From the NCBI GenBank assembly GCA_008632985.1, contig QPGO01000048.1, positions 372,001-436,000 of the forward strand: DNA of 64,000 nucleotides, in the 5' to 3' direction. The position numbers were made by a program, and so were the translations under genes. Under the pieces are notes generated by a model that ran no database searches, was not told where the DNA came from, and saw nothing but the letters and a program-made list of their open reading frames with translations. Positions 1 through 64,000 of this stretch are shown piece after piece. Numbering within the stretch: the stretch's first letter is position 1; each line of letters begins with the position of its first letter. This stretch comes from Psammoneis japonica (lineage: Eukaryota).

Positions 1-1900
1 AGTTGCAAACATCCATGAACATGAGCGGTGCCGCGGGCTTGGCATTTGATCCAAAACCAAGTCCAGCTTGTTTTCATCCCATTCTTTCCAAAGAAGCTCT
101 TTGTCATCAAATTGACCCGTTCTTGAAAGAAGGCGTCAACAATGTGAGGGTCATCTAAGACAGCCTTGCGACAACAGGCGGCTTTCTCTTCTTCTGAAAA
201 CTCTTCACAGCCAGAGTTGCAAATCAACAAGGCGCGAAGGTCCGCCCAGTGGTTGTCGGTGGCTGAAAAAGCAAACCATGATGCAGGCATTCCGCACTGG
301 TCTGTCAGAGCCTCGAGCTCCTTCTTCTTCTTGTAGAAATGCGAATCGCTGCCTGGGATGTTTGCGTTGAACTTTTGCATGTTGGAAACAAGTTCTTTGA
401 AGCGCGGCCCATTCTCTTGCACTGCATGCTTCAGCTCTTCCTCGGTGAGCTGTGCGTCTTCTGGGCACTTTCGCAGGTGTGCTTTCTTTTGATCCTGGTG
501 ACGGTGCCGAGTGGCAGCATTCTCGGCCCAATGCATGCACCGATTGTGGCATGCAAACGGACACACCCACTCTCCCTCCTTGTCATCAAAATGGGCATGC
601 TGCAGCAAGTGCTTGTTTGCCTCCGCCATGGCAACATTGATGCGGCGATCGTCACACGTGACATCCCCGTTGCCGTGCGGGAAGAGAGCAGGAAAGGCTG
701 GGCTTTGAAGCCAAGGAAAGGTGCAGTCATTGATGGGCTGGCCGTTGTTTTCAATCTCTTGGACGACGGAAGCAGGATCAAATCGATCGTGGAGAGTGCT
801 AGAAATTTCGGCGCGCTGCTGACCTGGATGAGGGCCAGATGGCAGACACCCAGATGCGACATCCTCACCCTCCTGTCCGCTTGCCCCGCCTTGTTCTGGA
901 CCACTTGCAGCAGCATCTTGGTCTTCACTTGCATTGCCTGCTGGCTCACTCTCATCTGCAATTGATGACATAGAATCCGCAACTGATCCATCCTGTGGGA
1001 GCAACAAAAGATTGTCCAGGTTGATGTCGATGTCACAACAGCCTGGATGATTTTCCTTCAGCCAGACAAGCCATTCTGCAACATTGTCGCGGCGAACCTG
1101 AAAGTCTTTGCATCCATTTGGTGTCCTTTGGTTTGGCTTTCGAAGGACAAAAACTGGCAAGTCGGAAACCTTGAGTGGAAGGCTCGCAATGACTTCGTTC
1201 ACATCCTTTTCAAGATTCACGACGGATCCTTTGCACCCGACTTGCCCGGACTGAAGGCAACAGCACTTCATGACAGTGTGAGCACAAGCAATGAGCATCT
1301 CTTCAACCTCAGATGGCTCGGGCAGGTGTGCAGGACGTCCCTTGGTGCAGACATCCATGTCATTTGCTGCAGAGAAACAACTCAAGCCATGCTCCTTGAC
1401 ATCCTTGGAACAAGCAAGGCACTGCTGCGGGTCGGACTCATTCATGTTCAAGATGAACCAGTGCTTCTTGCAAGTGGCACACCACATCATTTCTGTCTTT
1501 GAAATTCCGTCCACAAATTCATCTTGACAAGCTTTCATCTGTGGACCAGTCAAACAAGAGTGAGAACGATTGAAGAGGAAAGTGACGACAATCAACATCG
1601 TGTCTCTTGCATCGGAGTGGTCTTCTAGATTGACACCTGGATGCTGGCCGTCCCTGCAAGCTTCAAAACATTCAACAAGAGAAGAGGGTGGAACTGGAGG
1701 GTCATCAGAAGAGGACGAAGTAGATGACGATGACGAGGAGGAAGACAACGACAAGGACGAGGAAGGGTCATTGTCCATCGATTGCCTTTTTCGTCTGTTT
1801 GCTTGTTTCATTGCTTGGCGGTTTTGCAGCCTTGCTTCTGCCATTGACATTCCTTTGAAAAATCTGGCTTCTGCATTTGATTGGCGTTGTCGAGCCCTTG
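1..1900 (-). mobile_element. Helitron RepHel gene, N-terminal part (CxxC motifs, DUF6570-like region, start of HUH Rep domain); TpA-mutated, runs off the window edge
   Basis: Manual minus-strand translation gives WCATCKKHWF...CLACSK...FSAANDMD...VEEMLIACAHTVMKCCCLQSGQVGCKGSVVNLEKDV...VRRDNVAEWLVWLKENHPGCCDIDI, then PAFPALFPHGNGD, and at 1-60 KCQARGTAHVHG (ExQxRGxxHxH HUH motif). The upper boundary is approximate. Confidence 0.85.
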
Positions 1901-1984
1901 CCATTTCTTGCCATTCTTGAGTCGACAGGTGATCTCGTGCTCGTGCTTGAGATTGCTCCTTCCTTCCATTCGCAACTCTGTGAT

Positions 1985-4900
1985 TGTTGGTGGAGGAATC
2001 AATGGCAGCTGGTAGATCTGGATGAGCAAGAACAGACAAAGTAGAGCCATGAGTAAAAAAATTCGACAAAGTAGAGCCAACAAAGTGGGAACACTTGCGA
2101 CTCGAAGTGCGTTGTCGTTTCGCATCTCTGTCAGAAGAATCATCAACAGCGCTGGTCACTCGTCGAGTTCTGTGTGACAAAACTCAGGATTGGTGATGTT
2201 TGAAACCTCCGAATCTTGCGTTGACGAAATCTCAATGTGATCGACTGGAAGAGAAAACTCGGGATGTTTGGTGCGACTCTGGAAAGCATCCTCTCGGTTG
2301 CGCTTCCTGACGTCTTTTACGGCTCGATCCTCCGATCGGCGTTCAGCATGTCTCTTTTGGTCGCACTCTCTTTTCCGCTGTGTAGAGGTTGAAAACGAAG
2401 TGGGCGTTCCAAACACTGCATCCTGAGATCCATGAGAATGGTGCGCGTGCGGTGATCCAAAAGAAACGTGGGGCGGCATGCAACGAGGAGCAGGAGGCGG
2501 ACGAAAGTGAGGAGCCGACATCCAATGATCACAGGGAGGAGACAAAAAAGCTTGAGCCGGAGCATGCTGGTGTCCAAAATTGGGCATGCCTGGCGGCATC
2601 ATGAAAGCATCGCAGGGGCGACAGTTCCTCACATCGAGAGAGCCATGAACGACAGGAGGAGAAAAAACAACACCATTTCGAATGCACTTGTTCCACTCAT
2701 CAATCAAAGAAGCTTGAGATTTGGTGGAATGGGTTGATGCAGGCGATGTAGGTTCTGGAGCTTCCGGCGGAACGTGGGGTCCGGCGGAAAAGAATGCCTT
2801 CTCAACAAGCTCTTGCTCCTTTGGATCCGTTGTCGCTTGCCCCACCAGACGACGAGTGGGCATGGGAAAGGAAGCAAAAGAAAAGAGTGGGATGAGTGTA
2901 GATGCAATGGTTGCAATCTTCATCGTGTCGAAAGCGATGTCGAGACGAGACGATGAGTTTTGTGTTTGGCGGGATTTTGTTTTCCGCGGGAAAAGTGAGT
3001 GGCGAGACCTCGTTTCAATCAAGAGCTCGCAGGCGCGGAAGTTAGGTGCGACTATACGTGGTTGAATATTTATTAAAATTTACGTAGAATCCTACTGAAA
3101 TCAAGTTGAGTTCTATTTTAGCGATAGTAGCTCTGTTTTGGTAATAGTAGATGTTTTACTATATCGATTCTGTAGATATTTTGAGAAGCGTTTCGGGGCG
3201 ACCCTGTTCGGACCGTTAAATGGAATTTTTTTTATCCAGATTCCACAGTTCTTTCGGGGTGTTCGTAAGATTTTTGAAATGGTATATGTATATATTAGAG
3301 GCGTATGCAAATTTAATGATATGTAATACCTTCAGAAACAGATATAAATAAATCTTTCATGTAGACCACGTAGATTGTGTACCGGCCGAAAATCCACCGC
3401 ATGTCAATTCACTCAGTAGTAATTCTACGTATATTCTACATACACCTCACACACGTACACACGCCTACACAGTCTAATAACCGCGCACACGTGCGCGAGA
3501 TTAATCTTAATAAAAATCATGTTTGTCTCACTTTGTCTCACGTTGTCTGCATGTGTCTTCCTTCGCTAACAATTGTATAAACGTATCGCACGATATATAG
3601 CATAAAATAGTTACTTAAGGGCCTTTGGCTATTTTGGCGACATTGATAGAAATGTCTCACTTTATGTGGCGATAAATGATTGTTTATGGGAGTCATTTAT
3701 TTTACCATACATATCGATGGAATGTATTTGATTGTCGTAAGATAATACAAAATGTCCTAGTTTTCCGTTTTGGCGACATTTTCGTTAGTGTTCCAGCTCG
3801 CTCAAAGCCTTACCGTGCGGACGTACCGGCACCGGCATTGTCAGTTCTCTACTCTACTCTGTGTCATAGCTTGAGGATGTAGTTCTAGCTTGACTACCTT
3901 GCTATCTAGCACTACACACAGTAGAGAGACGAGGGCCTGCTCTGCTGTGCAGCAGAGACCATGTCTGGCTAGCTAGAGAAGGTCTTGCACTCTAGAAATG
4001 GATGTGCAGTGCTGCTGAACTTTGCTTGCCATCACAAACGAAGAAGACAATGTGCATGAAAAAGGAAGCATTGAGTCGAGGTGTCACTGCTCTGCTTTCC
4101 AAAGAGAGCTGTCTGAAGTGCTGTTGATGTGTCGTGTTGTTGTGTGTGTTTTTGGCGAGCGAGCCGTTTTTGCCCCACAAAATTTCTCTCAGGTGCAGAC
4201 AGCGGGAAGCACCGGCGTGACCCACCTCATCGTTTTGTCGTTGGTGCACCTGAGTGTGCGAATGCGCGTGTGCGAACGACAACAGACGATTTATGCACCT
4301 CTGATCTTCAAGCAAGACCTCCAAAATAATCGTGTGTTCGTTGTTCGTGTGTCCAGGCCCGCCCGCGCGCTTTCAGCTTGATGAAAGGTCTGTCCACATC
4401 GTTTTTGAGTTTAACCCTTGGGGCCAACAGACGCAGCGCCTTGGAAAATAGAAGCATGCAAGAAAATGAAACTGCTTGATCTGTTCACGTGCTCTCCAGA
4501 GAGAGTGTAAAGAGAGTCCGAGTTCGTAGACAAGCAATGCCCTCCAGTTGATGTCATCCGCAGCTCTCTGATCCCCAAGGCAACGCAGCTGCACGCGATC
4601 TAGACCCGACATGCAAGAACCAAGAAGATGTTGGTGGAGGAATCAATGGCAGCTGGCAGATCTGGATGAGCAAGAACAGACAAAGTGGAGCCATGAGTAA
4701 AAAAATTCGACAAAGTAGAGCCAACAAAGTGGGAACACTTGTGACTCGAAGTGCATTGTCGTTTCGCATCTCTGTCAGAAGAATCATCAACAGCGCTGGT
4801 CACTCGTCGAGTTCTGTGACAAAACTTGGGATTGGTGATGTTTGAAACCTCCGAATCTTGCGTTGACGAAATCTCAATGTGATCGACTGGAAGAGAAAAC

Positions 4901-7280
4901 TCGGGATGTTTGGCGCGACTCTGGAAAGCATCGTCGCGGTTGCGCTTCCTGACGTCTTTTACGGCTCGATCCTCCGATCGGCGTTCAGCATGTCTCTTTC
5001 GGTCGCACTCTCTTTTCCGCTGTGTAGAGGTTGAAAACGAAGTGGGCGTTCCAAACACTGCATCCTGAGATCCATGAGAATGGCGCGCGTGCGGTGATCC
5101 AAAAGAAACGTGGGGCGGCGTGCAACGAGGAGCAGGAGGCGGACGAAAGTGAGGAGCCGACATCCAATGATCACAGGGAGGAGACAAAAAAGCTTGAGCC
5201 GGAGCATGCTGGTGTCCAAAATTGGGCATGCCCGGCAGCATCATGAAAGCATCGCAGGGGCGACAGTTCCTCACATCGAGAGAGCCATGAACGACAGGAG
5301 GAGAAAAAACAACACCATTTCGAATGCACTTGTTCCACTCATCAATCAAAGAAGCTTGAGATTTGGTGGAATGGGTCGATGCAGGCGATGCAGGTTCTGG
5401 AGCTTCCGGCGGAACGTGGGGTCCGGCGGAAAAGAATGCCTTCTCAACAAGCTCTTGCTCCTTTGGATCCGTTGTCGCTTGCCCCACCAGACGACGAGTG
5501 GGCATGGGAAAGGAAGCAAAAGAAAAGAGCAGGATGAGTGTAGATGCAATGGTTGCAATCTTCATCGTGTCGAAAGCGATGTCGAGATGAGACGATGAGT
5601 TTTGTGTTTGGCGGGATTTTGTTTTCTGCGGGAAAAGTGAGTGGCGAGACCTCGTTTCAATCAAGAGCTCGCAGGCGCGGAAGTTAGGTGCGACCATGCG
5701 TGGTTGAATGTTCATTAAAATTTACGCAGAATCCCACTGAAATCAAGTTGAGTTCCATTTTAGCGACAGCATCTCTGTTTTGGCAACAGCAGATGTTTTG
5801 CTGCATCGATTCTGTGGACATTTTGAGAAGCGTTTCGGGGCAACCCTGTTCGGACCGTTAAATGGAATTTTTTTATCCAGATTCCAGAGTTCTTTCGGGG
5901 TGTTCGTAAGATTTTTGAAATGGTGCATGCATGTGTTAGAGGCGCGCGCAAATTTAATGATGTGTGATGTCATCAGAAACAAACACAAACAAATCTTTCA
6001 TGTGGACCACGTGGATTGTGCACCGGCCGAAAATCCACCACATGTCAATTCACTCAGTGGCAATTCTACGTACATTCTACATGCACCTCACACACATGCA
6101 CACGCCCACACAGTCCAACAACCGCACACACGTGCGCAAGATCAATCTCAACAAAAATCATGTTTGTCTCACTTTGTCTCACGTTGTCTGCATGTGTCTT
6201 CCTTCGCTGACAACCACACAAATGTGTCGCATGACACACAGCATAAAATGGTCACTTGAGGGCCTTTGGCCATTTTGGCGACATTGACAGAAATGTCTCA
6301 CTTCATGTGGCGACAAATGATTGTTCATGGGAGTCATTTGTTTTGCCACACATGTCGATGGAATGCATTTGATTGTCGCAAGATGACACAAAATGTCCCA
6401 GTTTTCCGTTTTGGCAACATTTTCGTCAGTGTTCCAGCTCGCTCAAAGCCTTGCCGTGCGGACGTGCCGGCATTGTCAGTTCTCCACTCTGCTCTGTGTC
6501 ATGGCTTGAGGATGCAGCTCTGGCTTGACTGCCTTGCTGTCCAGTGCCACACACAGCAGAGAGACGAGGGCCTGCTCTGCTGTGCAGCAGAGACCATGTC
6601 TGGCTAGCTAGAGAAGGTCTTACACTCTAGAAATGGATGTGCAGTGCTGCTGAACTTTGCTTGCCATCACAAACGAAGAAGACAATGTGCATGAAAAAGG
6701 AAGCATTGAGTCGAGGTGTCACTGCTCTGCTTTCCAAAGAGAGCTGTCTGAAGTGCTGTTGATGTGTCGTGTTGTTGTGTGTGTTTTTGGCGAGCGAGCC
6801 GTTTTTCGCCCCACAAAATTTCTCTCAGGTACAGCACATCGTGACAGCGGGAAGTGCCGGCGTGATCCACCTCATCGTTTTGTCGTTCGTGCGCGCTGAG
6901 TGTGCGAATGCGCGTGTGCGAACGACAACAGACGATTTATGCACCTCTGATCGATCTTCAAGCAAGACCTCCAAAATAATCGTGTGTTCGTTGTTCGTGT
7001 GTCCAGGCCCGCCCGCGCGCTTTCAGCTTGATGAAAGGTCTGTCCACATCGTTTTTGAGTTTAACCCTTGGGGCCAACAGACGCAGCGCCTTGGAAAATA
7101 GAAGTATGCAAGAAAATGAAACTACTTGATCTATTCACGTGCTCTCTAGAGAGAGTATAAAGAGAGTCCGAGTTCGTAGATAAGCAATACCCTCTAGTTA
7201 ATGTCATCCGTAGCTCTCTGATCCCCAAGGCAACGCAGCTGCACGCGATCTAGACCCGATATGTAAGAACCAAGAAGATG
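1985..7280. repeat. ~2.64-kb tandem duplication (copy 1 1985-4630, copy 2 4629-7280)
   Basis: tgttggtggaggaatcaatggcagctgg begins at 1985 and 4629; ...gaaccaagaagatg ends at 4630 and 7280. ORFs 2156-3022 and 4600-5715 are near-identical. Confidence 0.95.
2156..3022 (-). other. Pro/Ser/His-rich ORF upstream of Helitron RepHel (probably element-derived; second copy at 4600-5715)
   Basis: 288-aa ORF with no Tyr, same strand as RepHel, duplicated; no recognisable domain. Confidence 0.4.
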
Positions 7281-8899
7281 ATGGCGCCAGAGACTTTTGC
7301 TCAAAAGGATATCGTGCAATTGCCATAAAACAGCGGCGCGCAATGCTTCGCGTCCGCCCTTCAATCCGCCAACTTCGTGCATACTACTAGAACCTCCCAG
7401 CCGTCGAGGATGAACTAGATACACCTGACCAGGAACTACAAGGCGCGCTTCTTCGCCTTCACTACCGTGAGCGTGTGTCTTTAAACTTGATACCTAGGAT
7501 CCGCAAACCGTCGTATGTGAGTGCAACAAGACATTGCAAAGTGCTGACACCAAAAAGTTAGACGGAAGGTGGAACTTTCTACTCACCGTGAGCGACACTG
7601 TGTCTGTCATCCGACTCAATTGTCTTCCGAGAAAGCCTCCCTTCATTGACTTTTGTGTCCGCTCACATAACCGATCCAAACTGTCAGCAGTTGTGCGCGT
7701 AACATCATCATCCCCATAGATAATTGACGTGATAAAGGCTGCCTTAACGTTCGCCGAAAGGCAAGGCGGTGCGCCTAATACGACAGCCGAAGAACGCCCT
7801 TGTCCACACCCTTCCAGCTGAAACGAAGTCACGTTGGCGGATGAACTCTCCTGCGCTTCTTTTTTTCGGATACACACTCTCCAGCGTCTGAGCTTGTTCG
7901 GCGCCTTTTCCGCTTTCGGCGTTTGGAGGAACCATCCTCCGATGGAAGGGGTAAGCTCCCATCCAAAATCGTAGCAGCCAAGCTTGCAATCCCTCCAGCC
8001 ACCGACTGCCCAACAAAATGAATGGCGATTTCAGAGCTGTTGTATCTTTGTAGTGTCGGCTGTAGAACATCTTTTAGAAGCCTTCCAGCAGCTCTGTAGA
8101 GACTCCCCTGGACTGAAACAACCTCGTTTGCAACCAGACCTGTGTGTAAGCCCACAAGCAAAGGCTGCTCATCCAATAATGCTAGTGTGCGAGGTAAGTC
8201 GTGCACCAACGAGTCCCCGACGACGACCAATAGCCGGCCATGATGTGAAGAACGCTCCAACGGAGCTGCTTCCACCAGATCTTCAATGCCGCCGTGGTCG
8301 AGACCTGCGCCGCCTTGATACAAAGGCTCATACAAGACAAGAACCGTCAGATTCATCCCTTCCGTTACCAATGTGGTTGCATTAACTACTATTTCCCTGC
8401 CAACAAGAGTTCCGTTAGCGTTCTCCTTCATCTCCTCCACGAGAATCGAAGGCTACTCAAGAAGCTCGCAGAGTTCTGCCGCAAAAAGAGCATCGGCAGC
8501 ACTCCCAGCACGAGTTGCGCTTCGACGGGCTCTCCCAGAGACGGAAGCATCAAAAGATTCTCCGCTACTACGATGGGTTCGTTGGTATGCCTCGTGAGCC
8601 GCGCCATCGAACTTTTTCAGAGTGCCCTGAGCTGAAGAAAGTGCTGCAAGCGCTCGCTCCACTTCAGCCGTATCCGGTTGCCTCTCATCTTCTGGGAAGG
8701 AAAGACGCTTCTTAATGACGCCTGCCAATAGTTCATAAACATTACTACTGTTTTTCGAACCTTTCTGTCGCTTGCGTTTTGACGGGGAAGCACCGCCGCG
8801 GCAGATCTCTAACGCTTTCAAGGGCAACAGATGGGCACTTGCGTTGTTGTAAGAAAAAGAAAGAGTCGCAACCAGCAAATAGAAAAGCAAACGGTTCAT
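7194..8899 (-). pseudogene. Secreted class-3 lipase-like alpha/beta hydrolase, apparently disrupted
   Basis: Signal peptide MNRLLFYLLVATLSFSYNNASA (ATG 8899); nucleophile-elbow-like HFVGQSVAGGIASLAA; IIYGDDDVTR; C-terminal WRHHLLGSYI; GT-AG intron 7586-7494. In-frame TAG at 8455-8453 and a frameshift near the T-run at ~7860. Confidence 0.65.
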
Positions 8900-9120
8900 G
8901 TTGAAATTCGTATTGTTGTGTTGGCTGATACCGTATGGAGGGCGTCGAGGATAGCTATTCGAGTCAGTCTTCGTGTTGGTTGACGGGTGTCGATCTCCAC
9001 ATGCAGGGTGCGTGCAGGAGTTCGTGATTGAGCTCATCCAGCCGAACAACGCGAAAAAGGGGGAGGTGAGGGGGGTCGGGTGTGGAGGCAATCACGTACT
9101 TGTTACACGTGCTTTTAGTG

Positions 9121-9367
9121 CTCCTCGTACCCAAGTTTAGATGGAGACGGACTGACTCGAATCAACCCCCCGCGATGACCATGACTTCTCGCCTGATCCA
9201 TTTCGGAAGCTTGGGACTTCCGGTTCAAGATGACCCAGTCCAGTCTTCTGACTGTGACCGGTCAAACTTCGGTTTTCTCTTTTCCCACTTTTCCAGCTTG
9301 ATTGGAACAGGAACCCTGATCAACGTAACTGGATCACACAAGCCCGGAAAAGCATTGTTCTTTTTCA
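9121..9367 (+). repeat. Ngaro repeat A1
   Basis: ctcctcgtacccaagtttagatggagac...gcattgttctttttca, 247 bp, matches 17590-17836. Confidence 0.95.
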
Positions 9368-9849
9368 GTCTCTCTCATCATGTCGGATTTCTTCGCCTCA
9401 GGTGTCTCGGATGATGCGTTCGTTGATTTGGCTTGTCAACTGGAGTTGGATGTTGTCTCGCCTTTCTTGTCGAGCTCTCCGGCGGCTCCCTCTCCTCAGG
9501 CTCGCCCTGCTGGGGCTGCGCATCAGGGGGGGAGTTGCGAGGGCTCAAATCCTCGGGGCATGAGCGATGATGTTTCGGGGGGTTGTGGTCATCCCCAATC
9601 GGACATTGACAGAGCAGAGTTGGGGGAAGTCATTTCCCGCCATCCAGGAACTCACGTTTTGGAAGGAGACGCATCCCACCTGGTTCAGAGGGAAACCCGC
9701 TCGTCTCGGGTTGGTTTCTTTGGGCGGGATTTAGCGGGTGATGTCGGAGGCACGGTCGAGTCGGAGGGGGGAGGTGCATCCTCTTCGTCCTTGCATGTGC
9801 GCCTCATCATCGAATCACCTGGCTGGAGACTGTTGGAGCACCTCGGTGC

Positions 9850-11842
9850 TTGGGCATCAAGGGCGGAGGAGCCACCTTTTGTCTCAAGAAGGCAAGCGAG
9901 TGTAATGTGAAGCATGAGGGCGGCAAGATGAATGTTCCGGCATCGGGTGTGACAGCAATTCTCAAGTCCCCAGACACGGGTTTTTGCCAACCCATCCTAA
10001 ACGGCGGGAACATGTCTGGTGAGGTGTTGGCCAAGTGGGAAGCCGAGTCGGATGCACTGGCTGGTTGGCGGCAAAATTTCTTGGTCCTGGCCAATGGTGA
10101 GCCCTTTTACACCGAGGACGAAGTCGAACCCACTCTGAGGGAGTGTGAAAGGACGGCCGAGTTCAAGACACCGGCTCGGAAGCAGTGGCCGGAACCGTCG
10201 ACCCCTCAAGAAGACACTGTTCTGGAGGGGTTCACGCCTTGCGAAAAACAAATGCTCTCCACCCCGGTGCAGTTCCTGGTGGCCAACAAAAGTCCGTCTG
10301 CGTTGGCCCGTGTGGTGCAATCAACAGAGGATGGGTTGAGGCAAGCTGGGGAGGCACTGGCCGACTTTGGAGACAAAGCTGGCAAGCGCTTCCACGCTGC
10401 GGAGTCCATGGTGGACATTCCAAGCCGAAAGCTGGATCAACTGGACATGTCTCTCGGGGAACCAACCCAGGGGTTTGACGAAGCTCTGCTCGCCCCCACT
10501 CTTTGGGGTGCGCTGGCGAACATTGCGTCCTGGGAAACCGGAACCCAATCTCCAGACCTGGTCGAGCGAGTCACGCAAGTGGAGACGGGTTGGCGAAACC
10601 AATCCAACAATCTGGTGAGGACGTTCAATGAGAGGTTCCAATGCCTGCAAGATCGGATGGGATCGACGGCCAGCCGCACAGATCTGGAAAACTCGAAGAA
10701 GAATGTGCTTCGCGTTTGTGCACAGCTCACTTTGAAGGTTGGGGCGATCGAATCCCAGCGCGGTTCGGGGTTTGCACCTCCAGGTGTTTCATTTGATCAA
10801 GGGTCCGTGGAAGCACGTCTCACTCGCCCAGACCATGCTGTGAGTGAATTGCGCGCAAAATTGGACAAGTCGGCCATTGAGTTCTTGGGGGTTGGTGCAT
10901 CATCCTGCAAGGAGTGTCAAGCTTGGATGACACAGCATTTCCCCTCGAGGGCGCATGGGTGCTTGGCTGACATCGTCTTGCTCTTGGACCGGATCAAGGG
11001 GATCGAGCCCACTGCTCTGCACCACTTTTTATCTCAGTGGGCCAAGCAAATGAGCATGAACATCGCGACCGAGGAAGACGCGAGAATGTTGGCGGGTTTC
11101 CAGCACCGCATGCCCCGGATTTTCGACTCGGGATCGGCAAAGTCAGCTCAGACCTTGGGGTTGCACCCTTCCCACCTGGACAAGGTAGAGTCTTATGAAC
11201 ACTGGTCGTCTGGCAATGTGGGTGCCAAGCACTTCATCGAAGGGAAAATCGCCTCGGCGGAGAATGACATCATGGAGGACATCAATCAACGCATCAGACC
11301 AGGCACGTTTGAGAGCCAGGTGGTGTGGGATGCGTTGTCAAAATCGGCGGCTTTCCTGCGTGCCCTGACTCAATTCATCGACTCCACTTGCGCTTCCCTC
11401 GCTGATCTGAGCAAGTTCTTGAAGAAGCAAGCGTGGTCGATGACCCACAAATTGACCCATCGCATCTTTGAGGACATTCACAAGGCGTGCTCGGGGGTCT
11501 TTACCTCCATTTCCGGCACGGACCCGGACGCGGTGTGCAGCAAAATTTTGTGGGCGGTGTTTCGAACCCAGGATGTCATGGCCGAGCACACTTCCATGGG
11601 TTTCGCCAATCACCCCTCGATGGCGTCCGAATGCGTCAAGTTCCTCGCCACCAACTCCGGTTTTGAAGTGGTTGGACTTGCAATCCAAGGTCCTGACATT
11701 GACGGATGAAGCCAAAAACGCGAGTTCTGAAGCAAAATCAGCCCAGGCCCGCGGGGATTCGGCTCACGTGGAACTTGGGAAATTGCGGACGGAAGTGAAG
11801 GAACTAACTCGGCGCCTCAAGGTTCTTGAGAACAAGAAGTGA
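9850..11842 (+). pseudogene. Ngaro ORF1 (gag-like, coiled-coil C-terminus), frameshifted near 11690
   Basis: 619-aa ORF plus an overlapping coiled-coil tail (LRTEVKELTRRLKVLENKK); first ORF position in the element. Confidence 0.65.
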
Positions 11843-12240
11843 AGCCCATGGGGAGCGGAGGAACCGTGGGAGGGTCCGGTCTCGGTTGACAGGCCTGACA
11901 ATCTAAGGCATGTCATGCGAGGCCGCAAAGCCTTCTCATTTCAGGGAGCATGCTCAGTTCTTTCCTCCAGTCCCCCAATTTGGCTGTTGTCCCTTAGACC
12001 AAAAGAATGGCCCACACTGTGCTTCTATTCCGACAACTCAGCCTTTTCCCATTGGAGTCCCCTCTTGGTGGATGTGTTCCAAAGCCAGCCAGGAGCTTCC
12101 TTGGCCCAGGTCGGTTGGTCGAGCGTGGGGCATCTTGCCACCCGGGTTGATCTCGCATTTGTGTCAGGTCCACCGTCATTCCTAGAACCCGCGGCGCATG
12201 TCATCCAACCCACGCCCTTCATCATGATCCCCATGGGCAC

Positions 12241-15200
12241 GTGGGACAATTTTCTAGACGTGGTCTCCTTGGGCTGCATCAGCTCCAATGGCGGGAGATT
12301 GCTCATGCGGTGGTGGGAGGAGTTGCTTCGTTCCGCACAACTGTGTTCTGGCACGGGGTGCCCTCTCCGGTCTTTGATGAAGGCCTGCGCCGTTCCATTG
12401 GTCACATCATTGATTGCAAGCTGCCCGGGCCGGCATCGCCCCAACACCCCCGGGGTGAGTTTTACACAGAAGCTGACCATCTTAATCCGCAGTTCCTGGA
12501 CCGGCCGGTCATGCACCCGTCTCATCGGTCTCCGACAGGTTGGGCCTCCCGCACTCTCTCTGTGGATGAAATGTTGGCTGCCTGGGATTTCCCTCTGCGT
12601 TTCCGGACTCCTCAGGTGCACCGGGCTTTGGAGCAGGGGTTTTCGCTTGTCCCGCTGAACCTCCTCACTTTGTTTGTGGAAACTTACATTGCCGACGCTC
12701 CCCGCTCCTCGTCGAGGCCTGGGGGTGTGGGTGATCGGGACACTGTTGTTGACGTTGCGCATCGTGAGACAGGAACGTGGCCACCTGGCCTTCAGCGGTG
12801 CTTGCCTCACACTTGGATCGACGTGTCTCTGACAACGGCGAAAGCCACTGAGGGTGATGCGGCGGCGCCTCCGCTTCGTTTGTGGGACAAGCAGATTGCC
12901 CTGCTGTTCCCGACCTTTGAGAAGGCTCTGCCTGCACTCCGGAATCTAACCCACCGATGGTGGCAACGGAGGACCCTCCGGTCCTTCCCATCTTGCCTGC
13001 ACCAAGAGCATGGACCAACGTGGGTTGGCAGGTTGGCCATTCAACGTCGGTGTTTTGGGGATGCCAGGGGGCATCTTCAGGGGGGGGTTCACCGTCACCC
13101 TCCACTCCCACCTTTGCCACTTGACGCACACCTTGGAGCGGACGTGTTGACACAAGTGTTGGCCAGTTCATGGTGGAACTGGGGCCGAGGCTCTGCCCTC
13201 CTGTTTTGGCGATGGCCCACTCCGGAACAGCGGGTGTGCGCCCGGGATGGAATCAAAATTTTTGTTCAAGGCCCCCTTCCCCACAATCGTCGCCGTCAGC
13301 GAATTCAAGGTGCAGAGCAGGAGATCCTCCGGATGGCGGATGAGATGCAGAAAGTCTGGGACCAAGGACACATCTGCCAGAGGGTAAGGTGATTAGCTTG
13401 ACGGACCATTTTTGGGTCCCAAAGACTGTTCGGGTCGAGCCTCAGAATGGGCGATTGGTGGAAATCGTTGAGGATGTACGGATGGTTTACAGTGGGACCT
13501 CTTCCGGGTCAAATGATGCCTTGTGGGCACCCTCCTTTTTCTTGCCCACCCCCGCCTCGGTTCTGGGTTGCATGACCCACTCTACCTTCTCGGTGGACCT
13601 CGATCTTGGTGACATGTTCTTAAATTTTTTCATGGATCCCGCCATCCGGCCGCATGCGGGGATCGACCTAACCCCGCTCAGGCCGCATCTTCTGACGACC
13701 GGACCGTCTTTGGGGGGTTCACTCTGGTTCGAACGATGGAACTGCCTGTTCATGGGCATGCGCCCCAGCCCTTGCTCAGCAATTCAAGCCTTCTGTTGGG
13801 CCGACAAGATTGCCCGAGGCGACCCACGACATCCTTCCAACATTGTGGGGTGTGACAAGCTCATCCTCAACTTGCCGGGGGACCCAAATTTCCAGATGGA
13901 CAAACCGTTCGTCATGAAGTGGAACTCACATCGGGAGGAAATTGCTGGGGACATCAAAACCTTTGTGGACGACTTGCGAGGCATGGGAGCGAGCGAGGAA
14001 GCCACATGGCAAGTGGCTCATCAAATGGCCTCTCGATCACAGCATCTTGGTCTGCAGAACGCGGCTCAAAAAGTGCGCCCTCCTTCTCAGGTTGAAACCG
14101 GCGCCTGGGCGGGTGCCATCTTCAGGGTCATCGACAGGGACGTTGCTCAGTCGGCAACCCAGGCCAAGTGGGATAAAGCCAAGGCCATCATTTCCGATTT
14201 GCTTGATCACTGTGCAGATCAGGCCAAAGGCTTCCTTCCCATGTTTGACTTTAAGGACCTAGAGCGGAAACGGGGTTTTCTGGTTCACCTTGCGATGACT
14301 TGTGCCTTTCTAACCCCCTTCTTGAAAGGGGTCCATTTGACCCTTGACTCGTGGCGACCAAACCGAAAGGAGGACGGTTGGGCCATGACCGGAAAGGAGT
14401 GCGCGAGCTGGATTCATCACCTGGCTGAGAAGCAGGGACTAGAACCGTCTGCAGTCATCGAGGGGCTAAGGGACCGTCCACCACCTCAGCAGGTCACGGC
14501 GGTCCCTCGCCTGTTCACGGATTTGGGGGCAATGTCCCGAATTGTGGAGCCCCCGACCCCTGCTGTGGTGATCATTCGGTCCTCGAAAATCGTTGCTGTC
14601 CTTTGTGGGTTCGGCGATGCATCTGGAAAGGGTCTTGGCACGTCTCTAGAAGCATCGGACGGAACGATTGTCTTCCGGATTGGTGTGTGGGGCGACGACG
14701 AGCTAGGAAATTCTTCAAATTGGAAGGAATTGTCCAATGCAGTCGACACCATCCAGGAACTCGTAGAGGAAGGGGAATTGACTGGGGCGTGTCCATTCTT
14801 TTTTACCGACAACTCGGTTGCTGAACTCACCTGGTGCAAGGGCACCTCTTCCAGCTCTCTGCTGCTCAAGCAAATTGTCCGGTTGAAATCTTTAGAGGCC
14901 AAGCATGGGATTAGACTGTGTCTCACACACGTCTCGGGAGGTCGGATGACAGCGCAGGGTGCGGACGGAGTTTCTCGGGGAGCATTGTCGGAAGGTGCAA
15001 TGAATGGGGCCAAGATGCTTTCATTCGCACCTCTTCATCTCGCAGCTGCCACTCGCTCTCCCACTCTGTTTGCGTGGATCCAATCCTGGGTGGGTGCTCC
15101 CTCTCTGGAGTCACTGACCCCCTTGGAGTGGCATCAGAAGGGACATGACATTGCCAGCTGGAATTGCTTGAGTCAAGAGGCAATCGAGATGCCCCAGTTC

Positions 15201-15686
15201 AAGTCAGGCACTTGGGTTTGGGCCCCGCCCCCGGCCGCAGCGAGGGCTGCTCTGGAAGAGCTCCGGATCGCCAGGATTAAATGACAGACTTCATTCCACA
15301 CATTTGTCTGCCCACGTTTGATGACACCGGAGTGGCAGAAGCAGTTGTGCAAGGCGGCGGATCTGGTGTTCACCGTCCCAGCTGGAGCGAGGTCTTTCTG
15401 GCCAGGTGACATGTTCGAGCCATTGCCAATCAGTCTCCTTTTTCCGTTTGTTTCTTGCAGCCCTTGGCAGCTGCGGGGAACCCCAAAAATGTGTGCCATG
15501 GACCGGTCCTTGCGACGAGTGTGGGCGGACTCTGCGGTGGACGAAGGGCATCTTCTGCGCAAATTTTGTGCACAATGTGGGAATCTGGCCGGCATGTCGG
15601 AAAGCATGGTGTCCCGGGTGTCATGCTTCGAGAAAAAGCGTGACGTTCCATCTGGGGGGAATCCTGACGGACGACCCCCAAAATGA
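12241..15686 (+). pseudogene. Ngaro pol: reverse transcriptase + RNase H (frameshifted, Tyr-depleted)
   Basis: SSWWNWGRGSALLFWRWP; HFWVPK...VRMVYSGTSSG; DLDLGDMFLNF; MGMRPSP; TFVDDLR (RT catalytic motif); GFGDASGKG, SSNWKEL, FFTDNSVAE, HVSGGRMTAQGADGVSRG (RNase H). Confidence 0.9.
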
Positions 15687-15719
15687 TGAACCCTGACTCT
15701 CGGAGCTGGCCGCCCTTGG

Positions 15720-17026
15720 TTGGACGACAGCACTTGGTTTCGGAAGCCACAGGACAAAAATGAGTTCTTGCAGGCTCGGGTTGGAGACCATCTTGTGGTG
15801 GCGTTTGAGTGCGATTTGTGTGTTTTTCACAAGTTGTGCCAGAGGGAACCCGCAACGTCATCACCTCGAGACGAGGTTGCCCTGGCTTGCATTCGCCACG
15901 TGATCCTGGACGCTTTTTGGAGCCGGGAGTCATCAACAGTCGAAGCGAATGCGGCCAGAGTTGGACGGGGCCCGACTTCATCTGAACGTTTGGGCCTGAC
16001 AGGTCCTTGCCTTGAACCAGGTCCACTCCCGCCCTGTGACCACTGTGGGCACAAGGTCGTGATGCAGATGGTCTTGGCATCTGCAACTGCGGGGAAACAC
16101 TCGGAGGCACAACCCAATTCGATGCGATCCGGAAATTGCAGACTGCATGCTCTAATCAGGTGTGGGCCTCTGCCCAGGCTAACTCACATGCTTTGGCGTT
16201 GGGTGACTTGGAGGGAAAGCAGTGTCTCCGGGCATGTGAGGACCCGTGTGCCTCACTTTGGTTTCAACGTTTCATGACTGGCTGCAAGAGATGGGTGGGT
16301 CAAGACTGGAGACCCGACAGGGCGATGTCAGTGGACGTCATGCAACACCTCATGCCTCGAGTCAAGGAGAAGGCCCTTCGAGCCCCAGGAGAAGCGGACA
16401 GATTCATGTGCCTCTTCTGCGGTTTGCACTTCGCGGCCAGCTGCGCATTGTCTCTCCGGGGCCCAGAAGGTCTGCTCATGGACCTGGGCGCTCTGGCAAA
16501 GCATCTGCCAAGACATGCGGATTGCACTGCAGTCCCACTTTTGGGGCGAGTGAAGGGAGAACATGGGGAGCGGCAGCACCTCCTCCCAAGTGTGAATGTA
16601 ACCAGCTCCGGGACCAACCTTCGATTTTGGGTGGAGACGGCAGTGTCGTTACACTTGGCACGTGGTCAAACGCGTGGACCAGCTGTGTCAGATGTGGACA
16701 GAAAAGTCTTGTCCACCAAAGAGCTTGACACTTTCCTCCATGAAGTGCTGGGAGACATCTACGACGACCATCCCAGTTTGTTTGCTGCTGATGTCACGTC
16801 CATTGCCGACACACAGGACAAATGTGATGCAAGCCGATCATTCCGGAGGGGATCTGATTCTCGTGCTGTTGCTCAAAAGGTGTCTGAAGACGACATTGAT
16901 GTTGTCAACTGTTGGAAAAAGAAGGAGAGAGCGGGGGCGGCTCGACCTGCTCACAAAATGCGGCAACACTGTGCCGACGTCACTCTTCTTTTGCCCTCTT
17001 TCCTGCGTTGCACCAAGGCCATGTGA
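15720..17026 (+). pseudogene. Ngaro tyrosine recombinase (frameshifted; putative catalytic Tyr now Cys)
   Basis: ALSLRGPEG (Arg I), LLGRVKGE (Lys), SRSFRRGS (box II), MRQHCADV with TGT at 16970-16972 at the expected nucleophile position. Confidence 0.85.
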
Positions 17027-17140
17027 TTCGGGACGATTGCAAGCCCTTGGAGACGTCAGGCTCTCAAAGAGCAGTTTTCATCGCCCTGCTTTTGAGATCG
17101 GCTTTTATGGTGGCCACTGCCCAGGTTTCTCATCGGGGGG

Positions 17141-18288
17141 GGATTAGAGCTCGACCTGTCTCATTCGGCCCCGGGAGTCGTTGAGACTGGGTTCAAGACA
17201 ACTGAGCAGCACAAGACCTTCGACGGCTTCAGTTTTCATGTGGGAAAACTTGGTCTGGCATGTCTTTGTTTGAGTTGACCTTCTGCTCTCTAAATTGCAC
17301 CCAACGTCGCGCAATGCCGAAGGGAACAATTCTCGAGATTGGTCCTCGAAAACGCCCGAGGTGCTTGCACTGCTCCGCGGTGTGTCACAAGAGCCCCTGC
17401 ATTGCTGCAGGACCCTGCGGAGGGCATGGGTTTCCCCATCCCCCCTTGTGCAGAGTAGAGCTTGTGCCGAAAGCTTCACTCTGTGAGTCTCCCAAGTGTC
17501 CCAATGATTTGTCACTTCTCAGTGGTTCTTGACTGGGATCATCCGAGATCTGGTCCGAAGCGGCGGGTGGCAGAGTCCTCACTCGGATCCTCCTCGCACC
17601 CAAGTTTAGATGGAGACAGACTGACTCGAATCAACCCCCCGCGATGACTGTGACTTCTCGCCTGATCCATTTCGGAAGCTTGGGACTTCCGGTTCAAGAT
17701 GACCCAGTCCAGTCTTCTGGCTGTGACCGGCCAAACTTCGGTTTTCTCTTTTCCCACTTTTCCAGCTTGATTGGAACAGGAACCCTGATCAACGTGACTG
17801 GATCACACAAGCCCGGAAAAGCATTGTTCTTTTTCACCCACCCACCTCACCCTGGATTGGAGCTCGACCTGTCTCATTCGGCCCCGGGAGTCGTTGAGGC
17901 CAGGTTCAAGACAACTGAGTGGCACAAGACCTTCGACGGCTTTGGTTTTCGCACGGGAAAACTTGGTCTGGCGTGTCTTCGTTTGAGTTGACCTTCTGCT
18001 CTCTAAATTGCACCCAACGTCGCGCAATGCCGAAGGGAACAATTCTCGAGATTGGTCCTCGAAAACGCCCGAGGTGCTTGCACTGCTCCGGCATGTCACA
18101 AGAGCCCTGTCCTGCGGAGGGCATGGGTTTCCCCATCCCCCCTTGCACGGAGTGGAGCTTATACCGAAAGCTTTACTCTATGAGTCTCCTAAGCATCCTG
18201 ATGATTTGTTGCTTCTTAGTGGTTCTTGACTAGGATCATCCGAGATCTAGTCCGAAGCGGCGGGTGGCAGAGTCCCCACTCGGATCCT
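17141..18288 (+). repeat. Ngaro 3' repeat block B1 (17141-17591) / A2 (17590-17836) / B2 (17854-18288)
   Basis: ggatt(a/g)gagctcgacctgtctcattcggccccggg at 17141 and 17854; both copies end ...cactcggatcct. Confidence 0.93.
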
Positions 18289-18606
18289 ACACGCTCTACA
18301 TGTTGTAAATACGGTGCCGTAGGGTTCGACCTCCCAAGCCGGGAGTGGTAGGGTTCGTACCGGTATCCTTCACCCCCCCCCCCCCCCCAACAAAATGGAT
18401 TCCGTCCCGCTGGTAAAGGTTGAAGGTATTACAATGCTAAATTGACAGAAGACCATGCTGAGCAAGAGAAATGAGAATTGCTATCTGTCGGAACACATAG
18501 AAACCAATACCTGGTAGAATCGAAAAGCCATCATTCGACATACGAGCGGCGCGGAGTGATCGAGGGGGGCGTATTTGGAAGCAGCAACAGGCACTCCAAC
18601 CAAAAA

Positions 18607-20285
18607 ATGTCATCAGACACCGCCAGCCATCTTCAAAGCCCACTGCCGAAGAGTGTGTCCGGAGTCCTGTCATTTCGGCGGCGAATGTTTCTTATTACGG
18701 TGGCATGCCTCCAGAATATTGCCGCGTCTGGGATAATATATGGCTGGGCGAGTGTCGCGGGGTCTTTGTTGGTGGCATCTTTTGAGAACGGAGGCGCCGC
18801 CCTGAAATTGGAAGACACGACGAGCATTTTTTCTGTCGCGGCCTGCGTTTCATTTGCATCATCCCTGTTTCTAGGGTATATTCTAGATCATTTCGGGCCA
18901 ATAGCTTGCTCAGTCATATCGCACATCGTTATTGGAATGGGTTGCGCCGTTTTTGCCTCAGCACATTCTTACTTTGGATTTCTTACTGGGCTGTGCCTTA
19001 TTGCATTTGGGGGACCAGGGATTGTTTGTTCCGTTGTTCATCTGGCAAATCTCTTTCCAAACAATCGATTCCTCGTTATGACGACTGTGACGGGAAGCAC
19101 CACTCTTTCATTTGGTGTTTTTGTACTTTTTGACAGTCTCTGGATTCGATATGGTTTGGGATTCCGAACTCTCTTTGGAGCTTATTCTACTGTTATCACA
19201 GTTTCTTGCGCTGCATCTGTTTTCTTATGGCAAGATACGCCCTACGAGCTGGCAGACCAACAGCCACCAGAAGAAAGCATTGGCGAAGACTCACCGTTGA
19301 TCGAATCCAAGGAACGTACCCGGTTCGTGACGTCGCTGATCGATCATGAACACCTAATCGAACAACCTCTAGATTCTGGATTGCGAAACAACGACAAACA
19401 TCAGCTTGACCGACACGCGTCATTCCTCATGTCTAAATCAGCAATAGAAATTGGTAATGAAGAAGCACTGAAGAACATCAGCTTGAAGGATCGTCCGTTT
19501 CTCTCGCAAGTCACCAGTGGTTGTTTTCTGCGGATAACATCCTTGTTTCTTGTGTTCACATTCTTTGCTAGCCTTTATGTGGCTTCCATTACAATCGAGG
19601 TATGTCTCGTACCTAGCTCAAGTATGAGCCCACCCCTTTGTCCCTGCTTTAAGTGTTGCTTGTTTTCTTTTTGTTGATATTTAAGCTCGAAGACACCCAG
19701 TATTTCTCCGAAGAAGACCAGCATCAGCTTACCCGCCTTCTAACCTTGTGCATGGCATCAGGGATTCTCGTATCCCCACCTGTTGGGTGGCTATTGGATA
19801 CGGCTGGATGGGAGACGTGTACTATCGTGACTGTAATAGTGGAGCAGATACACATGCTACTGCTCGTTTTCTTCACGCGACAGAAAAGTATGATGATGGT
19901 TGGTTTTCTCGCCTATACGGCGTTTCGACAGCTATTCTTTCCCGTTTTCTTTGCAAGTCTCACAGATAGACTTGGCTACAAATACTTTGGCGTATTGTCA
20001 GGACTTGGATATGCAGTGTCAGGTGTCGGCCAGCTGTTGATAAGTCCCGTCGTCGTTTTGGTTCAGGGAACATGTCATTTGGAAGTAGATGGTCTAAGCC
20101 CGACCTCGACAGATTGCACGAACGGCAAATGGACCGAGCTTCATTTCTTTCAGTTTGTCTTGTTCTGTTTTTTGATGCAAATACCTCGTCTGGATTATCG
20201 AATCAAGAAGCGTCAAGAGCGTAATGTCAAGAACGTTCTCAACATTGGCACACACCAAGGTGTTGCAATGGCGGATTACTTGTAG
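18607..20285 (+). CDS. Major facilitator superfamily transporter (SLC43/LAT3-like), 2 exons
   Basis: Many TM helices, SGIIYGWAS, GYILDHFGP and GWLLDTAG motifs; intron 19600-19685 (GT...AG) joins the two ORFs in frame. Confidence 0.85.
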
Positions 20286-20855
20286 CAATAGAGGTACGTA
20301 CGGTTCGGCTGACTGGATGGTATGGCGCTGGCCCTGGCTGGATAGATAGCGATGGGCTGGATGGCACGGCATGGCATGGCTGTGCTGGCTGGATGGATAG
20401 GATATGGCAGGGCATGCCATGATATGTATGAGGAAATTGTGAGCGAAAAGTTCAACAGTCTAGATCCGATAATTTCGTTAAATTTGAACACCAATTTTTT
20501 ACACCTACCGGTAGTACCGGTAGCACACGAGAAGGTAAAGAATCTTCCACATATCACTGATCAGGGGTGCTCTCGCTGCGAGGTTGACAGCAGGCAAACC
20601 AAAAACGTGTCCGTTGCTTCCTATTGCGTTGAATAGGAAAAACGAAACTACCTAAACAACTCAGCGTAAGTAAACAGATCAAGCGAGCATCCAAACCGCC
20701 AACCATGCATTTCTGCAGAGGGGGCATGGCGGGAACTGCCGCGAAGTACCTATTCTCGCTGTTCACACTTGACAGAATACTTGAGTGGTGCTGCCTAGAG
20801 GAATCATGGTTCGCTTACCGTCTCTTTTGCTTTGTCTGCCTTCCTTTCTATAGAA

Positions 20856-21513
20856 ATGAGCGCGCAAGCATTCATTGCTTTCTTGAAATGCGAGGCGAAT
20901 CAAGCCGCGGAGCGCGCCAAGAGCCTAAGAGCTACGGCAGCCGCAATCGAAGCGAATGCCGGTAGCGAAGGTAAGAACAAAATAGACGTACCGGTGTGAT
21001 ATGGGGTTGTCACCGGATGCCGGTACTGTAGGTGTGTTAATCAGACTGCTTGCTCTTGGCCATTTCAAAAGATTCAGGACGAAAGAAGCGCAAAGCCCGC
21101 GATCCCAGCAAGCCTAAGAGATCTCACACGGCATACACTCTCTATGTGCACGAAAATTACGAGCTGATCAAGAAGAATCAAGATCCCAACATACCTTCAA
21201 AAGACATCATATCGCTTGTTGCAAAGCAGTGGGCTGAAACGAGCGAGGAAGATAAGCAGGTATGATAGAAAGGGTGATTCTAAATGGATTTCTCTTTGAG
21301 GATCAACTCACACTGCCGGATGGAACTCTTTCGTATATATAGTTGTGGAAAGACCGCGCCTTAGCCCACAAAGTGGCGCATGAATCGAGCGAAGCTGGAG
21401 CAGGTGACATGGATGAGATGTTGGAAACTGATGGAGCAGAAGACTTGGAAGACGGGGACAAGGGCAAGAAAAGGCGCGCAACGAAAAAGGTAGCAAAGAT
21501 GACCTACGTGTAG
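20856..21513 (+). CDS. HMG-box protein, 3 exons
   Basis: KKRKARDPSKPKRSHTAYTLYVHENYELIK...IISLVAKQWAETSEEDKQ|LWKDRA; introns ~20971-21071 and ~21260-21342; TAG at 21511. The true start may lie upstream. Confidence 0.85.
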
Positions 21514-21591
21514 AAGTTGGCTGCCGGGTTGAGGGCGATTTTACTGAATATGATACATCGTCGAGTGGGGGTTAGCTAGTTTTCATTTCCC

Positions 21592-23291
21592 TCAGCTTGA
21601 CAATTTCTCTGAAAATAAATCAATAGGTCCGCCATGTTGCACAATTTTAACCAGCGACGTGAGCCCTCTCATTATCTGCAGCATTATAAGGGAGTACCAC
21701 ACGTGCACCAGTGTATCAGCATGATCACCAAAATACTGCAAACTAACGAAGGCGATTACAGCGACAGACCCACTAAGCGCCATCGCCTTGGCTTGGTACG
21801 TAAACTCAGACGCTCCTTGTAGAACGCCATCAGCAGCAAACACAAAAGAATTGAGGGGCTGCGCAAAAACAAGGACAAAAAGAAGCTTTTGCAGAGCCGC
21901 CTGGGTTCCCGGATCGCTTGTGAATGCGTCCAAAAAAAATGCGTGTAGCTACCAATCTGAAGGACGCAGGCTAGTGCAACGCCCTGTACCAAGCTATAGA
22001 AAAACACAGTCTTTGTGATATCTCTAACATCGTCCTTGTCCTCTCTTCCCAGAGCATCTGCCACGAGGCCTTGAGACGCTGCAGCTAAAGCGTCACACAC
22101 AAATGATCCGAGCAGCCAGAGTTGAATAGCAATCTGATGTGCAGCCACGCTTTCTGCCGCTCCGACTTCCGAGCCTATTTCACCTCCTCGAGCCGCCATT
22201 GCAGCAGCGCCCAAGAGCGATAGTTGAAGGAAAGATGATCTCAGAAACACAGACGAGGAGGCCACGATTAGTGGTTTGATTTCCGTCCATGCAGGAATCG
22301 AAAGCGTGGGCACCACAGACAAAGAGCTTCCCAGCTTTTCGTTCCAATGGTTGCTACCGAGCTCCCCATCCGCGCTTGGTAGCCTGCCCGCAAGCACACA
22401 GAGAAACAATATCGCACTAAACCATTCAGAAGTTGTGGTGGCAATCGCCGCGCCCATTGGTCCAAGTCCCGCTCCTGGAATGAGGAGAGCATCCATCACT
22501 AGATTCACGATATTGGACAGCACCAATATAACAACCGGAGTTTTCGTGTCCAAGTATCCCCGTAATATTCCAGAAGACGCCGATATTACAAATATTGCTG
22601 GGGCGGCAAGTCCTCGAATTAAAAAGAACGATGTGGCGTACTCATTGGCGACAGGTCCTGTGTTTGCTGTGCCCATTACGTGCAGCAACGGCTGGGACAA
22701 AGACGACAGGCCAATGCACACGACGATCCCAAGAAAAAACGCAAGTGTCAGCGCTTGTCCACCAACAGCAAGTGCTTCTGATTCCTTTCCTGCCGCACGT
22801 CTTGATGACACAATTGGAGTTGTCGCCGTGCATAGAAAGTTAAACAGGAAGAAGGAAGACGTCAAAATAGATGCGGCTGTACCCATTCCAGCAAGCGCAT
22901 CCGCATTCTCTGCGAAGCGCCCAACAAACACGGTATCGACCAATGTCATCAGAGGATCTATAAGTAGAGCACCTAGCGCAGGGACCGCCAACCCTAAAAT
23001 CGCTTCTCCTGTCGATTTCTTTTCCACCGACCCTTGCGAGCTTGTGCTGTCAGCTTCCTGCAGGGACATGTAACGGAGTGTGTATTTGTCGCGACGAATA
23101 AGAGGCGCTTCTGAATCGTAGTATCCGCCAACATTTTGGTCTTTTCTGAGATCGAGAACCGTTTTCTGCATTTCACGAACAGGATACTGCCGAAGCATGC
23201 ATTTCGAAGTGACCGAGAAAGAAACAACCGGAGTTATAATCACGAAGAAAAGAAGCGGATACGTCAGCGGTTTCAACCCGAACAAACGCAT
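21592..23291 (-). CDS. MATE family efflux transporter (DinF/plastid DTX-like); one apparent frameshift in the A-run at ~21935
   Basis: LAVPALGALLIDPLMTLVDTVFVGR, GILRGYLDTKTP, GAAIATTTSEW, AAHQIAIQLW, QPLNSFVFAADGVLQGASEF; N-terminal signal peptide. Confidence 0.9.
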
Positions 23292-23754
23292 TCAAGTATG
23301 CTTTTGTTGCCACGCAAAAAATCCCGGTGCTTACAGCTGCTCTGTCGGAGCTTGAGATGTGCGTCATTGTGCGATCCGGTCGGTGACCGGTGATGCGATG
23401 ATGATCTCCGCCGTGCGCCGTTTTTTGCGCCGCCGACCGCCGATGACGTGTCTGTGAAACTCGAACACATCGACTAAAAGCGAGGGCTCGTTGCTACACA
23501 ACACATAGCCTTACTTACAGTAGGTACGACCTAAAGGTACCGTACTTGAGCTTGTCTTGAAATTACCTCAACTAAACCTTAACTCAAAGCTTGTCACAGT
23601 GTAGTAACAAAAATATGACACTTCTGGAGAGTACCACCAAGAATGCGTGACAGCGCGATATCATTTTCATTGGTTCAAGGCACAACTTACGATTCTGTAT
23701 AAGACAGTTCGTGTTGTCCAAGAGACCTCGAGGACAAGTCAATCAGAGTTTATC

Positions 23755-24701
23755 TTACAATCGCTCGCCAAACCCCTTCGACCACCTATCGTTATTAATT
23801 GCATATCTTTTGAAGGATTCTTCTCGCACGATTGTCGCCACATCGCGAAGCAACGGCTTTGTTTTGTAGGAGTCCAACAGTTCTACCGAACCATCTGGTC
23901 GTTCGAGGTAAACCTGCCACGGCCCTGGGTACGCACGGAAAACCCAACCCTTGGATATACGTTTGAGATAGTACGCCTCCTCGAAACCCCGTTTGTTTCC
24001 AAGGTCGTATGTGGTTGAATAAGCATTGTTTAGAACAATCACAGGTGCTCCGGGTGATCCATGTGCGCTCACAAGACGATCCCAGGTCTCCTCGCCACCC
24101 GGATTAACGCAGATGACTACTTCTCCGTTACGGCCAGCACGACGGCTTTCAGGACTCATAACTGCACCGCTTCTACTGAGGTCTCCCATGGATTTTACAT
24201 ACTTGAAATTTACTGGCTCTGCAGATAACACTGCAACTGGTTTCCCTCCAATGGGGCTTCCCTTTGCTGCTGCTCCAATTTTCTTTGCCCAGAAAATGTT
24301 AGAATAGGGGATCAGGTTCCGGGAGAGATCACTGCCCGGTTTGTAGCCGCCAACGAAGCTCAGATCTTTACCAACGACAGTCTTTCCAAACTTCTGGTTT
24401 AGCGGGGTCCCGAACCTTACCTAAAGGACACGTTGTATTGAGCGAAGTCACGGCAGAAACTGCATGGGAATCACAAATTGACGCCACTCACCTCCTCGAC
24501 ATTAGGAACTGGTGGGAAGTTTACTTCGATCTTCTTTTTCCCCGCGCCCACAGCTCTCGAGACTGCAGCACTCGCTTGTTTTGCAATTTGGTCGTTGAAC
24601 CAACCATCGTACAACTTTGGCATATCCTTTCCTCCGTCTATGAAAGGGACTAACGCATATGCTATCTGGATGCTACTGAGCACAAAAACCAACGTCCGCA
24701 T
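23755..24701 (-). CDS. DUF1995-like plastid protein, 2 exons
   Basis: Signal peptide, QASAAVSRAV...IEVNFPPV, PVIVLN, YYLKRISKGWVFRAYPGPWQV; intron ~24490-24422. Confidence 0.7.
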
Positions 24702-24894
24702 TTTGAAAAGAGAGGATAGCAGTTCGCCGACAGCCAGGTAGGCAGCTATTAAAATGGGTGGTCAATCCGAAAACATCCAAAATTCCAAAACGCTTTTTCG
24801 CGAATTTCCAAAATAGGATCGAAGTTCAAGTTGTGACGTAAGCATTTGTCCTACGTCAGCAGTTGACCGGTTCACTGACGGACGTGCATTCTGA

Positions 24895-25235
24895 CCGGAC
24901 TACTCGCTCTCTACTAGAGTAGGGCCCTACTAGTTAGAGTAGTAGAGTATTTACTCGGAGTAGTAGTCTCCCCCCTACTGTTCTCTCTCTACTGCTAGTT
25001 AGAGCTAGAGCTACTCTCTCTAGAGCTAGCTACTACTTCTAGCTAGCTAGTAGTAGTAGTAGCTACCGGTACTACGTAGTAGATATCTAAGATAGATCAA
25101 ATAGGTAGTAAGTACCGGTAGATAGCGAGGCTTTAGTATCTCTACCCTCTAGACTTGCTCTACTAGAGGGCCTACTCTACTGTACAATAGAGACTATGTA
25201 CGGCTGGAAAGGTCTTACACTAGAGATAGATGTGG
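24895..25235. repeat. Low-complexity TAG/CTA-saturated intergenic tract
   Basis: ctagctagctagtagtagtagtagctaccggtactacgtagtag and similar; TA density far above the flanks. Confidence 0.8.
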
Positions 25236-25529
25236 AGCTTTCCATGGACTGACCGAACCTTCGATAGCAAGCTACAGTATGTACGGAGCGAACCTCTCGG
25301 CGATGTCCCCTCAGTTGCTTCCTTCCAGTTGTGGAAAACCTGCACACCTAAGTGCTTCGAATAATCTAAAATAAGTCGAATCAAACATAGTGCTACAATA
25401 GGAACTACGGCACCCGTGATATTACTCTTTTACCGCAAGTAGCAAGTCTCTACATGCTTCGCGACTGACTCAACGCGCCCGATGTCTGTCATGCTTTGTT
25501 CTTGTTGATAGTTTTGAACAAATCGATGT

Positions 25530-26900
25530 CTAAACACCAGCTTCTGCACCAGCCTGTTCAAGATTGCCTACGTGTGTTGAGATCCATTCACTGTCCGTAA
25601 TTTGACCGCTTGATTTTGCAGTAGACTTCCCTGTTGGCCGGTTCGTTCTTCCGGCACGTCTGGGCGGAGGCGGCCTTTTCCTCGTCACTTGAATTGCTCG
25701 TTTAAGCTGCGTCCGCCCATCTCTTAAAAATCCCACTAGCTCTTTCACCTCATTCTTCATGAGGCTAGCTGTCTGCTTTTCCATTTCTCGCGCTGTTTGA
25801 GACATGAAACTGAAGTACTTTTGCGCACAAGTCTCGCAGCAAATCAGTCCACCAGGCCCACCAGTAGGACATGCCGCATCATAAGCCTTCTCTCCCTCAT
25901 CAAAGGCATGCGGCGTCCAGCGAATCTCGTGGGGAAGCCAACTTTCGGCGTTGCCTTCTTGAGATGCCTGCTTCTGTGATTCTTCACACGCTGGATTATC
26001 ATTTTGCTCGCCATCTGACTCCCCCGTGTCGTTACCCTGCACAAAAGAAAAACACCACATAAGCCCGTAAAGGTGAGCTCTCATTCTCTGATCCAATTGC
26101 ATCACGATTAAAGAGCAAAAGTCGACTTACCGAATTCCTGTCATCTGATTTCTCTGGCTGATTTTGTGAGGCATTTAGTTCCTCCAAGTGCTTCGCCGCG
26201 GCCAACTTTTTCTTTCTAACTTTTTCGCGAATCGACTTGATTTGTTTCTTTTTCACTCTGTATTCTTCTAACGACATACCGATTTTCTTAAGAGCAGCCT
26301 CAAGATTCGCCTGGTTCCTCGCCCTTACACCTGATCGAATTTTGGCTTTGATATCGTCGCTCCACTTCTTTTCCTTGTTCCACGGTGTGTTGCCCTTGTT
26401 TGCCTTGGAAATGCGTGCTCTACTAACACTGGTGTGCGTATATCCACCTCTGGATGTCTTACGTGCAAATGTAGGCAGTTCCATCGAATCATCTCCGAAC
26501 TCTTCATCACTGCTGATAAAGTCCGCCGCAGTTTTTCGTCGTTTCGGTTTTACGGCTTTCGCCTGTGCACTCGGTTTCTTTGCGACTGTGGCCCTTTTCT
26601 TCTTTGGAGGTTCTTCGATATATTCGTCGTCTTCTTCTGAAGCGGATGAAACGATGGTCTCGTCATTCTCCCAGTCGCTTTCGCTGGCTTCTTTGCTGGC
26701 GTTTGACCACGACGAATCGCTCTGTGATTTACAGAAAACATGCGTTGTTAGTGACAGCGGGCGAGACACCAATGTTTCATTGAACCGCCCACATCAACTA
26801 CGATCTTTTCATAAGTTCGCAGATTGCCTCATTTCGCACTTACACTAGCTTTCTTTGTCTTCTTCGCGGGGCTCGTTGACGACCGTCGTGGGCGAGCCAT
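25530..26900 (-). CDS. Hypothetical basic/acidic protein with NUMOD3-like motif and C-terminal Cys cluster, intron-containing
   Basis: HTSVSRARISKANKGNTPWNKEKKWSDDIKAKIR (NUMOD3-like), CPTGGPGGLICCETC; ATG at 26900 and GTAAG donors at ~26843 and ~26130. Confidence 0.6.
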
Positions 26901-27155
26901 GGTTGATGTTGAATGTTAGATGATGTTAGAAGTATCGGTACATGTTCAATGTAAACATGTATGTACCGCAGGCAAAAAAGCCAACATCAGGTAGGAGCGC
27001 GATTTTCGCGCGATCGACGCTCGATGCACCATCCAACGACCAACGACCACCAAGAAGCAAACAAAAAGAAAGAGACAAGGTCTGAGAAAGAATACTGTAC
27101 TTAGTGTGTATGGTATTGTGAACAAGAGAATTGTTTGGTATCACAACGCACTGGA

Positions 27156-29550
27156 ATGCCTTCCTACCACCATACCGTTGTTCCAACTAGAAGGAGAGGG
27201 AAAGGAGTGTCTTTGCTGTTCACAATTTTTTCGACATTATCCATGTTTCAACTATGGCCATCACGAACGGTATTTGGAAGGATGATATCAGCCTTTGGAG
27301 TAGCACATGGCCGTACGAAGCGATTAGGAAACACGCCTGATCTAGCATCTTTTTCGTGGACGGATGGTAGAGATCGTTCATTGCGTCGTCGTCCGCCTGT
27401 GGCGTGCTTCGCCTCCTCCAAAGACTCTTCAAGAAACGACCCGAAACGCAAAAAATCGACAAAGAAGAAGAAATACAAAGTCAATCAGAACATCGACCAA
27501 TCAAATATGGACAAGCTGGCAGCTGCTTTTGAGGAATTGGCACAAAAAGAAGGGTTTGATGAGTCCACTGCTTTGTACGCTGATGCCGATACTTTCGATG
27601 AGGATTTCACAGACGACGATTACGATACAGCTTTGAATATAGACGGAGAGCTGAATCCTGATGATTTCGACCTTTCTGATTTCCAGGAAGAGGACAATGA
27701 AGAAGAAGTGGAACTTGGGTTTGATGATGGTGGCGATGACATGGACTCTCGAATTGCCGCAGCAAAGCGTGACGTTGGACAAGGTCGTGTCTCTGTCCCA
27801 AAAGATCTCGACGACTACGCGAGTCGAATAACATCTAACAATTTGCGTGAGCTGGGATATCGCCGAGAGCTTAACCCCTTTGGGAATGACGAAACACCAC
27901 GAAAGGAACAGTTTCAGCTTGTTACGGATGCTATGATTTGTTCGGCGTGTGGTGCAGACTTTCAGTGTCATGACGAAAAGAGACCTGGCTTCTTGCCACC
28001 GGAGAAGCACGCTATTCAAGTTAAACTTGCAAAAATCGAAGAACTCCAGTCTCTGCAAGAAAAGGCTGAATCTGCGGAGTGGTCAACCGATGATGAAATC
28101 GAGTGGCTCATTCAAAGTGAGGGAGATTCGAAAAGTTCGGACGTTGCCGAAGATGTTGCGGGTATAGATGTGGATGCCATGGCCGAAGAAATGGGGCTAA
28201 ACCTAGTGGAGCTATCCAAGAAAAAGGTCATTTGTAAACGTTGTCATGGCCTTCAAAATTTTGGGAAAGTTGATGAATCTCTACGACCCGGTTGGACAAA
28301 AGAGCCACTGCTTTCTCAACAGAAATTTCGAGATCTGCTGACTCCCATTCGAGAGAAGACTTGTGTCATTATTGCGCTTGTGGACCTGTTCGATTTTAGT
28401 GGCTCAGTTCTCCCAGAATTGGACGCCATTGCTGGGGATAACCCTGTCATTCTCGCAGCAAATAAAGCAGATTTGTTACCTTCGAAAATGGGTCAAGCTA
28501 GAGCGGAGAATTGGGTTCGGAGAGAATTGGAGTACCTTGGAATCAAGTCGATTGCCAATATTGGAGGTGCTGTACGTCTCGTCAGTTGTAAGACGGGGTT
28601 TGGCATCCCCGGTATGTTGGCCAAAGCTAGAAAACTTGCGGAAGAAATTGATGGTGATGTCTACGTGGTGGGGGCCGCCAACGCTGGTAAGAGCACATTG
28701 ATAAACTACGTGTTGAATGGAAATGACGACAGCGCCGCAAAGCGCGAGGGAAAAAGGCGAGCCGGAAACGCCAACGCTCGAAAAGGAGCTCTCACTACTA
28801 GTCCACTACCCGGTACTACACTCAAGTTTATCAAGATTAGCCTTGGTGAAGGCCGGAACTTGTACGACACACCCGGCCTTCTTGTACCGGGTACGCTCAC
28901 ACAACTTCTGACTCCCGCTGAACTAAAGATCGTTGTGCCGAAAAAGTAGGTTTGGAGTTTCGCTTCAGTGGACTCAATTTCCTTTTACGCCACCAATGCG
29001 CTCACTTACTTTCAACGTTCTTTTTTGTTCTTTCAGGCAGGTAGAACCGATTACATTTAGAATAGCGTCCGGGAAGTGCGTCTTGGTTGGTGGCTTGGCC
29101 AGGATTGAAGTCTATGGTGACAGCAAGCCATTCATGTTTACTTTTTTCGTGGCGAATGACATCAAGCTACATGTGACAGACGTCTCGAAAGCAGACGCAT
29201 TCGTTTCCAAGCACGTCGGGGGGCTGTTAACCCCCCCTCTCGACCCTGGGCCGGAACGAATGGAGCAGATTGGCGAATTTGAAAGCCATGAAATAGATAT
29301 CGAAGGGACAGGGTGGAAGGAGGCAGTGGCTGACATAACTCTTCGTGGTCTCGGGTGGGTCGCTGTCACTGGTCCTGGATCTGCAAAGATCAAAGTGAGC
29401 GTTCCGAAAGGCATTGGCATATCGGTGCGACCTCCGCTAATGCCATTTGACGTTTGGGATGTCGCTTCGAGATACACTGGAGGCCGTTCTGTTCGAAAAG
29501 GTGGGAAAACGAAGAGTGGGAAGACGCGAAAAGGCGTCGGAAGACAGTAA
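27156..29550 (+). CDS. Circularly permuted GTPase, YqeH/NOA1(RIF1)/BPG2 family (organellar ribosome biogenesis)
   Basis: CSACG...CKRC Zn finger, VDLFDF, NKADLLP (G4), GAANAGKS (G1), PGTT (G2), DTPG (G3), GLGWVAV; intron 28946-29036. Start codon uncertain. Confidence 0.92.
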
Positions 29551-29739
29551 TGTTTGTTCCGTATCATCTAGGAGTGTAGTCAACACGATTAGAGGTAGGG
29601 ATATGACTGATAAAAGAAATAGTCGCATGGGCAAGAAAGTCCTTTTCATCCGATTCTGAGCCAGACTAACACATCCAACTATGATTGTACCAGGCTTTTC
29701 AAAGACCCATCTATTTCATTACTGGTAGCAAGCGAGAGT

Positions 29740-30274
29740 CTACTCGGCATCCTGGCCACCTTCCCGTCCTGCCTTGCGAGATTCGGTTTGGATGAAAAGG
29801 TTGATTAGGAAAAGACAAGGAAGGAAAGTTCCCAAAAGCACCGCAAGGTAAGCGCCGAACTGAACCTCAAGAGCAACAGTGTTGGTGGGGAGCGCCTCAA
29901 CAATCGAGTCGAGAGCAAATGCGGGAGTCGCGATACCGGCAACAGGAAGAGCAGCAGCGGCAGCCTTCTTGAAATCAAAACCAGATGCGGCAACCTTGGC
30001 GGCAGCTACGGAAAGACGAAAACACATGGATGTGAGGTCGACGACATTGAAGAGATAATGCTTAAAGAAGTTCAATGCAAAAGGGCATTGATGAATCCCC
30101 ACCGCCCATCATGCATAGTGTACCAGCTTCAACATGTCCGAAGATCCCCGACGAAGGAAAATTTCTGCACTCATCTATCGTCGCGTCTCACTCACCTTTG
30201 GGAGCCTGGTTAGGGGCGAATGCCATAGCAGCGGCAAAAAGAGCAAAGAGGGTAACAATCTGGAAAGTCTTCAT
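29740..30274 (-). CDS. psbM: Nucleus-encoded photosystem II subunit PsbM precursor
   Basis: Exon 1 MKTFQIVTLFALFAAAMAFAPNQAPK (bipartite leader), intron 30195-30006, lumenal-type ATPAFA motif, mature LEVQFGAYLAVLLGTFLPCLFLINLFIQTESRKAG. Confidence 0.8.
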
Positions 30275-30963
30275 GGTGACGGTATTTCAACTGGTGTGAC
30301 AAGCGAAACAGTGTGACGATTTTTCGCTCCAGAAGTACGAAGATTACGTACGCATTGGCGTGAAAAGAGCAAAAAGTCTTGTGAGTTTCGTACCAAGTCT
30401 ACGTAATAGCTACGGCCGCGATCTTTACTGCAACTTCCGGGTTGCTTGCTCGGACACGTCCTTTTGGGCGGGAAGGTACGTCCGTGTCACCGACACACGT
30501 GGTCCCAGCTCTATCGGTAGGGGCCCTAGTTCCTACCGTAGGGCCCTAGTAGCTAGAATAGAACGAGGACACACCTTTTGACTCTCAAGACAGCACTTGT
30601 TAGGTTTGGTAGGCAATCCCTTGGACAGTACATGCGATGGTGCAGTATTTGCAAAGTATAGGTCATGTTCAGAGAATCTATGAAAATGTCAAAGTGAAGA
30701 AATCTTTGAGTCGCTGCTTGAACTCCCTACGAGTACCGAAGAGATTTGAGAGGTTGGATGCATCACTTTGTGACATAGATACGCATGGAACGTTGCGAGA
30801 GCAGAGAGAAGTTCCCATAAGTACCGTAATAGAAAAGTACGGTACATGCTCTGCATTCGCTCTAGAGAATCAGCAAGCCACTGACATCGAACAAGAAATT
30901 GCAATTTTCTTTCAAAGGCCATTTAGATTCTACTTAAGAGCCTATTTCTATGGATGGGCGACT

Positions 30964-31722
30964 TTAAAAGTAGGGGAAGTTGTGGGTGGCCTCACCCAAG
31001 GCAGTCTGGGTGCAAACGCCGCTGAACGCGAGCATGGCAAGGCGTCCATTCAACAATTCACGAAGCTTCATGCGATCACTCTCTTCCTTGCTCTTTCCCT
31101 TGAGGAAGGAAAGAGGGTCAAGGCCGAAATCGCCTGCTTCGCGGTCGTTCTCGCCCTTTGCAACTTGGACAAGGGCCGCACCAGTACAGACCTCGATGAG
31201 ACCAACAGCGAGCAGAAGGAAGCCCATCGATCCCTGCTGAACAAGAGCGTCATGAGCAAGGTAGGAGCAGGGAATGTTCTCCACAGAGTAAATTTCTCCC
31301 GGGAAACGAAGGGGGAAACCGAAGGCACCGTCGGCAGCAAGCCATCCGAACCACGCCAACATGCACACACGGCCGTGCTTGAGTTCAGCTTCCCTCATCC
31401 AGTAGAGGGTATCAATGCCTTTCTCTTCCCATTGCGGAGGCTGGATGAAACCTGAGAAGTCCTTGGGGATAGAAGAAAGGTAGAAGGGGTCAAAACCGAC
31501 ATCCCCAACCATGGATCCGTCGAGGTTGGCTGGACGAGGCAAGAAAGGTAGAGCCTTGGAACGCTCCGTCTTGTCGACCATGGTATCCCACAACCGCTCG
31601 GGCATGGCATTCATAGCCGAGGTACTCTGGCATTGATTGGTGGAGGCTGGCGCAAAGGCCATGGCCGAGCTGGCCAACATGGCGACAACGGCTGCAGAGA
31701 AGGAGGTCATGGTCTTCCGCAT
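30964..31722 (-). CDS. Light-harvesting (fucoxanthin-chlorophyll a/c) protein, probably Lhcr type
   Basis: AMAFAP leader, SKALPFL, GDVGFDP, WMREAELKHGRVCMLA, GDFGLDPL, ELLNGRLAMLA. Confidence 0.95.
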   Translation of the reverse strand: MRKTMTSFSAAVVAMLASSAMAFAPASTNQCQSTSAMNAMPERLWDTMVDKTERSKALPFLPRPANLDGSMVGDVGFDPFYLSSIPKDFSGFIQPPQWEEKGIDTLYWMREAELKHGRVCMLAWFGWLAADGAFGFPLRFPGEIYSVENIPCSYLAHDALVQQGSMGFLLLAVGLIEVCTGAALVQVAKGENDREAGDFGLDPLSFLKGKSKEESDRMKLRELLNGRLAMLAFSGVCTQTALGEATHNFPYF

Positions 31723-32089
31723 CGAAGAAGTACTTGAACAGAAAGGATTCAGCACCGCGACGAGGTCGGCAACGTTGGCTTCTTGAGGCAAATCTTTTTT
31801 TTGAAAGGCCAAACACAGCCGAGCTAGGAGAATTTCAAATTGTGTTGTTACCTTTAGAAACGAACAAGAAATCTGTCGGACAAGGATACAACATACTGAC
31901 TATACGACCGCGCTTTCCTTGTGCCACGGATTCCGTATTCCGTGGTCCGTTGGGGCGCGGTGAACGGTCGGTGCGGGTGCGGGCACCAACCATGGCGGCA
32001 ATGGCGGCGCATTGACTCCAGACGTACGACTCCTCCAGACTCCAGACACAAGTTCAAAGTGACATGTACAGTACTGTACCAATTTGAAA

Positions 32090-32350
32090 ATGAACAACAA
32101 CTTTCTCCTGACACGTATGAGCCGTCGGCATGGTCGCTTATTCTTACGCTTTGCATCAAGCAAAGGAGGGAATGAATACAAGGAGGGAATGGCGCAGCTT
32201 AAGAAGCAACACCCATGGTTGCACAAGATGGCACCATCGCGTGGCGGCACCCAGGCCCCAGATGCAAAATATATGGCTGTTTTTGCGGTTGTGAGTGCTG
32301 CGGGATATTATGCATGGTTCGTTGACCCCCCGAAACGGCATCAAGAATGA
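32090..32350 (+). CDS. Small single-TM protein with a mitochondrial-like presequence
   Basis: Arg-rich N-terminus (TRMSRRHGRLFLRFASS) and one hydrophobic helix (YMAVFAVVSAAGYYAWF); no family recognised. Confidence 0.5.
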   Translation: MNNNFLLTRMSRRHGRLFLRFASSKGGNEYKEGMAQLKKQHPWLHKMAPSRGGTQAPDAKYMAVFAVVSAAGYYAWFVDPPKRHQE

Positions 32351-32692
32351 TCAAGCTTCCTTTAGATTCTTGACTCCTGAGCCCTAGCATTACTTGATTC
32401 AAAAGCAGCTCCGTCCAGTGCTTTCCAGGCTCAGTTGTATGGGACTCACTCACCCTAAGAGGTCGCTACGCATGGGATTGGACTGTGAAGGCTGTATCAT
32501 CCTCTAGGTTGACATGAATGAGTGCCGTAGACTACAAAATAATGATTCGTTTTGAAAAATATGCAGTACGAGGAGAATTGTCGAATGACTTATGACGGAC
32601 GTCAGTTTCCTCCACTCATTGGCTTCATTTCGTTGTTCTAACGCCTGTATCATCAATTGTATAGTCATACAACAACATCTCACATCTCTACT

Positions 32693-34268
32693 TTATCGAA
32701 TTTTCCCAAGTCGCCATGCCTGGCGATATCTTTGCATATCGGCTGTACTTAGTCTGTAGTTTCCACCATGATTGCCGAAATATTCCACTTGGTTGAGCGC
32801 GCGGCTCTTGCGTTCCAAGTACGACATGATTTCAAAACAAGCTTTTAAGTTGAGGGAAAGGATGTCTCGGTCCATCCTATCGAGGTATTCCACAAGGCGA
32901 GCTTCGCAATCTTCACAGTCTGCACTGTCACATCGGCTGGTCGTGTCACCGAGAAACATCTGGTTTCGCCAACATAATCCATCACAACCTGGCATGCCTT
33001 CAAAGCCTTCAAAAACAACATACCGTTCTGCCGATGCCGGCCTCGAACTCACCGGCTTCAGGACTGTGATACGTTGAAAAGCATGAAACAGACTCTTCAT
33101 GACGCATCGAGTAGTATCAGTTCTAAATCCAAACATCTTCAGAACAAAAGTGCCCTTCTGCTTGAGAAGGGTGACTGCTGCTGCTGCTTGGCAGACTACG
33201 ATCTTCTGTGCTAACTCTTCCTGGCAGTCGGAGTCACGCTGCGCGTCAAATCCCCCGTCAGCGACTACCAGGTGCACCCTGCCATCTGACCTTTCACCTT
33301 CCTCAACAACATGTTTCAAATCCCCTTGATAGTGACAAGACGAATCTTCTTCAATAAATTGACGAAGTACCTCAACATTTTCCCACTGGTACACATCACC
33401 AGTCCCGTCTGCTCCATCACATACTCGAAACTGTGCTGACTGTGGACAAAACCTCGACATGTGCTGAAGCTTCCATTTCAAACCTGCGCCGTGCTCGTTG
33501 CTCCCCCTTAGACTCATCCCAGTTCCTTGGCAGAAAGATGTTCTATTCCTGAAGCACCGATACATGATATATTCGCTGAACCCGCCACTGACAAAAAGAG
33601 CATTAAGGTGAGATCCGCTTTGGCAAAGGGAACAAAATTGAAGCCACGAGAACCTACGGTGCTCCACAAATATCAACAAAAACAAATGGCTCCGCTCTGT
33701 TTTCACATTGAGTCAGCCTAAAATCTAGGAGCGCGTCAATATTTGCCAATTTTATTGCGGCCCGATTCATCAAACCCACCCGATGTTCTCTTTCGCCTAG
33801 CTCTTCAAAGGGATTGCAAATTCGACGCGCTTCAGCGAATTCCAATTTCGGCGTCGTCTGATGCCTGCCTCGCTCATAGTGTGGACCAGTACTTTCATCT
33901 TTAGCAATACATTTGTTGTAGGCCTCCGCGCAACTCTCGGCCGCAGGGCCTAGTCTTTGTTTGACTTGAGATAGCTGCGAAGTCAATGTCCGGATTTCAT
34001 TCTCAGCCCAGTCTCCAGTTTCACCACACAATCTTCCCATGCAAGTTCCACCTCTATCAATCCCCCCCACTTCCACAAGCCAACTGGAATGGATTCTACC
34101 AACGTCTGAATTCTTGTTAATATGCAGAACTTCATTGTAGCAATCACGATCGTAACGTGTGTCATCGAGAGACTGATCAACCCCAATCGAATCGTTTGAC
34201 ATCTTTTTCACCATATTATCGTCCGGGCTAGATGACGTCGAAACATTGCGTCGCTTCGGACGACCCAT
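32693..34268 (-). CDS. FtsJ/RrmJ-type 2'-O-ribose methyltransferase (cap methyltransferase CMTR-like), 2 exons
   Basis: NPFE, NRAAIKLANID, DICGAP|GGFSEY across an intron (~33657-33589), LVVADGG, GTFVLKMF, KPVSSRPASAERYVV (K-D-K-E tetrad). Confidence 0.88.
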
Positions 34269-37200
34269 TCCGTCTCTCTTTTCTTGGTGTTCGTACCTCG
34301 TGATGTCTTTCGTCTGCCAATGGTGTTGCAGCGCCGGATTGGCTGCGTTGGTACCGTATTTGAGTATGGTGTTGCTGGTCCGTGAGAAGAAGATGATGAT
34401 TTACATCAAGAAGTCGTCTCATTTCTTTGTTTCACCTCACACCTCAGCCTCCGCAATGGCACCTCCTGTCTCCTGTCCATGATGTGGTGCCATAGGCTGG
34501 TGGTGCTGGGTGCTACCCCATGCAGGGCCCAGGCAGCAGGCAGCAGGCACACTCTCCGTAGACTCACGATGGCTGGAGAGTGCAGCAGGCAGGGCGGGAG
34601 AGAGACAGCTCAGACCAGTGAGCTTAGACAAGCCAGCCAGCCCCCACCCCGCATGTGCCCCCAAAGGGCCACAGATCTCCCCAGTCAAAAAGGGAAGCCA
34701 TAGAAGGGCCAGCAAAAGAGCACTGCTCCTTGCACCCTTCAGGGAAAACTTTGTGGCTGCCACACTCTCCTGATGAACCCGTTGAAGTGAGCTCAGATGT
34801 GGGTGACAGCCGGGTCAATGAGAAAAACAGCTGACGTTGTCTCGGTGCCAATGGCAAAAAATTGTGGCGCGATGACGAGAACAAGACTCGTTCTTCAGCA
34901 ACTCCAGAAGGTTTTGTCATGAGACCACCAATGCAGCCCATTGATGATGCACATGAAAATGATGGCAACTTTGACACAATGGAGCGACGCTGCTGTTTCC
35001 CCCCAAGCTGCGATGCAGATCATGCTGATGATGCTGGAGGAAGAAACAGCTGAGGCACGACTTTCCCTGCAAGGCACCATCCTGTCAAACTGAGGGCAGA
35101 GAGCAAAGGTGGCTTGATCAACAAGTGCCAAAAGTTTGACATTGATGCGAACGGCCCATTGAAAAAGACACCTTGCACTGGTGCCCCAAGAATGCTGAAT
35201 GGAGAAACAAAAGAAGAGTGGAGAGCACAAGCTCTGCCTTGATTCATTGAGTTTTCAAGAAGCTGAGAAATGGCGCAGCATTGACCACAGAAAAAACGAG
35301 AACCCAAGCACCATCAGGAAGCAGGAATTTCCTGAAAAAACGGTGGCATCTGGTGCAAAGAAGGAGAGGTCAAGAAAGAAGAAAAAGAGATTCCAACAGC
35401 AAAGGTGAGCACTCATTGTGCCAGTGCATTGGAAATGTCATTTGTGCCTCCTCCAGTTTTCCAGTGTTTGTTGCTGTCTGCTGTGTGCCTTGACTGGAAG
35501 CTGCAGCTGCTTTTTAAACACTGCGTCTGTGAAGATGAAAATGGCTGGCTGAAGTGCAAGTGTGGTGACAACAAGTTTCATGAAAAGCCAAACAAGCATG
35601 GCCTTGGTCATGCTGTGTCAAAAATCCAAGAAGCACCTCCTTGCATCACACAACTCTGGTTCCCTGTTTTCCAATGAAGTGGTGTCATTTGGGAAAATGT
35701 GAACAATTTTCCAAAACAAAACTTCAAAGCAGGCCAAGTGTTTTGTGCAGGCCAAAAGGTGTTTCAAAATGCTTTGCAGTTTGTTGTGCAACAATGTGCC
35801 AGCAGCACAAGTCAGCCCATTTGCTGGCAAAACAGCGCTGTTTTGACAAACAGCACATTGCTCATGTTGTGACAATTCTAAATTGCTTGTGCACTGACAT
35901 TGTTTTCACAATCCCAAGATGAAGCTGCTGAACTTTCTCTGTGTCACTTTCAGGAATTTCAGGGGTGTCGATCACCAAGTTGACAGTTTCTGATGGCACG
36001 GTGATGGCTCTCTTTTTCCTTTTCTTTGCACTCATCACTGGCATCATGGCATGAGCTGTCAGGCAATTGAAGCACTCTGGGTTGTGTTCTTTGTTGCCAC
36101 CACAACATTTTTTCACTCTTGCTTGTGCTTCTCCTGCTCAGCTGACCAGCGGCACCTTTCCAGACCTGTTGTGTTGACCCGCTGTCCTCCACAGCTGCCC
36201 TTGCCATTGGTTGTTGCCCACCATCTTGCACCAGCTCCAGCATCACCTGCAATTTTGAGCTTGCCATTTTCTGTGTGGTTGCACACTTGGCCAGTGTCTT
36301 CTCATGGGTGTGCTCATGTGTGGCTCTGTCATTGAACTTGACTTTGTTCAACATGAGCAATGTGCACAGCTTTGTTCCTTGGAGAATTTTTTCTCCAGGC
36401 CCAGCAGCGGTGCAAAATGACTTCAATGATCATGGATCACATCTCCAGTGCAGTTGGGACTTGAGGCATTTTGTCAGCTGTTTGGACATCAATGTGTGCT
36501 CAACATGGCTCAAACCAGCATGTTGTGGCACACTGCTGTTTTTACATTGCGCAATGAAAGTGACTCATGTGACCTTTTTTCATGCATTTCTGGCTGGCAT
36601 GGCACTCATGTTCTCAAGTGCACAGAGAAAAATTTGACTCAAATGTCTTTCCACCCACATTCATTCAATGAAATGGTGCATGGACATGACCTGAGGCAGT
36701 GTGCTGTTTTGACAATTTCATTTTTGTGCTCACTTGAATGACTGAGCATCAACCAATGCATTGTCTCACCTTGGTGGCATGATGTCAAAATGAAAAAAGC
36801 ATGACTCAACCAACACAATGCCCCAACATGGCGGTGTTCACTTTTCTCAACAAACAGCCTGTGTGTGACTCCATGAATTGCTTCTGCCAACCCCAATGGT
36901 TTTTCTGCCTGTTGGCTGTTGTGATGACAAATGACAAAGAGGCTGCTTTTCATCACTGTGTGGGTGGCTGTTTGCAGACATGTCACTCTTGCATTTTTTC
37001 TTGTGTGGCTGTGATTTGCATCTTTGAAATTTCTGCACAGTTGTGCAGAGTTGGGCTGGAGATGAAAGTCCTTTGTTGTGGTGATCTCTCTGCATTTCTT
37101 GAAATGCACTTTTCAGTGTGTTGTTTTTGTGGCATTGTCACATTTTGGCCCAACTTCCACAAAAACACATTGCAGAAATTGCACCATGGTTGTGAACCTT

Positions 37201-38820
37201 CTCTCTTCTCTCCCAACACAAGGATGGAAGTGGAGATCCATGTGTGGCAAAATCCCTTGAGTGCCAAACAACATCCTTTCTGTGCTTCCTTGGAGCAAGA
37301 AAATAATGTTTCATCAAGCTGGGCTGCATTGCAGATGATGATTGCTCATCATTTGCACTGGGCAGCTCAGCTGATGATCTTGTGTTTCAACTGACACTTT
37401 GGCTGACCTGACACGTCAACCATCTTTGATGGTGCATTGTCAGCTCAACTGATGTTTGCTCAACTGATGATGCAATCAAGAAAAGTCAGACACAACTCTG
37501 TGCTCTCACTGCACTGTTGAATGATTGACTCTGAAAGTTGCATGGTGACATGGCCATTTTGGTTCTCTGTCTGGCCAATTTGGTTTGATGCATGCTGTTC
37601 TCAACAAGTCTGACAATGGCTGCTCTGCTGCTTTCACATTGGCTTTTGTCAGTGTCAACAGCAAAATGTTGCCAAAACAACAGCAATCTGGTTCCATCTT
37701 TGTTGCACATTCTCCTTGCAAAGAATTTGCTCTCATTCACCTCCAACAATGGCAGAGTGAAACAATTTGAAAAAGGTGACACAATCACAGGATGATTCTT
37801 TTCCACATCTCTTGCAGAGCTTTTCATGTGGCAAAACAGCAAATGAGGGTCATGAGACATGAAATGGCCAACAAAGAGAAAAATCAGACCTTGCTCTCAA
37901 CAGCAGAAAGGGAGGGTTGGGAGGTGGAAAGAAAATGACTGGAGTTGCCTGGTGCTGGAGAAAGTTCCATTCATCTGGCAGACAAAATCTTCTGCCACAA
38001 AGTCACAGAAAGGTGTTGGCTGCTGGTGTGTTCCAGCTCAGTGCAAGGCACGTGAAGTCAATGCCCCTCACTTCCCCAACCTGGCCACCACTGCAACTCA
38101 CATTGGTGCTGCCAATGGTGCATCTCATCCCAAGAACTCAGCCGGGCCACTCCATGTTTTGACTGATGACTGCACTTTGTGACACATCAAGATCAAGCAC
38201 TTTCTGCAACTGCAGAGGTGCTTGCAGAGCTCCAAAACTTTTGCCACCACAATGAAATGGGTGGGTGTGAAGCATTCAAGGCCAGCAGCAAATCTGTGGA
38301 GAACCTCATTGCAAAGTTTTCTGAAGAGCACATGTGTGACTTTCCATCCACAAACTGTCTTGTCATGATGGCCATTGATTGGGTGAATGGGCAAGGTGTT
38401 GAGGTGCCTCCATCTCCCACACCACTGCTCACTCTTCCTGACACAACAGTCAAGTCACTCAACAGCAAAACAGCAGAAGTGTCAATCTTCTCATGCTGGA
38501 GCACATGCTGCAGCTCAAGCAGGGGCGTTGGGTGACCAGCGTTGATGTTGCAAGTCAAGGCACACAGGAAGTGGTGGGAGAGCAGGCCAAAGCTCTGGCT
38601 GAATGTGAAGAAGCCTGCCAGGCTGCTGTTGAGGTCCAGGCCAATGTTCCAGCTGCCAATCTTTGCTTGCAAAACATGCCTGGATGGCCTGCATTGCCGG
38701 CCTTGGGCATTTTGCCTGTTGCCCACTGCCTCTTCAGCAGAAGAATTGCCAAGCAGGGTGGCAACCATTTTTTCACCACCACAGAGTTCCAAAACAGAGT
38801 TTTTTCAAGGTGCAAGAATG

Positions 38821-41800
38821 GAGGTGGTTGGCAAACCACTGCAGCAATTTCTTTGGACAATTTTTTCTGCAGCCGGCTGGCGCGTGTTAAGTTGTTGCCA
38901 CGACTTTTGCACTGTGAGGTGGTTGGCAATGCTCATGTTAAATCCTGCCACAACTTTCCTTGCCAAAGACAAATCTTTGGCACTGGATCAAACATAAAAA
39001 ATTACATGGAAAAGCTGATGGAGGCAGGGACGAGACCGTGGCAAGAAGTTCAGAAGCAAAGAGAGAAAAACACGACGTTGCTGTTTTGCCTTTTGCAGTG
39101 GACGGATGAGACGACTGTTTGCAATGACTCAATGACCCAAGGTGAGCATGATGTGTTGTTGTTTGGTGGATTTGAAAGTGACAAAGTCTTTGCTGCACAT
39201 TGACACACATGGCTCACTGACGGGGTGTTTCTCATTGGTTCTTCTTGCAGAAAACAAACACACCAACACACCAGCAGTGCATTGCATTCCACAAGACAGT
39301 GCTGCTGTTCTGCTGATTCAAAGCACAAGGCAACAACTGCACTCATGATGCATGATTGCATTGTGGCTTTGTTGGCATTCTGTGACTCACTCTGCAGTGG
39401 CCTTGTTTGCCTTCAGCTGCACAGGTTGATGAGACGATGAGAGCATTGTTGTGTTGGCATCATTTGTTGTCACTGCTGGCTGTCCACAGCGACCGTCATG
39501 CCCGTCAACAAGAATGAGAGTGCTGCATCTCGTGGGCGCATCCCTCCTCATGATGCAATGCATTTCTTCAATTTGCTATGGTGGCATTGGAGCAAAAGGG
39601 TGCCAAGGCAGTCAACCGCCGGCGACTCCTGCGGTGCACCATGTCATCGGGCATGTGTTGAAAATCCGGCAATCAAGTGGATTCTGTTTTGTTTGATTTG
39701 ATGCTGCACCACTGCATGTCATGTGACAAGGTCAGCAGACCTTCTGTGTCATGCTCTGTGCCGCCAGTGACCAATCCAGTGAATGAGTTCTCGACTCATG
39801 ATTTCCATCAGCTCACAGTTTGCAGAGATTGTTGGTGAGCTGACCAAGGTAGAAGACACAATTGCATGCCACAGAACAAGGTGCAGGTCAAGCAAGAAAC
39901 TTGCTTTGTTTCTTCTTCTCTGCCATTGGTCAAAACCCGACACGTGGGATGATGTGCAAAGGTGTCTGCACCGTGGTCGCGTTTGGTGTGTGTTCATTTA
40001 CAAGGAAATCTTTGCACAACTTCAAGATGGGTGCCGGCTGTGTGTTTGTGTGTTGGATTTTAGGCGACTGACTGGAGAGCTTCTTGCTCAATGGAGCAAA
40101 GTGATGCATGCGCATGCTGGCAGTGAGATTGATGCCTTGTTCTTTGTCGATGGAAAGCCTTGGCACATGACCCGACCCGGCAAAGGACAAGCTGCAAGAC
40201 ATTTTGCTGAAATGGTCGGGAAAAATGATGCAAACTTGATGCAATGAGCCGACTTCAATGGACATTGTGGATTCCATGGATTGAAAGTGCAACAATTGGT
40301 GCAGGCTGATGGAATGAAGCACAGTTTTCAAATGTCTTTGCATCGGCATGATGCAGTTGTGCCAGAAGCATCTGAGATGTTGGTGACCTGTGTTTCAGAA
40401 AGAACAGAGGTGGTTGGCAAACTGCTGCAGCAATTTCTTCGGACAATTTTTTCTGCAGCTGGCCGGCGTGCGTTGGGTTGTTGCCACGACTTTTGCACTG
40501 AGGTGGTCAGCAATGCTCACATTAAATCCTGCCAAAACTTTCCTTGCCAAAGACAAATCTTCGGTGCTGGATCAAATGTAAAAAACTGTGCAGAAAAGCC
40601 GATGGATGGAGGCAGGGACGAGACCGCTGTTAGAAGTTCAGAAGCAAAGAGAGAAAAACACGACATTGCTGTTTTGCCTTTTCGGTGGACGGATGAGATG
40701 ACTGTTTGCAATGACTCGACAACCCAAGGCAAGCATGATGTGTTGTTGTTTGGTGGATTTGAAAGTGACAAAGTCTTTGCTGCACATTGACACACATGGC
40801 TCACTGACCGGGTGTTTCTCATTGGTTCTTCTTGCAGAAAACAAACACACCAACACACCAGCAGCACGTTGCATTCCATGAGACAGCACTGCCATTCCGC
40901 CAATTCAAAGCACAAGGTGACAACTGCACTTGTGATGCATGATTGCATTGTGGCTTTGTTGGCATTCTGTGACTCACTCTGCAGTGGCCTTGTTTGCCTT
41001 CAGCTGCACAGGTCGATGAGACGATTAGAGCATTGTTGCACTGGTGTCATTTGTTGTTGCTGCCACTGTCCACAGCAATCGTCACACCCGTCGACGAGAA
41101 TGAGAGTGCTGCATCTTGTGGGCGCATCCCTCCTCATGATGTGATGCATTTCTTCAATTTGCCAATGGTGGCATTGGAGCAAAAGGGTGCCAAGGCAGTC
41201 AACCACCGGCAACTCCTCCTGTGGTGCACCATGTCATTGGGCACACATCAAAAATCTGGCAATCAAATGGACTCCATTTTGTTTGATTCGACACTGCGCC
41301 ACTGCATGTCATGTGACAAGGTCAGCAGACCGTCTGTGTCATGCTCTGTGCCACCAGCGACCAATCCAGTGAATGAGTTCTCGACTCATGATTTCCATCA
41401 GCTCACAGGATTTTGGCCAGCACAGTTTGCAGAGATTCTTGGTGAGCCAACCAAGGTAGAAGACACAATTGCATGCCACAGAACAAGGTTCAGGTCAAGC
41501 AAGAAACTTGCTTTGTTTCTTCTTCTCCGCTGTTGGTCAAAGCCCGACACGCAGGATGATGTGCGAAGGTGTCTGCACCGTGGTTGCATTTGGTGTGTGT
41601 TCATTTACGAGGAAATCTTTGCACAACTTCGAGATGGGTGCCAGCTGTGTGTTCATGTGCTGGATTTTAGGCAACTGACTGGAGAGCTTCTTGCTCAATG
41701 GAGCAAAGTGATGCAAGCACATGCTGGCAGTGAGATTGATGCCTTGTTCTTTGTTGACGGAAAGCCTTGGCGCGCAACCGGACCTGGCAAAGGACAAGCT

Positions 41801-41995
41801 GCAAGACATTTTGTTGAAATGATCGGGGCAAGTGATGCAAACTTGATGCAACAAGCCTCTGCTTCAATGGACATCATGGATTCCATGGATTGAAAGTGCA
41901 ACAATTGGTGCAGGCTGATGGAATGAAGCACAGTTTTCAAATGTCTTTGCATCGGCATGACGCAGTTGTGCCAGAAGCATCTGAGATGTTGATGA
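38821..41995. repeat. ~1.58-kb tandem duplication (38821-40388 / 40407-41995)
   Basis: gaggtggttggcaaac at 38821 and 40407; both copies end ...gccagaagcatctgagatgttg. Confidence 0.92.
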
Positions 41996-42500
41996 CAACC
42001 AATTGAAAGTGAATGATGACCCCAACAGGCCAGCAATTCTTGTGTGACAAAGCTTGTGGATGATCTGATTTTGTGCACCCACTGCACACTGAAGCAGAGC
42101 TTGCTGCGATGCCCCCCCCTGTGAGAGAGGGCTGCAGCTGAAGCTCAAGATTCTAAAAACAAGAAACCAAGACTTTGCATTGAAGACATCTTCCAAGAGC
42201 AGGTGACCAAATTCTCCCACTCAGACTTTTTCAGATCCCATCGCATTTTGCAAGGTGGTGGCCAGTCAAATGTGAACCACTTGTTTGAACTTTGGGACCT
42301 GCAAGTTCTTTTTTACAACCTGCTCACTTGTGCGCAAGGCAATGGCAGCCAAGTCACTGGTGCCCTTGGCATTGAGCCTCCAAGTGTTCATTGTTGTTTG
42401 TTCTCAGCAAACAACAACCTCTTGATCCATTTTCCAGGCAACTTGCACATTGATGACTGGGAGGAGGCTGACAGGGATGCGGGCTGCTTCCACCCACTGC
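41250..42500 (+). pseudogene. PIF/Harbinger-ISL2EU-like DDE transposase relic (partial duplicate at ~39680-40385)
   Basis: LALFLLLRCWSKPD, ALFFVDGKPW..GPG, FNGH.GFHG.KVQQLVQADGM, SLHRHD, IEDIF; resembles the DDE_Tnp_4 pattern (FxDG...YNGHK..H..K.Q....G...RRHD). Confidence 0.65.
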
Positions 42501-42754
42501 AACATTGCTTGGGGGATGAGTTGTTCAGTTCAGTGCAAATTTCTTTAAACTGGCTTCTTGTGTTGTTGTGCAATTGTTTCTTGCTTTGCAAGCATCATTT
42601 TGAGATGACCACCATCATGTTGTGATGGCAAATGAGCAAAAATTAAGCACTCATTCTGGAGTTGGCAGGGGCAAGCTCTCAGCCTTCCCACTGGAGAGCA
42701 GACTGGGCAACCAGGCAGCCTTGCTGACTGAGCTTGTTGGAGAGAGAAGATGGG

Positions 42755-43620
42755 GAGAGCAGCTTTGCTCTCAGGGCCAGTCTGATGGAGAAGGCAGGGG
42801 GGATGGTGAGAGCAGCCTTGCTGAATGGCGGGGGTGCAGCAGAGCTCATTCAGGGGTCAGCAGATCTGCCAAATTGCAAAGGCGGGCCCGGCACAGAGAG
42901 AGCAGCTTTGCTCTCAGGGCCAGTCTGATGGAGAAGGCAGGAGGAGATGGTGAGAGCAGCCTTGCCAAATGGTGGGGGTGCATCAGCGCTCATTCAGGGG
43001 TCAGCAGATCTGCCAAATTGCAAAGGCGGGCCCGGCACAGAGAGAGCAGCTTTGCTCTCAGGGCCAGTCTGATGGAGAAGGCAGGAGAGGAGATGGTGAG
43101 AGCAGCCTTGCTGAATGGCAGGGGTTCAGCAGCACTCATTCAGGTTTCAGCAGATCTGCCGAATTGCAAAGGCGGGCCCAGCACAGAGAGAGCAGCTTTG
43201 CTCTCAGGGCCAGTCTGATGGAGAAGGCAGGAGGAGATGGTGAGAGCAGCCTTGCTGAATGGCGGGGGTGCAGCAGCGCTCATTCAGGTTTCAGCAGATC
43301 TGCCAAATTGCAAAGGCAGGCCCAGCACAGAGAGAGCCACTTTGCTCTCAGGACCAGTCTGATGAAGAAGGCAGGAGAAGATGGTGAGAGCAGCCTTGCT
43401 GAATGGCGGGCCTGGGGGTGCAGCAGCACTCATTCAGGGGGTCAGCAGATCTGCCAAATTGCAAAGGCGGGCCCGGCACAGAGAGAGCAGCTTTGCTCTC
43501 AGGGCCAGTCTGATGGAGAAGGCAGGAGAAGATGGTGAGAGCAGCCTTGCTGAATGGCACGGGTGCAGCAGCACTCATTCAGGGGTCCGCAGATCTGCCA
43601 AATTGCAAGGGCGGGCCCAG
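42755..43620. repeat. Tandem array of ~144-bp units, about 6 copies, with degenerate flanks
   Basis: gctctcag(g/ga)cc anchors at 42767, 42910, 43054, 43200, 43344 and 43495. Confidence 0.92.
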
Positions 43621-46600
43621 TGCGGGTCTGTGTCAGCACTCGCACTGGAGTTGGCAGGGGCAAGCAGCCTTCCCATTGGAGAGCAGACTGGGCAACCAGC
43701 CTTGCTGACTGAGAGCAGCTTTGCCCAGTGCCAGTCTGACAATGGAGGAGGCAGGAGGAGATGGTGAGAGCAGCCTTGCTGAACGTCAGGCACTTTCAAG
43801 AGCAGCCAGGGCAACCTTGCTGAATGTTGGGCATGTTCAAGAGCAGACAGGGCAACCAGCCTTGCCAAGTGTGTCTGTTGGAGAGCAGACAGGGCGCATT
43901 GAGTCTTGCCAAATGGAGATGACCATGTCTGATGAAGATCTGAGGGGGGCCATCATCCAATGGCACAAGCTTGGACTCAATGCTGTGGAATGGGCTCAAG
44001 ACAACACCCATCATGCACCAGCTAGATGCACAAGAGAATGTCAACATGGTGCCAGCTGCGATTCAAATTGTGTGCTGTGTTCCCACACATCCACAATCTC
44101 CTGCTTTTGCAGGCAACTAAATTGAAACTGACAATGCAAGTCATCACCATCACATCACAACTGCTTGGCCATTTAGTCACTGCCCCTGTCCATCACTTGA
44201 GTGCTGAGAAATTTTCATCCAGCTGCTTCAGCTTCTTTTGGGTAATTTCCTCACCCAGCACATCGTGCAGGCTCTCAATCATGCACTTCTTCTCCACACA
44301 CTCATCCACACTGTCATTCTTGGTTGCCTTTTCCAAAGCATCTGCCATCTGCTTACTTTCTGCCCTGCACACTTCCTCCCTCTTCTCATCCAACTCAGCC
44401 TTTTCTGCTCATTCAAGAGTCGCACTTCCTCCTTGTTGGCCTCCAACTCCAACCTTGTCTTCTCATTCAAAAGGGCCATTTTGTTGTTTTCTTCCACCAA
44501 CATGCCTTGCTCTTGTGACTTTAGAGCTGTGTCAGCCATTGTGGTTGCTGGTGATCTGCCCTTGCTGCCCTTGCTGGCTGCACTCTTCGGGCCACTCTTT
44601 GCTGAGCATGTTGCTGCTGTCTGCTGATCTGTGAAAGCAGTGAGGTCTTGGCCATTGTGCCACACTTCTCACAGCCATGCATTCCTTCAGAAGGATGAAG
44701 AACAATGTCATGCACCATTGATCCTTCACAAGCCACTGCACTGCAGGTCACAATGCCATCTGGAGAATCCACCCCACAGTCAACAGCATCGCCACTGGCA
44801 ACTGAGCCCATCACAGCATTCATGTTGTTGAGCATTTCTTTCTCCTTGTTGGCATTGGCTTGGCTGGATGACTTCTCCTTCCACAACTCAGCCTCAAACA
44901 CCCCCTTGAGATCATGCAGATCCTGCTTGTGCAGGTTGTCAGCAGTGAGCGCTGACCCATCTTGAAGTGTTTCAGGAGGCACGCCTCAGCCAACTGGGGT
45001 GTTCACACCCACCTGCCCCTCTCCCACATGTGCTCTGTCACTCTCCACCTCAATGTTGGGGGCACCATTGATGGTTTCTTCCACCAATTTCTTGTGCCAA
45101 TGAGCGTCTCGCAATTCCTGGTGAGCGACACCACCGCCAGCAGGAAACCAGCCAAAATGATGCTGATTCTGCAAAATCTGGTTCATGCAGCTGGCAACAT
45201 TTACATGACATTCATTGACCTTGCTGCCACGAGAATGCACCTTGAATTCATTGACACAATGGATGATTGCATGCTTGAACAACACAGGTCACGCCGTGTC
45301 TTGGTTGATGGCTTCCCTGGAGTTTTTTGAAGCAACACTCCACCTCCTTGGTGGACAAGAAAGAGGTGCTCCTCATCTGTCATCTCAGAGAGACGCTTCC
45401 AATCCTTGCATCCAGCCTTCTTCTTTCCATGTTCAACACACTTGCATGGCTGCTTGAATTTGTCATCTCGGAACAGCTTCATGTCTTTAGAGTTGCCATT
45501 CATGCTTGCTGCCTCCAATGCATTTAGAATGAGCTTGCTCTTTGCATCAAGAGCAAGTGACTTTCTTGCAGCATCATCGTCAGTGTCAACAGATGCAGGA
45601 GCAGTGGTGGAAGACATCTTGTGACGCTGTCATGTGAGCATTGTTCATGCACGCCAATCGACATCAGCAGCAGCACATGGGGTGTGGTGCATGTTGATGC
45701 CACGCTGAAAATTGTTTCAGAGTTTCTGTGTGGTGGACTTGTGCTGCACTCGCATCGTGAAGACACTGCACAAGAACTCTGGAGTTTGATTGTTTTGTGG
45801 CATGCAAAAGAAGAGAGCACAAATCTGCTGCCAGAAGAAGTTGCGGGGCATTGCCGGCGAGCAGAGTTTGTGTTGCAGCAGAGTTTCTGCTGCGTGTTGC
45901 TGACCACCTCTGATCTTGGACCCTGCTGCAACTCTTCATGCAGTGGGTGCTCACACTCTCTCTGACAAACTTGCCTGTTGCCCTTGTCTCAACAATGGGA
46001 TGGCACAGCTGCGAAATTGAAAACTGGGTGGAGAGCTTTCAAATCAAAAAGCAAGGTTGAATTTTGGACTAGAGTCACAAGCTGTTCCTCAAAGTTGACT
46101 GCAAGAAGGATGACAACAACAAAGCCCACATGCCCTGACATTGTGCTGGCTGCTGCAGCAACAATTGCACACCTGCAGCAAGGGACTGAAGGCATGGTGG
46201 GAGGCGTGCTCTCTGGCCACTCTTTTGCAGCCTTTCACTGGCTGCTGCAGAGAGGGTTCCTCCCCCCTCCTTCTTGATGACATGTGGTCTGACCAGCAGA
46301 CCTCATCTCTGTCTGATGTTGTCATGACAATGCTTTTTCTTTCTTTCAATCACAGATGTGAGTGACATGCGAGTGACTCAAAAGCCGGCAGAGGCTCTGT
46401 GGTGGCTGGGCACACAAGTTTTCTGGGTCAAAGTTTGGGGCAACCTGGGTGATGCACCAGCTGAACAGAGCACAAATGTCAAATGGCACAGAGCTGTGCA
46501 ACAGCTGCTCTCCTTCACAGCTGGACAGCTTTCCTGATCAGCAATGTTGCATCAGCACCTGCCCAGATTTTCAGTGCTGGAACCTGCGTGGATTCTGTGT

Positions 46601-49578
46601 GGAGAGATTTCTGGGGGGGGGGGCAGTTTTTTGCTGAAACACCCAATGTTCCAACACCACAGACTCCAATTGTTAAAAAAAATTGGCAATGCTTGCTTCT
46701 GAAGTTTTTTTGCTCACTTGCTCAGGCTGATGTCTTCTGCCTCTGTCATGTGTGTCAAAAAGCAAGTTTGCCAAAAATCTTGACAGCCATGACCTGGCTC
46801 TCACCAGCCCCCCCCTTCTCCTGCCTCTTTTGCTCCAGCCACTTTTTTGGGGGCTTTTTGGCAACCATCATCAGGCAGGCTCAGCCACCAGGCCATGGCC
46901 CTCCTTGCAAACAGTGCAGAGAGAGACAACAGCAGGAGACTGTGTTGTCTCAAGAGCCATGGTGTTGTGACCCCCTGTTTTCAGCAGCAAATTTCAGGTC
47001 AAAATCAGCAAGTTTCAAGCTGATGTGATGACCTTCTGACAAGTCACCTGAGACAGTTTTTTTTTGTCATTAAGAGCATCTGCTTCTCACCTTGTCTCTT
47101 CTGGTGCACACACTCTCAACAGCTCTTCTCATCATCACCCTCATCATCAGTGCAGCTCAAATTGCTTGCCACTCAAAATTGTTGCTGCTGCCTCAACTTG
47201 CTCCTTGCTTGACTTTTCTCACACATTTCTGCATGCAACCACCACAGCAGCCTTAACTTCACTTCCATCCAAAGATTTCAGAGAGCAGGCTTCTGATGCA
47301 GACCGTCAATGCAACAGAAGAGGGGGTGGAAACTTCTTTTCAGCTTGTTTTCAGAGGTGACATTTGCCTCCTTGGGAGCACCAGAGGTGACCCAGCCATG
47401 CTCTTGCTGCTCCATGGTGTGCAAACCTTGTCTGCTTTTCTTTCTGTCTTTTCCCAACCAAAGCCCCTCAACACCTTTTCTCTTTTGTGTTTGCTGAGTC
47501 CACCACTGTGTGGTGGTGAGTGCTGGAACTCTTTCCTTGCAGCCAAGAGCACTTGTGGTGCTCAGCAAGATTGCAAGCATGCCTGTCTTTGTTTCACACT
47601 GGAGGATGCTTCCATTGCTGCACTTCCTGTGCTTGTCCAAAGGTGCGTGATCCCACAGCGGTTTCTTTCTCTTTATGATTGAGTGCATCTGCTCCTCACC
47701 TCTCTTGTGCACACACAAACACACACTTGTTCTTCCTCAGTTCATGCAGTTCTAATTGCTTTTGGGTTGCGATTCTCTCTGTTGCTTCTTTTTGTGTCAC
47801 TGTATCGTGCGGGACATTCAAAACCAGAGCGTGAGACACCCTTCGAAAGAAATCGCCTAAACCATTGCGTACAGATGCCCCAGTAGAACAGCCGAGTTGC
47901 CACGGTAAATGAGAGTGCCCCACAAAACTATTACATTTCCTCAAATAAAGTCTAGGATGTTGATGACAATTACTAGAGTAGCGTCGTGGACAAGTACAGT
48001 TCTGATTTATCACCGACCGTGTCGACGAGTCCACTCCCGAACTTGCAGCAAAGAAACACCCAATTGCTCTAACTTTTAATGCCCTAGCCGTACTCGCCGA
48101 CTGATTTATCCACTCTTAAACAGAAGAATCGCAACTTGCCCCAGGTAAAAATAAATGAAATGTTTTGTTTCGTGTGTCACGTAGCTTCCGAAGTTCCTTC
48201 CTACAATAACGTGCCTTTGCCGCGAATAAAATTCATGAAAAAGCTCCATGTCAGATCATTGTTCCGCGTGTTTCTAAAGAAGGCAAAAAACATGTAAATG
48301 CTTACCAGGTCGGGTTATACTTCTTGTCAAACTCCTTCTTGATGTAGGCCGCTACATCCTGTCGTGAAAACGAGTGGCAAGTGCTGGTGAGAACAAGGGG
48401 CAGACGAGACTTTCAATGACATAGTGTACGCACCTTCTCAATATTGTATCTCGACAACGCTTGAGAAGCACAGTCAACAGCGTCTTGCTGCATCTGCTCA
48501 GACACTGAATAACAAAAGGGAAACAGATGTAAGTGAGATCAAAATATAAAAAGACCGACTCAGGAAATACCGAGCAACGTACTGTCCGCATTCTTGATCA
48601 CTGCTTTCCGTTGCTCTGTCATGATACCAGGTAGTCGTCTTCGTTATGTCAAGATAGGAGGAGTGCTGTGCAGTTATGATCTCTGGAAGGAATGGGAAAC
48701 GAAACAAGTGAGGACTTCGGCAGCGAGTTTCGGGATGAACCAAGTAATGAAAATGGTACAGCGAGATGCGTCAACACGCCATCGCCACTCGCCACACTCT
48801 CACGCCCACGGCGAGAAGCGAGAAGACAGAGGCGAAGTCTCAGAATGCAGAAATATATGTTCATATATAAGTATATTTAATATCGACCCGTTGAGCTGAA
48901 TGCGTGCATTCGAAAATAAATAAAAAACAAAATTTCATAAAATTATTCAATTATATTGTTCAAAGATATCAATGATCGATCCGTTGAGATAAATCCGGGC
49001 AATATTCATTAATTAAAACATATTCAGTACATTATATAATATAGTGTACAGTATCCAGGACTTGCGCAGATCGGCTTGCGTTTGGTCTTCTCGCGAGTAG
49101 AGTCGTCAATTTTTTGGTCCTGACCCGAGTGGATGGAGTAGGTACGGTAACAGTCTCTCTCAGTATATCAGTTGGCTGTCGCACGTCGCTCTGCGGAGGT
49201 GAAAAGTTCACGATAACATCCATTTAAAGTCCACTTTCGCATGTGTTCCTTCTGACTGCCGAACGACTTTGAGTGACATGAGTTTTTAGTGACCACTGAT
49301 GTTGCGTGGCCGCACAGAGAGCGTAGCAATTCTCTAACTTTCTAAAACCTTTGCCTGATTCAACCTTTTGCAAGAATGATTGGTGATACTTATCCAAGAG
49401 GAAGAATTTGTGCATCACAAATGGAGAAGTGTTGTTGGCACTGCAGTTAGTTGAAAACTTGAAATGGAGTACGGTGGTGTAAATTATATCGTAGAATGCT
49501 CTTTATATTTTTCATGGTTTATCTTAGATACCTAAAATCTGGCGTTTCGAATATGACTTCATAGATTACTAGAAGTAC

Positions 49579-49581
<3 letters not shown>

Positions 49582-49610
<29 letters not shown>
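49582..49610. repeat. (CT)n microsatellite
   Basis: Perfect ctctctct run just downstream of the RNA polymerase stop. Confidence 0.95.
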
Positions 49611-49615
<5 letters not shown>

Positions 49616-49673
49616 ATCGTAGAGAATAGGTCCATATTAGAGTTCCATCGTGAAATGTCCAACGCCACATTAT

Positions 49674-52600
49674 CTACTGGAAAAAGTATGGAGCAGACTT
49701 CACTTCATTCAGATCCAAGCTGCCTTTCTCAGGGATGTCAGGAAACTCAATGGAGGGGTAGCGTATTTCCCATGACTCCTTGAGCTCTTCAAGCAATGGC
49801 TGTTCATACAGATGGACAAATGTATCTCGCAAAGCGGCATTCATCTCATCAATGTCACATGGGTGTGTCCAAAACGAATCGTGCACGGCAGAAAATGTCA
49901 AGCCCCTTTTGTCCATTTCAATGGCGGTAAGCATCATATGAGAAGAATCAAGAGAGTGAACGTAGTTCGGGGGAAACGCCGTCGCTTGTCGCCCTTTATG
50001 GACTGGAAGATCATCCTGCTGGTCTACCAAAACCAATTGCTGCAAGACAGTCTGTATAGTTGCCATCTTCCTTTGCCGATATGGCTGCACAACTGGAATA
50101 CCGAGCGGTGTAAACCACGATACGGGTTGGTCTTGCTGCGCAATCAGCCGGGCGCAAGTCGCAAGCCATGACATAGTCTGTCTAGCCCCACTGAACAAAT
50201 CTCCCATCACTTCCATCGTCACGGACGCAAGATAGCCGCAAGCTTCGTGCACTCTATCCTCGTTTTCAAAGACATCGTAGCCCTTGTCCTCGAGCTACGA
50301 TGCGCAAGTGAAGCAATGTTGAGACGATTTAAGGAAAGTCCAGTAAGAGAGAATGGTGATTAGCAGACATGCAAAACTTCCGTACCTTCTCCACAATCTT
50401 TTCCTGGATTTGTTTTCTGGCACCAATATACGTTACACCGTACACGCTTGTCATGACAGTGCGCTTCACTACACCACGGTCAATCAGTCCGTTTACTAAC
50501 TTTGCCGACCGATTTCGCAGCAACGAGTTTCGCTCTTCTTTGGCGAGATCATCCCATTTGGATTCGTCAATGTTAAGCACTTTAGCAGCCTCTTCAGCGA
50601 CGCGCTTCACAACTTCGTCCCTGACGCCAATGTATACATCACTCGGTTTTTCTGAGTAACATAAATTCACCGCGCTTCCTCCAGCCTTATCTCGGCCAAG
50701 TGCAGCATAATGCTGAAGACCATTGCAGGAACCATCCATATGTACAGGTAATGAGCATTTGTATGAAGGGGGGTCCCCAGAATCAATAGCATTGACAATT
50801 TCGTGGCAAGTAGCAAGCCCCTGAAATGGGTCATCTAACGTCATCCACCACTGGTTCTCTCCAAACGGATCGGCAACAGCAGCTCGAACGTTCGCCATAT
50901 TCTGATCAGTGAAATCTGCGCGACCGTCAAAGGACATCTTGTCATTGCCTGCCAGGTTTGCAAGATGGACTTTCAACCAATACAATCCGCGATCTCCCAG
51001 TGGCTTGGACTCTGCAAAGACCAACATACCTCGACACATATCAGAACCGACAGTTGAGAGATGAGGTGGAATGGGATACGCTCTCCCTCGAAAATCCATG
51101 TTGTACGGGAAATAAATCTTTTCAAACTCTTTGAACTGTTCCGCCTGATCAAGTTTCAGCACTGCCGAGCATCGCAAACTTCGAAGATCCTGAAATTGAA
51201 CGGTGGCAATCAATGAGTGAAGAATTGAAGAGATTAGGTCGCGATTGCAAGCGTCAGTCAAACCTACCATGTTCTTCTGATAGACGCGTCGGTAACGGCC
51301 AAGCTCCTCTCTGTAAGCCCTAAGCTGCTCACCTTGCCTTTTGTATTCATCGCTCTCTTTGTCATCCACCCAAGATGACCGGTCTAGATCGGAAGGCAGT
51401 GAAGGGAGTGGCAAGTCCACACGAGACGGAATATCACCCAACGCGATGTTGCTTTTCCAACATTGCTGAGCGGCATCTAAAATCTTGCGATTGATTACCC
51501 AGGGGACGCGACCTAGAGCATTAAGAGCATCGAATGCCGTCGTAAGATCGACCTCTCTCAATGCATCCTGTCGGAATCGAAATAGCAAAACGATTTAGTT
51601 ATCACCAGATTTAAACGAACCAACATTGACATATACTTCTATCCCACCTTTTGAGTATTGCAGTCTTCGGTTCGCATCAGTGAAACCTTGAGCCAACTGT
51701 ACGCACCATCAGTTGGTGCGGTCCATGGTCGAGGTGGGAGAATCATTGGTTTATACCGATCGCTCATTGCTTCGAACGATCTGGACTTGTCTTGTGTTAG
51801 CAGGTGGTAGAGCTTTTCGTGCAGCGTTATCACGCCTTGTTTCCGCCCCCACTTTGCCTTTTCGAAATCTATTTTCTTCTCGTACTGAAAAGCCTTTTCG
51901 CTCTCTTCAGCTTCATCATCGAGTGTTGCAGTGCTCAACAGTATCTCCAACAGAGCAACACCAAGTTTTATTTTGTGTCCTTCATTCCAGTATTCTCTAA
52001 TGTTGAGTATCCTTCGCGCTCGTCTATTTGCGGTGTAAACGCTTTTGTGACTCTTCCGGCCATCAGGCTTCCGTGTATCCTCGAGGAACTTTTTCAAATG
52101 AGAGGGGCCATACGTCCATGTATCTATGGCCACTTGGTCGGTTTCTTCCTCTCCTTCGTCTAGTCGTTGCTCCGTCTCCCAGTCCTGCTGCATCTTCAAT
52201 CTGGATTCCTCCAACATTTTTCTCACGGCTCTCTGGACGTTGACTTCACATTCTACAGCATTTCCGATTTGCTTCGCCAAGAAGAGGACGGATAAATTTT
52301 CACCCGCTTTCAGCATAGATTGGACAAGGGCGACATGAGCCGTGATAACAGCAAGTTTCTCTGGTTGCAGACTACAAAGGTACGGCCCGTAAGTACGTAA
52401 ACCGTTGGGTATATCGACCAGCTTTTCGAGCATGTACCTCCGTTGTTCATTTTCGATTTCTTCTTTGAGAACTTGATACCATTTCAGAACTTGTTTCTGA
52501 ACAAGGCCGAGGCTAGCAAAGTCCTTCCGATCTCTTGCATGGTTGAGGATGTTTTCGTACTTTTCTACTGATTCCTGTTGCGCCTGCACCTCAAACCAGA

Positions 52601-53174
52601 GCTGCAATTCCTCTAAATTATCTTTGCTGGGGGGATTCTGAGGGTCAAATGATTGTAACATTTCGCGTGCTGTCCGCTGTTTAGCGCGCTTTGGCGGCTC
52701 CAGCGTCGACGCATCGTGTCCCTCGTCTCCAAAAAAATCTTGGTCCTCGCATGCGTCCCAGAGAGAGGCTTCTCCAACCTCATAGTCCAGGGGAGTTGCT
52801 GAGGAAGAGTTTAACCAGGATTCGTGTTCACTCGAATCCGAGGGAGTGTCACTGAGTACATGCGGCCCAATGTTGTCTCTCTCCTGCTGTTCGTTGATCA
52901 CCGCTGCTGCGTGCGGTGCCGGCTTGGGCGGTGTGGTATGAAGAGGGCGGTGCCTTGCATGTGGATTGCTTGCATGAAAATACCGAAGTTTTGATGTCTC
53001 ACAATGCCCACGGGAATCCTTTTTTAGGCTGTTGTTGTTCAAGATCGCCGCTGCGGCCGACAGCCTTCGCTTCTGTCCCAGCTGACGAACACAGGAAGCA
53101 GCTACTGCATACCTCAGCCGTTGTCGTGCTCTTTCTCGACCATGAGACGCTAGAATTACCCAGTGATACTGCAT
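49674..53174 (-). CDS. Single-subunit T3/T7-type RNA polymerase (mitochondrial RpoT/POLRMT homologue), multi-exon
   Basis: PMILPPRPW, PYNMDFRGRAYP, GLYWLKVHLAN, HMDGSCNGLQHYAALGRD, RGVVKRTVMTSVYGVT, WFTPLGIPVVQPY, FPPNYVHSLDSSHM, VHDSFWTH, C-terminal PYFFQ; GT-AG introns. Confidence 0.95.
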
Positions 53175-53434
53175 TTAGACGATCAAGCAATATGTTCGGT
53201 GACGAAGGAACTCAAGGAAAGGGAGCTTGACAAAGAAGTGGCGTTGTCGACGAGGCGGTTGCGAGAGCCGCGGTGGGTTGTCTATGGTGTTCAGCAACCG
53301 CGAAGAGCGACGAAAATGGTTTCTGGTTTCTGCTGAGTCGTCGATCGACCGTCGTCCGTGTCATGTGAGGGTTTTTTGATGGCGCGTCTTGCGGCTTGGA
53401 TTCTTGATTCTGTTTTTTGTGTTTTTTGTCGACG

Positions 53435-54701
53435 ATGATGCGGTTGTATATCCTGTTTTTGGTTGCTTTGATAGCTGAACAGGCCTCAGCATTCCAGAGT
53501 CCTATTGGTAGAGTATCTCAAAATAGTGTATCAAGAAAGGCAGTTGTAGTTCGCAGGGCACAGACAACGATGATCTTGACTTGAAGGTTGAGCTACAAAA
53601 GTACCTCGAGACACGAAAGAAAGAGAGAGCCGACGAAGCAGCAAGAGAGGAGGTGGGAAGGTTGTGGGTGGAACGAAGGGAACATTATATTAGACTATGT
53701 CAGTGGGTCTCCCAATAAAGCTTTTGTCATTGAAGAAGAGCCAAACATTTTTGACTATGACCAACTAACAAAGTATGGATTTGGGGTGAGTTTCACGAAG
53801 CAGTAGTCTTCGAATGAGATTATTGACAATCGTTCAAAACGCTAACCTTTTCTGTGATTCTAGCATTTGGTGACACCGATTATGGAGGCTGGTGGAAGGC
53901 GTGAAATGTATACTTTGATGAACATGGTTCCCCCACCCCTGCCGAGGCTGCCAAGCCCAAAAAGGCACCAAAGCTTGTCATCGACCGACAAGGCGAAACG
54001 GACAGTGGGAGATATTCAGGGTTGAAACTGGGACAGGTTTTGAACGATGATGAGATGGGAATGGCACTAGCAGAAGCTCAGAGGAAGGAGAAGGCTGGAG
54101 ACAGATTAAGGAAGAAAATTGTGGAAGAAGACTACGTACAGCCGTTTGCAGGTACGATATTCAGGGCTGCTCTGCCCTTTTTCATTTTCTGTTTTATTCC
54201 CATCTTAAAATGATTGTTGATATTAATGAAACAAAAGATAAACGGAATGTGGGGCCCCGATGGACTCCCGATTGGACTCCGGAAATGTTGGATGAAGAAG
54301 GGCGCAAACGTGGCCGGGCATTGAGTTGGGCGAGAGAAGCAAAGGCAGGCCAATTTGTAAAAGACCCGGCAGAAGATTTGATTATTGACGGCAACATTCG
54401 TGTGTATGGTCTCCTTGCCGCTCTCTTTGTGGCATTTGCTTTTGGGCGTTCCTCTCCCAACGCCCTTTCAATGATTGGTATGCAAGACAGCACTCCCATA
54501 CTTGAGCTGCTGCAAGCGCCAGCCCTCGCCATAGCTATTGCGGCCGTTGGATCCAGTATTTTATCCTCTGCCGTGCTTGCACCCGCGAAAAACCGCAGCA
54601 GCTTTACTTGGGCGATTAAGGGGTTCCTGGGTGGTCCACTCGCCATAATGGAGTTACGCGAGCTCGACGGGCTCACCACGCAAGGAGAACAACAGTCTTG
54701 A
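53435..54701 (+). CDS. Hypothetical plastid-targeted membrane protein (introns; apparent homopolymer frameshifts)
   Basis: MMRLYILFLVALIAEQASAF leader; LVTPIMEAGG; C-terminal TM helices and WAIKGFLGGPLAIMEL. Confidence 0.6.
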
Positions 54702-54797
54702 AATCATTGATAATTTGTGAAAGCAGGACCAAAGTTTCTTGGTTTTTTGTTACGAACTCTTTTCAATAATAATACAAGTCTTAGATACATTTCCTCC

Positions 54798-56062
54798 CTA
54801 CAACAACCTGCCGCCAACAGGAATAACTGAATCAAACAACACCCCCGAAGTGCCACAAACCCTGGCTGCTGAAGGTGTAACATGATTGCCATTCTCATCC
54901 TCGCTACAGGCATCTCCGTCTAGAGGCGTCACATCGATACCACAGTCAGATTCCGGATCGTCAAGGGTGCTTGGGTCAACGCGTTTGAGGCGGATGTAGC
55001 CTCCTTCGCCCCAGGTAGGCCTCCAGGAATTGCGTATGAGCCAGAAGTCTTCCTTCGTCTCTTCATCAGTGCCATATCCAATAAGAACAACAGCGTGGTT
55101 CAAGTCAAATGCGGCGGGCGACTTGCTCTTGTCTGAGAACACCCCTTTCTCGTACGCAAACCAGTTGCTAGCGGCAACAGAAACGACTAGCGGTCCTTGT
55201 TTCGCCACGGCATTCATGAGCGCGGCATAATCGTTGGCGGGAAGAACCGAATAACCTTCAATGGTTGCCACGGCCCCGCGAATGCCAGGAGGATCGCCCC
55301 CCTGACCGCGTAGCCCATTCTTTGTATCCGGCAAGACAGTGCAGTTCGCTACGGCTCCGTAGTAGCTGGTGTAACCCATCTGATACTCTTGCAACATACC
55401 ATTCCCGCCGCCACGAAATCAAAGGCAAGCTCAGCGGTGGCCCCAGCGCAGCCACCGCCTCCTCCACAATGTCGCGGATTACGAACACAAGAAACGAGTT
55501 CCTGAGTGCTCAAATCAAACAGAGTCCCAGTCTGAATTGCAATGTGTGATTCAAGAACAGCCGTCGAAGAAGCCGCCCAACATGACCCACACCCCCCCTG
55601 ATCCACTACAGGCGAAACGACGCCTTTGTCACGCCAATCTACAGATGGTGGCAGGCTTGACACATCATCAATCTCAAAAGGAAGGACCATCTCGTGACTA
55701 CCGAGCTTGCGATGGATAGAGGATGAGGAAGAGTCCCCAAATATGCTCCCTCGTTTGCTAAGGGATTTGTCGTATCCCAAAGGCAACTCGTCGGGCGCCA
55801 GATCAGTAAGGTGATTGATACCAAGGACATGGCCGGAAGTTCGTGCACGGTTATGCTCTAGAATCTGTTGGAGGTTGCGCCCAAAAATATTCTGCCGCTT
55901 TTCGTATTCTTCTGCTGACATGTAAGACTTTCCAAAGTCCACGATATACTTATCGAATGTGTAAGACTCGTCCAGCTCGTCCCAGGAAGGAGCGACAGCA
56001 TGGCAAGGAACCAGAATCAGCAGAAGAGACGAGGCAACGGCTCGGAAATGGTTGCCGATCAT
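54798..56062 (-). CDS. Papain-family (C1A) cysteine protease with I29 propeptide; one apparent frameshift at ~55405
   Basis: Signal peptide, ERFNIN-like propeptide, SVDWR, QGGCGSCWA (catalytic Cys), LNHAVVLIGYG (His), FWLIRNSW (Asn). Confidence 0.93.
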
Positions 56063-56653
56063 GTTTGTATTTGTCAGTCCTTTGTCAGTGGCTTCGAGAC
56101 GAGATGACAGTAAAGCACTGACTGTGTGCTACCGGTACTGTAGAGATTGTTTGCCACGTGATAGATAAAATAGGAGGGAAAGTTGGGGAAAGCAAGAGGA
56201 AGTAAACAATCTGGGGGGCGTCTTTGGAAGTGATGAGATCGACGAAGGCGGTCTGATCGCCAGTGCGTTTGGGGGTATTTCCAGTGCAATTTGTACGCAC
56301 AAGAAAACACGTAGGATCTGTCCAGCGTTCCCAAATACCCCAATCGCACTGCACTGATTGACAGACTGTTTTAGTACAAATTCTACGTAACTTTCTTCGA
56401 CAGTCTCACTTCCAAAGACGTCCCCCAAATCGGTGCAAACGCTTTCTGCTGTTCGCGGAAATCGCGCACTCGCGTCGAGCTCCGACAAACTGAATCCTTG
56501 GTGGTCGCGCCACTTTCACTGGTGACCCAGTTTTAGCAGAATTTCAGCAGGCTCTGGCATGTTCCCGCAGCCTTGTGCAGGTCCCAGTGTGTTGCGTCAA
56601 GAGCCTCGCTCGATTCATTTTTCTCATGTTTTTCGATTTTATTTCGCATCACA

Positions 56654-58475
56654 ATGACAGGAAAAACAAAGAAACAGGCGGGGACCAAGAAGGCGGTGAA
56701 CTCTGCAGCTGGAACACCAAAACGCAAATCGAGCAAAGGAAAGAACAAGGCCAAAAAGAACGTGCTGCTGCCGGCAACGGGCTCGAAAGAATTCCGTGTC
56801 TGTCGTTGTTTCGACAACAGCAGCAGCCGTTGGGTTCGACATGAGAGACGCGCTCCAGGTCTGGGTGGGACCTCGCACTGCTGAACTGTGACATCGACAG
56901 TTTTTTGAGTCTCGTCGCATGTCGCGCACGTAGATTTCTACGTGATTTTTTCGACATTTTGTGTCATTTTACGGTGCACTTGTTGAGTGATCCGTCCAAC
57001 AACTTTTGACATTTTTTGTTACAGCGCGATTCTACAATGTCTTAAGAATCGTGTGGGGCAGGCGAAGTTGCAAAAACGTCGAGTGGCAAGAGGCACAATT
57101 GTGCACAAACTTGGCCGTTTATTTGATGTTGAAGACAAATGTGTCCATTGATTAAATTCTCGCACTGCGGAGCTCGCACGTAGAATTCTGCGGGCCCAAT
57201 GTCACAAGGAGTCCCACCTTGGGCTGGAACGCGTCGAGAGTGCCATCGTGACCACTCCCGGCAAGAAGCCCAAACGTGAAATTTGCTTGCGAGTCCATTG
57301 ACTCAGTCAAGAAGCAGGATGTCAGGATGAAGAAACTGCTGGAGCCGAGCTTGATGAAAGACTTGTGGACACCGCAGAGTTCCTGCATCATGTTCCTCAC
57401 AACATCAACTCGGACTCGTGGCGCGTCACTTGCCAAGCCAATTTTGAGTGCTTTGTCCTCTTGCTTCATCCTGAGGAGCAAACATGCACAGTTTCTAAGC
57501 CATGTGAGCAACCCAGCCCAAGACCAACTTGAAAAAATCCTTGCTCCTGCAAATCTGCTGGTGTGCAGCTGCATCAGGCACATGTCAAGCAAGAGCACGA
57601 TTCATGGAGTGGACGGCCGCAAAAACAAGTGCAACTCCATGCGAGGAACCCTTGGAGCAATGTCTGGCACTCTCATTCAATTTGGCCATGGTCCATTCAA
57701 AAGGAGTGCTGACACCAAGAAGCTCATGAAAGACTTGGAAGGACAGTCAGCCCCAGCACAGGCGCGGGTCATTGAGTTTGAGAAAGACCTGCCAAGGCTG
57801 TTTGATGCTTGTTTTGGGACCAAGATCTTGAGGAACTGTGACACTCATGTGCAGGTTTGGGCTCGCTTTTTGTTGGCGACAGGTTTGATTGCACACTTGT
57901 CAGATGCAACTCAGTTCTGTCCCCACTTTGAGAACTTGGAGCTGCCTGCAGATTCGAGGGACTGTCTCAACGACGGGCTCCCACGGTCTGTCATGGTGGG
58001 ATTCACGGATTGGAAATCTCGACCTGCGTGGTCCAAGCTTCAGCATCCAGTGTGCAAGGTTCGGCTCTGTGCCAACACCAAGGATTTGAGGTTTTGCCCC
58101 ATCCATTGGTTGATGAAACATTGGGAGCTTCATGGTGGAAAGTTGATGGGTCCGATTGTGAGTGAGGTCAGGTCTTCAACATTCATGAAACAGTTGAAGA
58201 AGTTGTTCAAGGCTGCTGGTCTTGGTGTGTGCTCCAGTCACTCAATCAGAAGAGCTGCAGCACAGTGGGCTCGTTGCTGTGGTGCCAACATTGTCACAAT
58301 TTGAAATGTCGGCAGGTGGCACGGTTTGGAAAATCCATTTCCATGCATGTCCGAAGGTGAGAGGATTGGGCGAGAGAAGCACCTTCGCAACAACACTCGT
58401 GACCCAATTTGGGACACGTGGGCATTCGACACCAGCGCCGCCATCCACACCATGGACAAAGGTGCTTCTAAATGA
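56654..58475 (+). pseudogene. Crypton-like tyrosine recombinase relic, interrupted by a MITE
   Basis: GLIAHLSD (Arg I position), DWKSR, FCPIHWL, SSHSIRRAAAQWA (HxxR), NVGRW, then PCMSEG with TGC at 58344-58346 at the expected Tyr. No RT nearby. Confidence 0.7.
56847..57235. mobile_element. MITE copy 1 (~389 bp), imperfect ~25-bp TIRs, 4-bp TSD GAGA
   Basis: gaga|gacgcgctccaggtctgggtgggac ... gtcccaccttgggctggaacgcgtc|gaga. Confidence 0.9.
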
Positions 58476-58582
58476 CGTTCTAGCAGCAGTTGAAAATTGG
58501 CAAAAACAAAACACTCTGTTGCCAAGTGTGACTCTGTTGCTGGGTGCACAACTCCATTGCCAGGCACACATGCTCATTTTGC

Positions 58583-59750
58583 TCACTTTCTGCTTTCTTG
58601 CGGTCCACAAGAAAAGAGCACCACGCACCACAAATCTTTGATTGCATCACACCATGAAGTGCTGGGCTTGTGGGTGGTGCCAAGTTCCCTTAGATCCGCA
58701 AGGTTCTGTTTTAGAGTTGCCGGGTCATTGTCTTTTGGCAGAGTGTGAACTGCACAGCATGCCGCGCACCACGAATTGAATTTTGAATTTTGGCTCCCTT
58801 TCTGTTCTGCCTTTTTCCTGCTTTTGTCATCCCACAGTCTGCAAGGAGAACACACACTGTTGTCGTCTTTGTCCACAAACTTGTCCTCAAACGCCTGCAC
58901 AAGTGCCGTCACATGCGTCTCGTTGTTGCGTTTGTACAAATTCGGAATGGTTTTTTTCGGCACGTCCAAGACAATGGGGGCATTCACATTCATTGGTTCT
59001 TGACATGCCACTGCATTTTTGGGGTGAGGTGTGGACTCATTGGAGGCACAGTGATTGACCTCACGCTCCACAAAGCCACGTCACAAAGCAATGTCTTTTG
59101 CACTTTTTTCACACACAGAAAACATTGGCGTGGCAGGATCACTCGGATCTTCAAAAAAAGAGCAGTCACCCACTCCAAAAAGTGGCACTGTCTTGAGAGT
59201 GACACTTCATTCCTCAGGTTGCATTGGAGTTGCTCCAGTGTGTGCAGCACCGACTGGCTTGACGGCAGCAAAATTGCAGGTGGCCTGGAGTTCCTCAGCT
59301 CATCGTGTGAAAGTGTCAGGGTTGAATTTTTTCCCACTGACATGCCACGATCGGTTCTGCTGAAACTGCTCCATCATGTCCTGCACAGATGCAAGAGGGG
59401 CACATCAACGCTTGGGGGAATGGATGCGCCGTCCTTCAATGTCATCCATGCCGGTGCCGGAACCATCCACACCACGCTTCTCCATGTTCTGCTGCAATTT
59501 TGTCCTGCCACAATCTCTTTGCTTTTGCACTTCCTTTCTGTGTGATGGGTTGCCACAAGGGCAGTGTTTGCCACCTTTCTCTTGCCAACATCTGGTCCGG
59601 CGTGTCGAGAAACCCCTCGCCATTGCGTTCAGAGCAGCTCGCGGCCTTGACCTTGTGTTTTTGTGTTGATTGGTGGGTTGCATGTGGTTGATTGTGCAGC
59701 CAGCCACGCAGAGCTCCAGCACTCGTGAGCTGTTGATTGAGCCTCCCAAT
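58583..59750 (-). pseudogene. Degenerate ORF convergent with the Crypton-like recombinase (possible accessory gene)
   Basis: Protein-like fragments such as ALVQAFEDKFVDKDDNSVCSPCRLWDDKSRK within the TA-depleted block; no domain recognised. Confidence 0.3.
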
Positions 59751-59895
59751 CAATTGATTCAGGCCTGAACGCGCACTTTTCCAGCAACAGGGCCCCCTCC
59801 CACGTGCTGTGCTGTGCGGCAGTCAACAAGCAACAAGTGAATGAAGTGCGACAACTTGCATGTGCGCACAAACACCAAGCTAAAAACATCGCACC

Positions 59896-61450
59896 ATGGC
59901 ACAAGAGAAACAGAAAACCATTGCCACCAAGAACAATGGCTCACCACGCAAAGGTGCCAAACAGAAACAAGCTGAGAATCAAAATGCAAAAACAACAGAA
60001 CAAATTCCTCAAGAATCAGACTCTAAAGACACGGGTGAATGGAAGCTTGTCAAATCAAAAAACACCAGTGCAAAATCTTTGCAAAACTCCCTCACCAGCG
60101 GAAAAGACTCAAAAACGATGAATGTCAACATGCTGAATGCACGCAGCAGGAAACAGAGAGAACTTCAAGCCAAAAATGAAGTGACTCCCTCCGACACAAC
60201 AATCACAGAGAAGGATCACATGACTGATGAACCAATGGAAGTCAATCAATCAGATGAACTTCAAGAAGAAGCACCACAGAATCTTGTCAGTGAGAATCAC
60301 TCATGTTCATCGGACAAAGAGGAAAACAAGAAATCAGCAGAAAAAACAAAATCTCAGGATTCAAAACAATCATCTGAGGAAGAAGACAACGACTCGCAAC
60401 AAGATGAGGAAAGCTGTGAGAGACGGCGCGCGATGCGCTGCAACGCATTTCCAGCTGCACCTCCATCTGAGAAACCTCTCAAAGAGACTGCTGCCATTTT
60501 CAAAAAAGGCTTCACTGTCATTCAAGAGGTGCTTGGGGAAAACGTCCACATCGGCACTTGGGACCCAGATCTGGAAGAGACTTTTGGAGAGCTGTCGACG
60601 CGTTCCAGGTCTAGGTGGGACCTCGCACTGCTGAACTGTGACATCGACAGTTTTTTGAATTGCGTCGCATGTCGCGCACGTGCATTTCTACACGATTTTG
60701 GCGAAATTTTGCATCATCACAGTGCAATTGTCAGGCGATCCATTCAACAACTTTTAACATTTTTTTCTTCTGCGCCATTCTCGAGTGTTCTAAGAATGGC
60801 GCAGGGCATGCGCATTGTCCAGAACTTTGAGCACAAACACAGACACATGCACTGCAAACTTGGCCGTTCATTTTATGTCAAAGATGAACACATCCATTAA
60901 CCCGAGTACAAACTGCAGAGCTCGCACGTAGAATTCTGCGGGGCAAATGTCACAAAAAGTCCCACCCAGGACTGGAACCCGTCTGTCATCTCCAGATGAC
61001 ACTCCTGAAGGTGAAGCCCAAGACAGAGAAGAACTCAGTGCCTTCCTGGGAGCAGACTGTCTCAATCCAAGGGCTGATTCAGAACACATGATGTGCTGCC
61101 AACTCCGCCTGATTCAAGTCGGGGAAGACAGCGACCTGCGTGTCATGGCTGAATTCAGCAAAAAACTTTGAGGAATGTTTGATGACATCAAGAAGGACAA
61201 AGTCTCCATTGGTTGGCCATGTCAAAGTGCAAAGACTGTGACCGAAGCTGCCCCATTCAACTGTGTGCGCAGCACACTTGGAGTCAAGGACTGCAACAGC
61301 ATCGGACTGCAACGGAGAGCCATTGACGTGTTCCAGTCCCAGGTGATGCACAAAATGACAATCGATTTTGAATGTGGTTTGTGTGTCTTCAAGTGCACAA
61401 AGCATTTTCACATGAAACACTCAGACGGATTGACTTTTGCAGGCTTCTAG
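59896..61450 (+). pseudogene. Retroelement ORF1-like relic split by MITE copy 2
   Basis: Low-complexity N-terminus (GEWKLVKSK, acidic tract). Removing the MITE and one TSD joins ...EETFGELS to SPDDTPEGEAQDREELSAFLG in frame. Family assignment is a guess. Confidence 0.45.
60597..60983. mobile_element. MITE copy 2 (~387 bp), imperfect TIRs, 4-bp TSD TGTC
   Basis: tgtc|gacgcgttccaggtctaggtgggac ... gtcccacccaggactggaacccgtc|tgtc; homologous along its length to 56847-57235. Confidence 0.9.
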
Positions 61451-61619
61451 AGTGTGAACATTTAAACAGTTTTTTGGGGGCATTCAAGTCCTCATGGGAC
61501 ATGTGTCACAAACTTCCTCAGCAGGCTCAGTGCTGATTGTGCATCAGCAGATTTACACTGAGATTTCTTTGTGGGTAGAAAACCCACCAAGCAGCATCGT
61601 AGAAAGATGTGTTCAGGTG

Positions 61620-63253
61620 ACATGAGAACCGAGTGAGGCAAAATTTGAAATCCTCAACTTCTGTCTCATGCTCTGTGTCAGGAATTGGTGCAACACAAAG
61701 ACTGGGGAAATGTGCAAGCCGGGTTCCTTTGTGCAACACATCAAGCAGCTCTTTTCTGTCTTCAAATCTCATGGTGTCAAACACAAGTATGACGATCGCA
61801 TTTTTTGCAATGCAGGTGGATGTCGGTCGGCATTGGAACTCGATTGGGCCGAAAAATGACAACAAGATCCCGAGTTTGCGACTCAGAAGAACAAGGGTCA
61901 CGTCGACATCCATGCTGACAAAAAGATTGCCCTTGCCATTTCTGAAAAGCAGTTCAAACCCTTTGAATTGTGCTCCAACATGATCGCCGCCCCAGCATTC
62001 GTTCTTGGTCAATGTTTTGGTCTTCGCAGCAGTGACGCTCCTCTGTTGGTGCAACGTCACCTTTGGAACCTACAATCGAGGTCCGGACAAAGGGTTTCAG
62101 CACACCCAGGTCAAACCAGACGACAACAAGATGCACAAGGTGACTGTGAAAGCGCTTTCTGTTGCCAAGGCACTGCTCAAAGGTGTCAAAGTTTGCGAGA
62201 TGCCTGGCAACCCCTTGTGTCCCTTGAAACTGTTCAGAAAGTGTTGGGGATGGTGCCGCCCAGACCAAAAATGTTTCCTGCACCACTGCGCAAGAACAGG
62301 TGCAATGACTTGCCACACCAAGTGGCAGAGAAGAAACAAATGGGGAAAACTGCGGTTGGCAATCAAATGAAATGTGCAGCCGAGCTTTGTGGGCTTGAAA
62401 ATTGGGAAATGGTGACAAATCATTCAAGCTGAGTGCTCTTGATTGCAGCTTTGGTCTCTGTGAATCTCCACCCAAGAGAGATCGCCAACCGTGTCAGGCA
62501 CAAGTCTGCGGAAAGCCAGAATGTCTGCATGCACGAGCATGAGAAGGTTGAGCCATGTGCAGGACGCGATTCGTCCAGCGTCCGTCGCAGCTGCCTCTGC
62601 GGTTCAAGAAGTTGATGCTGCAATTCAAGGAGTTGATGCTGTGACAGTGACCTTTGCTGAGGGAGATTCCAGTGGTTCGTCTGCTCCTTCTGAAACAGAG
62701 CTGGCGAGTTTGTGCTCTCAGTTTGTGCTCTCGGTGTGATGCCTTGTCGGCTGACAAAAACAATCTTGAGTCCACTGTTCAGGAGCTCAAAGCCACTGTT
62801 GGCAATCTTGAGTCCGCCAATGCCATGTTGGTGTCAGAAAAAGACCACTTGGAAAGTGAAAAAGCTGTGCTCCAGGATGGTCTTCAGACAGCCAAACAGA
62901 AAATCGAGAAAATGCCTGCAGCTTCCGACTTTGGTTCAATGGATTTTGGTTCAATGGCGGATCATGTTGCTCGTCGTGACAACGCGCTTGAGTTGATGGA
63001 CACCAAGCATTGTGAAGCAAAGAAAGAGAAAATGCAGGTGCTCAACCAGAGCACACAACTCGAGTTGCAGCTTGGAACAATTCAAAGCCATGAGGATGAG
63101 ATCAACTGCCTCAAGGATTCTCTGGCACAGGCAGGTGCCTTGAATCAAAACCTGACCAACAACTTCAGTCAATCTCAGATGCGTGCAGCACAGCTTTCGG
63201 GACGGGTTCATGATTTGCAGGAGCGGAGGAACCGAGTGTGCACAATCATGTAG
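61620..63253 (+). pseudogene. Second Crypton-like tyrosine recombinase relic (DUF3504-like) with a downstream coiled-coil ORF
   Basis: CFGLRSSD (Arg I), NPLCPLKLF, VTNHSS* (HxxR with TGA at 62430), EIANRVRHKSAESQNVC (TGC 62526-62528 at the expected Tyr); heptad-rich ORF 62654-63253. Confidence 0.75.
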
Positions 63254-64000
63254 AGTGACTTTCTTTTAGACCAAATGGGGCAGTCTGTTGCAATCACAGT
63301 GAGCCAGCATTGCCAGACTCAATGCACTGCACTCAACACACTGTGCACTTGGCACGATCCTCCAAAAAGTGAGCTGCAGCACATCACTGCGCTCGCACCA
63401 GCCTCATCCAGAACAACCTCATGCACATGTTTGAATGCTCTCGCGTCATGCTTGTTCTGCACAAATTAAAAAGTTTCAATGTTGTCATTCGTTTCGTGAC
63501 ATCATCAGCCGTCATGGTGTGTGTGACACCATCATCTGTCTCGACCAATCAGCGTTCATGGAATCACATGATGATCCCGGCAAAGAACGTCTCAACCAAT
63601 CAACATTCAGGGAATCCAATCCCAGCATCGGAAATCACAGCCGGCGGCTGCACATGATTCTATGACAATTCTGCACTGAGACCCGGTGCGGGTCAGATTC
63701 CAGAAATCTGGAAAATGCCACCTCCGAGCGTCGACCCGGTGTGATTCCGTGGTTTTTTCGGCACAAAGCTCGGCGAAGTCATGCAAACACAGGGATCACA
63801 ACCCACGAATGTGACCGCGCTGCGGAACAAAGAACAGACACTGTCCAATGCAGCACCACCACCTGCCGCACAAAGTCAGGGCACCGCAGGGCGTGGCAAA
63901 CAACACGCAACAACAATGCATGCCGACAACAAAACAACCATCAGCACCACGTTCAAACAGTTGCTTCTTTAGAGACTCTTTACAGAGCTGTTGCCAAAAC

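Follow-up and report, generated by a model that had tools for sequence, protein, structure and literature searches.

What removed nearly every TA dinucleotide from long blocks of this diatom DNA, when the host genes between them have kept theirs? The window analysed here, a single stretch of 64 kb, has an observed/expected (o/e) TA ratio of 0.35 as a whole. Subwindows of 1 kb range from 0.00 to 0.24 within the blocks already named by the first-pass annotation, versus 0.40 to 1.08 in the host stretches, and a two-state segmentation draws almost exactly the same limits (Table 1). The host segments lie at 0.61–0.64. Together, the five depleted blocks hold 176 TA in 35,911 positions (35.9 of the 64 kb), compared with 1523 expected at the host frequency, a deficit with a binomial p of 0 to machine precision. 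The depletion is thus confirmed as a real property of the sequence.

Table 1. Features of the 64-kb window (positions counted from its first nucleotide).
Feature	Coordinates	Strand	Remarks
TA-depleted block 1	1–3030	-	TA o/e 0.08; Helitron Rep N-terminal ORF and start of tandem copy A
Helitron Rep N-terminal ORF	3–2183	-	Runs off window start; Pfam matches
Tandem copies A and B	A 1985–4634; B 4629–7284		93.8% identical
TA-normal segment inside tandem copy A	3031–3998	.	96 TA, o/e 1.10, GC 0.40; counterpart in copy B has lost TA
TA-depleted block 2	3999–6929	-	TA o/e 0.16; end of copy A and tandem copy B
Tyrosine-recombinase retroelement	9121–18294	+	Split direct repeats, RT/RNase H and recombinase ORFs
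TA-depleted block within retroelement	9142–18153		TA o/e 0.12
Split direct repeats	A1 9121–9367; B1 17141–17597; A2 17590–17836; B2 17854–18294		Repeat search
Retroelement ORFs	9742–11709; 13344–15284 (RT/RNase H); 16040–17026 (recombinase)	+	
Host gene stretch, internal control	18154–34403	.	TA o/e 0.64; Tyr 1.6–3.0%; Pfam
Largest block, TA- and CpG-depleted, mostly unclassified	34404–47747	.	TA o/e 0.05, CG 0.22, CA 1.84, TG 1.74
1.6-kb tandem duplication in largest block	38814–40387 / 40400–41996		
ORF with weak DDE-transposase lead	40973–41893		In largest block
144-bp tandem array in largest block	42755–43620		
Host gene stretch, internal control	47748–56400	.	TA o/e 0.61; Pfam
TA-depleted block running off window end	56401–64000 (segmentation limit 63999)	.	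TA o/e 0.08
Repeat pair in last block	56847–57235 / 60597–60983		
Tyrosine-recombinase-like ORF (lead)	57252–58304		350 aa, 0 Tyr; Atlas feature matches

The missing dinucleotides can be accounted for. In the blocks, the deficit of TA (and of CpG) is balanced by a gain of CA and TG, and the four YpR dinucleotides add up to much the same total as in the host (0.22–0.25 versus 0.236). For the block at 34–48 kb, losses of 0.039 in TA and 0.042 in CG match a gain of 0.085 in CA+TG. The CpG depletion of this block is an observation in its own right which had received little emphasis before. The block at 56–64 kb has a CG o/e of 0.63, while CpG is almost intact (0.72–0.91) in blocks that nonetheless lost TA. 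At the protein level, tyrosine makes up 0–0.48% of residues in 11 block ORFs versus 1.6–3.3% in 8 host ORFs; the RT/RNase H ORF (646 aa from stop to stop) retains a single Tyr. The first-pass annotation had described blocks nearly free of TA between host genes with normal TA and Tyr, had singled out this ORF and the Tyr-free ORF of the last block as Tyr-poor, and had listed six peptide strings (TDHF, RPHAG, PSPC, LCGFGDASG, WCKG and NHPGCCDI). The o/e values and Tyr counts agree with this description and all six strings are present in the window.

Two of the affected elements can be named. The ORF at the window start matches Helitron_like_N (E = 3.7e-20) and DUF6570 (E = 4.3e-21), and a relative (P0121) carries the same domains plus PIF1; in the window copy, the helicase would be encoded beyond the window start. 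On these domain matches, the element in 1–7 kb is established as a Helitron. The element at 9–18 kb encodes an RT/RNase H ORF followed by a recombinase ORF, within the split A1...B1-A2-B2 repeat layout which characterizes the DIRS/PAT/Ngaro kind. There are 244 homologs of its RT; some are named from diatoms, and one has a precomputed PF00078 match. In 57 of 80 metagenome loci, the RT is followed by an ORF homologous to the recombinase ORF, and the top matches to the predicted fold of a relative are all tyrosine recombinases (XerH, lambda Int, Cre), although with marginal scores (E of 1.2e-3 and up, TM 0.3–0.5, model pLDDT 65). A Pfam search of the retroelement ORFs of the window returned no family, with RVT_1 in P0001 below the cut-off. 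The element is established as a tyrosine-recombinase retroelement of the DIRS/PAT/Ngaro kind.

The remaining depleted DNA is less well defined. None of the 44 ORFs searched with Pfam in the largest block scored above a family cut-off. Its DDE-like ORF is a lead only, as is the recombinase-like ORF of the last block, which has Atlas feature matches to integrase/XerD-like and DUF3504 clusters (scores 0.95–0.97). The earlier statement that all transposon classes are hit therefore stands for the Helitron and the tyrosine-recombinase retroelement and is otherwise too wide, the rest being leads or, like most of the block at 34–48 kb, unclassified. Its term "repeat-targeted" is likewise only partly supported. 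The control stretches contain, by Pfam, genes for an MFS transporter, MATE, DUF1995, a NUMOD3 protein, a YqeH-type GTPase, an LHC protein and an FtsJ methyltransferase (18154–34403), and for a phage-type (mitochondrial-type) RNA polymerase and a papain-family protease (47748–56400).

Repeated sequences reveal how specific the change is. Tandem copies A and B differ by 141 substitutions, 97 of which exchange TA with CA or TG. The 110 aligned TA of copy A read 28 TA, 50 CA, 31 TG and 1 CG in copy B. Taken from A to B, T>C and A>G make up 99 of the 141, reverse transitions 35 and transversions 7; outside both TA and CG contexts there are just 8 changes of the A>G or T>C type. Across repeat pairs, TA sites changed 77–102 times faster than other sites in three pairs and 86 times faster in a fourth; relative to CpG the ratio is 7–20 in three pairs and 2.7 in the fourth. 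As TA is saturated, the relative rate of about 80–100-fold is a lower bound. TA-derived mismatches account for shares of 0.73 and 0.74 in two pairs and of 0.57 and 0.32 in the other two.

Strand and flanking context are equally informative. The outcome at a given site, CA or TG, is fixed but differs between copies, and the two outcomes are interspersed at random along the sequence (39 runs versus 39.2 expected), which indicates that the strand is chosen independently at each site. Among the surviving TA, ATAT is absent (host share 8.7%) and ATAC/GTAT occurs once (host share 14.7%), whereas TTAA and CTAA/TTAG are about 3-fold enriched. The preferred flanks are roughly 5′-A-T-A*-Y, with T or C favored over G or A as the 3′ neighbor, and the poorest contexts are 5′-T-T-A* and T-A*-A.

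The direction of the change cannot be read from the A/B pair alone, and the possibility that these elements are natively poor in TA, through selection or foreign origin, has to be considered. The TA-normal segment in copy A would then be the product of a RIP-like CpA->TpA process. This is the least probable of all the readings weighed here. The TA content of the segment is ordinary rather than elevated, and its CA and TG are ordinary too. Conserved tyrosines point the same way: across the Helitron, RT and recombinase ORFs none of 17 conserved Tyr columns is kept (10 Cys, 5 His, 2 Phe), compared with 415 of 505 other conserved residues. By protein, the RT kept 0 of 6 (3 Cys, 2 His, 1 Phe; 80 homologs) versus 216 of 260 other columns, the Helitron 0 of 7 (4 Cys, 2 His, 1 Phe; 150 homologs) versus 130 of 157, and the recombinase 0 of 4 (3 Cys, 1 His; 57 loci) versus 69 of 88. 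For RT and Helitron, Fisher's test of Tyr against other columns gives p = 2.7e-10. A recombinase Tyr conserved at 98%, in ...MRQHY..., is now encoded as TGT. When the conservation threshold is set at 50% throughout, a single Tyr of 23 is kept versus 479 of 621 other residues, and 6 of the 23 columns depart from the predicted outcome (4 Phe, 1 Thr, 1 kept). Replacements of the Thr>Ala type (A1->G1) follow a codon ending in T in 9 of 16 cases, versus 36 of 151 for conserved G-first codons.

Relatives of the retroelement complete this picture. Tyr amounts to 1.35–4.19% in 120 RT relatives versus 0.15% in the window ORF, and TA o/e is normal (0.51–0.80) in all 80 metagenome or environmental relatives, none of which shows the depletion; it is thus not a general diatom trait. 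These comparisons support a change from TA to CA or TG, the direction that the first-pass annotation had proposed together with an enrichment of substitutions at TpA, borne out by the A/B counts.

When the change occurred can be approached through the split repeats. In models of such elements B1 equals B2 and A1 equals A2 at insertion, which is assumed here. B1 and B2 now differ at 38 sites, including 9 CA<->TG doublets and 10 single TA<->CA/TG exchanges. A CA<->TG doublet needs TA or CG as its ancestor, a further argument against native TA poverty. Both copies retain 23 CpG, and only 5 have gone from one of the two; CpG decay would accordingly yield about 0.1 doublet, and we attribute the doublets to changes made on DNA after insertion. 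The duplicates of the largest block differ by 34 such doublets. At the retroelement, the switch in TA density falls at 9138/9326 on one side and at 18004/18160 on the other, so that about 150 bp at most separate the edges of depletion from the element ends. The earlier view of a change confined to TpA and to blocks of mobile elements is supported, and the block edges are sharp.

Could the signature have arisen elsewhere than in resident DNA? A modified base at TpA could have been misread, in repeats which escaped polishing. The confinement of depletion to repeats, the hardest parts to polish, and the single 1-kb clean segment inside a depleted element would fit such an artefact. However, each site has a fixed outcome which varies between copies, and k-mer contigs from run X1 (depth 51–57) are identical to the depleted retroelement over 489, 427 and 685 nt, 1.6 kb in all. 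Such identity needs accurate reads, although this run is possibly the assembly's own source. The same signature has also been recorded de novo, with Illumina reads, in another alga (10.64898/2026.01.13.699255), and we regard an artefact as very unlikely. Hyperediting of RNA is more improbable still: an ADAR-like enzyme would convert A to I on dsRNA, and reverse transcription would fix the change in DNA. One affected element is indeed a retroelement, and ADAR favors a 5′ U, as quoted in the same preprint. Yet the Helitron, a DNA transposon, is equally depleted, adjoining tandem copies differ in place, the terminal repeats of the retroelement diverged after insertion, and non-coding parts and both strands are equally affected. 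Editing before integration, restricted to elements with an RNA intermediate, is ruled against by the Helitron and by the post-insertion divergence.

The most serious competitor concerns the chemistry, and we consider it improbable but well ahead of the foregoing ones. A TET/JBP-type dioxygenase would oxidize T at TpA in silenced elements to 5hmU or 5fU, which would mispair with G at replication and give T->C; on one strand this is indistinguishable from A->G on the opposite strand. The normal pairing of 5hmU with A counts against this route, and we know of no 5hmU in diatoms. T>C changes outside TA are few (4 of 141 in the A/B pair), no TC->CC signal stood out as a major class, and mutagenic mispairing of 5hmU to near-saturation is not documented. 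In its favor, the accessible part of a study on dinoflagellates describes 5hmU from TET/JBP homologues on transposable elements and cites older work in which T was replaced preferentially in TA and TC (PMC11572971).

We favor a DNA-level process in this diatom which would convert TpA to CpA or TpG, an A:T->G:C change striking the A on either strand. It would act in place within integrated mobile elements, nearly to saturation, and stop within about 150 bp of their ends, sparing the adjoining host genes. This process and its direction are very probable. It would serve as a genome defence, killing mobile-element genes by turning catalytic and structural Tyr into Cys or His, and would be of the same kind as that caught de novo in mutation-accumulation lines of Bigelowiella natans. 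As for the chemistry, an enzyme may deaminate adenine at TpA in silenced chromatin, leaving hypoxanthine to be replicated; to this we assign somewhat less than even odds. The most plausible candidate enzyme would be a TadA/ADAT2-type deaminase, whose natural tRNA substrate also presents U33-A34. ADAR and fungal TAD2/3 mRNA editing have 3′ preferences other than T or C, which leaves the TpA requirement to carry the deaminase proposal by itself. To the reading as a whole (process, defence role and adenine deamination of the B. natans kind) we give a probability of about 0.6. More tentatively, diatoms (Stramenopiles) and chlorarachniophytes (Rhizaria) might share an old DNA-editing defence whose enzyme reads silenced chromatin rather than repetition, deaminates adenine at 5′-(A)TA(Y) on either strand of resident dsDNA, and erases all Tyr codons and TAA/TAG stops of marked elements within a short evolutionary time. 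If true, such a defence would mirror fungal RIP and provide the first natural eukaryotic editor of adenine in double-stranded DNA.

To our knowledge, mutational genome defence has been described mainly in fungi (RIP, C->T) and, as APOBEC/AID, in vertebrates, and a TpA-specific A:T->G:C process in one prior report, a 2026 preprint on one rhizarian alga. The window adds the signature in a diatom, a member of a major and genetically tractable group, its saturation in two or more unrelated kinds of transposon, and action on DNA after insertion. It also constrains the enzyme (about 100 times background, independent strands, ATAY flanks, edges within about 150 bp); these are handles for finding it, and it could be a natural DNA adenine editor. 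For annotation there is a warning: affected elements lose Tyr and the TAA and TAG stops, which creates long spurious ORFs, and they escape Pfam models.

How does this compare with known systems? Like ascomycete RIP, the process would be a mutational defence which makes transitions at one dinucleotide in mobile elements and leaves a sharp regional scar. RIP changes C to T, mostly as CpA->TpA, so that TA and AT content go up, whereas here TA is destroyed and GC rises; fungal-type RIP is ruled out on this loss and on the direction. Deamination of 5-methylcytosine likewise feeds CA and TG, and it co-occurs in the blocks at 34–48 and 56–64 kb, but it cannot remove TA, whose loss outpaced that of CpG 7–20-fold in three of the four repeat pairs. 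CpG decay as the cause is excluded by the blocks with near-intact CpG. The first-pass annotation had set both aside, RIP because it typically creates TA and CpG decay because it cannot remove TA. ADAR and ADAT2-ADAT3 (TadA family) share the A->G outcome and the 5′ U/T requirement, tRNA A34 being always preceded by U33. They act on RNA, whereas the targets here are resident DNA of DNA transposons and retroelements, and the 3′ neighbor preferred by ADAR is G rather than T or C. Dinoflagellate 5hmU is similarly associated with transposable elements, favors T of TA (and TC) and occurs in a SAR lineage; it is an epigenetic mark for which the accessible part of the article reports no TA loss (PMC11572971), in contrast to the mutation seen here.

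The closest match is the preprint of Mettrop et al. (2026; 10.64898/2026.01.13.699255), which overtakes the earlier remark that no characterized system has this signature. Its available text describes how NCLDV and virophage DNA integrated in B. natans is hypermutated de novo from TpA to TpG or CpA. In two viral regions, 230 of 231 de novo mutations were A->G or T->C, all of these on TpA according to the authors, in Illumina-sequenced lines. They arose at about 1000 times background per generation and were switched on in some lines only; TpA-depleted CDS were enriched in RT and DDE domains (10.64898/2026.01.13.699255). A:T->G:C transitions, the TpA target, confinement to mobile regions and CpA+TpG enrichment are all found in our window. 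As far as the available text goes, both cases show TpA->TpG/CpA change only, regionally, in foreign or mobile DNA within a normal host genome, at a rate orders of magnitude above background, with TpA depletion and CpA+TpG gain as the long-term trace and TE-type domains (RT, DDE) among the targets. They differ in host, a chlorarachniophyte (Rhizaria) versus a diatom (Stramenopiles), and in target, viral insertions versus a Helitron and a tyrosine-recombinase retroelement. The long-term trace in B. natans is weak (10.64898/2026.01.13.699255), with an o/e of 0.45 for the NCLDV region, and near-saturating here (0.05–0.16). De novo events were observed there, whereas the process here is known from resident sequence. 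Flank preference, strand independence and sharp element edges are described here and are absent from the available preprint text. Judged by its signature, the window is a second lineage of the B. natans type, saturating on transposons.

The TA dinucleotide is under-represented over the whole window (observed/expected ratio, o/e, 0.35), with CA (1.37) and TG (1.34) in excess in the same dinucleotide profile. A two-state segmentation assigns the deficit to five blocks whose TA o/e ranges from 0.05 to 0.16, against 0.61-0.64 in the host stretches used as internal control. The TA-poor blocks described in the first-pass annotation are thereby recovered, and all six of its peptide strings were found. 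Summed over the five blocks, 176 TA remain where host dinucleotide frequency predicts ~1523. The four pyrimidine-purine dinucleotides taken together are constant (0.22-0.25 in the blocks, 0.236 in the host), since the gain of CA+TG balances the loss of TA plus, in two blocks, a loss of CG. In the block at 34-48 kb, for example, TA changes by -0.039, CG by -0.042 and CA+TG by +0.085. At the retroelement, depletion sets in ~20 bp or less from the left end and stops ~135 bp inside the right end. These limits, together with the normal TA content of host stretches, bear out the proposed restriction to mobile elements.

Features of the window and TA content where calculated
Feature	Position (strand)	TA o/e	Description
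Depleted block	1-3030	0.08	
Island	3031-3998	1.10	968 bp
Depleted block	3999-6929	0.16	
Depleted block	9142-18153	0.12	
Depleted block	34404-47747	0.05	
Depleted block	56401-63999	0.08	
Helitron ORF	3-2183 (-)		Helitron_like_N + DUF6570 (Pfam)
Tandem copies A and B	1985-4634 and 4629-7284		after Helitron ORF
Retroelement	9121-18294		
Split direct repeats A1, B1, A2, B2	9121-9367, 17141-17597, 17590-17836, 17854-18294		
RT/RNase H ORF	13344-15284		in retroelement
Recombinase ORF	16040-17026		in retroelement
1.6-kb tandem pair	38814-40387 and 40400-41996		CpG-decayed
ORF with DDE lead	40973-41893		
Tandem array	42755-43620		144-bp unit x5.9, 91% matches, zero TA
Recombinase-like ORF	57252-58304		lead
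Host ORF	26032-26793 (-)		Lys/Glu-rich, NUMOD3 motif
Light-harvesting protein	30964-31899 (-)		host gene

The coding content of the blocks is altered accordingly. Tyrosine makes up 0-0.48% of block ORFs versus 1.6-3.3% of host ORFs. Counted over both strands, TAA (136) and TAG (118) each reach about a tenth of the frequency of TGA (1647), and their near absence fills the blocks with long stop-free frames. There are 86 such frames above cut-offs of 110 aa (blocks at 34-48 and 56-64 kb) or 150 aa (block at 9-18 kb), with long ones on both strands. None of the 86, of which 44 lie in the block at 34-48 kb, matched a Pfam family above the curated cut-off. Gene callers will over-predict ‘hypothetical proteins’ in these blocks.

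The RT/RNase H ORF has 244 homologs, the named ones originating from the diatoms Fragilaria, Cylindrotheca and Cyclotella. Of 80 related loci in metagenomes, 57 conserve the ORF downstream of it. For the fold predicted from an intact relative of this recombinase, the top matches are all tyrosine recombinases (XerH, lambda Int, Cre), albeit at marginal scores. Pfam gave no match for RT and recombinase relatives that are intact, a profile search of PDB sequences based on the recombinase alignment returned only chance JAK2 rows, and Rfam gave no match in the whole window. The repeats are ordered A1...B1-A2-B2, which we take to be the split-direct-repeat layout of PAT/Ngaro-type tyrosine-recombinase retroelements. 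The block at 34-48 kb is mostly unclassified; its ORF at 40973-41893 has a single homolog (protein P0391, 59% identity) and a DDE_Tnp_1 hit below cut-off, a weak lead to a DDE transposase. The recombinase-like ORF of the block at 56-64 kb is likewise a lead, and BLASTP between the two recombinase-like ORFs of the window gave no significant match. The suggestion that all transposon classes are affected thus holds for the Helitron and the tyrosine-recombinase retroelement, while DDE elements are represented by a lead only. The proposed targeting of repeats as such stays a hypothesis.

CpG is almost gone from the block at 34404-47747 as well (o/e 0.22 overall, with several 1-kb windows at 0.02-0.14) and CA and TG o/e reach 1.8-2.2, while the other blocks retain most CpG. 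This block is either much older or far more cytosine-methylated than the others.

The host genes between the blocks are ordinary. The light-harvesting protein is ~80% identical to diatom proteins, which identifies the host as a diatom. Its signal peptide ends in ...SSAMAFAP, presumably the ASAFAP-type plastid-targeting motif of algae with red-type complex plastids, and this agrees with the diatom assignment. The NUMOD3 motif of the Lys/Glu-rich host ORF (E=2.2e-8) is a DNA-binding motif of homing-endonuclease-type proteins.

Judged from three independent lines of sequence evidence, the direction of change is from TA to CA/TG, as had been proposed. The first line is provided by conserved tyrosine columns, in which no tyrosine is left in any of three ORFs (table below; Fisher p = 2.7e-10 for RT and Helitron against other columns).

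Conserved alignment columns in three ORFs of the depleted blocks
ORF	Compared with	Tyr kept	Now	Other conserved columns kept
RT	80 homologs	0/6	3 Cys, 2 His, 1 Phe	216/260
Helitron	150 homologs	0/7	4 Cys, 2 His, 1 Phe	130/157
Recombinase	57 loci	0/4	3 Cys, 1 His	69/88

The lost recombinase tyrosines include the 98%-conserved one of ...MRQHY..., which by its position we take to be probably the catalytic residue. With a uniform 50% threshold, the three ORFs keep 1 of 23 tyrosines (12 Cys, 5 His, 4 Phe, 1 Thr) and 479 of 621 other residues; the Phe and Thr outcomes lie off the prediction and are ordinary replacements. Across codon boundaries, a codon ending in T precedes 9/16 of the Thr>Ala-type replacements, the figure for conserved G-first codons being 36/151.

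The relatives are normal in composition. Tyrosine accounts for 1.35-4.19% of residues in 120 RT homologs and falls below 1% in only 1 of 150 Helitron homologs. TA o/e is 0.51-0.80 in all 80 metagenome loci versus 0.12 in the retroelement; these loci are the best 80 of 232 confirmed relatives and were located by two conserved peptide patterns, so that heavily mutated copies may be missed.

The third line comes from the 38 sites at which B1 and B2 differ: 18 of them pair up as nine adjacent CA<->TG doublets, and another 10 are single TA<->CA/TG changes. Such a doublet requires an ancestral TA or CG that was altered on one strand in one copy and on the opposite strand in the other. With 23 CpG preserved in both repeats and only 5 missing from one of them, CpG decay would be expected to produce ~0.1 doublet.

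Two of 150 Helitron-like public representatives also carry Cys or His at conserved tyrosine columns: P0122 at 6 of 7, and P0264, which has no tyrosine in 167 aa, with Cys at 3 of 3 covered columns. On this sequence pattern, the same process may have reached other Helitron families, in Psammoneis japonica or another organism.

The specificity for TpA is confirmed by copies A and B, as 97 of their 141 substitutions are TA<->CA/TG. The 110 TA of copy A align in copy B to 28 TA, 50 CA, 31 TG and 1 CG, and only 8 changes of A>G or T>C fall outside both TA and CG contexts. Differences within B1/B2, A1/A2 and A/B show that resident DNA was changed after insertion or duplication. Under the assumption that repeat pairs were identical at origin, the rate of change at TA in three repeat pairs exceeds that of other sites by a factor of 77-102 and that of CpG by a factor of 7-20; in the CpG-decayed 1.6-kb tandem pair the factors are 86 and 2.7, respectively. 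As TA is near saturation, these ratios are lower bounds.

Flanking nucleotides also influence the outcome. Among the 176 surviving TA, ATAT is absent and ATAC/GTAT occurs once (host shares 8.7% and 14.7%), while TTAA and CTAA/TTAG are ~3-fold enriched. In the A/B pair, a 5′ T precedes 11 of 28 retained sites versus 12 of 81 converted ones, and retained sites are also richer in 3′ A or G. These patterns favour a preference on the edited strand for 5′-A-T-A*-Y, with 5′-T-T-A* and T-A*-A disfavoured, provided that the survivor analysis presupposes the elements' ancestral composition correctly.

The 1-kb AT-rich segment at 3031-3998 is TA-normal inside a depleted element, and its tandem twin at ~5680-6640 lost 81 of 110 TA. 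A possible reading is a repeat that entered before the duplication and was spared, being younger or expressed. Many contigs of sequencing run X1 map here with differing continuations (loose ends at 3224, 3409, 3501 and 4007). Over 3336-4002, summed contig depth is 1548, where bins of host sequence reach ~100-118. Together with the loose ends this hints at a multi-copy element, although depth is not a copy number.

Parts of the window occur in three sequencing runs of one sample, none of them listed as RNA. X1 contigs match the depleted retroelement over 489, 427 and 685 nt with 0 differences; this argues for accurate reads, with X1 possibly the very source of the assembly and thus not independent of it. 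Further X1 contigs, which derive from related copies, depart from the window sequence by adjacent C>T/A>G pairs at 152/153, 172/173, 175/176 and 2287/2288, the same doublet pattern as in the window repeats. Contig depth, which is not a copy number, is 51-57 on the exact retroelement matches versus 100-113 on host genes and could reflect an insertion on one haplotype only. Contigs of a second run, X2 (recorded as ‘DNA?’), are transcript-like and skip two GT..AG segments, 7491-7585 and 19597-19684. Such contigs cover 3336-4002; in depleted-block bins X2 contigs occur at 6671-7337 only, and the blank elsewhere carries no evidential weight. The third run, X3, yielded no contig.

Which process could produce this pattern? 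Fungal RIP acts in the opposite direction. CpG decay is distinct from the TA changes and co-occurs with them in two blocks. RNA editing of the ADAR type fits poorly and is very unlikely, because resident DNA was changed and the Helitron is affected as well. Strand-coordinated clusters, as in APOBEC-type kataegis, are rejected by the random interspersion of CA and TG outcomes (39 runs versus 39.2 expected), which means that each site and strand was hit independently. A consistent strand asymmetry is absent (50 CA : 31 TG in one pair; Cys:His 10:5 at conserved tyrosine columns). A live rival to adenine deamination is thymine-side chemistry, namely TET/JBP oxidation at TA, as with 5hmU on dinoflagellate transposons (PMC11572971).

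The earlier statement that no characterised system carries this signature is outdated. According to a 2026 preprint, mutation-accumulation lines of Bigelowiella natans carried 302 nuclear point mutations, of which 231 were located within one NCLDV and one virophage insertion. Of these 231, A->G or T->C changes made up 230, all on TpA per the authors, and the rate was ~1000x background in some lines only (10.64898/2026.01.13.699255). RT and DDE domains were enriched in TpA-depleted CDS, and an ADAT2 homologue is proposed as the enzyme (10.64898/2026.01.13.699255). The signature has thus already been described, with its mechanism unsolved. Besides this preprint, none of the papers listed in literature searches reports TpA-specific hypermutation, in diatoms or elsewhere. 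As far as these sources go, our finding is a further case of a very recently described phenomenon. It differs from that of B. natans by its diatom host, its transposon targets and a much deeper depletion, and to the known signature it adds post-insertion evidence, relative rates, strand independence, a flank preference and the sharpness of the edges.

Follow-up and report, generated by a model that had tools for sequence, protein, structure and literature searches.

TpA-specific hypermutation has been described in Bigelowiella natans, in which integrated DNA of NCLDVs and virophages is affected (Mettrop et al., bioRxiv 10.64898/2026.01.13.699255). According to the main text of this preprint, the target is single-copy DNA, the mutation rate is raised ~1000-fold in some lineages only, epigenetic marks are suggested to guide targeting, and ADAT2 is proposed as the enzyme. 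A search of largely open-access literature for loss of TpA or TA found no article on TA loss in diatoms; a paper on Rhizoctonia (PMC7884421) deals, in its available portion, with RIP indices and the usual bias towards transitions. Here, we analyzed a 64,000-nt stretch of a contig of the diatom Psammoneis japonica (the window). As in the B. natans preprint, A/T>G/C changes confined to TpA yield TpG and CpA on both strands, foreign or mobile DNA is aimed at, TpA-poor windows form clusters, and an ADAT2-like gene is present.

The original prediction held that tandem duplicates at 3050-7280 show reciprocal loss of TA. Pairwise alignment within the window placed the tandem copies at 1985-4634 and 4629-7284, with 93.8% identity over 2665 columns. 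With the copies aligned and their substitutions classed by position, both the duplication and the reciprocal loss are present in the assembly, and the example strings quoted for each copy occur in the sequence as given, but the duplicated span starts ~1 kb further left, at ~1985. A dead Helitron (its 5' end), a lipase-like gene (its 3' end) and two transposon termini are combined in the repeat unit of ~2.65 kb. Copy 1 (1988-4629) is made up of segments A1, B1, C1 and D1, and copy 2 (4630-7279) of A2, B2, C2 and D2. At the duplication junction (4624-4636), the gene end is fused to the interior of the Helitron, with a 2-bp exact microhomology inside a longer imperfect one.

The dead Helitron body lies on the minus strand at 1-3049 and runs on to ~4.8 kb before the window. 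It is TA-erased, and its ORF at 3-2183, which contains DUF6570 and Helitron_like_N, encodes a product with one Tyr among 727 aa. The 5'-terminal region of the element (3050-3500, minus strand) forms the first part of B1 and keeps its TA; the element starts with TC at ~3500, a point at which at least 40 family matches in genome G000 stop. B1 continues with a TA-keeping terminus (3500-3797) of the inverted-repeat element in which the Helitron is enclosed, the partner terminus lying ~5.4 kb before the window. The terminus at 3500-3797 is 94% identical to G000:C12:764954-765261, which belongs to a sister element with TA-rich ends. The last part of B1 (3798-3922) also keeps TA and is unique to the two tandem copies, with no other match in G000. 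C1 (3923-4450) was already for the most part poor in TA when the duplication arose and takes in the outer end of a second inverted-repeat family (4007-4303). D1 (4451-4629, minus strand) is an orphan end of the lipase-like gene, comprising the last codons, the stop and the 3' flank, and its twin D2 (7101-7279, minus strand) lies in its native place at the 3' end of the gene. This gene copy (7100-9120, minus strand; intron at 7492-7584) carries a premature stop and a frameshift with its TA almost intact. An intact paralogue was found at G000:C44:344904-347060, and its Lipase_3 match was weak (E=0.003, short of the cut-off). A2 (4630-5691, minus strand) is a 1.06-kb fragment of Helitron body left as an orphan; it is TA-erased and has three losses beyond those of A1. 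Pfam gave no match in the element at 9121-18294 and, the Helitron aside, none in the ORFs of the tandem unit.

A total of 140 substitutions separate the tandem copies, and 97 of them are TA versus TG/CA, the class expected to dominate. TA was kept by copy 1 alone at three sites of 1990-3049 (both copies at six) and at 79 sites of 3050-3925 (both at 12, copy 2 alone at none), and by copy 2 alone at two sites of 3926-4450 (both at seven) and at 12 sites of 4451-4629 (both at three). All 82 sites kept in copy 1 alone lie to the left of the 14 kept in copy 2 alone, a perfect split that has a probability of 8e-17 by chance. The predicted difference between a TA-rich copy 1 at 3050-3920 and CA/TG in copy 2 at 5690-6560 was recovered (79 sites versus 0), as was the flip at the far end between 4450-4620 and 7100-7270 (12 sites with TA in copy 2 alone, none in reverse). 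By segment, B2 (5692-6557), the twin of B1, lost TA at 79/91 sites and D1 at 12/15, which gives the inner twins a loss of 80-87%, and TA was kept at 15/15 sites in D2 and, in C2 (6558-7100, the twin of C1), at 9/10 sites present when duplicated.

In copy 1 the polarity switches at 3922-3987, within C1, and in copy 2 at 6557-6622, which is the same coordinate of the unit. The 96 one-sided losses are confined to a stretch exactly one unit long, both edges of which fall at the same unit coordinate, and recombination or mis-phasing accounts for such a switch equally well. Three scattered losses, in one copy or both, were found at 3987-4210. Eight sites of the C segment (4013-4178) carry identical TG/CA in both copies and TA in family members; the TA poverty of C is largely inherited, and thus the newly erased core is ~4455-6557. 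The edited domain placed at ~3.9-6.9 kb does span the repeat junction, as proposed, but is narrower in its new core. Protected islands kept or lost copy by copy describe the pattern better than one mutated zone.

Outgroups support loss of TA. For the 36 TA differences in 3112-3505, the base of copy 1 is the majority among 17 family copies in 31 cases, copy 2 is favoured in three and neither in two. A third gene copy matches copy 2 at 12/12 D sites, and the C12 element matches copy 1 at all terminal inverted-repeat sites except 3758. In addition, one site is CA in some independently erased family copies and TG in others, for which an ancestral TA is the sole explanation. As judged from sequence comparison, TA is confirmed to be ancestral in both copies, and to have been lost rather than gained, as originally presumed.

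A mutator in this genome converts A:T to G:C almost exclusively at TpA, as shown by the base preceding each A>G change: 80/183 adenines were hit after T, compared with 4/104 after C, 2/158 after A and 0/95 after G (6/357 outside TpA). TpG and CpA outcomes are both present (31 plus-strand and 49 minus-strand) and interleaved, with 39 strand runs observed versus 39.0 expected (P=0.55). Kataegis and ADAR-type deamination, in which ssDNA or an RNA intermediate is hit in a single burst, leave strand-coordinated mutations, whereas here no strand coordination is seen, and a fragment of a host gene is hit as well as a DNA transposon. Because the strands interleave at random, a single burst that struck single-stranded DNA while the duplication was being made was rejected.

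A sister Helitron at G000:C211:94657-102953 (92.4% identity) and the one in the window show 109 CA/TG discordances in their bodies, and over 3050-3500 the two have 44 TA in common and no such discordance. The bodies of these two full Helitrons were erased independently, with the 5' end kept in each; three other Helitrons lost TA partly or wholly at the 5' end. Among the best 30 of 111-115 candidate Helitron ends, ranked by likeness to two queries so that the erased share is no estimate, 26 keep 29-39 of 40 TA and four keep 5-9. This all-or-none pattern is compatible with hypermutation active in only some lineages. Three intact ends are flanked on both sides by TA-poor DNA. The use of TA erasure as a clock was not supported, as one erased copy has 11 non-TA differences from the family majority and intact copies have up to 32, in counts that mix subfamily and age. 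Comparison of the tandem copies with the C211 sister indicated that the erasure of segment A predates the duplication; A1, the copy joined to the Helitron body, is less edited than A2. The idea that conversion from the C211 sister or other family copies restored B1 was rejected, for throughout B both tandem copies carry derived letters outside TA that are missing from the sister; conversion of B1 from a homologue is conceivable. When the TA profile of the window is set against Pfam-identified genes, erasure lies in mobile DNA and host genes are spared, with the orphan gene fragment erased, and every erased segment examined has at least one further copy in G000. These comparisons show that TA erasure works inside kilobase domains of mobile DNA, and that the 5' 400-450 bp of Helitrons, transposon termini and genes are protected by default across copies.

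CpG decay was found alongside TA loss. CpG was lost at 8/42 sites in B2 and 1/42 in B1 (P=0.03), and at 0/8 in D1; C>T changes affected 8/82 CpG cytosines versus 4/243 other cytosines (P=0.002); and across the Helitron-end family, erased copies lost 9/68 CpG and intact ones 11/442 (P=4e-4). TA loss in B2 is ~4 times as frequent as CpG loss. Such decay in erased copies suggests that the erased domains are probably silenced and CG-methylated. DNMT5a-mediated CG methylation is described as a mark of transposable elements in P. tricornutum (PMC9998398, available part), and 27 C5-methylase matches were detected in G000. Amphioxus ADAT2 is reported to deaminate C in TCG as well (PMC10354150, available part), so CpG loss need not indicate 5mC.

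Other duplicates on the same contig served as controls. Outside an erased domain, genic duplicates spanning 8.4 kb (97-98%) share TA at 351/360 sites, with four and five one-sided sites. Inside a domain, duplicates at 38814-41996 were independently erased, with 34 CA/TG discordances and five TA shared. In a twin of the window that lies across a domain edge (inner copy 17141-17597, outer copy 17854-18294), TA was kept at eight sites, all of them within the final 140 bp of the outer copy. Since the 8.4-kb duplicates and 26/30 family copies are intact, duplication alone is no trigger, and the claim that this is not RIP-style editing of both paired copies is borne out by these controls, with the outside pair spared and the edge pair split. 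The 8.4-kb duplicates and the intact family copies are not closely placed.

Taken as a whole, these results are probably best explained by a TpA mutator that acts in silenced domains containing protected islands, with the inner twins having lost their protection. The mutator would hit both strands through several replication rounds, as the interleaved strands suggest; the erased domains, which show CpG decay in the same copies, would be silenced and CG-methylated; and the islands would likely owe their protection to open, factor-bound or transcribed chromatin. A tandem duplication joined by microhomology would have given twins of two protected islands. The outer twins would have kept their native long-range context, namely the full Helitron and enclosing element for B1 and the gene for D2, and with it their protection, and the inner twins, which flank an orphan silenced piece of Helitron body, would have lost it and been erased. 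Opposite fates of identical sequences would mean that the target is set by a heritable local state and not by sequence or a trans-acting homology guide alone, which suggests that local chromosomal state, rather than sequence, picks the mutation targets. The idea of chromatin-domain targeting is supported in part, but this locus alone, with its switch at one unit coordinate, is no proof of it. Similarly, erasure is likely to be later than the duplication, but an erased stretch one unit long also fits a recombinant origin or mis-phasing. B1 adjoins the 8 kb erased Helitron and B2 lies nearer the gene, so the loss in B2 is the opposite of simple spreading. Simple spreading from the long Helitron, which predicts B1 erased and B2 spared, was rejected because the assembly shows the reverse, and so was simple read-through transcription from the Helitron promoter, under which the transcribed copy would be B1 instead of B2.

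By analogy with known enzymes, there is about an even chance that the chemistry is adenine deamination in DNA by a tRNA-deaminase-like enzyme. A search of G000 for a dedicated deaminase yielded nine PF00383 and five PF14437 matches, all of ordinary housekeeping types by their motifs and without expansion. The ADAT2-like gene has HAE, PCxxC and an N at the N113-equivalent motif, the N being general among eukaryotic ADAT2 and therefore of no evidential weight; a TadA-like gene is also present. A TET/JBP search of G000 gave no match, and the control query likewise matched nowhere. We tentatively propose that diatoms have a mutational genome defence that mirrors RIP in its chemistry. An adenine deaminase acting on DNA might be guided by a heritable mark of silencing, either CG methylation or histone marks partnered with it, instead of homology, and the promoter-like ends of mobile elements might be protected islands whose protected state is an all-or-none epiallele that one of a pair of identical twins could lose.

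A different chemistry with the same targeting, which competes with the deaminase step alone, is possible but somewhat doubtful. Polymerase eta-type patch repair after 5mC deamination, or modification of the TpA thymine so that it is read as C, would fit CpG decay going along with TA loss, and in the palindromic TpA a lesion of A is indistinguishable from one of T. Polymerase eta prefers WA, and the observed AA 2/158 versus TA 80/183 is far sharper than that; the ~4-fold excess of TA over CpG loss in B2 also speaks against repair from 5mC deamination. The locus is unlikely to be recombinant in origin, that is, to hold a unit C1-D1-A2-B2 edited elsewhere (in a fully hit tandem haplotype or an excised circle) and then copied into an unedited single-copy allele at 3922-3987 by one conversion or crossover. 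If it were, the pattern would hold no record of present position, and paired-copy editing would be possible at the locus. Such an origin accords with the placement of 96/96 one-sided losses in a stretch one unit long with edges at the same unit coordinate, and interhomologue mitotic recombination in diatoms is given as >4 per 100 divisions in the available part of one report (bioRxiv 10.1101/2020.11.08.373134). However, the switch is also a pre-duplication edge, C being already edited in both copies, which a random break would meet with a chance of ~1/5 and the in-place model predicts. Moreover, the donor allele was not found in G000, the 19% CpG decay of B2 points to long chromosomal residence rather than a short-lived circle, and other twins have edges without coincidence in unit coordinate.

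It also seems quite improbable that homology triggered the heterochromatin, with the close direct repeat nucleating central silencing in a DIM-5/DIM-2-like manner and the TpA mutator following. The new erasure is indeed centred on the junction (4455-6557), and in Neurospora DIM-2-mediated mutation is described as occurring chiefly between closely placed repeats (bioRxiv 10.1101/115501, available part). Nevertheless, a silenced seed was there beforehand, as the erasure of segment A is older than the duplication; the 8.4-kb duplicates and 26/30 family copies are intact, though not closely placed; and the target described in Bigelowiella is single-copy. We give very little weight to an assembly artefact, either with the B segments swapped (a true copy 1 wholly erased and one edge in copy 2) or with two haplotypes joined in tandem. 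Identical runs of >31 bp between diagnostic sites prevent short-read contigs from phasing, none of the listed pieces of run X1 spans the junction or phases B with C or D, identical gene pairs on separate contigs (C41/C317) indicate that haplotigs probably occur, and one simple edge would be simpler biology. On the other hand, both B forms, including B2 in identical form, occur in contigs of run X1, which may be the source sample, at depths of 69 and 74 with one other letter each. Within G000, neither D1 nor A2 continues in any other way, and the joint of D1 to the gene is absent among the run X1 joints listed. The A copy linked to the Helitron body is the less-edited one, in agreement with the order in the assembly, and the breakpoints of the surrounding duplication lie at transposon termini. 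Even if the artefact were real, the erasure of one twin would hold. The ordinary RIP direction, with CA/TG ancestral and TA gained in the TA-rich segments, is virtually negligible: outgroups favour a gain in copy 1 at 2/79 B sites (3343 and 3758), against TA at 31/36 and 12/12 sites, and erased copies give both CA and TG.

The twins were presumably identical at birth, and their 87% versus 0% erasure argues that neither sequence nor trans-acting guides are enough to mark a target. B1/B2, D1/D2 and the 26 intact versus four erased family copies provide concrete loci for chromatin comparison. If there is a natural TpA-specific A-to-G enzyme under chromatin control, mutational genome defence would extend beyond C>T systems and into stramenopiles, and the dating and annotation of diatom transposons, in which stop codons and tyrosines vanish, would be affected.

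Among known systems, the RID branch of RIP in Neurospora, which involves a RID/DNMT4-type enzyme and premeiotic timing, is similar in its dense, dinucleotide-specific transitions that destroy mobile DNA. However, as described in the available part of that preprint, RIP acts by C>T and creates TA, which is lost here, and affects both copies about equally (3163 versus 3153 mutations; bioRxiv 10.1101/115501), in contrast to 79 versus 0 and 0 versus 12 here, subject to the caveat of a recombinant origin; moreover, long near-identical duplicates are spared here. The DIM-5/HP1/DIM-2 branch is similar in that, by the same account, mutation tracks heterochromatin and is concentrated between close repeats (bioRxiv 10.1101/115501), but it is described as C>T by a cytosine methylase and homology-triggered, whereas here the change is A:T>G:C, the silenced seed predates the duplication, and 97/140 differences are at TA with CpG changes a minor class. 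Amphioxus ADAT2/3 offers a natural tRNA deaminase able to deaminate A and C in DNA, with an ADAT2-like gene present in G000, but its reported motifs are TCG and GAA (the A motif, GAA in E. coli, is not TA), with a preference for hairpin loops, and neither a specificity for TA nor targeting of genomic domains is reported for it (PMC10354150, available part). The chemistry matches the TpA hypermutation of Bigelowiella, known from one preprint, in which rates were measured directly, whereas the process here is deduced from standing sequence. Unlike Bigelowiella, the host is a diatom, a stramenopile; DNA transposons with their termini are targeted, as is a fragment of a host gene; erasure is near saturation with edges of <100 bp; twin copies serve as a targeting control; and CpG decay is linked. 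The main text of Mettrop et al. never mentions diatoms, CpG or boundaries, and to the question of how TpA hypermutation selects its targets this locus adds polarised, two-way controls.

The two tandem copies (1985-4634, paired with 4629-7284) are 93.8% identical, and TA versus TG/CA accounts for 97 of the 140 substitutions between them. When TA sites were counted by segment, segment A (1990-3049) had three kept in copy 1 only and six in both copies, with two discordances, i.e., sites with CA in one copy and TG in the other. Segment B (3050-3925) had 79 in copy 1 only, 12 in both and two discordances; segment C (3926-4450) had two in copy 2 only, seven in both and one discordance; and segment D (4451-4629) had 12 in copy 2 only and three in both. 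The 82 sites kept by copy 1 are fully separated from the 14 kept by copy 2 (P = 8e-17), and the per-segment counts and this perfect split bear out the original prediction of reciprocal TA loss between the duplicates. Since the switch falls between the final copy-1-keeps site (3922/6557) and the earliest copy-2-keeps site (3987/6622), all one-sided losses lie within one unit-length stretch, C1-D1-A2-B2 (numbers denote the copy). Copy 2 retains TA at 6605, 6609, 6622 and 6628, 50-70 bp from its last loss. Eight sites in 4013-4178 have the same TG/CA state in both copies where some family members carry TA; therefore, segment C was TA-poor before the duplication. The edited domain, which had been placed at ~3.9-6.9 kb, does cross the repeat junction, but the newly erased stretch is narrower, with new dense erasure (TA rewritten to TG or CA) spanning 4455-6557. 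Non-TA changes (indels, transversions and rare AA-context hits; 4171-4249, 3573, 3883), as counted by eye, number ~11 in the inner unit versus ~4 in the outer halves.

A minus-strand Helitron (DUF6570 and Helitron_like_N) occupies 1-3500, running from ~4.8 kb before the window to its TC start at ~3500, and a full sister was found at C211:94657-102953 (92.4% identity). The window Helitron is dead, because it has one tyrosine in 727 residues, whereas four host ORFs (400-614 residues) have 9-16 each. It is enclosed by an inverted-repeat element with termini at 3500-3797 and ~5.4 kb before the window and with a sister on contig C12; another inverted-repeat family is represented at 4007-4303 by its outer end. 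A lipase-like gene on the minus strand (7100-9120) contributes its final codons, stop and 3' flank to segment D. A short microhomology marks the tandem junction, where the end of this gene is fused to the interior of the Helitron. The window copy of the gene carries a stop and a frameshift; a 97% identical paralogue 34 kb upstream has a 510-residue open frame, with a Lipase_3 match (E = 0.003) below the Pfam cut-off. A contig from sequencing run X2 (labelled 'DNA?') skips a 93-nt GT-AG intron at 7492-7584, a skip absent from run X1, and has the paralogue's letters; window-copy letters occur in only one 111-nt piece. There is a weak hint that the window copy is transcribed.

TA was the ancestral state, lost in B2 and in D1, because the family majority, the C12 element and the paralogous gene carry it. 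Of the 36 TA differences within 3112-3505, 31 have the copy 1 base in most of 17 other family copies, three the copy 2 base and two neither. Across the terminus, 3758 is the only site where the C12 element departs from copy 1; at 12 of 12 D sites, the paralogous gene has the copy 2 letters. This outgroup comparison rejects the alternative, a gain of TA from CA. At one site, four erased Helitron ends have CA where another has TG.

The mutation signature of B2 was scored relative to copy 1. A>G changes occurred at 80/183 adenines preceded by T, 4/104 by C, 2/158 by A and 0/95 by G. The plus strand carries 31 hits and the minus strand 49 (P = 0.057); they form 39 strand runs, with 39.0 expected. 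A single burst on an exposed strand was rejected, since it would put changes on one strand only and B2 has both; the mutable state therefore probably persisted through several replications. By context, B2 and D1 together lost 29/30 RTAY, 50/58 RTAR/YTAY and 12/18 YTAR sites, and three other erased copies lost 33/36 RTAY and 5/12 YTAR sites. CpG was lost at 8/42 sites in B2 versus 1/42 in B1 (P = 0.03) and at 0/8 in D1, and C>T changes in B2 affected 8/82 CpG cytosines versus 4/243 other cytosines (P = 0.002). Judging from its CpG decay, B2 is probably methylated, although an ADAT2 able to deaminate C in TCG is also known (PMC10354150). The assembly contains 27 C5-methylase matches, all types pooled; in P. 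tricornutum, transposons carry DNMT5a-dependent CG methylation along with H3K9me2/3 and H3K27me3 (PMC9998398).

The bodies of the two sister Helitrons were erased independently, because they show 109 CA/TG discordances in 7786 columns. Both keep the 5' 450 bp, with 44 TA in common and none discordant, and three other autonomous Helitrons have lost the 5' end, partly in C201 (to ~3320), nearly wholly in C22 and as far as alignable in C19. The 390-bp end was examined in 30 copies with loci, drawn from 111-115 candidates that had been ranked by how closely they resemble copy 1 or copy 2: 26 keep 29-39 of 40 TA, four keep 5-9, and none is intermediate. CpG was lost at 9/68 sites in erased versus 11/442 in intact copies (P = 4e-4). 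TA-poor DNA flanks three intact copies to left and right, and at domain edges both intact and erased copies are found. The enclosing inverted-repeat element keeps TA at both termini in both sisters. Since 26 of the 30 ends and both sisters' termini are intact, sparing is the default for the Helitron 5' end, with B2 among the exceptions. D2, within the gene, is protected, and D1 has lost that protection.

A non-autonomous Helitron family of ~730 bp shares the 390-bp 5' end (L004-L020 and other loci, assembly-wide; >100 candidate copies), and one 388-bp insertion lies inside the C22 Helitron. At loci L006, L011, L013, L020, L111 and L115, the initial 100-200 bp outside the family's 5' end is TA-rich, with erased DNA further out; the element end may shield its flank, or insertion may have been into spots already spared. 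Within the erased Helitron body, several TA survive in a short patch (2040-2075; L059, L063) that contains a 13-bp direct repeat. This is so in C44 (the window's contig), C211 and C22, which are three separate insertions, and not in C19 or C201; the patch is possibly a protein footprint.

The assembly comprises 91.4 Mb in 597 contigs; identical dCMP deaminase loci (C41:506240 and C317:55748) suggest that it includes haplotigs. Ordinary nuclear genes in the window encode MFS, MatE, phage-type RNA polymerase and papain proteins (Pfam), as well as a light-harvesting protein that, among solved structures, is closest to fucoxanthin-chlorophyll proteins (E 1e-124), as befits a diatom. Genic blocks have 11-59 TA per 500 bp, and TA-poor blocks (1-3000, 4000-7000, 9000-18000, 34500-47500 and 57000-64000) mostly 0-7. 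At 34500-47500 and in a stretch 31-45 kb upstream of the window, CG is nearly absent as well, with CpG o/e falling as low as 0; in 1-18000, by contrast, most CG remains although TA is gone. This suggests that TA is lost fast and CG slowly, which would give the domains a relative age. The 34500-47500 block contains a tandem array of ~144-bp units (42646-43791).

Other duplicates served as positional controls. Outside the domains, duplicates totalling 8.4 kb at 97-98% identity (the lipase-like gene and 18287-24642 versus their paralogues) share 351 TA, with four in the window copy only and five in the paralogue only. The segmental duplication is 8.5 kb (contig positions 344904-353415 versus window 6963-9122 plus 18287-24642) and contains lipase-like, MFS, MatE and DUF1995 genes; because its breakpoints coincide with transposon termini, a true duplication is favoured over joined haplotypes. 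Inside a domain, the pair at 38814-41996 was erased independently in both copies, as it has 34 CA/TG discordances and only five TA in common. The pair 17141-17597 and 17854-18294 straddles an edge and has nine discordances, eight TA in the outer copy only, confined to its last 140 bp, two in the inner only, and five CpG lost in the inner copy only. Since duplicates outside, inside and across the edge of a domain fare differently, duplication is insufficient for erasure, and place matters. The latter pair belongs to a TA-erased 9.2-kb insertion (9121-18294) that splits the segmental duplication immediately upstream of the lipase-like gene. Its repeats (A1 9121-9367, B1 17141-17597, A2 17590-17836 and B2 17854-18294, in the element's own labelling) follow an order resembling that of split direct repeats in Ngaro/PAT elements, and Pfam gave no match for its long ORFs. 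The closest flanking TA on either side (9119, 18315) is lost in the window copy only.

The original prediction of chromatin-domain targeting, rather than RIP-style editing of both copies, gains from these controls on the contig, but the unit-length stretch fits another explanation too. We consider in-place erasure targeted by chromatin state probable: tandem duplication would strip the inner halves of their native context, protection would be lost in place, and the switch would fall on an old island edge, thereby predicting a stretch of unit length. The same picture, with every one-sided loss in C1-D1-A2-B2, would result if an unedited allele had received one unit by copying from an edited haplotype, and diatom homologues do recombine mitotically (>4 per 100 divisions; bioRxiv 10.1101/2020.11.08.373134); we regard such copying as unlikely. 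Homology-triggered silencing between close repeats seems more doubtful still, even though the DIM-2 branch of RIP places most of its mutations in the interval that separates close repeats (bioRxiv 10.1101/115501), so that 'chromatin' and 'homology' are not mutually exclusive. Less probable again is mis-phasing or misassembly of the tandem copies: none of the X1 pieces listed spans the junction, but among them both B forms occur (3538-3790 at depth 69 and 6179-6587 at depth 74, with one other letter each), and X1 may be the source sample.

As TA is palindromic, damage to A or T is equally compatible with the changes. Adenine deamination is the simplest reading of the chemistry, and a repair-based or thymine-based route is less likely. 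tRNA deaminases act on A34, which follows a conserved U33. The assembly has an ADAT2-like gene on C26 and a TadA-like gene on C38, and no expanded or unusual deaminase was found in it. The amphioxus ADAT2 favoured GAA in E. coli (PMC10354150).

No papers on TA loss in diatoms were found in the literature searched, which lacked most subscription journals. TpA erasure in this window is real, polarised and well controlled, and the underlying process has been reported once before. In Bigelowiella natans, Mettrop et al. describe 230 A/T>G/C changes, every one at TpA, in two integrated viral regions, the larger of which is single-copy, with 11 of 15 lines changed; they propose ADAT2 as the enzyme and leave target choice open (bioRxiv 10.64898/2026.01.13.699255). 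Diatoms, CpG and boundaries are absent from the main text of that preprint. Compared with the hypermutation in Bigelowiella, the erasure described here occurs in a diatom and is transposon-wide, CpG-linked and island-protected.

Follow-up and report, generated by a model that had tools for sequence, protein, structure and literature searches.

Fungal RIP introduces C to T transitions mainly at CpA, with new TpA dinucleotides, new stop codons and a lower GC content as the result. For TpA-specific A-to-G hypermutation of mobile DNA there is one prior report, a 2026 preprint on another protist lineage. In that preprint, new mutations in the integrated viral DNA of Bigelowiella natans mutation-accumulation lines are described as almost exclusively TpA to TpG or CpA, and the TpA-poor coding sequences of this chlorarachniophyte as enriched in reverse transcriptase and DDE domains (Mettrop et al., 2026; bioRxiv 10.64898/2026.01.13.699255). 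The window analysed here, which is the whole stretch of 64,000 nucleotides, reads as a further case of the process described there, with Cys codons at the catalytic Tyr of three recombinase genes as its by-product. The two share A:T to G:C transitions at TpA that give TpG or CpA according to strand, a restriction to foreign or mobile DNA, and a long-term loss of TpA with gain of TpG and CpA. They differ in host (diatom-like here), in targets (mainly giant-virus and virophage inserts in B. natans; a Helitron, a Ngaro-like element, two Cryptons and repeats here) and in depth, with a Rho TpA of 0.45 in the NCLDV region of B. natans against near-saturating depletion (0.04-0.15) in the window. The words tyrosine, recombinase, Crypton and diatom do not occur in the main text of the preprint. 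As with RIP, dinucleotide-specific transitions riddle repeated and mobile DNA while host genes are untouched, and both copies of a duplicate can be affected; unlike RIP, the window loses TpA, TAA and TAG are erased, the process makes no new stops, and GC rises. The fungal RIP signature (TpA excess with CpA/TpG deficit) was itself ruled out, the composition of the window being the opposite.

TpA observed/expected falls to 0.04-0.15 in five blocks of the window, within which TG and CA rise about equally, to as much as about 1.85. The long blocks between them, which hold the host genes, have values of 0.53-0.94, and three 400-bp transition patches lie at 0.26-0.28. All five host genes with Pfam matches (MatE, LHC, FtsJ, GTPase and cathepsin) are in normal blocks, and the cathepsin-like gene (55349-56128) stands directly outside the depleted block that contains the Cryptons. 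Within this window, TpA loss is therefore restricted to foreign or mobile DNA. The LHC gene has an AMAF|AP signal junction and there are long, intron-free genes, which are diatom-like features but leads only. The coordinates of all features are collected in the table.

Table. Features of the 64,000-nucleotide window (strand "." where none applies)
Feature	Position	Strand	Remarks
Depleted block with Helitron N-terminal ORF	200..3000	.	ORF 3-2183, minus strand
Tandem duplicate	1985..7284	+	1985-4634 and 4629-7284, 93.8% identical; edited tracts differ between copies
Repeat A1, split direct repeat	9121..9367	+	97% identical to 17590-17836
Depleted block, Ngaro-like element	9400..18000	.	TA obs/exp mostly 0.07-0.14; two short patches 0.27-0.28
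Gag-like ORF, 655 aa	9742..11709	+	Open frame; label from position only
Pol region, putative divergent reverse transcriptase/RNase H	12151..15284	+	Two overlapping frames, 12151-13392 and 13344-15284
Ngaro-like tyrosine recombinase gene	15607..17026	+	Frameshift near 16100-16115 breaks frame
TGT (Cys), catalytic Tyr column	16970..16972	+	Residue 311 of ORF 16040-17026
Repeat B1	17141-17597	+	3' of recombinase gene; B1/B2 88% identical
Repeat A2	17590-17836	+	3' of recombinase gene; A1/A2 97% identical
Repeat B2	17854-18294	+	3' of recombinase gene; 88% identical to B1
Largest depleted block	34800..47800	.	TA 0.04, CG 0.22, TG 1.74, CA 1.85
Depleted block, both Cryptons	56600..64000	.	TA 0.05-0.15; TG, CA mostly ~1.6-1.7; CG mostly 0.55-0.57
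Crypton-like 1 recombinase gene	56654..58475	+	tblastn segments
TGC (Cys), catalytic Tyr column	58344..58346	+	Residue 365 when 57252-58475 is read past one TGA
Crypton-like 2 recombinase gene remnant	61509..62612	+	Translation; three in-frame TGA: 61623, 61857, 62430
TGC (Cys), catalytic Tyr column	62526..62528	+	Residue 340 when 61509-62612 is read past three TGA

The depth of TpA loss bears on whether old methylated repeats could have reached this state through CpG deamination and drift, with no TpA-specific process. CpG is indeed low in several blocks (0.22-0.76), and its decay also yields TG and CA. C to T changes, however, cannot remove TpA, and some TpA-depleted blocks have normal CpG (4800-5800, CG 1.09); TA against TG/CA is moreover the main difference between copies. 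As a full explanation CpG decay is refuted, and the idea that ordinary decay suffices is highly improbable; it is nonetheless a real second contributor. GC content is 41% in an unedited tract versus 45-51% in an edited one. Saturation is uneven, with less depleted patches in the Ngaro-like element and 20 TA retained in its reverse transcriptase ORF. The Helitron ORF matches DUF6570 and Helitron_like_N, encodes 1 Tyr in 727 aa and leaves the window ahead of the Tyr motif, and the 6 ORFs examined in the largest block gave no Pfam match.

Ngaro elements are tyrosine-recombinase retroelements without the methyltransferase domain of DIRS and PAT. The ORFs of the element in the window gave no Pfam match of any kind, which is weak evidence on this domain in a copy so heavily mutated. 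The resemblance to Ngaro lies in the order gag-like ORF, putative reverse transcriptase/RNase H, recombinase, and in the arrangement of repeats, which run A1-genes-B1-A2-B2, the internal repeats lying 3' of the recombinase, as in the split-direct-repeat layout described in PMC4157794. The gag-like ORF (9742..11709) has no Pfam match and retains 2 TAY codons in 656. The pol ORF, only about 300 bases from the recombinase gene, found no Pfam match and no PDB match by sequence, but an ORF upstream of the recombinase is conserved between the window and two metagenome loci, L011 and L013, with 39% identity over 571 aa to that of L013 (E 2e-128). Its counterpart in L011 matches RVT_1 below threshold (16.9 bits, cut-off 29.6), and by eye YVDD/FVDD and DAS motifs can be picked out, FVDD being the form in the window. 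The putative reverse transcriptases of the window and of its intact relatives are too divergent for the Pfam threshold, which sets them apart from Ngaro.

The recombinase of this element has 138 relatives, which cover the gene by tblastn in two frames (15607-16109 and 16085/16115-17023). A model of one relative, P0007 (pLDDT 88.7), found Cre as its top Foldseek match (E 3.8e-5), followed by XerH, Tn1549 Int and lambda Int, and superposed on known recombinases with VIA Z 13.7-16.0 over 156-249 residues. On this model, the Ngaro-like gene is predicted to have the catalytic-domain fold of Cre, Xer and lambda integrase. The ordered residues R...K...H/R-x-x-R...H/W...Y are present in the family; in P0007 numbering, R225 and K264 are invariant and R358, R361, W384 and Y403 are conserved at 90% or more. 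Model residues 383-388 align with Cre 314-319, so W384 is the counterpart of Cre W315. Y403 is the next conserved Tyr after it; at a second Tyr, 416, 3 relatives have F. The family also departs from Ngaro recombinases: its HxxR motif begins with R instead of His, its N-terminal region is Cys-rich (FECDxCxF), and there are 19 residues from W to Y, a 10-residue insertion relative to the spacing of 9 in Cre.

Cryptons are known from stramenopiles, a diatom among them (PMC3212892). Crypton-like 2 has 91 relatives at E <= 1e-3. Seven of the 16 that were scanned match DUF3504 at E <= 0.01, a single one, P0132, above the cut-off (40.9 bits against 29.7); P0129 scores 24.1 bits against Phage_integrase, below its cut-off of 27.1. 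A profile of the family (alignment A4) matches XerA (E 0.012), QRICH1 (0.015), an XerC-like protein (0.025) and XerD (0.098 and 0.39); these E-values are modest, but HxxR, H and Y align residue by residue with the Xer recombinases, and the Tyr column falls on the Tyr of the XerA '...QIYTH' motif. From these sequence matches we assign Crypton-like 2 to the recombinases of the Crypton/DUF3504 type. The evidence for Crypton-like 1 is weaker, its label resting on motif order and a profile-profile match. It has four relatives with sub-threshold integrase similarity, of which P0004 matches Phage_integrase at 14.4 bits (cut-off 27.1; profile positions 106-168 of 172); an AlphaFold model built from 4 sequences was unusable (pLDDT 32.9), and a profile search of the PDB found no recombinase. 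It aligns by hhalign with the Crypton-2 family (probability 57%, E 1e-4), matching HxxR, W/H and Y/C, with Cys on Cys. All three genes can accordingly be placed among the tyrosine recombinases, Crypton-like 1 more tentatively, as the original prediction held, but its description of them as unrelated was too strong, since they belong to one superfamily and two of them align profile to profile. On casual inspection of the window ORFs, neither Crypton gene was seen with an adjoining reverse transcriptase-like ORF.

At the predicted nucleophile, the codons TGT at 16970, TGC at 58344 and TGC at 62526 are in place. The corresponding column is Tyr in all 24 relatives of the Ngaro-like recombinase with a residue there (alignment A2; 70/73 in the wider alignment A3), in 4/4 relatives of Crypton-like 1 (A1) and in 22/22 of Crypton-like 2. 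Among the 40 variant places listed, of 851 between public DNA reads and the window, none is at 58344 or 62526, and the ancestral Tyr of the two Cryptons rests on relatives with 16-48% identity. At the DNA level, 76 of 80 metagenome loci cover the Ngaro-like nucleophile codon and 75 of these have TAY (TAC 38, TAT 37, TGT 1), in elements with a TA observed/expected of 0.36-0.83 compared with 0.16 in the window copy. The flanking motifs agree with the earlier description except on two points. The motif of the Ngaro-like family is RSFRRG, with R in the first position, and both Cryptons carry an in-frame TGA nearby. In Crypton-like 2 this TGA (62430-62432) stands in for the Arg of HxxR, and in Crypton-like 1 (58302-58304; X351 in A1) it lies opposite an Arg before the GRW motif. 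Crypton-like 1 is further damaged by a frameshift near 57459-57478 and by an insertion of approximately 426 bp (56864-57289) that falls between P0004 residues 67 and 73. Read from their sequences, the window copies appear to be inactive remnants of tyrosine recombinase family members, with no Tyr nucleophile encoded at 16970, 58344 or 62526.

The mutations do not single out the catalytic Tyr. When the conserved Tyr columns of the three genes are pooled, Tyr is kept in 0/22 (13 Cys, 2 His), while other conserved columns are kept in 330/555 (Fisher p 4.5e-9). The loss therefore exceeds chance for Tyr as a class. It does not do so for the nucleophile taken by itself, since these ORFs retain none of their conserved Tyr residues. 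Given this, together with the stops, frameshifts and one insertion, the Cys codons provide no independent evidence for the defence role that had been read from them, beyond the depleted blocks being transposon-derived. The same data bear on whether the Cys might be functional, in recombinase-derived genes that use or tolerate it, such as domesticated DNA-binding proteins like the DUF3504 genes. Domesticated Crypton-derived genes without the catalytic Tyr are described in PMC3212892, and the ORFs in the window are long. However, all conserved Tyr are lost rather than the nucleophile alone, in-frame TGA codons occupy conserved Arg positions, frameshifts and an insertion add to the damage, and the open frames are found in all six frames with no sign of constraint, because TAA and TAG have been erased as well. 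A functional Cys is largely refuted and, in our view, extremely unlikely.

The direction of change was examined between copies. Of the 141 substitutions between the tandem copies, 128 fall within {TA, TG, CA, CG} and 95 are TA against TG/CA, with copy 1 having TA and copy 2 TG or CA at 81 sites and the reverse at 14. A second pair, in which both copies are depleted, has 34 sites where one copy reads TG and the other CA, the outcome expected if a single ancestral site mutated independently in each. With two copies per pair the DNA alone is unrooted; the direction TA to TG/CA is supported by protein conservation and by the normal TA observed/expected of the TA-bearing copy. The recombinases provide the root: the nucleophile Tyr is ancestral, so TGY at this position fixes the direction as TA to TG. 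The proposed change from TAY to TGY thus agrees both with the TAY of intact relatives and with the process plain elsewhere in the window. A pyrimidine follows the edited A in 67/107 events, against 18/60 for unedited TA (Fisher 5.6e-5), and survival relative to normal blocks is 2% for TAT, 8% for TAC, 15% for TAG and 22% for TAA.

Two further explanations can be weighed against these patterns. Modified bases in silenced repeats might have been miscalled in sequencing or assembly, with TA read as TG or CA, and the pattern does occur only in repeat blocks, in which modified DNA would be expected. A public DNA run contains 60% of sampled 31-letter words from 56500-63500, and its contigs match the depleted block with 0-2 differences over 234-344 bases, but the assembly may itself have been built from this run, which is therefore not independent. 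Each site is fixed as TG or CA and differs between old duplicates in the manner of inherited mutations, and Tyr is partly replaced by Cys or His in unrelated public proteins and contigs. The public relatives form a graded series (P0006, with 7/14 Tyr kept, 6 Cys and 1 His; also P0038, L035 and L053). We consider an artefact very unlikely. ADAR-like A-to-I editing of element transcripts, fixed through reverse transcription, has in its favour that ADAR-type enzymes prefer U before the edited A (bioRxiv 10.64898/2026.01.13.699255) and that the Ngaro-like element is a retroelement. The balance of TG and CA, though, indicates that both strands are affected, the Cryptons and the Helitron, DNA transposons without an RNA intermediate, are depleted just as much, and non-coding repeats and flanks are changed too. 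RNA-level editing therefore has hardly any probability.

The three Cys codons are very probably by-products of a regional, DNA-level process that converts TpA to TpG or CpA. Such a process would consist of A:T to G:C transitions at the A of 5'-TA-3' on either strand, acting on transposon-derived DNA and sparing neighbouring host genes. Both Tyr codons being TAY, each would become TGY (Cys) or CAY (His), and Cys would be the usual outcome because the sense-strand A of a Tyr codon always precedes a pyrimidine, the favoured context; the three Cys would thus reflect this 3' preference rather than any property of the active site. The genes themselves are dead copies of one Ngaro-like retroelement and two Cryptons. 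CpG decay contributes further TpG and CpA and was the source of at least one stop, probably from an Arg CGA. The chemistry may be adenine deamination, and the process may be targeted by the cell and serve as defence. We put the chances of a dedicated defence function at about even; defective repair, or a bias linked to chromatin in silent DNA, would leave the same signature. The fuller proposal, of a dedicated defence that deaminates adenine at 5'-TAY-3' in double-stranded DNA in both a diatom-like alga and a chlorarachniophyte, with all mobile DNA near saturation, is more tentative and somewhat less probable than its opposite.

The Cys codons are in themselves ordinary wreckage, and their value is as a clean, rooted marker of the direction of mutation. 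The window extends what is reported for B. natans: at least four families of transposons are affected almost to saturation, the affected blocks have sharp borders, one copy of a duplicate has been mutated in tracts, and any candidate enzyme must account for the preference for a 3' pyrimidine. Profile searches fail on edited elements, as with the reverse transcriptase and recombinases here, for which there is no Pfam match. Tyr-free 'proteins' rich in Cys and His offer a simple flag for edited regions. With TAA and TAG erased and no new stops made, edited elements keep long ORFs in all frames and may be mis-annotated as genes. If a dedicated defence operates in both algae, it would mirror fungal RIP and probably occur widely among SAR protists. 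Such a system would abolish every Tyr codon and so disable enzymes with a Tyr nucleophile (tyrosine recombinases and HUH Rep) without any new stop, leaving reading frames that are long and open yet dead.

Cysteine occupies the catalytic tyrosine column in all three recombinase genes of the window, as the original prediction had claimed. The column holding Cys311 of the Ngaro-like recombinase (TGT 16970) is Tyr in 24/24 sequences in an alignment of 25 relatives. Cys365 of Crypton-like 1 (TGC 58344) stands opposite Tyr in all four of its relatives (4/4; 46–48% identity), and Cys340 of Crypton-like 2 (TGC 62526) does so in 22/22 in an alignment of 23 relatives. The genes and the other features discussed here are collected in the table.

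Features of the window, in window coordinates
Feature	Coordinates	Strand	Remarks
Helitron N-terminal ORF	3–2183	minus	DUF6570 and Helitron_like_N matches
Ngaro-like recombinase	16040–17026; 15607–16109		ORF, plus upstream part in another frame
Crypton-like 1	57252–58475		read through one TGA
Crypton-like 2	61509–62612
TpA-depleted block 1	~200–3000
TpA-depleted block 2	~4800–6800
TpA-depleted block 3	~9400–18000
TpA-depleted block 4	~34800–47800
TpA-depleted block 5	~56600–64000

For the Ngaro-like gene the protein collection holds 138 relatives, with a Pfam domain on record in 0/138. Extending the alignment to 74 relatives gives Tyr in 70/73 at the nucleophile column, and the single Cys comes from a protein that is itself Tyr-poor. 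TAY-bearing relatives are the norm: of 80 related metagenome loci, 76 cover the nucleophile codon, which reads TAC in 38, TAT in 37 and TGT in 1. One relative, P0007, gave a confident structural model (pLDDT 88.7) that matched Cre first, followed by XerH, the Tn1549 integrase and lambda integrase (Foldseek E from 3.8e-5; VIA Z 13.7–16.0). The order of the conserved residues is the expected one (R225-x-x-E228, K264, R358-x-x-R361, W384, Y403). Model residues 383–388 align to Cre 314–319, and the conserved Trp384 therefore corresponds to Cre Trp315; between Trp384 and Y403 lies a low-confidence 10-residue loop. A second Tyr of the family, at 416, is Phe in three relatives, which identifies Y403 as the nucleophile. 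The window copy has Cys at both columns. PDB profile searches with the Ngaro-like and Crypton-1 families gave no recombinase match by sequence.

The Ngaro-like recombinase is the last gene of a retroelement, after a gag-like and a pol ORF. The element's split direct repeats are arranged A1 ... B1-A2-B2, the internal pair being downstream of the recombinase gene. Both the gene order and this repeat arrangement agree with the description of Ngaro elements in PMC4157794. The putative reverse transcriptase (RT) has diverged strongly: even an intact counterpart scores just 16.9 bits on RVT_1, and a PDB sequence search with the upstream pol ORF of L013, a related metagenome locus, gave no RT match. 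Pfam searches of the window's own ORFs, with E allowed as high as 10, detected neither a recombinase nor an RT. The Ngaro-like recombinases begin with a conserved Cys-rich region, FECDxCxF...CIRR.NLDAFWSR (window 15690–16109; also in P0007 and others), which is without a Pfam family; a faint match to it (61352–61483, 'DFECGLCVF', E 0.056) lies upstream of Crypton-like 2. Searching six frames of the window with the Ngaro-like and Crypton-1 family HMMs revealed no further copies, the only hits being weak ones of the N-terminal Cys-rich region near 61352–61483 and 63355–63525 (E ~0.05).

DUF3504 is a Pfam family derived from Crypton recombinases. A word-based homologue search with Crypton-like 2, covering proteins of 138–440 aa, found no match; a full HMMER search brought in 91 relatives (E <= 1e-3), most of them 500–950 aa long. 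Of 16 relatives scanned, seven matched DUF3504, one of them above the curated cut-off, and another relative falls just short of the Phage_integrase cut-off. Against the PDB, the Crypton-2 family profile matched XerA, QRICH1, an XerC-like protein and XerD at modest E-values (0.012–0.39), with its HxxR, His and Tyr aligning residue for residue with XerA. Seven of the 23 aligned relatives (P0134, P0136, P0138, P0139, P0142, P0196 and P0215) end in a Cys-x-x-M/Q tetrapeptide (CCIM, CAIM, CVIQ, CLIQ, CIIM, CNMM or CCMM), which looks like a prenylation (CaaX) signal and would be odd for a transposon recombinase. Crypton-like 1 is probably also a tyrosine recombinase, on weaker evidence than for the other two genes. 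Its family has a sub-threshold Phage_integrase match over the right part of the profile and matches the Crypton-2 family in a profile-profile comparison (E 1e-4, probability 57%) that places the window's two Cys on each other. The AlphaFold model of its relative P0004, with four sequences, was unusable (pLDDT 32.9).

The two Crypton regions have the stretches 56734–57435 and 60478–61647 in common (76% identical over 56847–57235 / 60597–60983). In run X1, a public DNA sequencing run matching 56500–63500, summed contig depth over these shared stretches rises to ~2x10^5, against ~60–600 elsewhere, which marks them as members of a repeat family of very high copy number. Around 426 bp of the repeat lies inside the Crypton-like 1 coding region, between positions corresponding to P0004 residues 67 and 73.

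The catalytic tyrosine is not singled out. We pooled the three alignments and counted columns with one residue shared by at least 60% of relatives: the consensus survives in the window at 330/555 non-Tyr columns and at 0/22 Tyr columns (Fisher p 4.5e-9), where the window has 13 Cys, 2 His, 3 Phe and 4 other residues. TAY codons in frame number 1/329, 0/408 and 2/368 in the Ngaro-like, Crypton-like 1 and Crypton-like 2 genes. The nucleophile thus disappeared as part of a general loss of TAY codons, which is itself part of the loss of TpA, and the proposal that Tyr-nucleophile enzymes are specifically affected does not hold. The same loss of Tyr as a class leads us to reject a recombinase functioning with a Cys nucleophile. 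The Cys codons are a by-product of the TpA process and a useful marker of its polarity. The Helitron ORF has 1 Tyr, 33 Cys and 31 His among 727 residues; the frame breaks off at the HUH region ('...ARGTAHVHG...'), leaving the window ahead of the catalytic Tyr motif.

The window is eukaryotic nuclear DNA of ~50% G+C with a composition of two kinds. In the five depleted blocks TpA obs/exp is 0.04–0.15, TpG and CpA rise to as much as 1.85, and CpG is variably down (0.22–1.26). The long stretches between blocks have TpA obs/exp of 0.53–0.94, and three 400-bp transition patches 0.26–0.28. The normal stretches hold long, intron-free host genes with clear Pfam matches (MatE transporter, GTPase, chlorophyll-binding protein, FtsJ methyltransferase, cathepsin-like protease); the depleted blocks contain the Helitron ORF, the retroelement, the two Crypton-like genes and repeats of unassigned type. 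The chlorophyll-binding (FCP-like) gene, at 30964–31899 on the minus strand, encodes a protein whose signal-peptide junction, AMAF|AP, belongs to the ASAFAP type found in algae with complex red plastids. TAA and TAG are nearly gone from the depleted blocks, leaving TGA as practically the sole stop (TAA 1, TAG 0 and TGA 64 in 36001–38000), and because of this long ORFs run in all six frames. Block 4, 13 kb long, has the most extreme composition in the window (TA 0.04, CG 0.22, TG 1.74, CA 1.85). It holds a duplication, 38814–40387 / 40400–41996, 89% identical, and an array at 42755–43620 of about six units of roughly 144 bp; none of six ORFs searched in it matched Pfam.

Repeat copies record the process. 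In a tandem pair (1985–4634 / 4629–7284; 93.8% identical), 128/141 substitutions fall within {TA, TG, CA, CG}; 81 sites are TA in copy 1 and TG or CA in copy 2, against 14 the other way. Editing runs in tracts: ~1 kb is affected in copy 2 alone (78 sites over 2985–3985 of copy 1) and ~250 bp in copy 1 alone, and both copies are depleted over the first kilobase. TA obs/exp is 0.94 and G+C 41% in the unedited tract (window 3000–4200), against 0.12–0.26 and 45–51% in its edited twin. Apparently the process works in stretches of between a few hundred and a thousand bases and can spare one copy of a repeat. In the block 4 duplication both copies are depleted, and at 34 sites one copy reads TG where the other reads CA, the outcome to be expected from separate hits on different strands of a shared ancestral site. 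The rise is about the same for TG and CA, and DNA transposons are hit in the same way as the retroelement, from which we conclude that the substrate is DNA and that both strands are attacked; RNA editing is rejected on these grounds.

The direction, as originally predicted, is TA to TG/CA. The nucleophile Tyr is ancestral to the whole tyrosine recombinase superfamily, and relatives suggest that Tyr was the ancestral residue at 58344 and 62526. TAY-bearing relatives have an ordinary TpA obs/exp of 0.36–0.83, compared with 0.16 in the window element, and partly edited relatives exist. In one of these, P0006, 7/14 conserved Tyr are kept, 6 are Cys and 1 is His, and the commonest difference from its 83%-identical relative is Tyr to Cys. 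Partial replacement of Tyr by Cys or His is also visible in the public metagenome relatives P0038, P0101, L035 (nucleophile codon TGT, and CAT in a further Tyr column) and L053 (TA obs/exp 0.36); judged by such sequences, the same process may operate in other natural populations. Other contigs of run X1 have TA where window 56500–63500 has TG or CA at at least 9 places, among 40 listed of 851 variant places; the listed places include neither 58344 nor 62526. Besides X1, the runs listed for this stretch were two of the same sample, with no RNA run among them. The sole public run matching the stretch may be the assembly's own source, which leaves room for a base-calling artefact; we consider this unlikely.

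The bias towards Cys has a contextual explanation. Where TA was edited in one copy of a pair, a pyrimidine follows the edited A at 67/107 sites, compared with 18/60 strand-views of unedited TA (Fisher p 5.6e-5), and survival in depleted relative to normal blocks is 2% for TAT, 8% for TAC, 15% for TAG and 22% for TAA. The sense-strand A of a Tyr codon is always within the favoured 5'-TAY-3' and yields TGY (Cys); the opposite-strand A is favoured only when the preceding base is a purine. The 3' pyrimidine preference explains the excess of Cys over His, 13 to 2 (binomial p 0.007), and with it three Cys out of three is unremarkable.

CpG decay alone is rejected as a full account of the window signature, as is RIP as a reading of it. 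CpG decay is a second mutational process in the same blocks: an in-frame TGA of Crypton-like 1 (58302–58304) stands opposite a conserved Arg and one of Crypton-like 2 (62430–62432) opposite the Arg of HxxR, as CGA to TGA would predict for both.

The chemistry is putatively adenine deamination, and the process may be targeted to mobile DNA and may, as the original prediction proposed, serve in defence; a chromatin-linked repair bias would produce an identical signature. The same signature as in the window is described in a 2026 preprint on Bigelowiella natans (bioRxiv 10.64898/2026.01.13.699255), in which 230/231 new mutations in two integrated viral regions of mutation-accumulation lines were A->G or T->C, on TpA. 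Its authors report enrichment of RT and DDE domains among TpA-poor coding sequences and suggest an ADAT2-like deaminase; the words tyrosine, recombinase, Crypton and diatom are absent from the main text as accessible. Literature searches covering diatoms and transposons brought up no other report of the process. The point of interest is the underlying process, which has one recent precedent, and not the Cys codons. The window does not resemble B. natans: the plastid-type signal junction and the long, intron-free host genes suggest a diatom-like alga with a complex red plastid and not a chlorarachniophyte, and, as a lead, diatom clusters are among the nearest Atlas clusters. To us the window probably records a process of the same kind in a second lineage, close to saturation and with transposons as its main targets.
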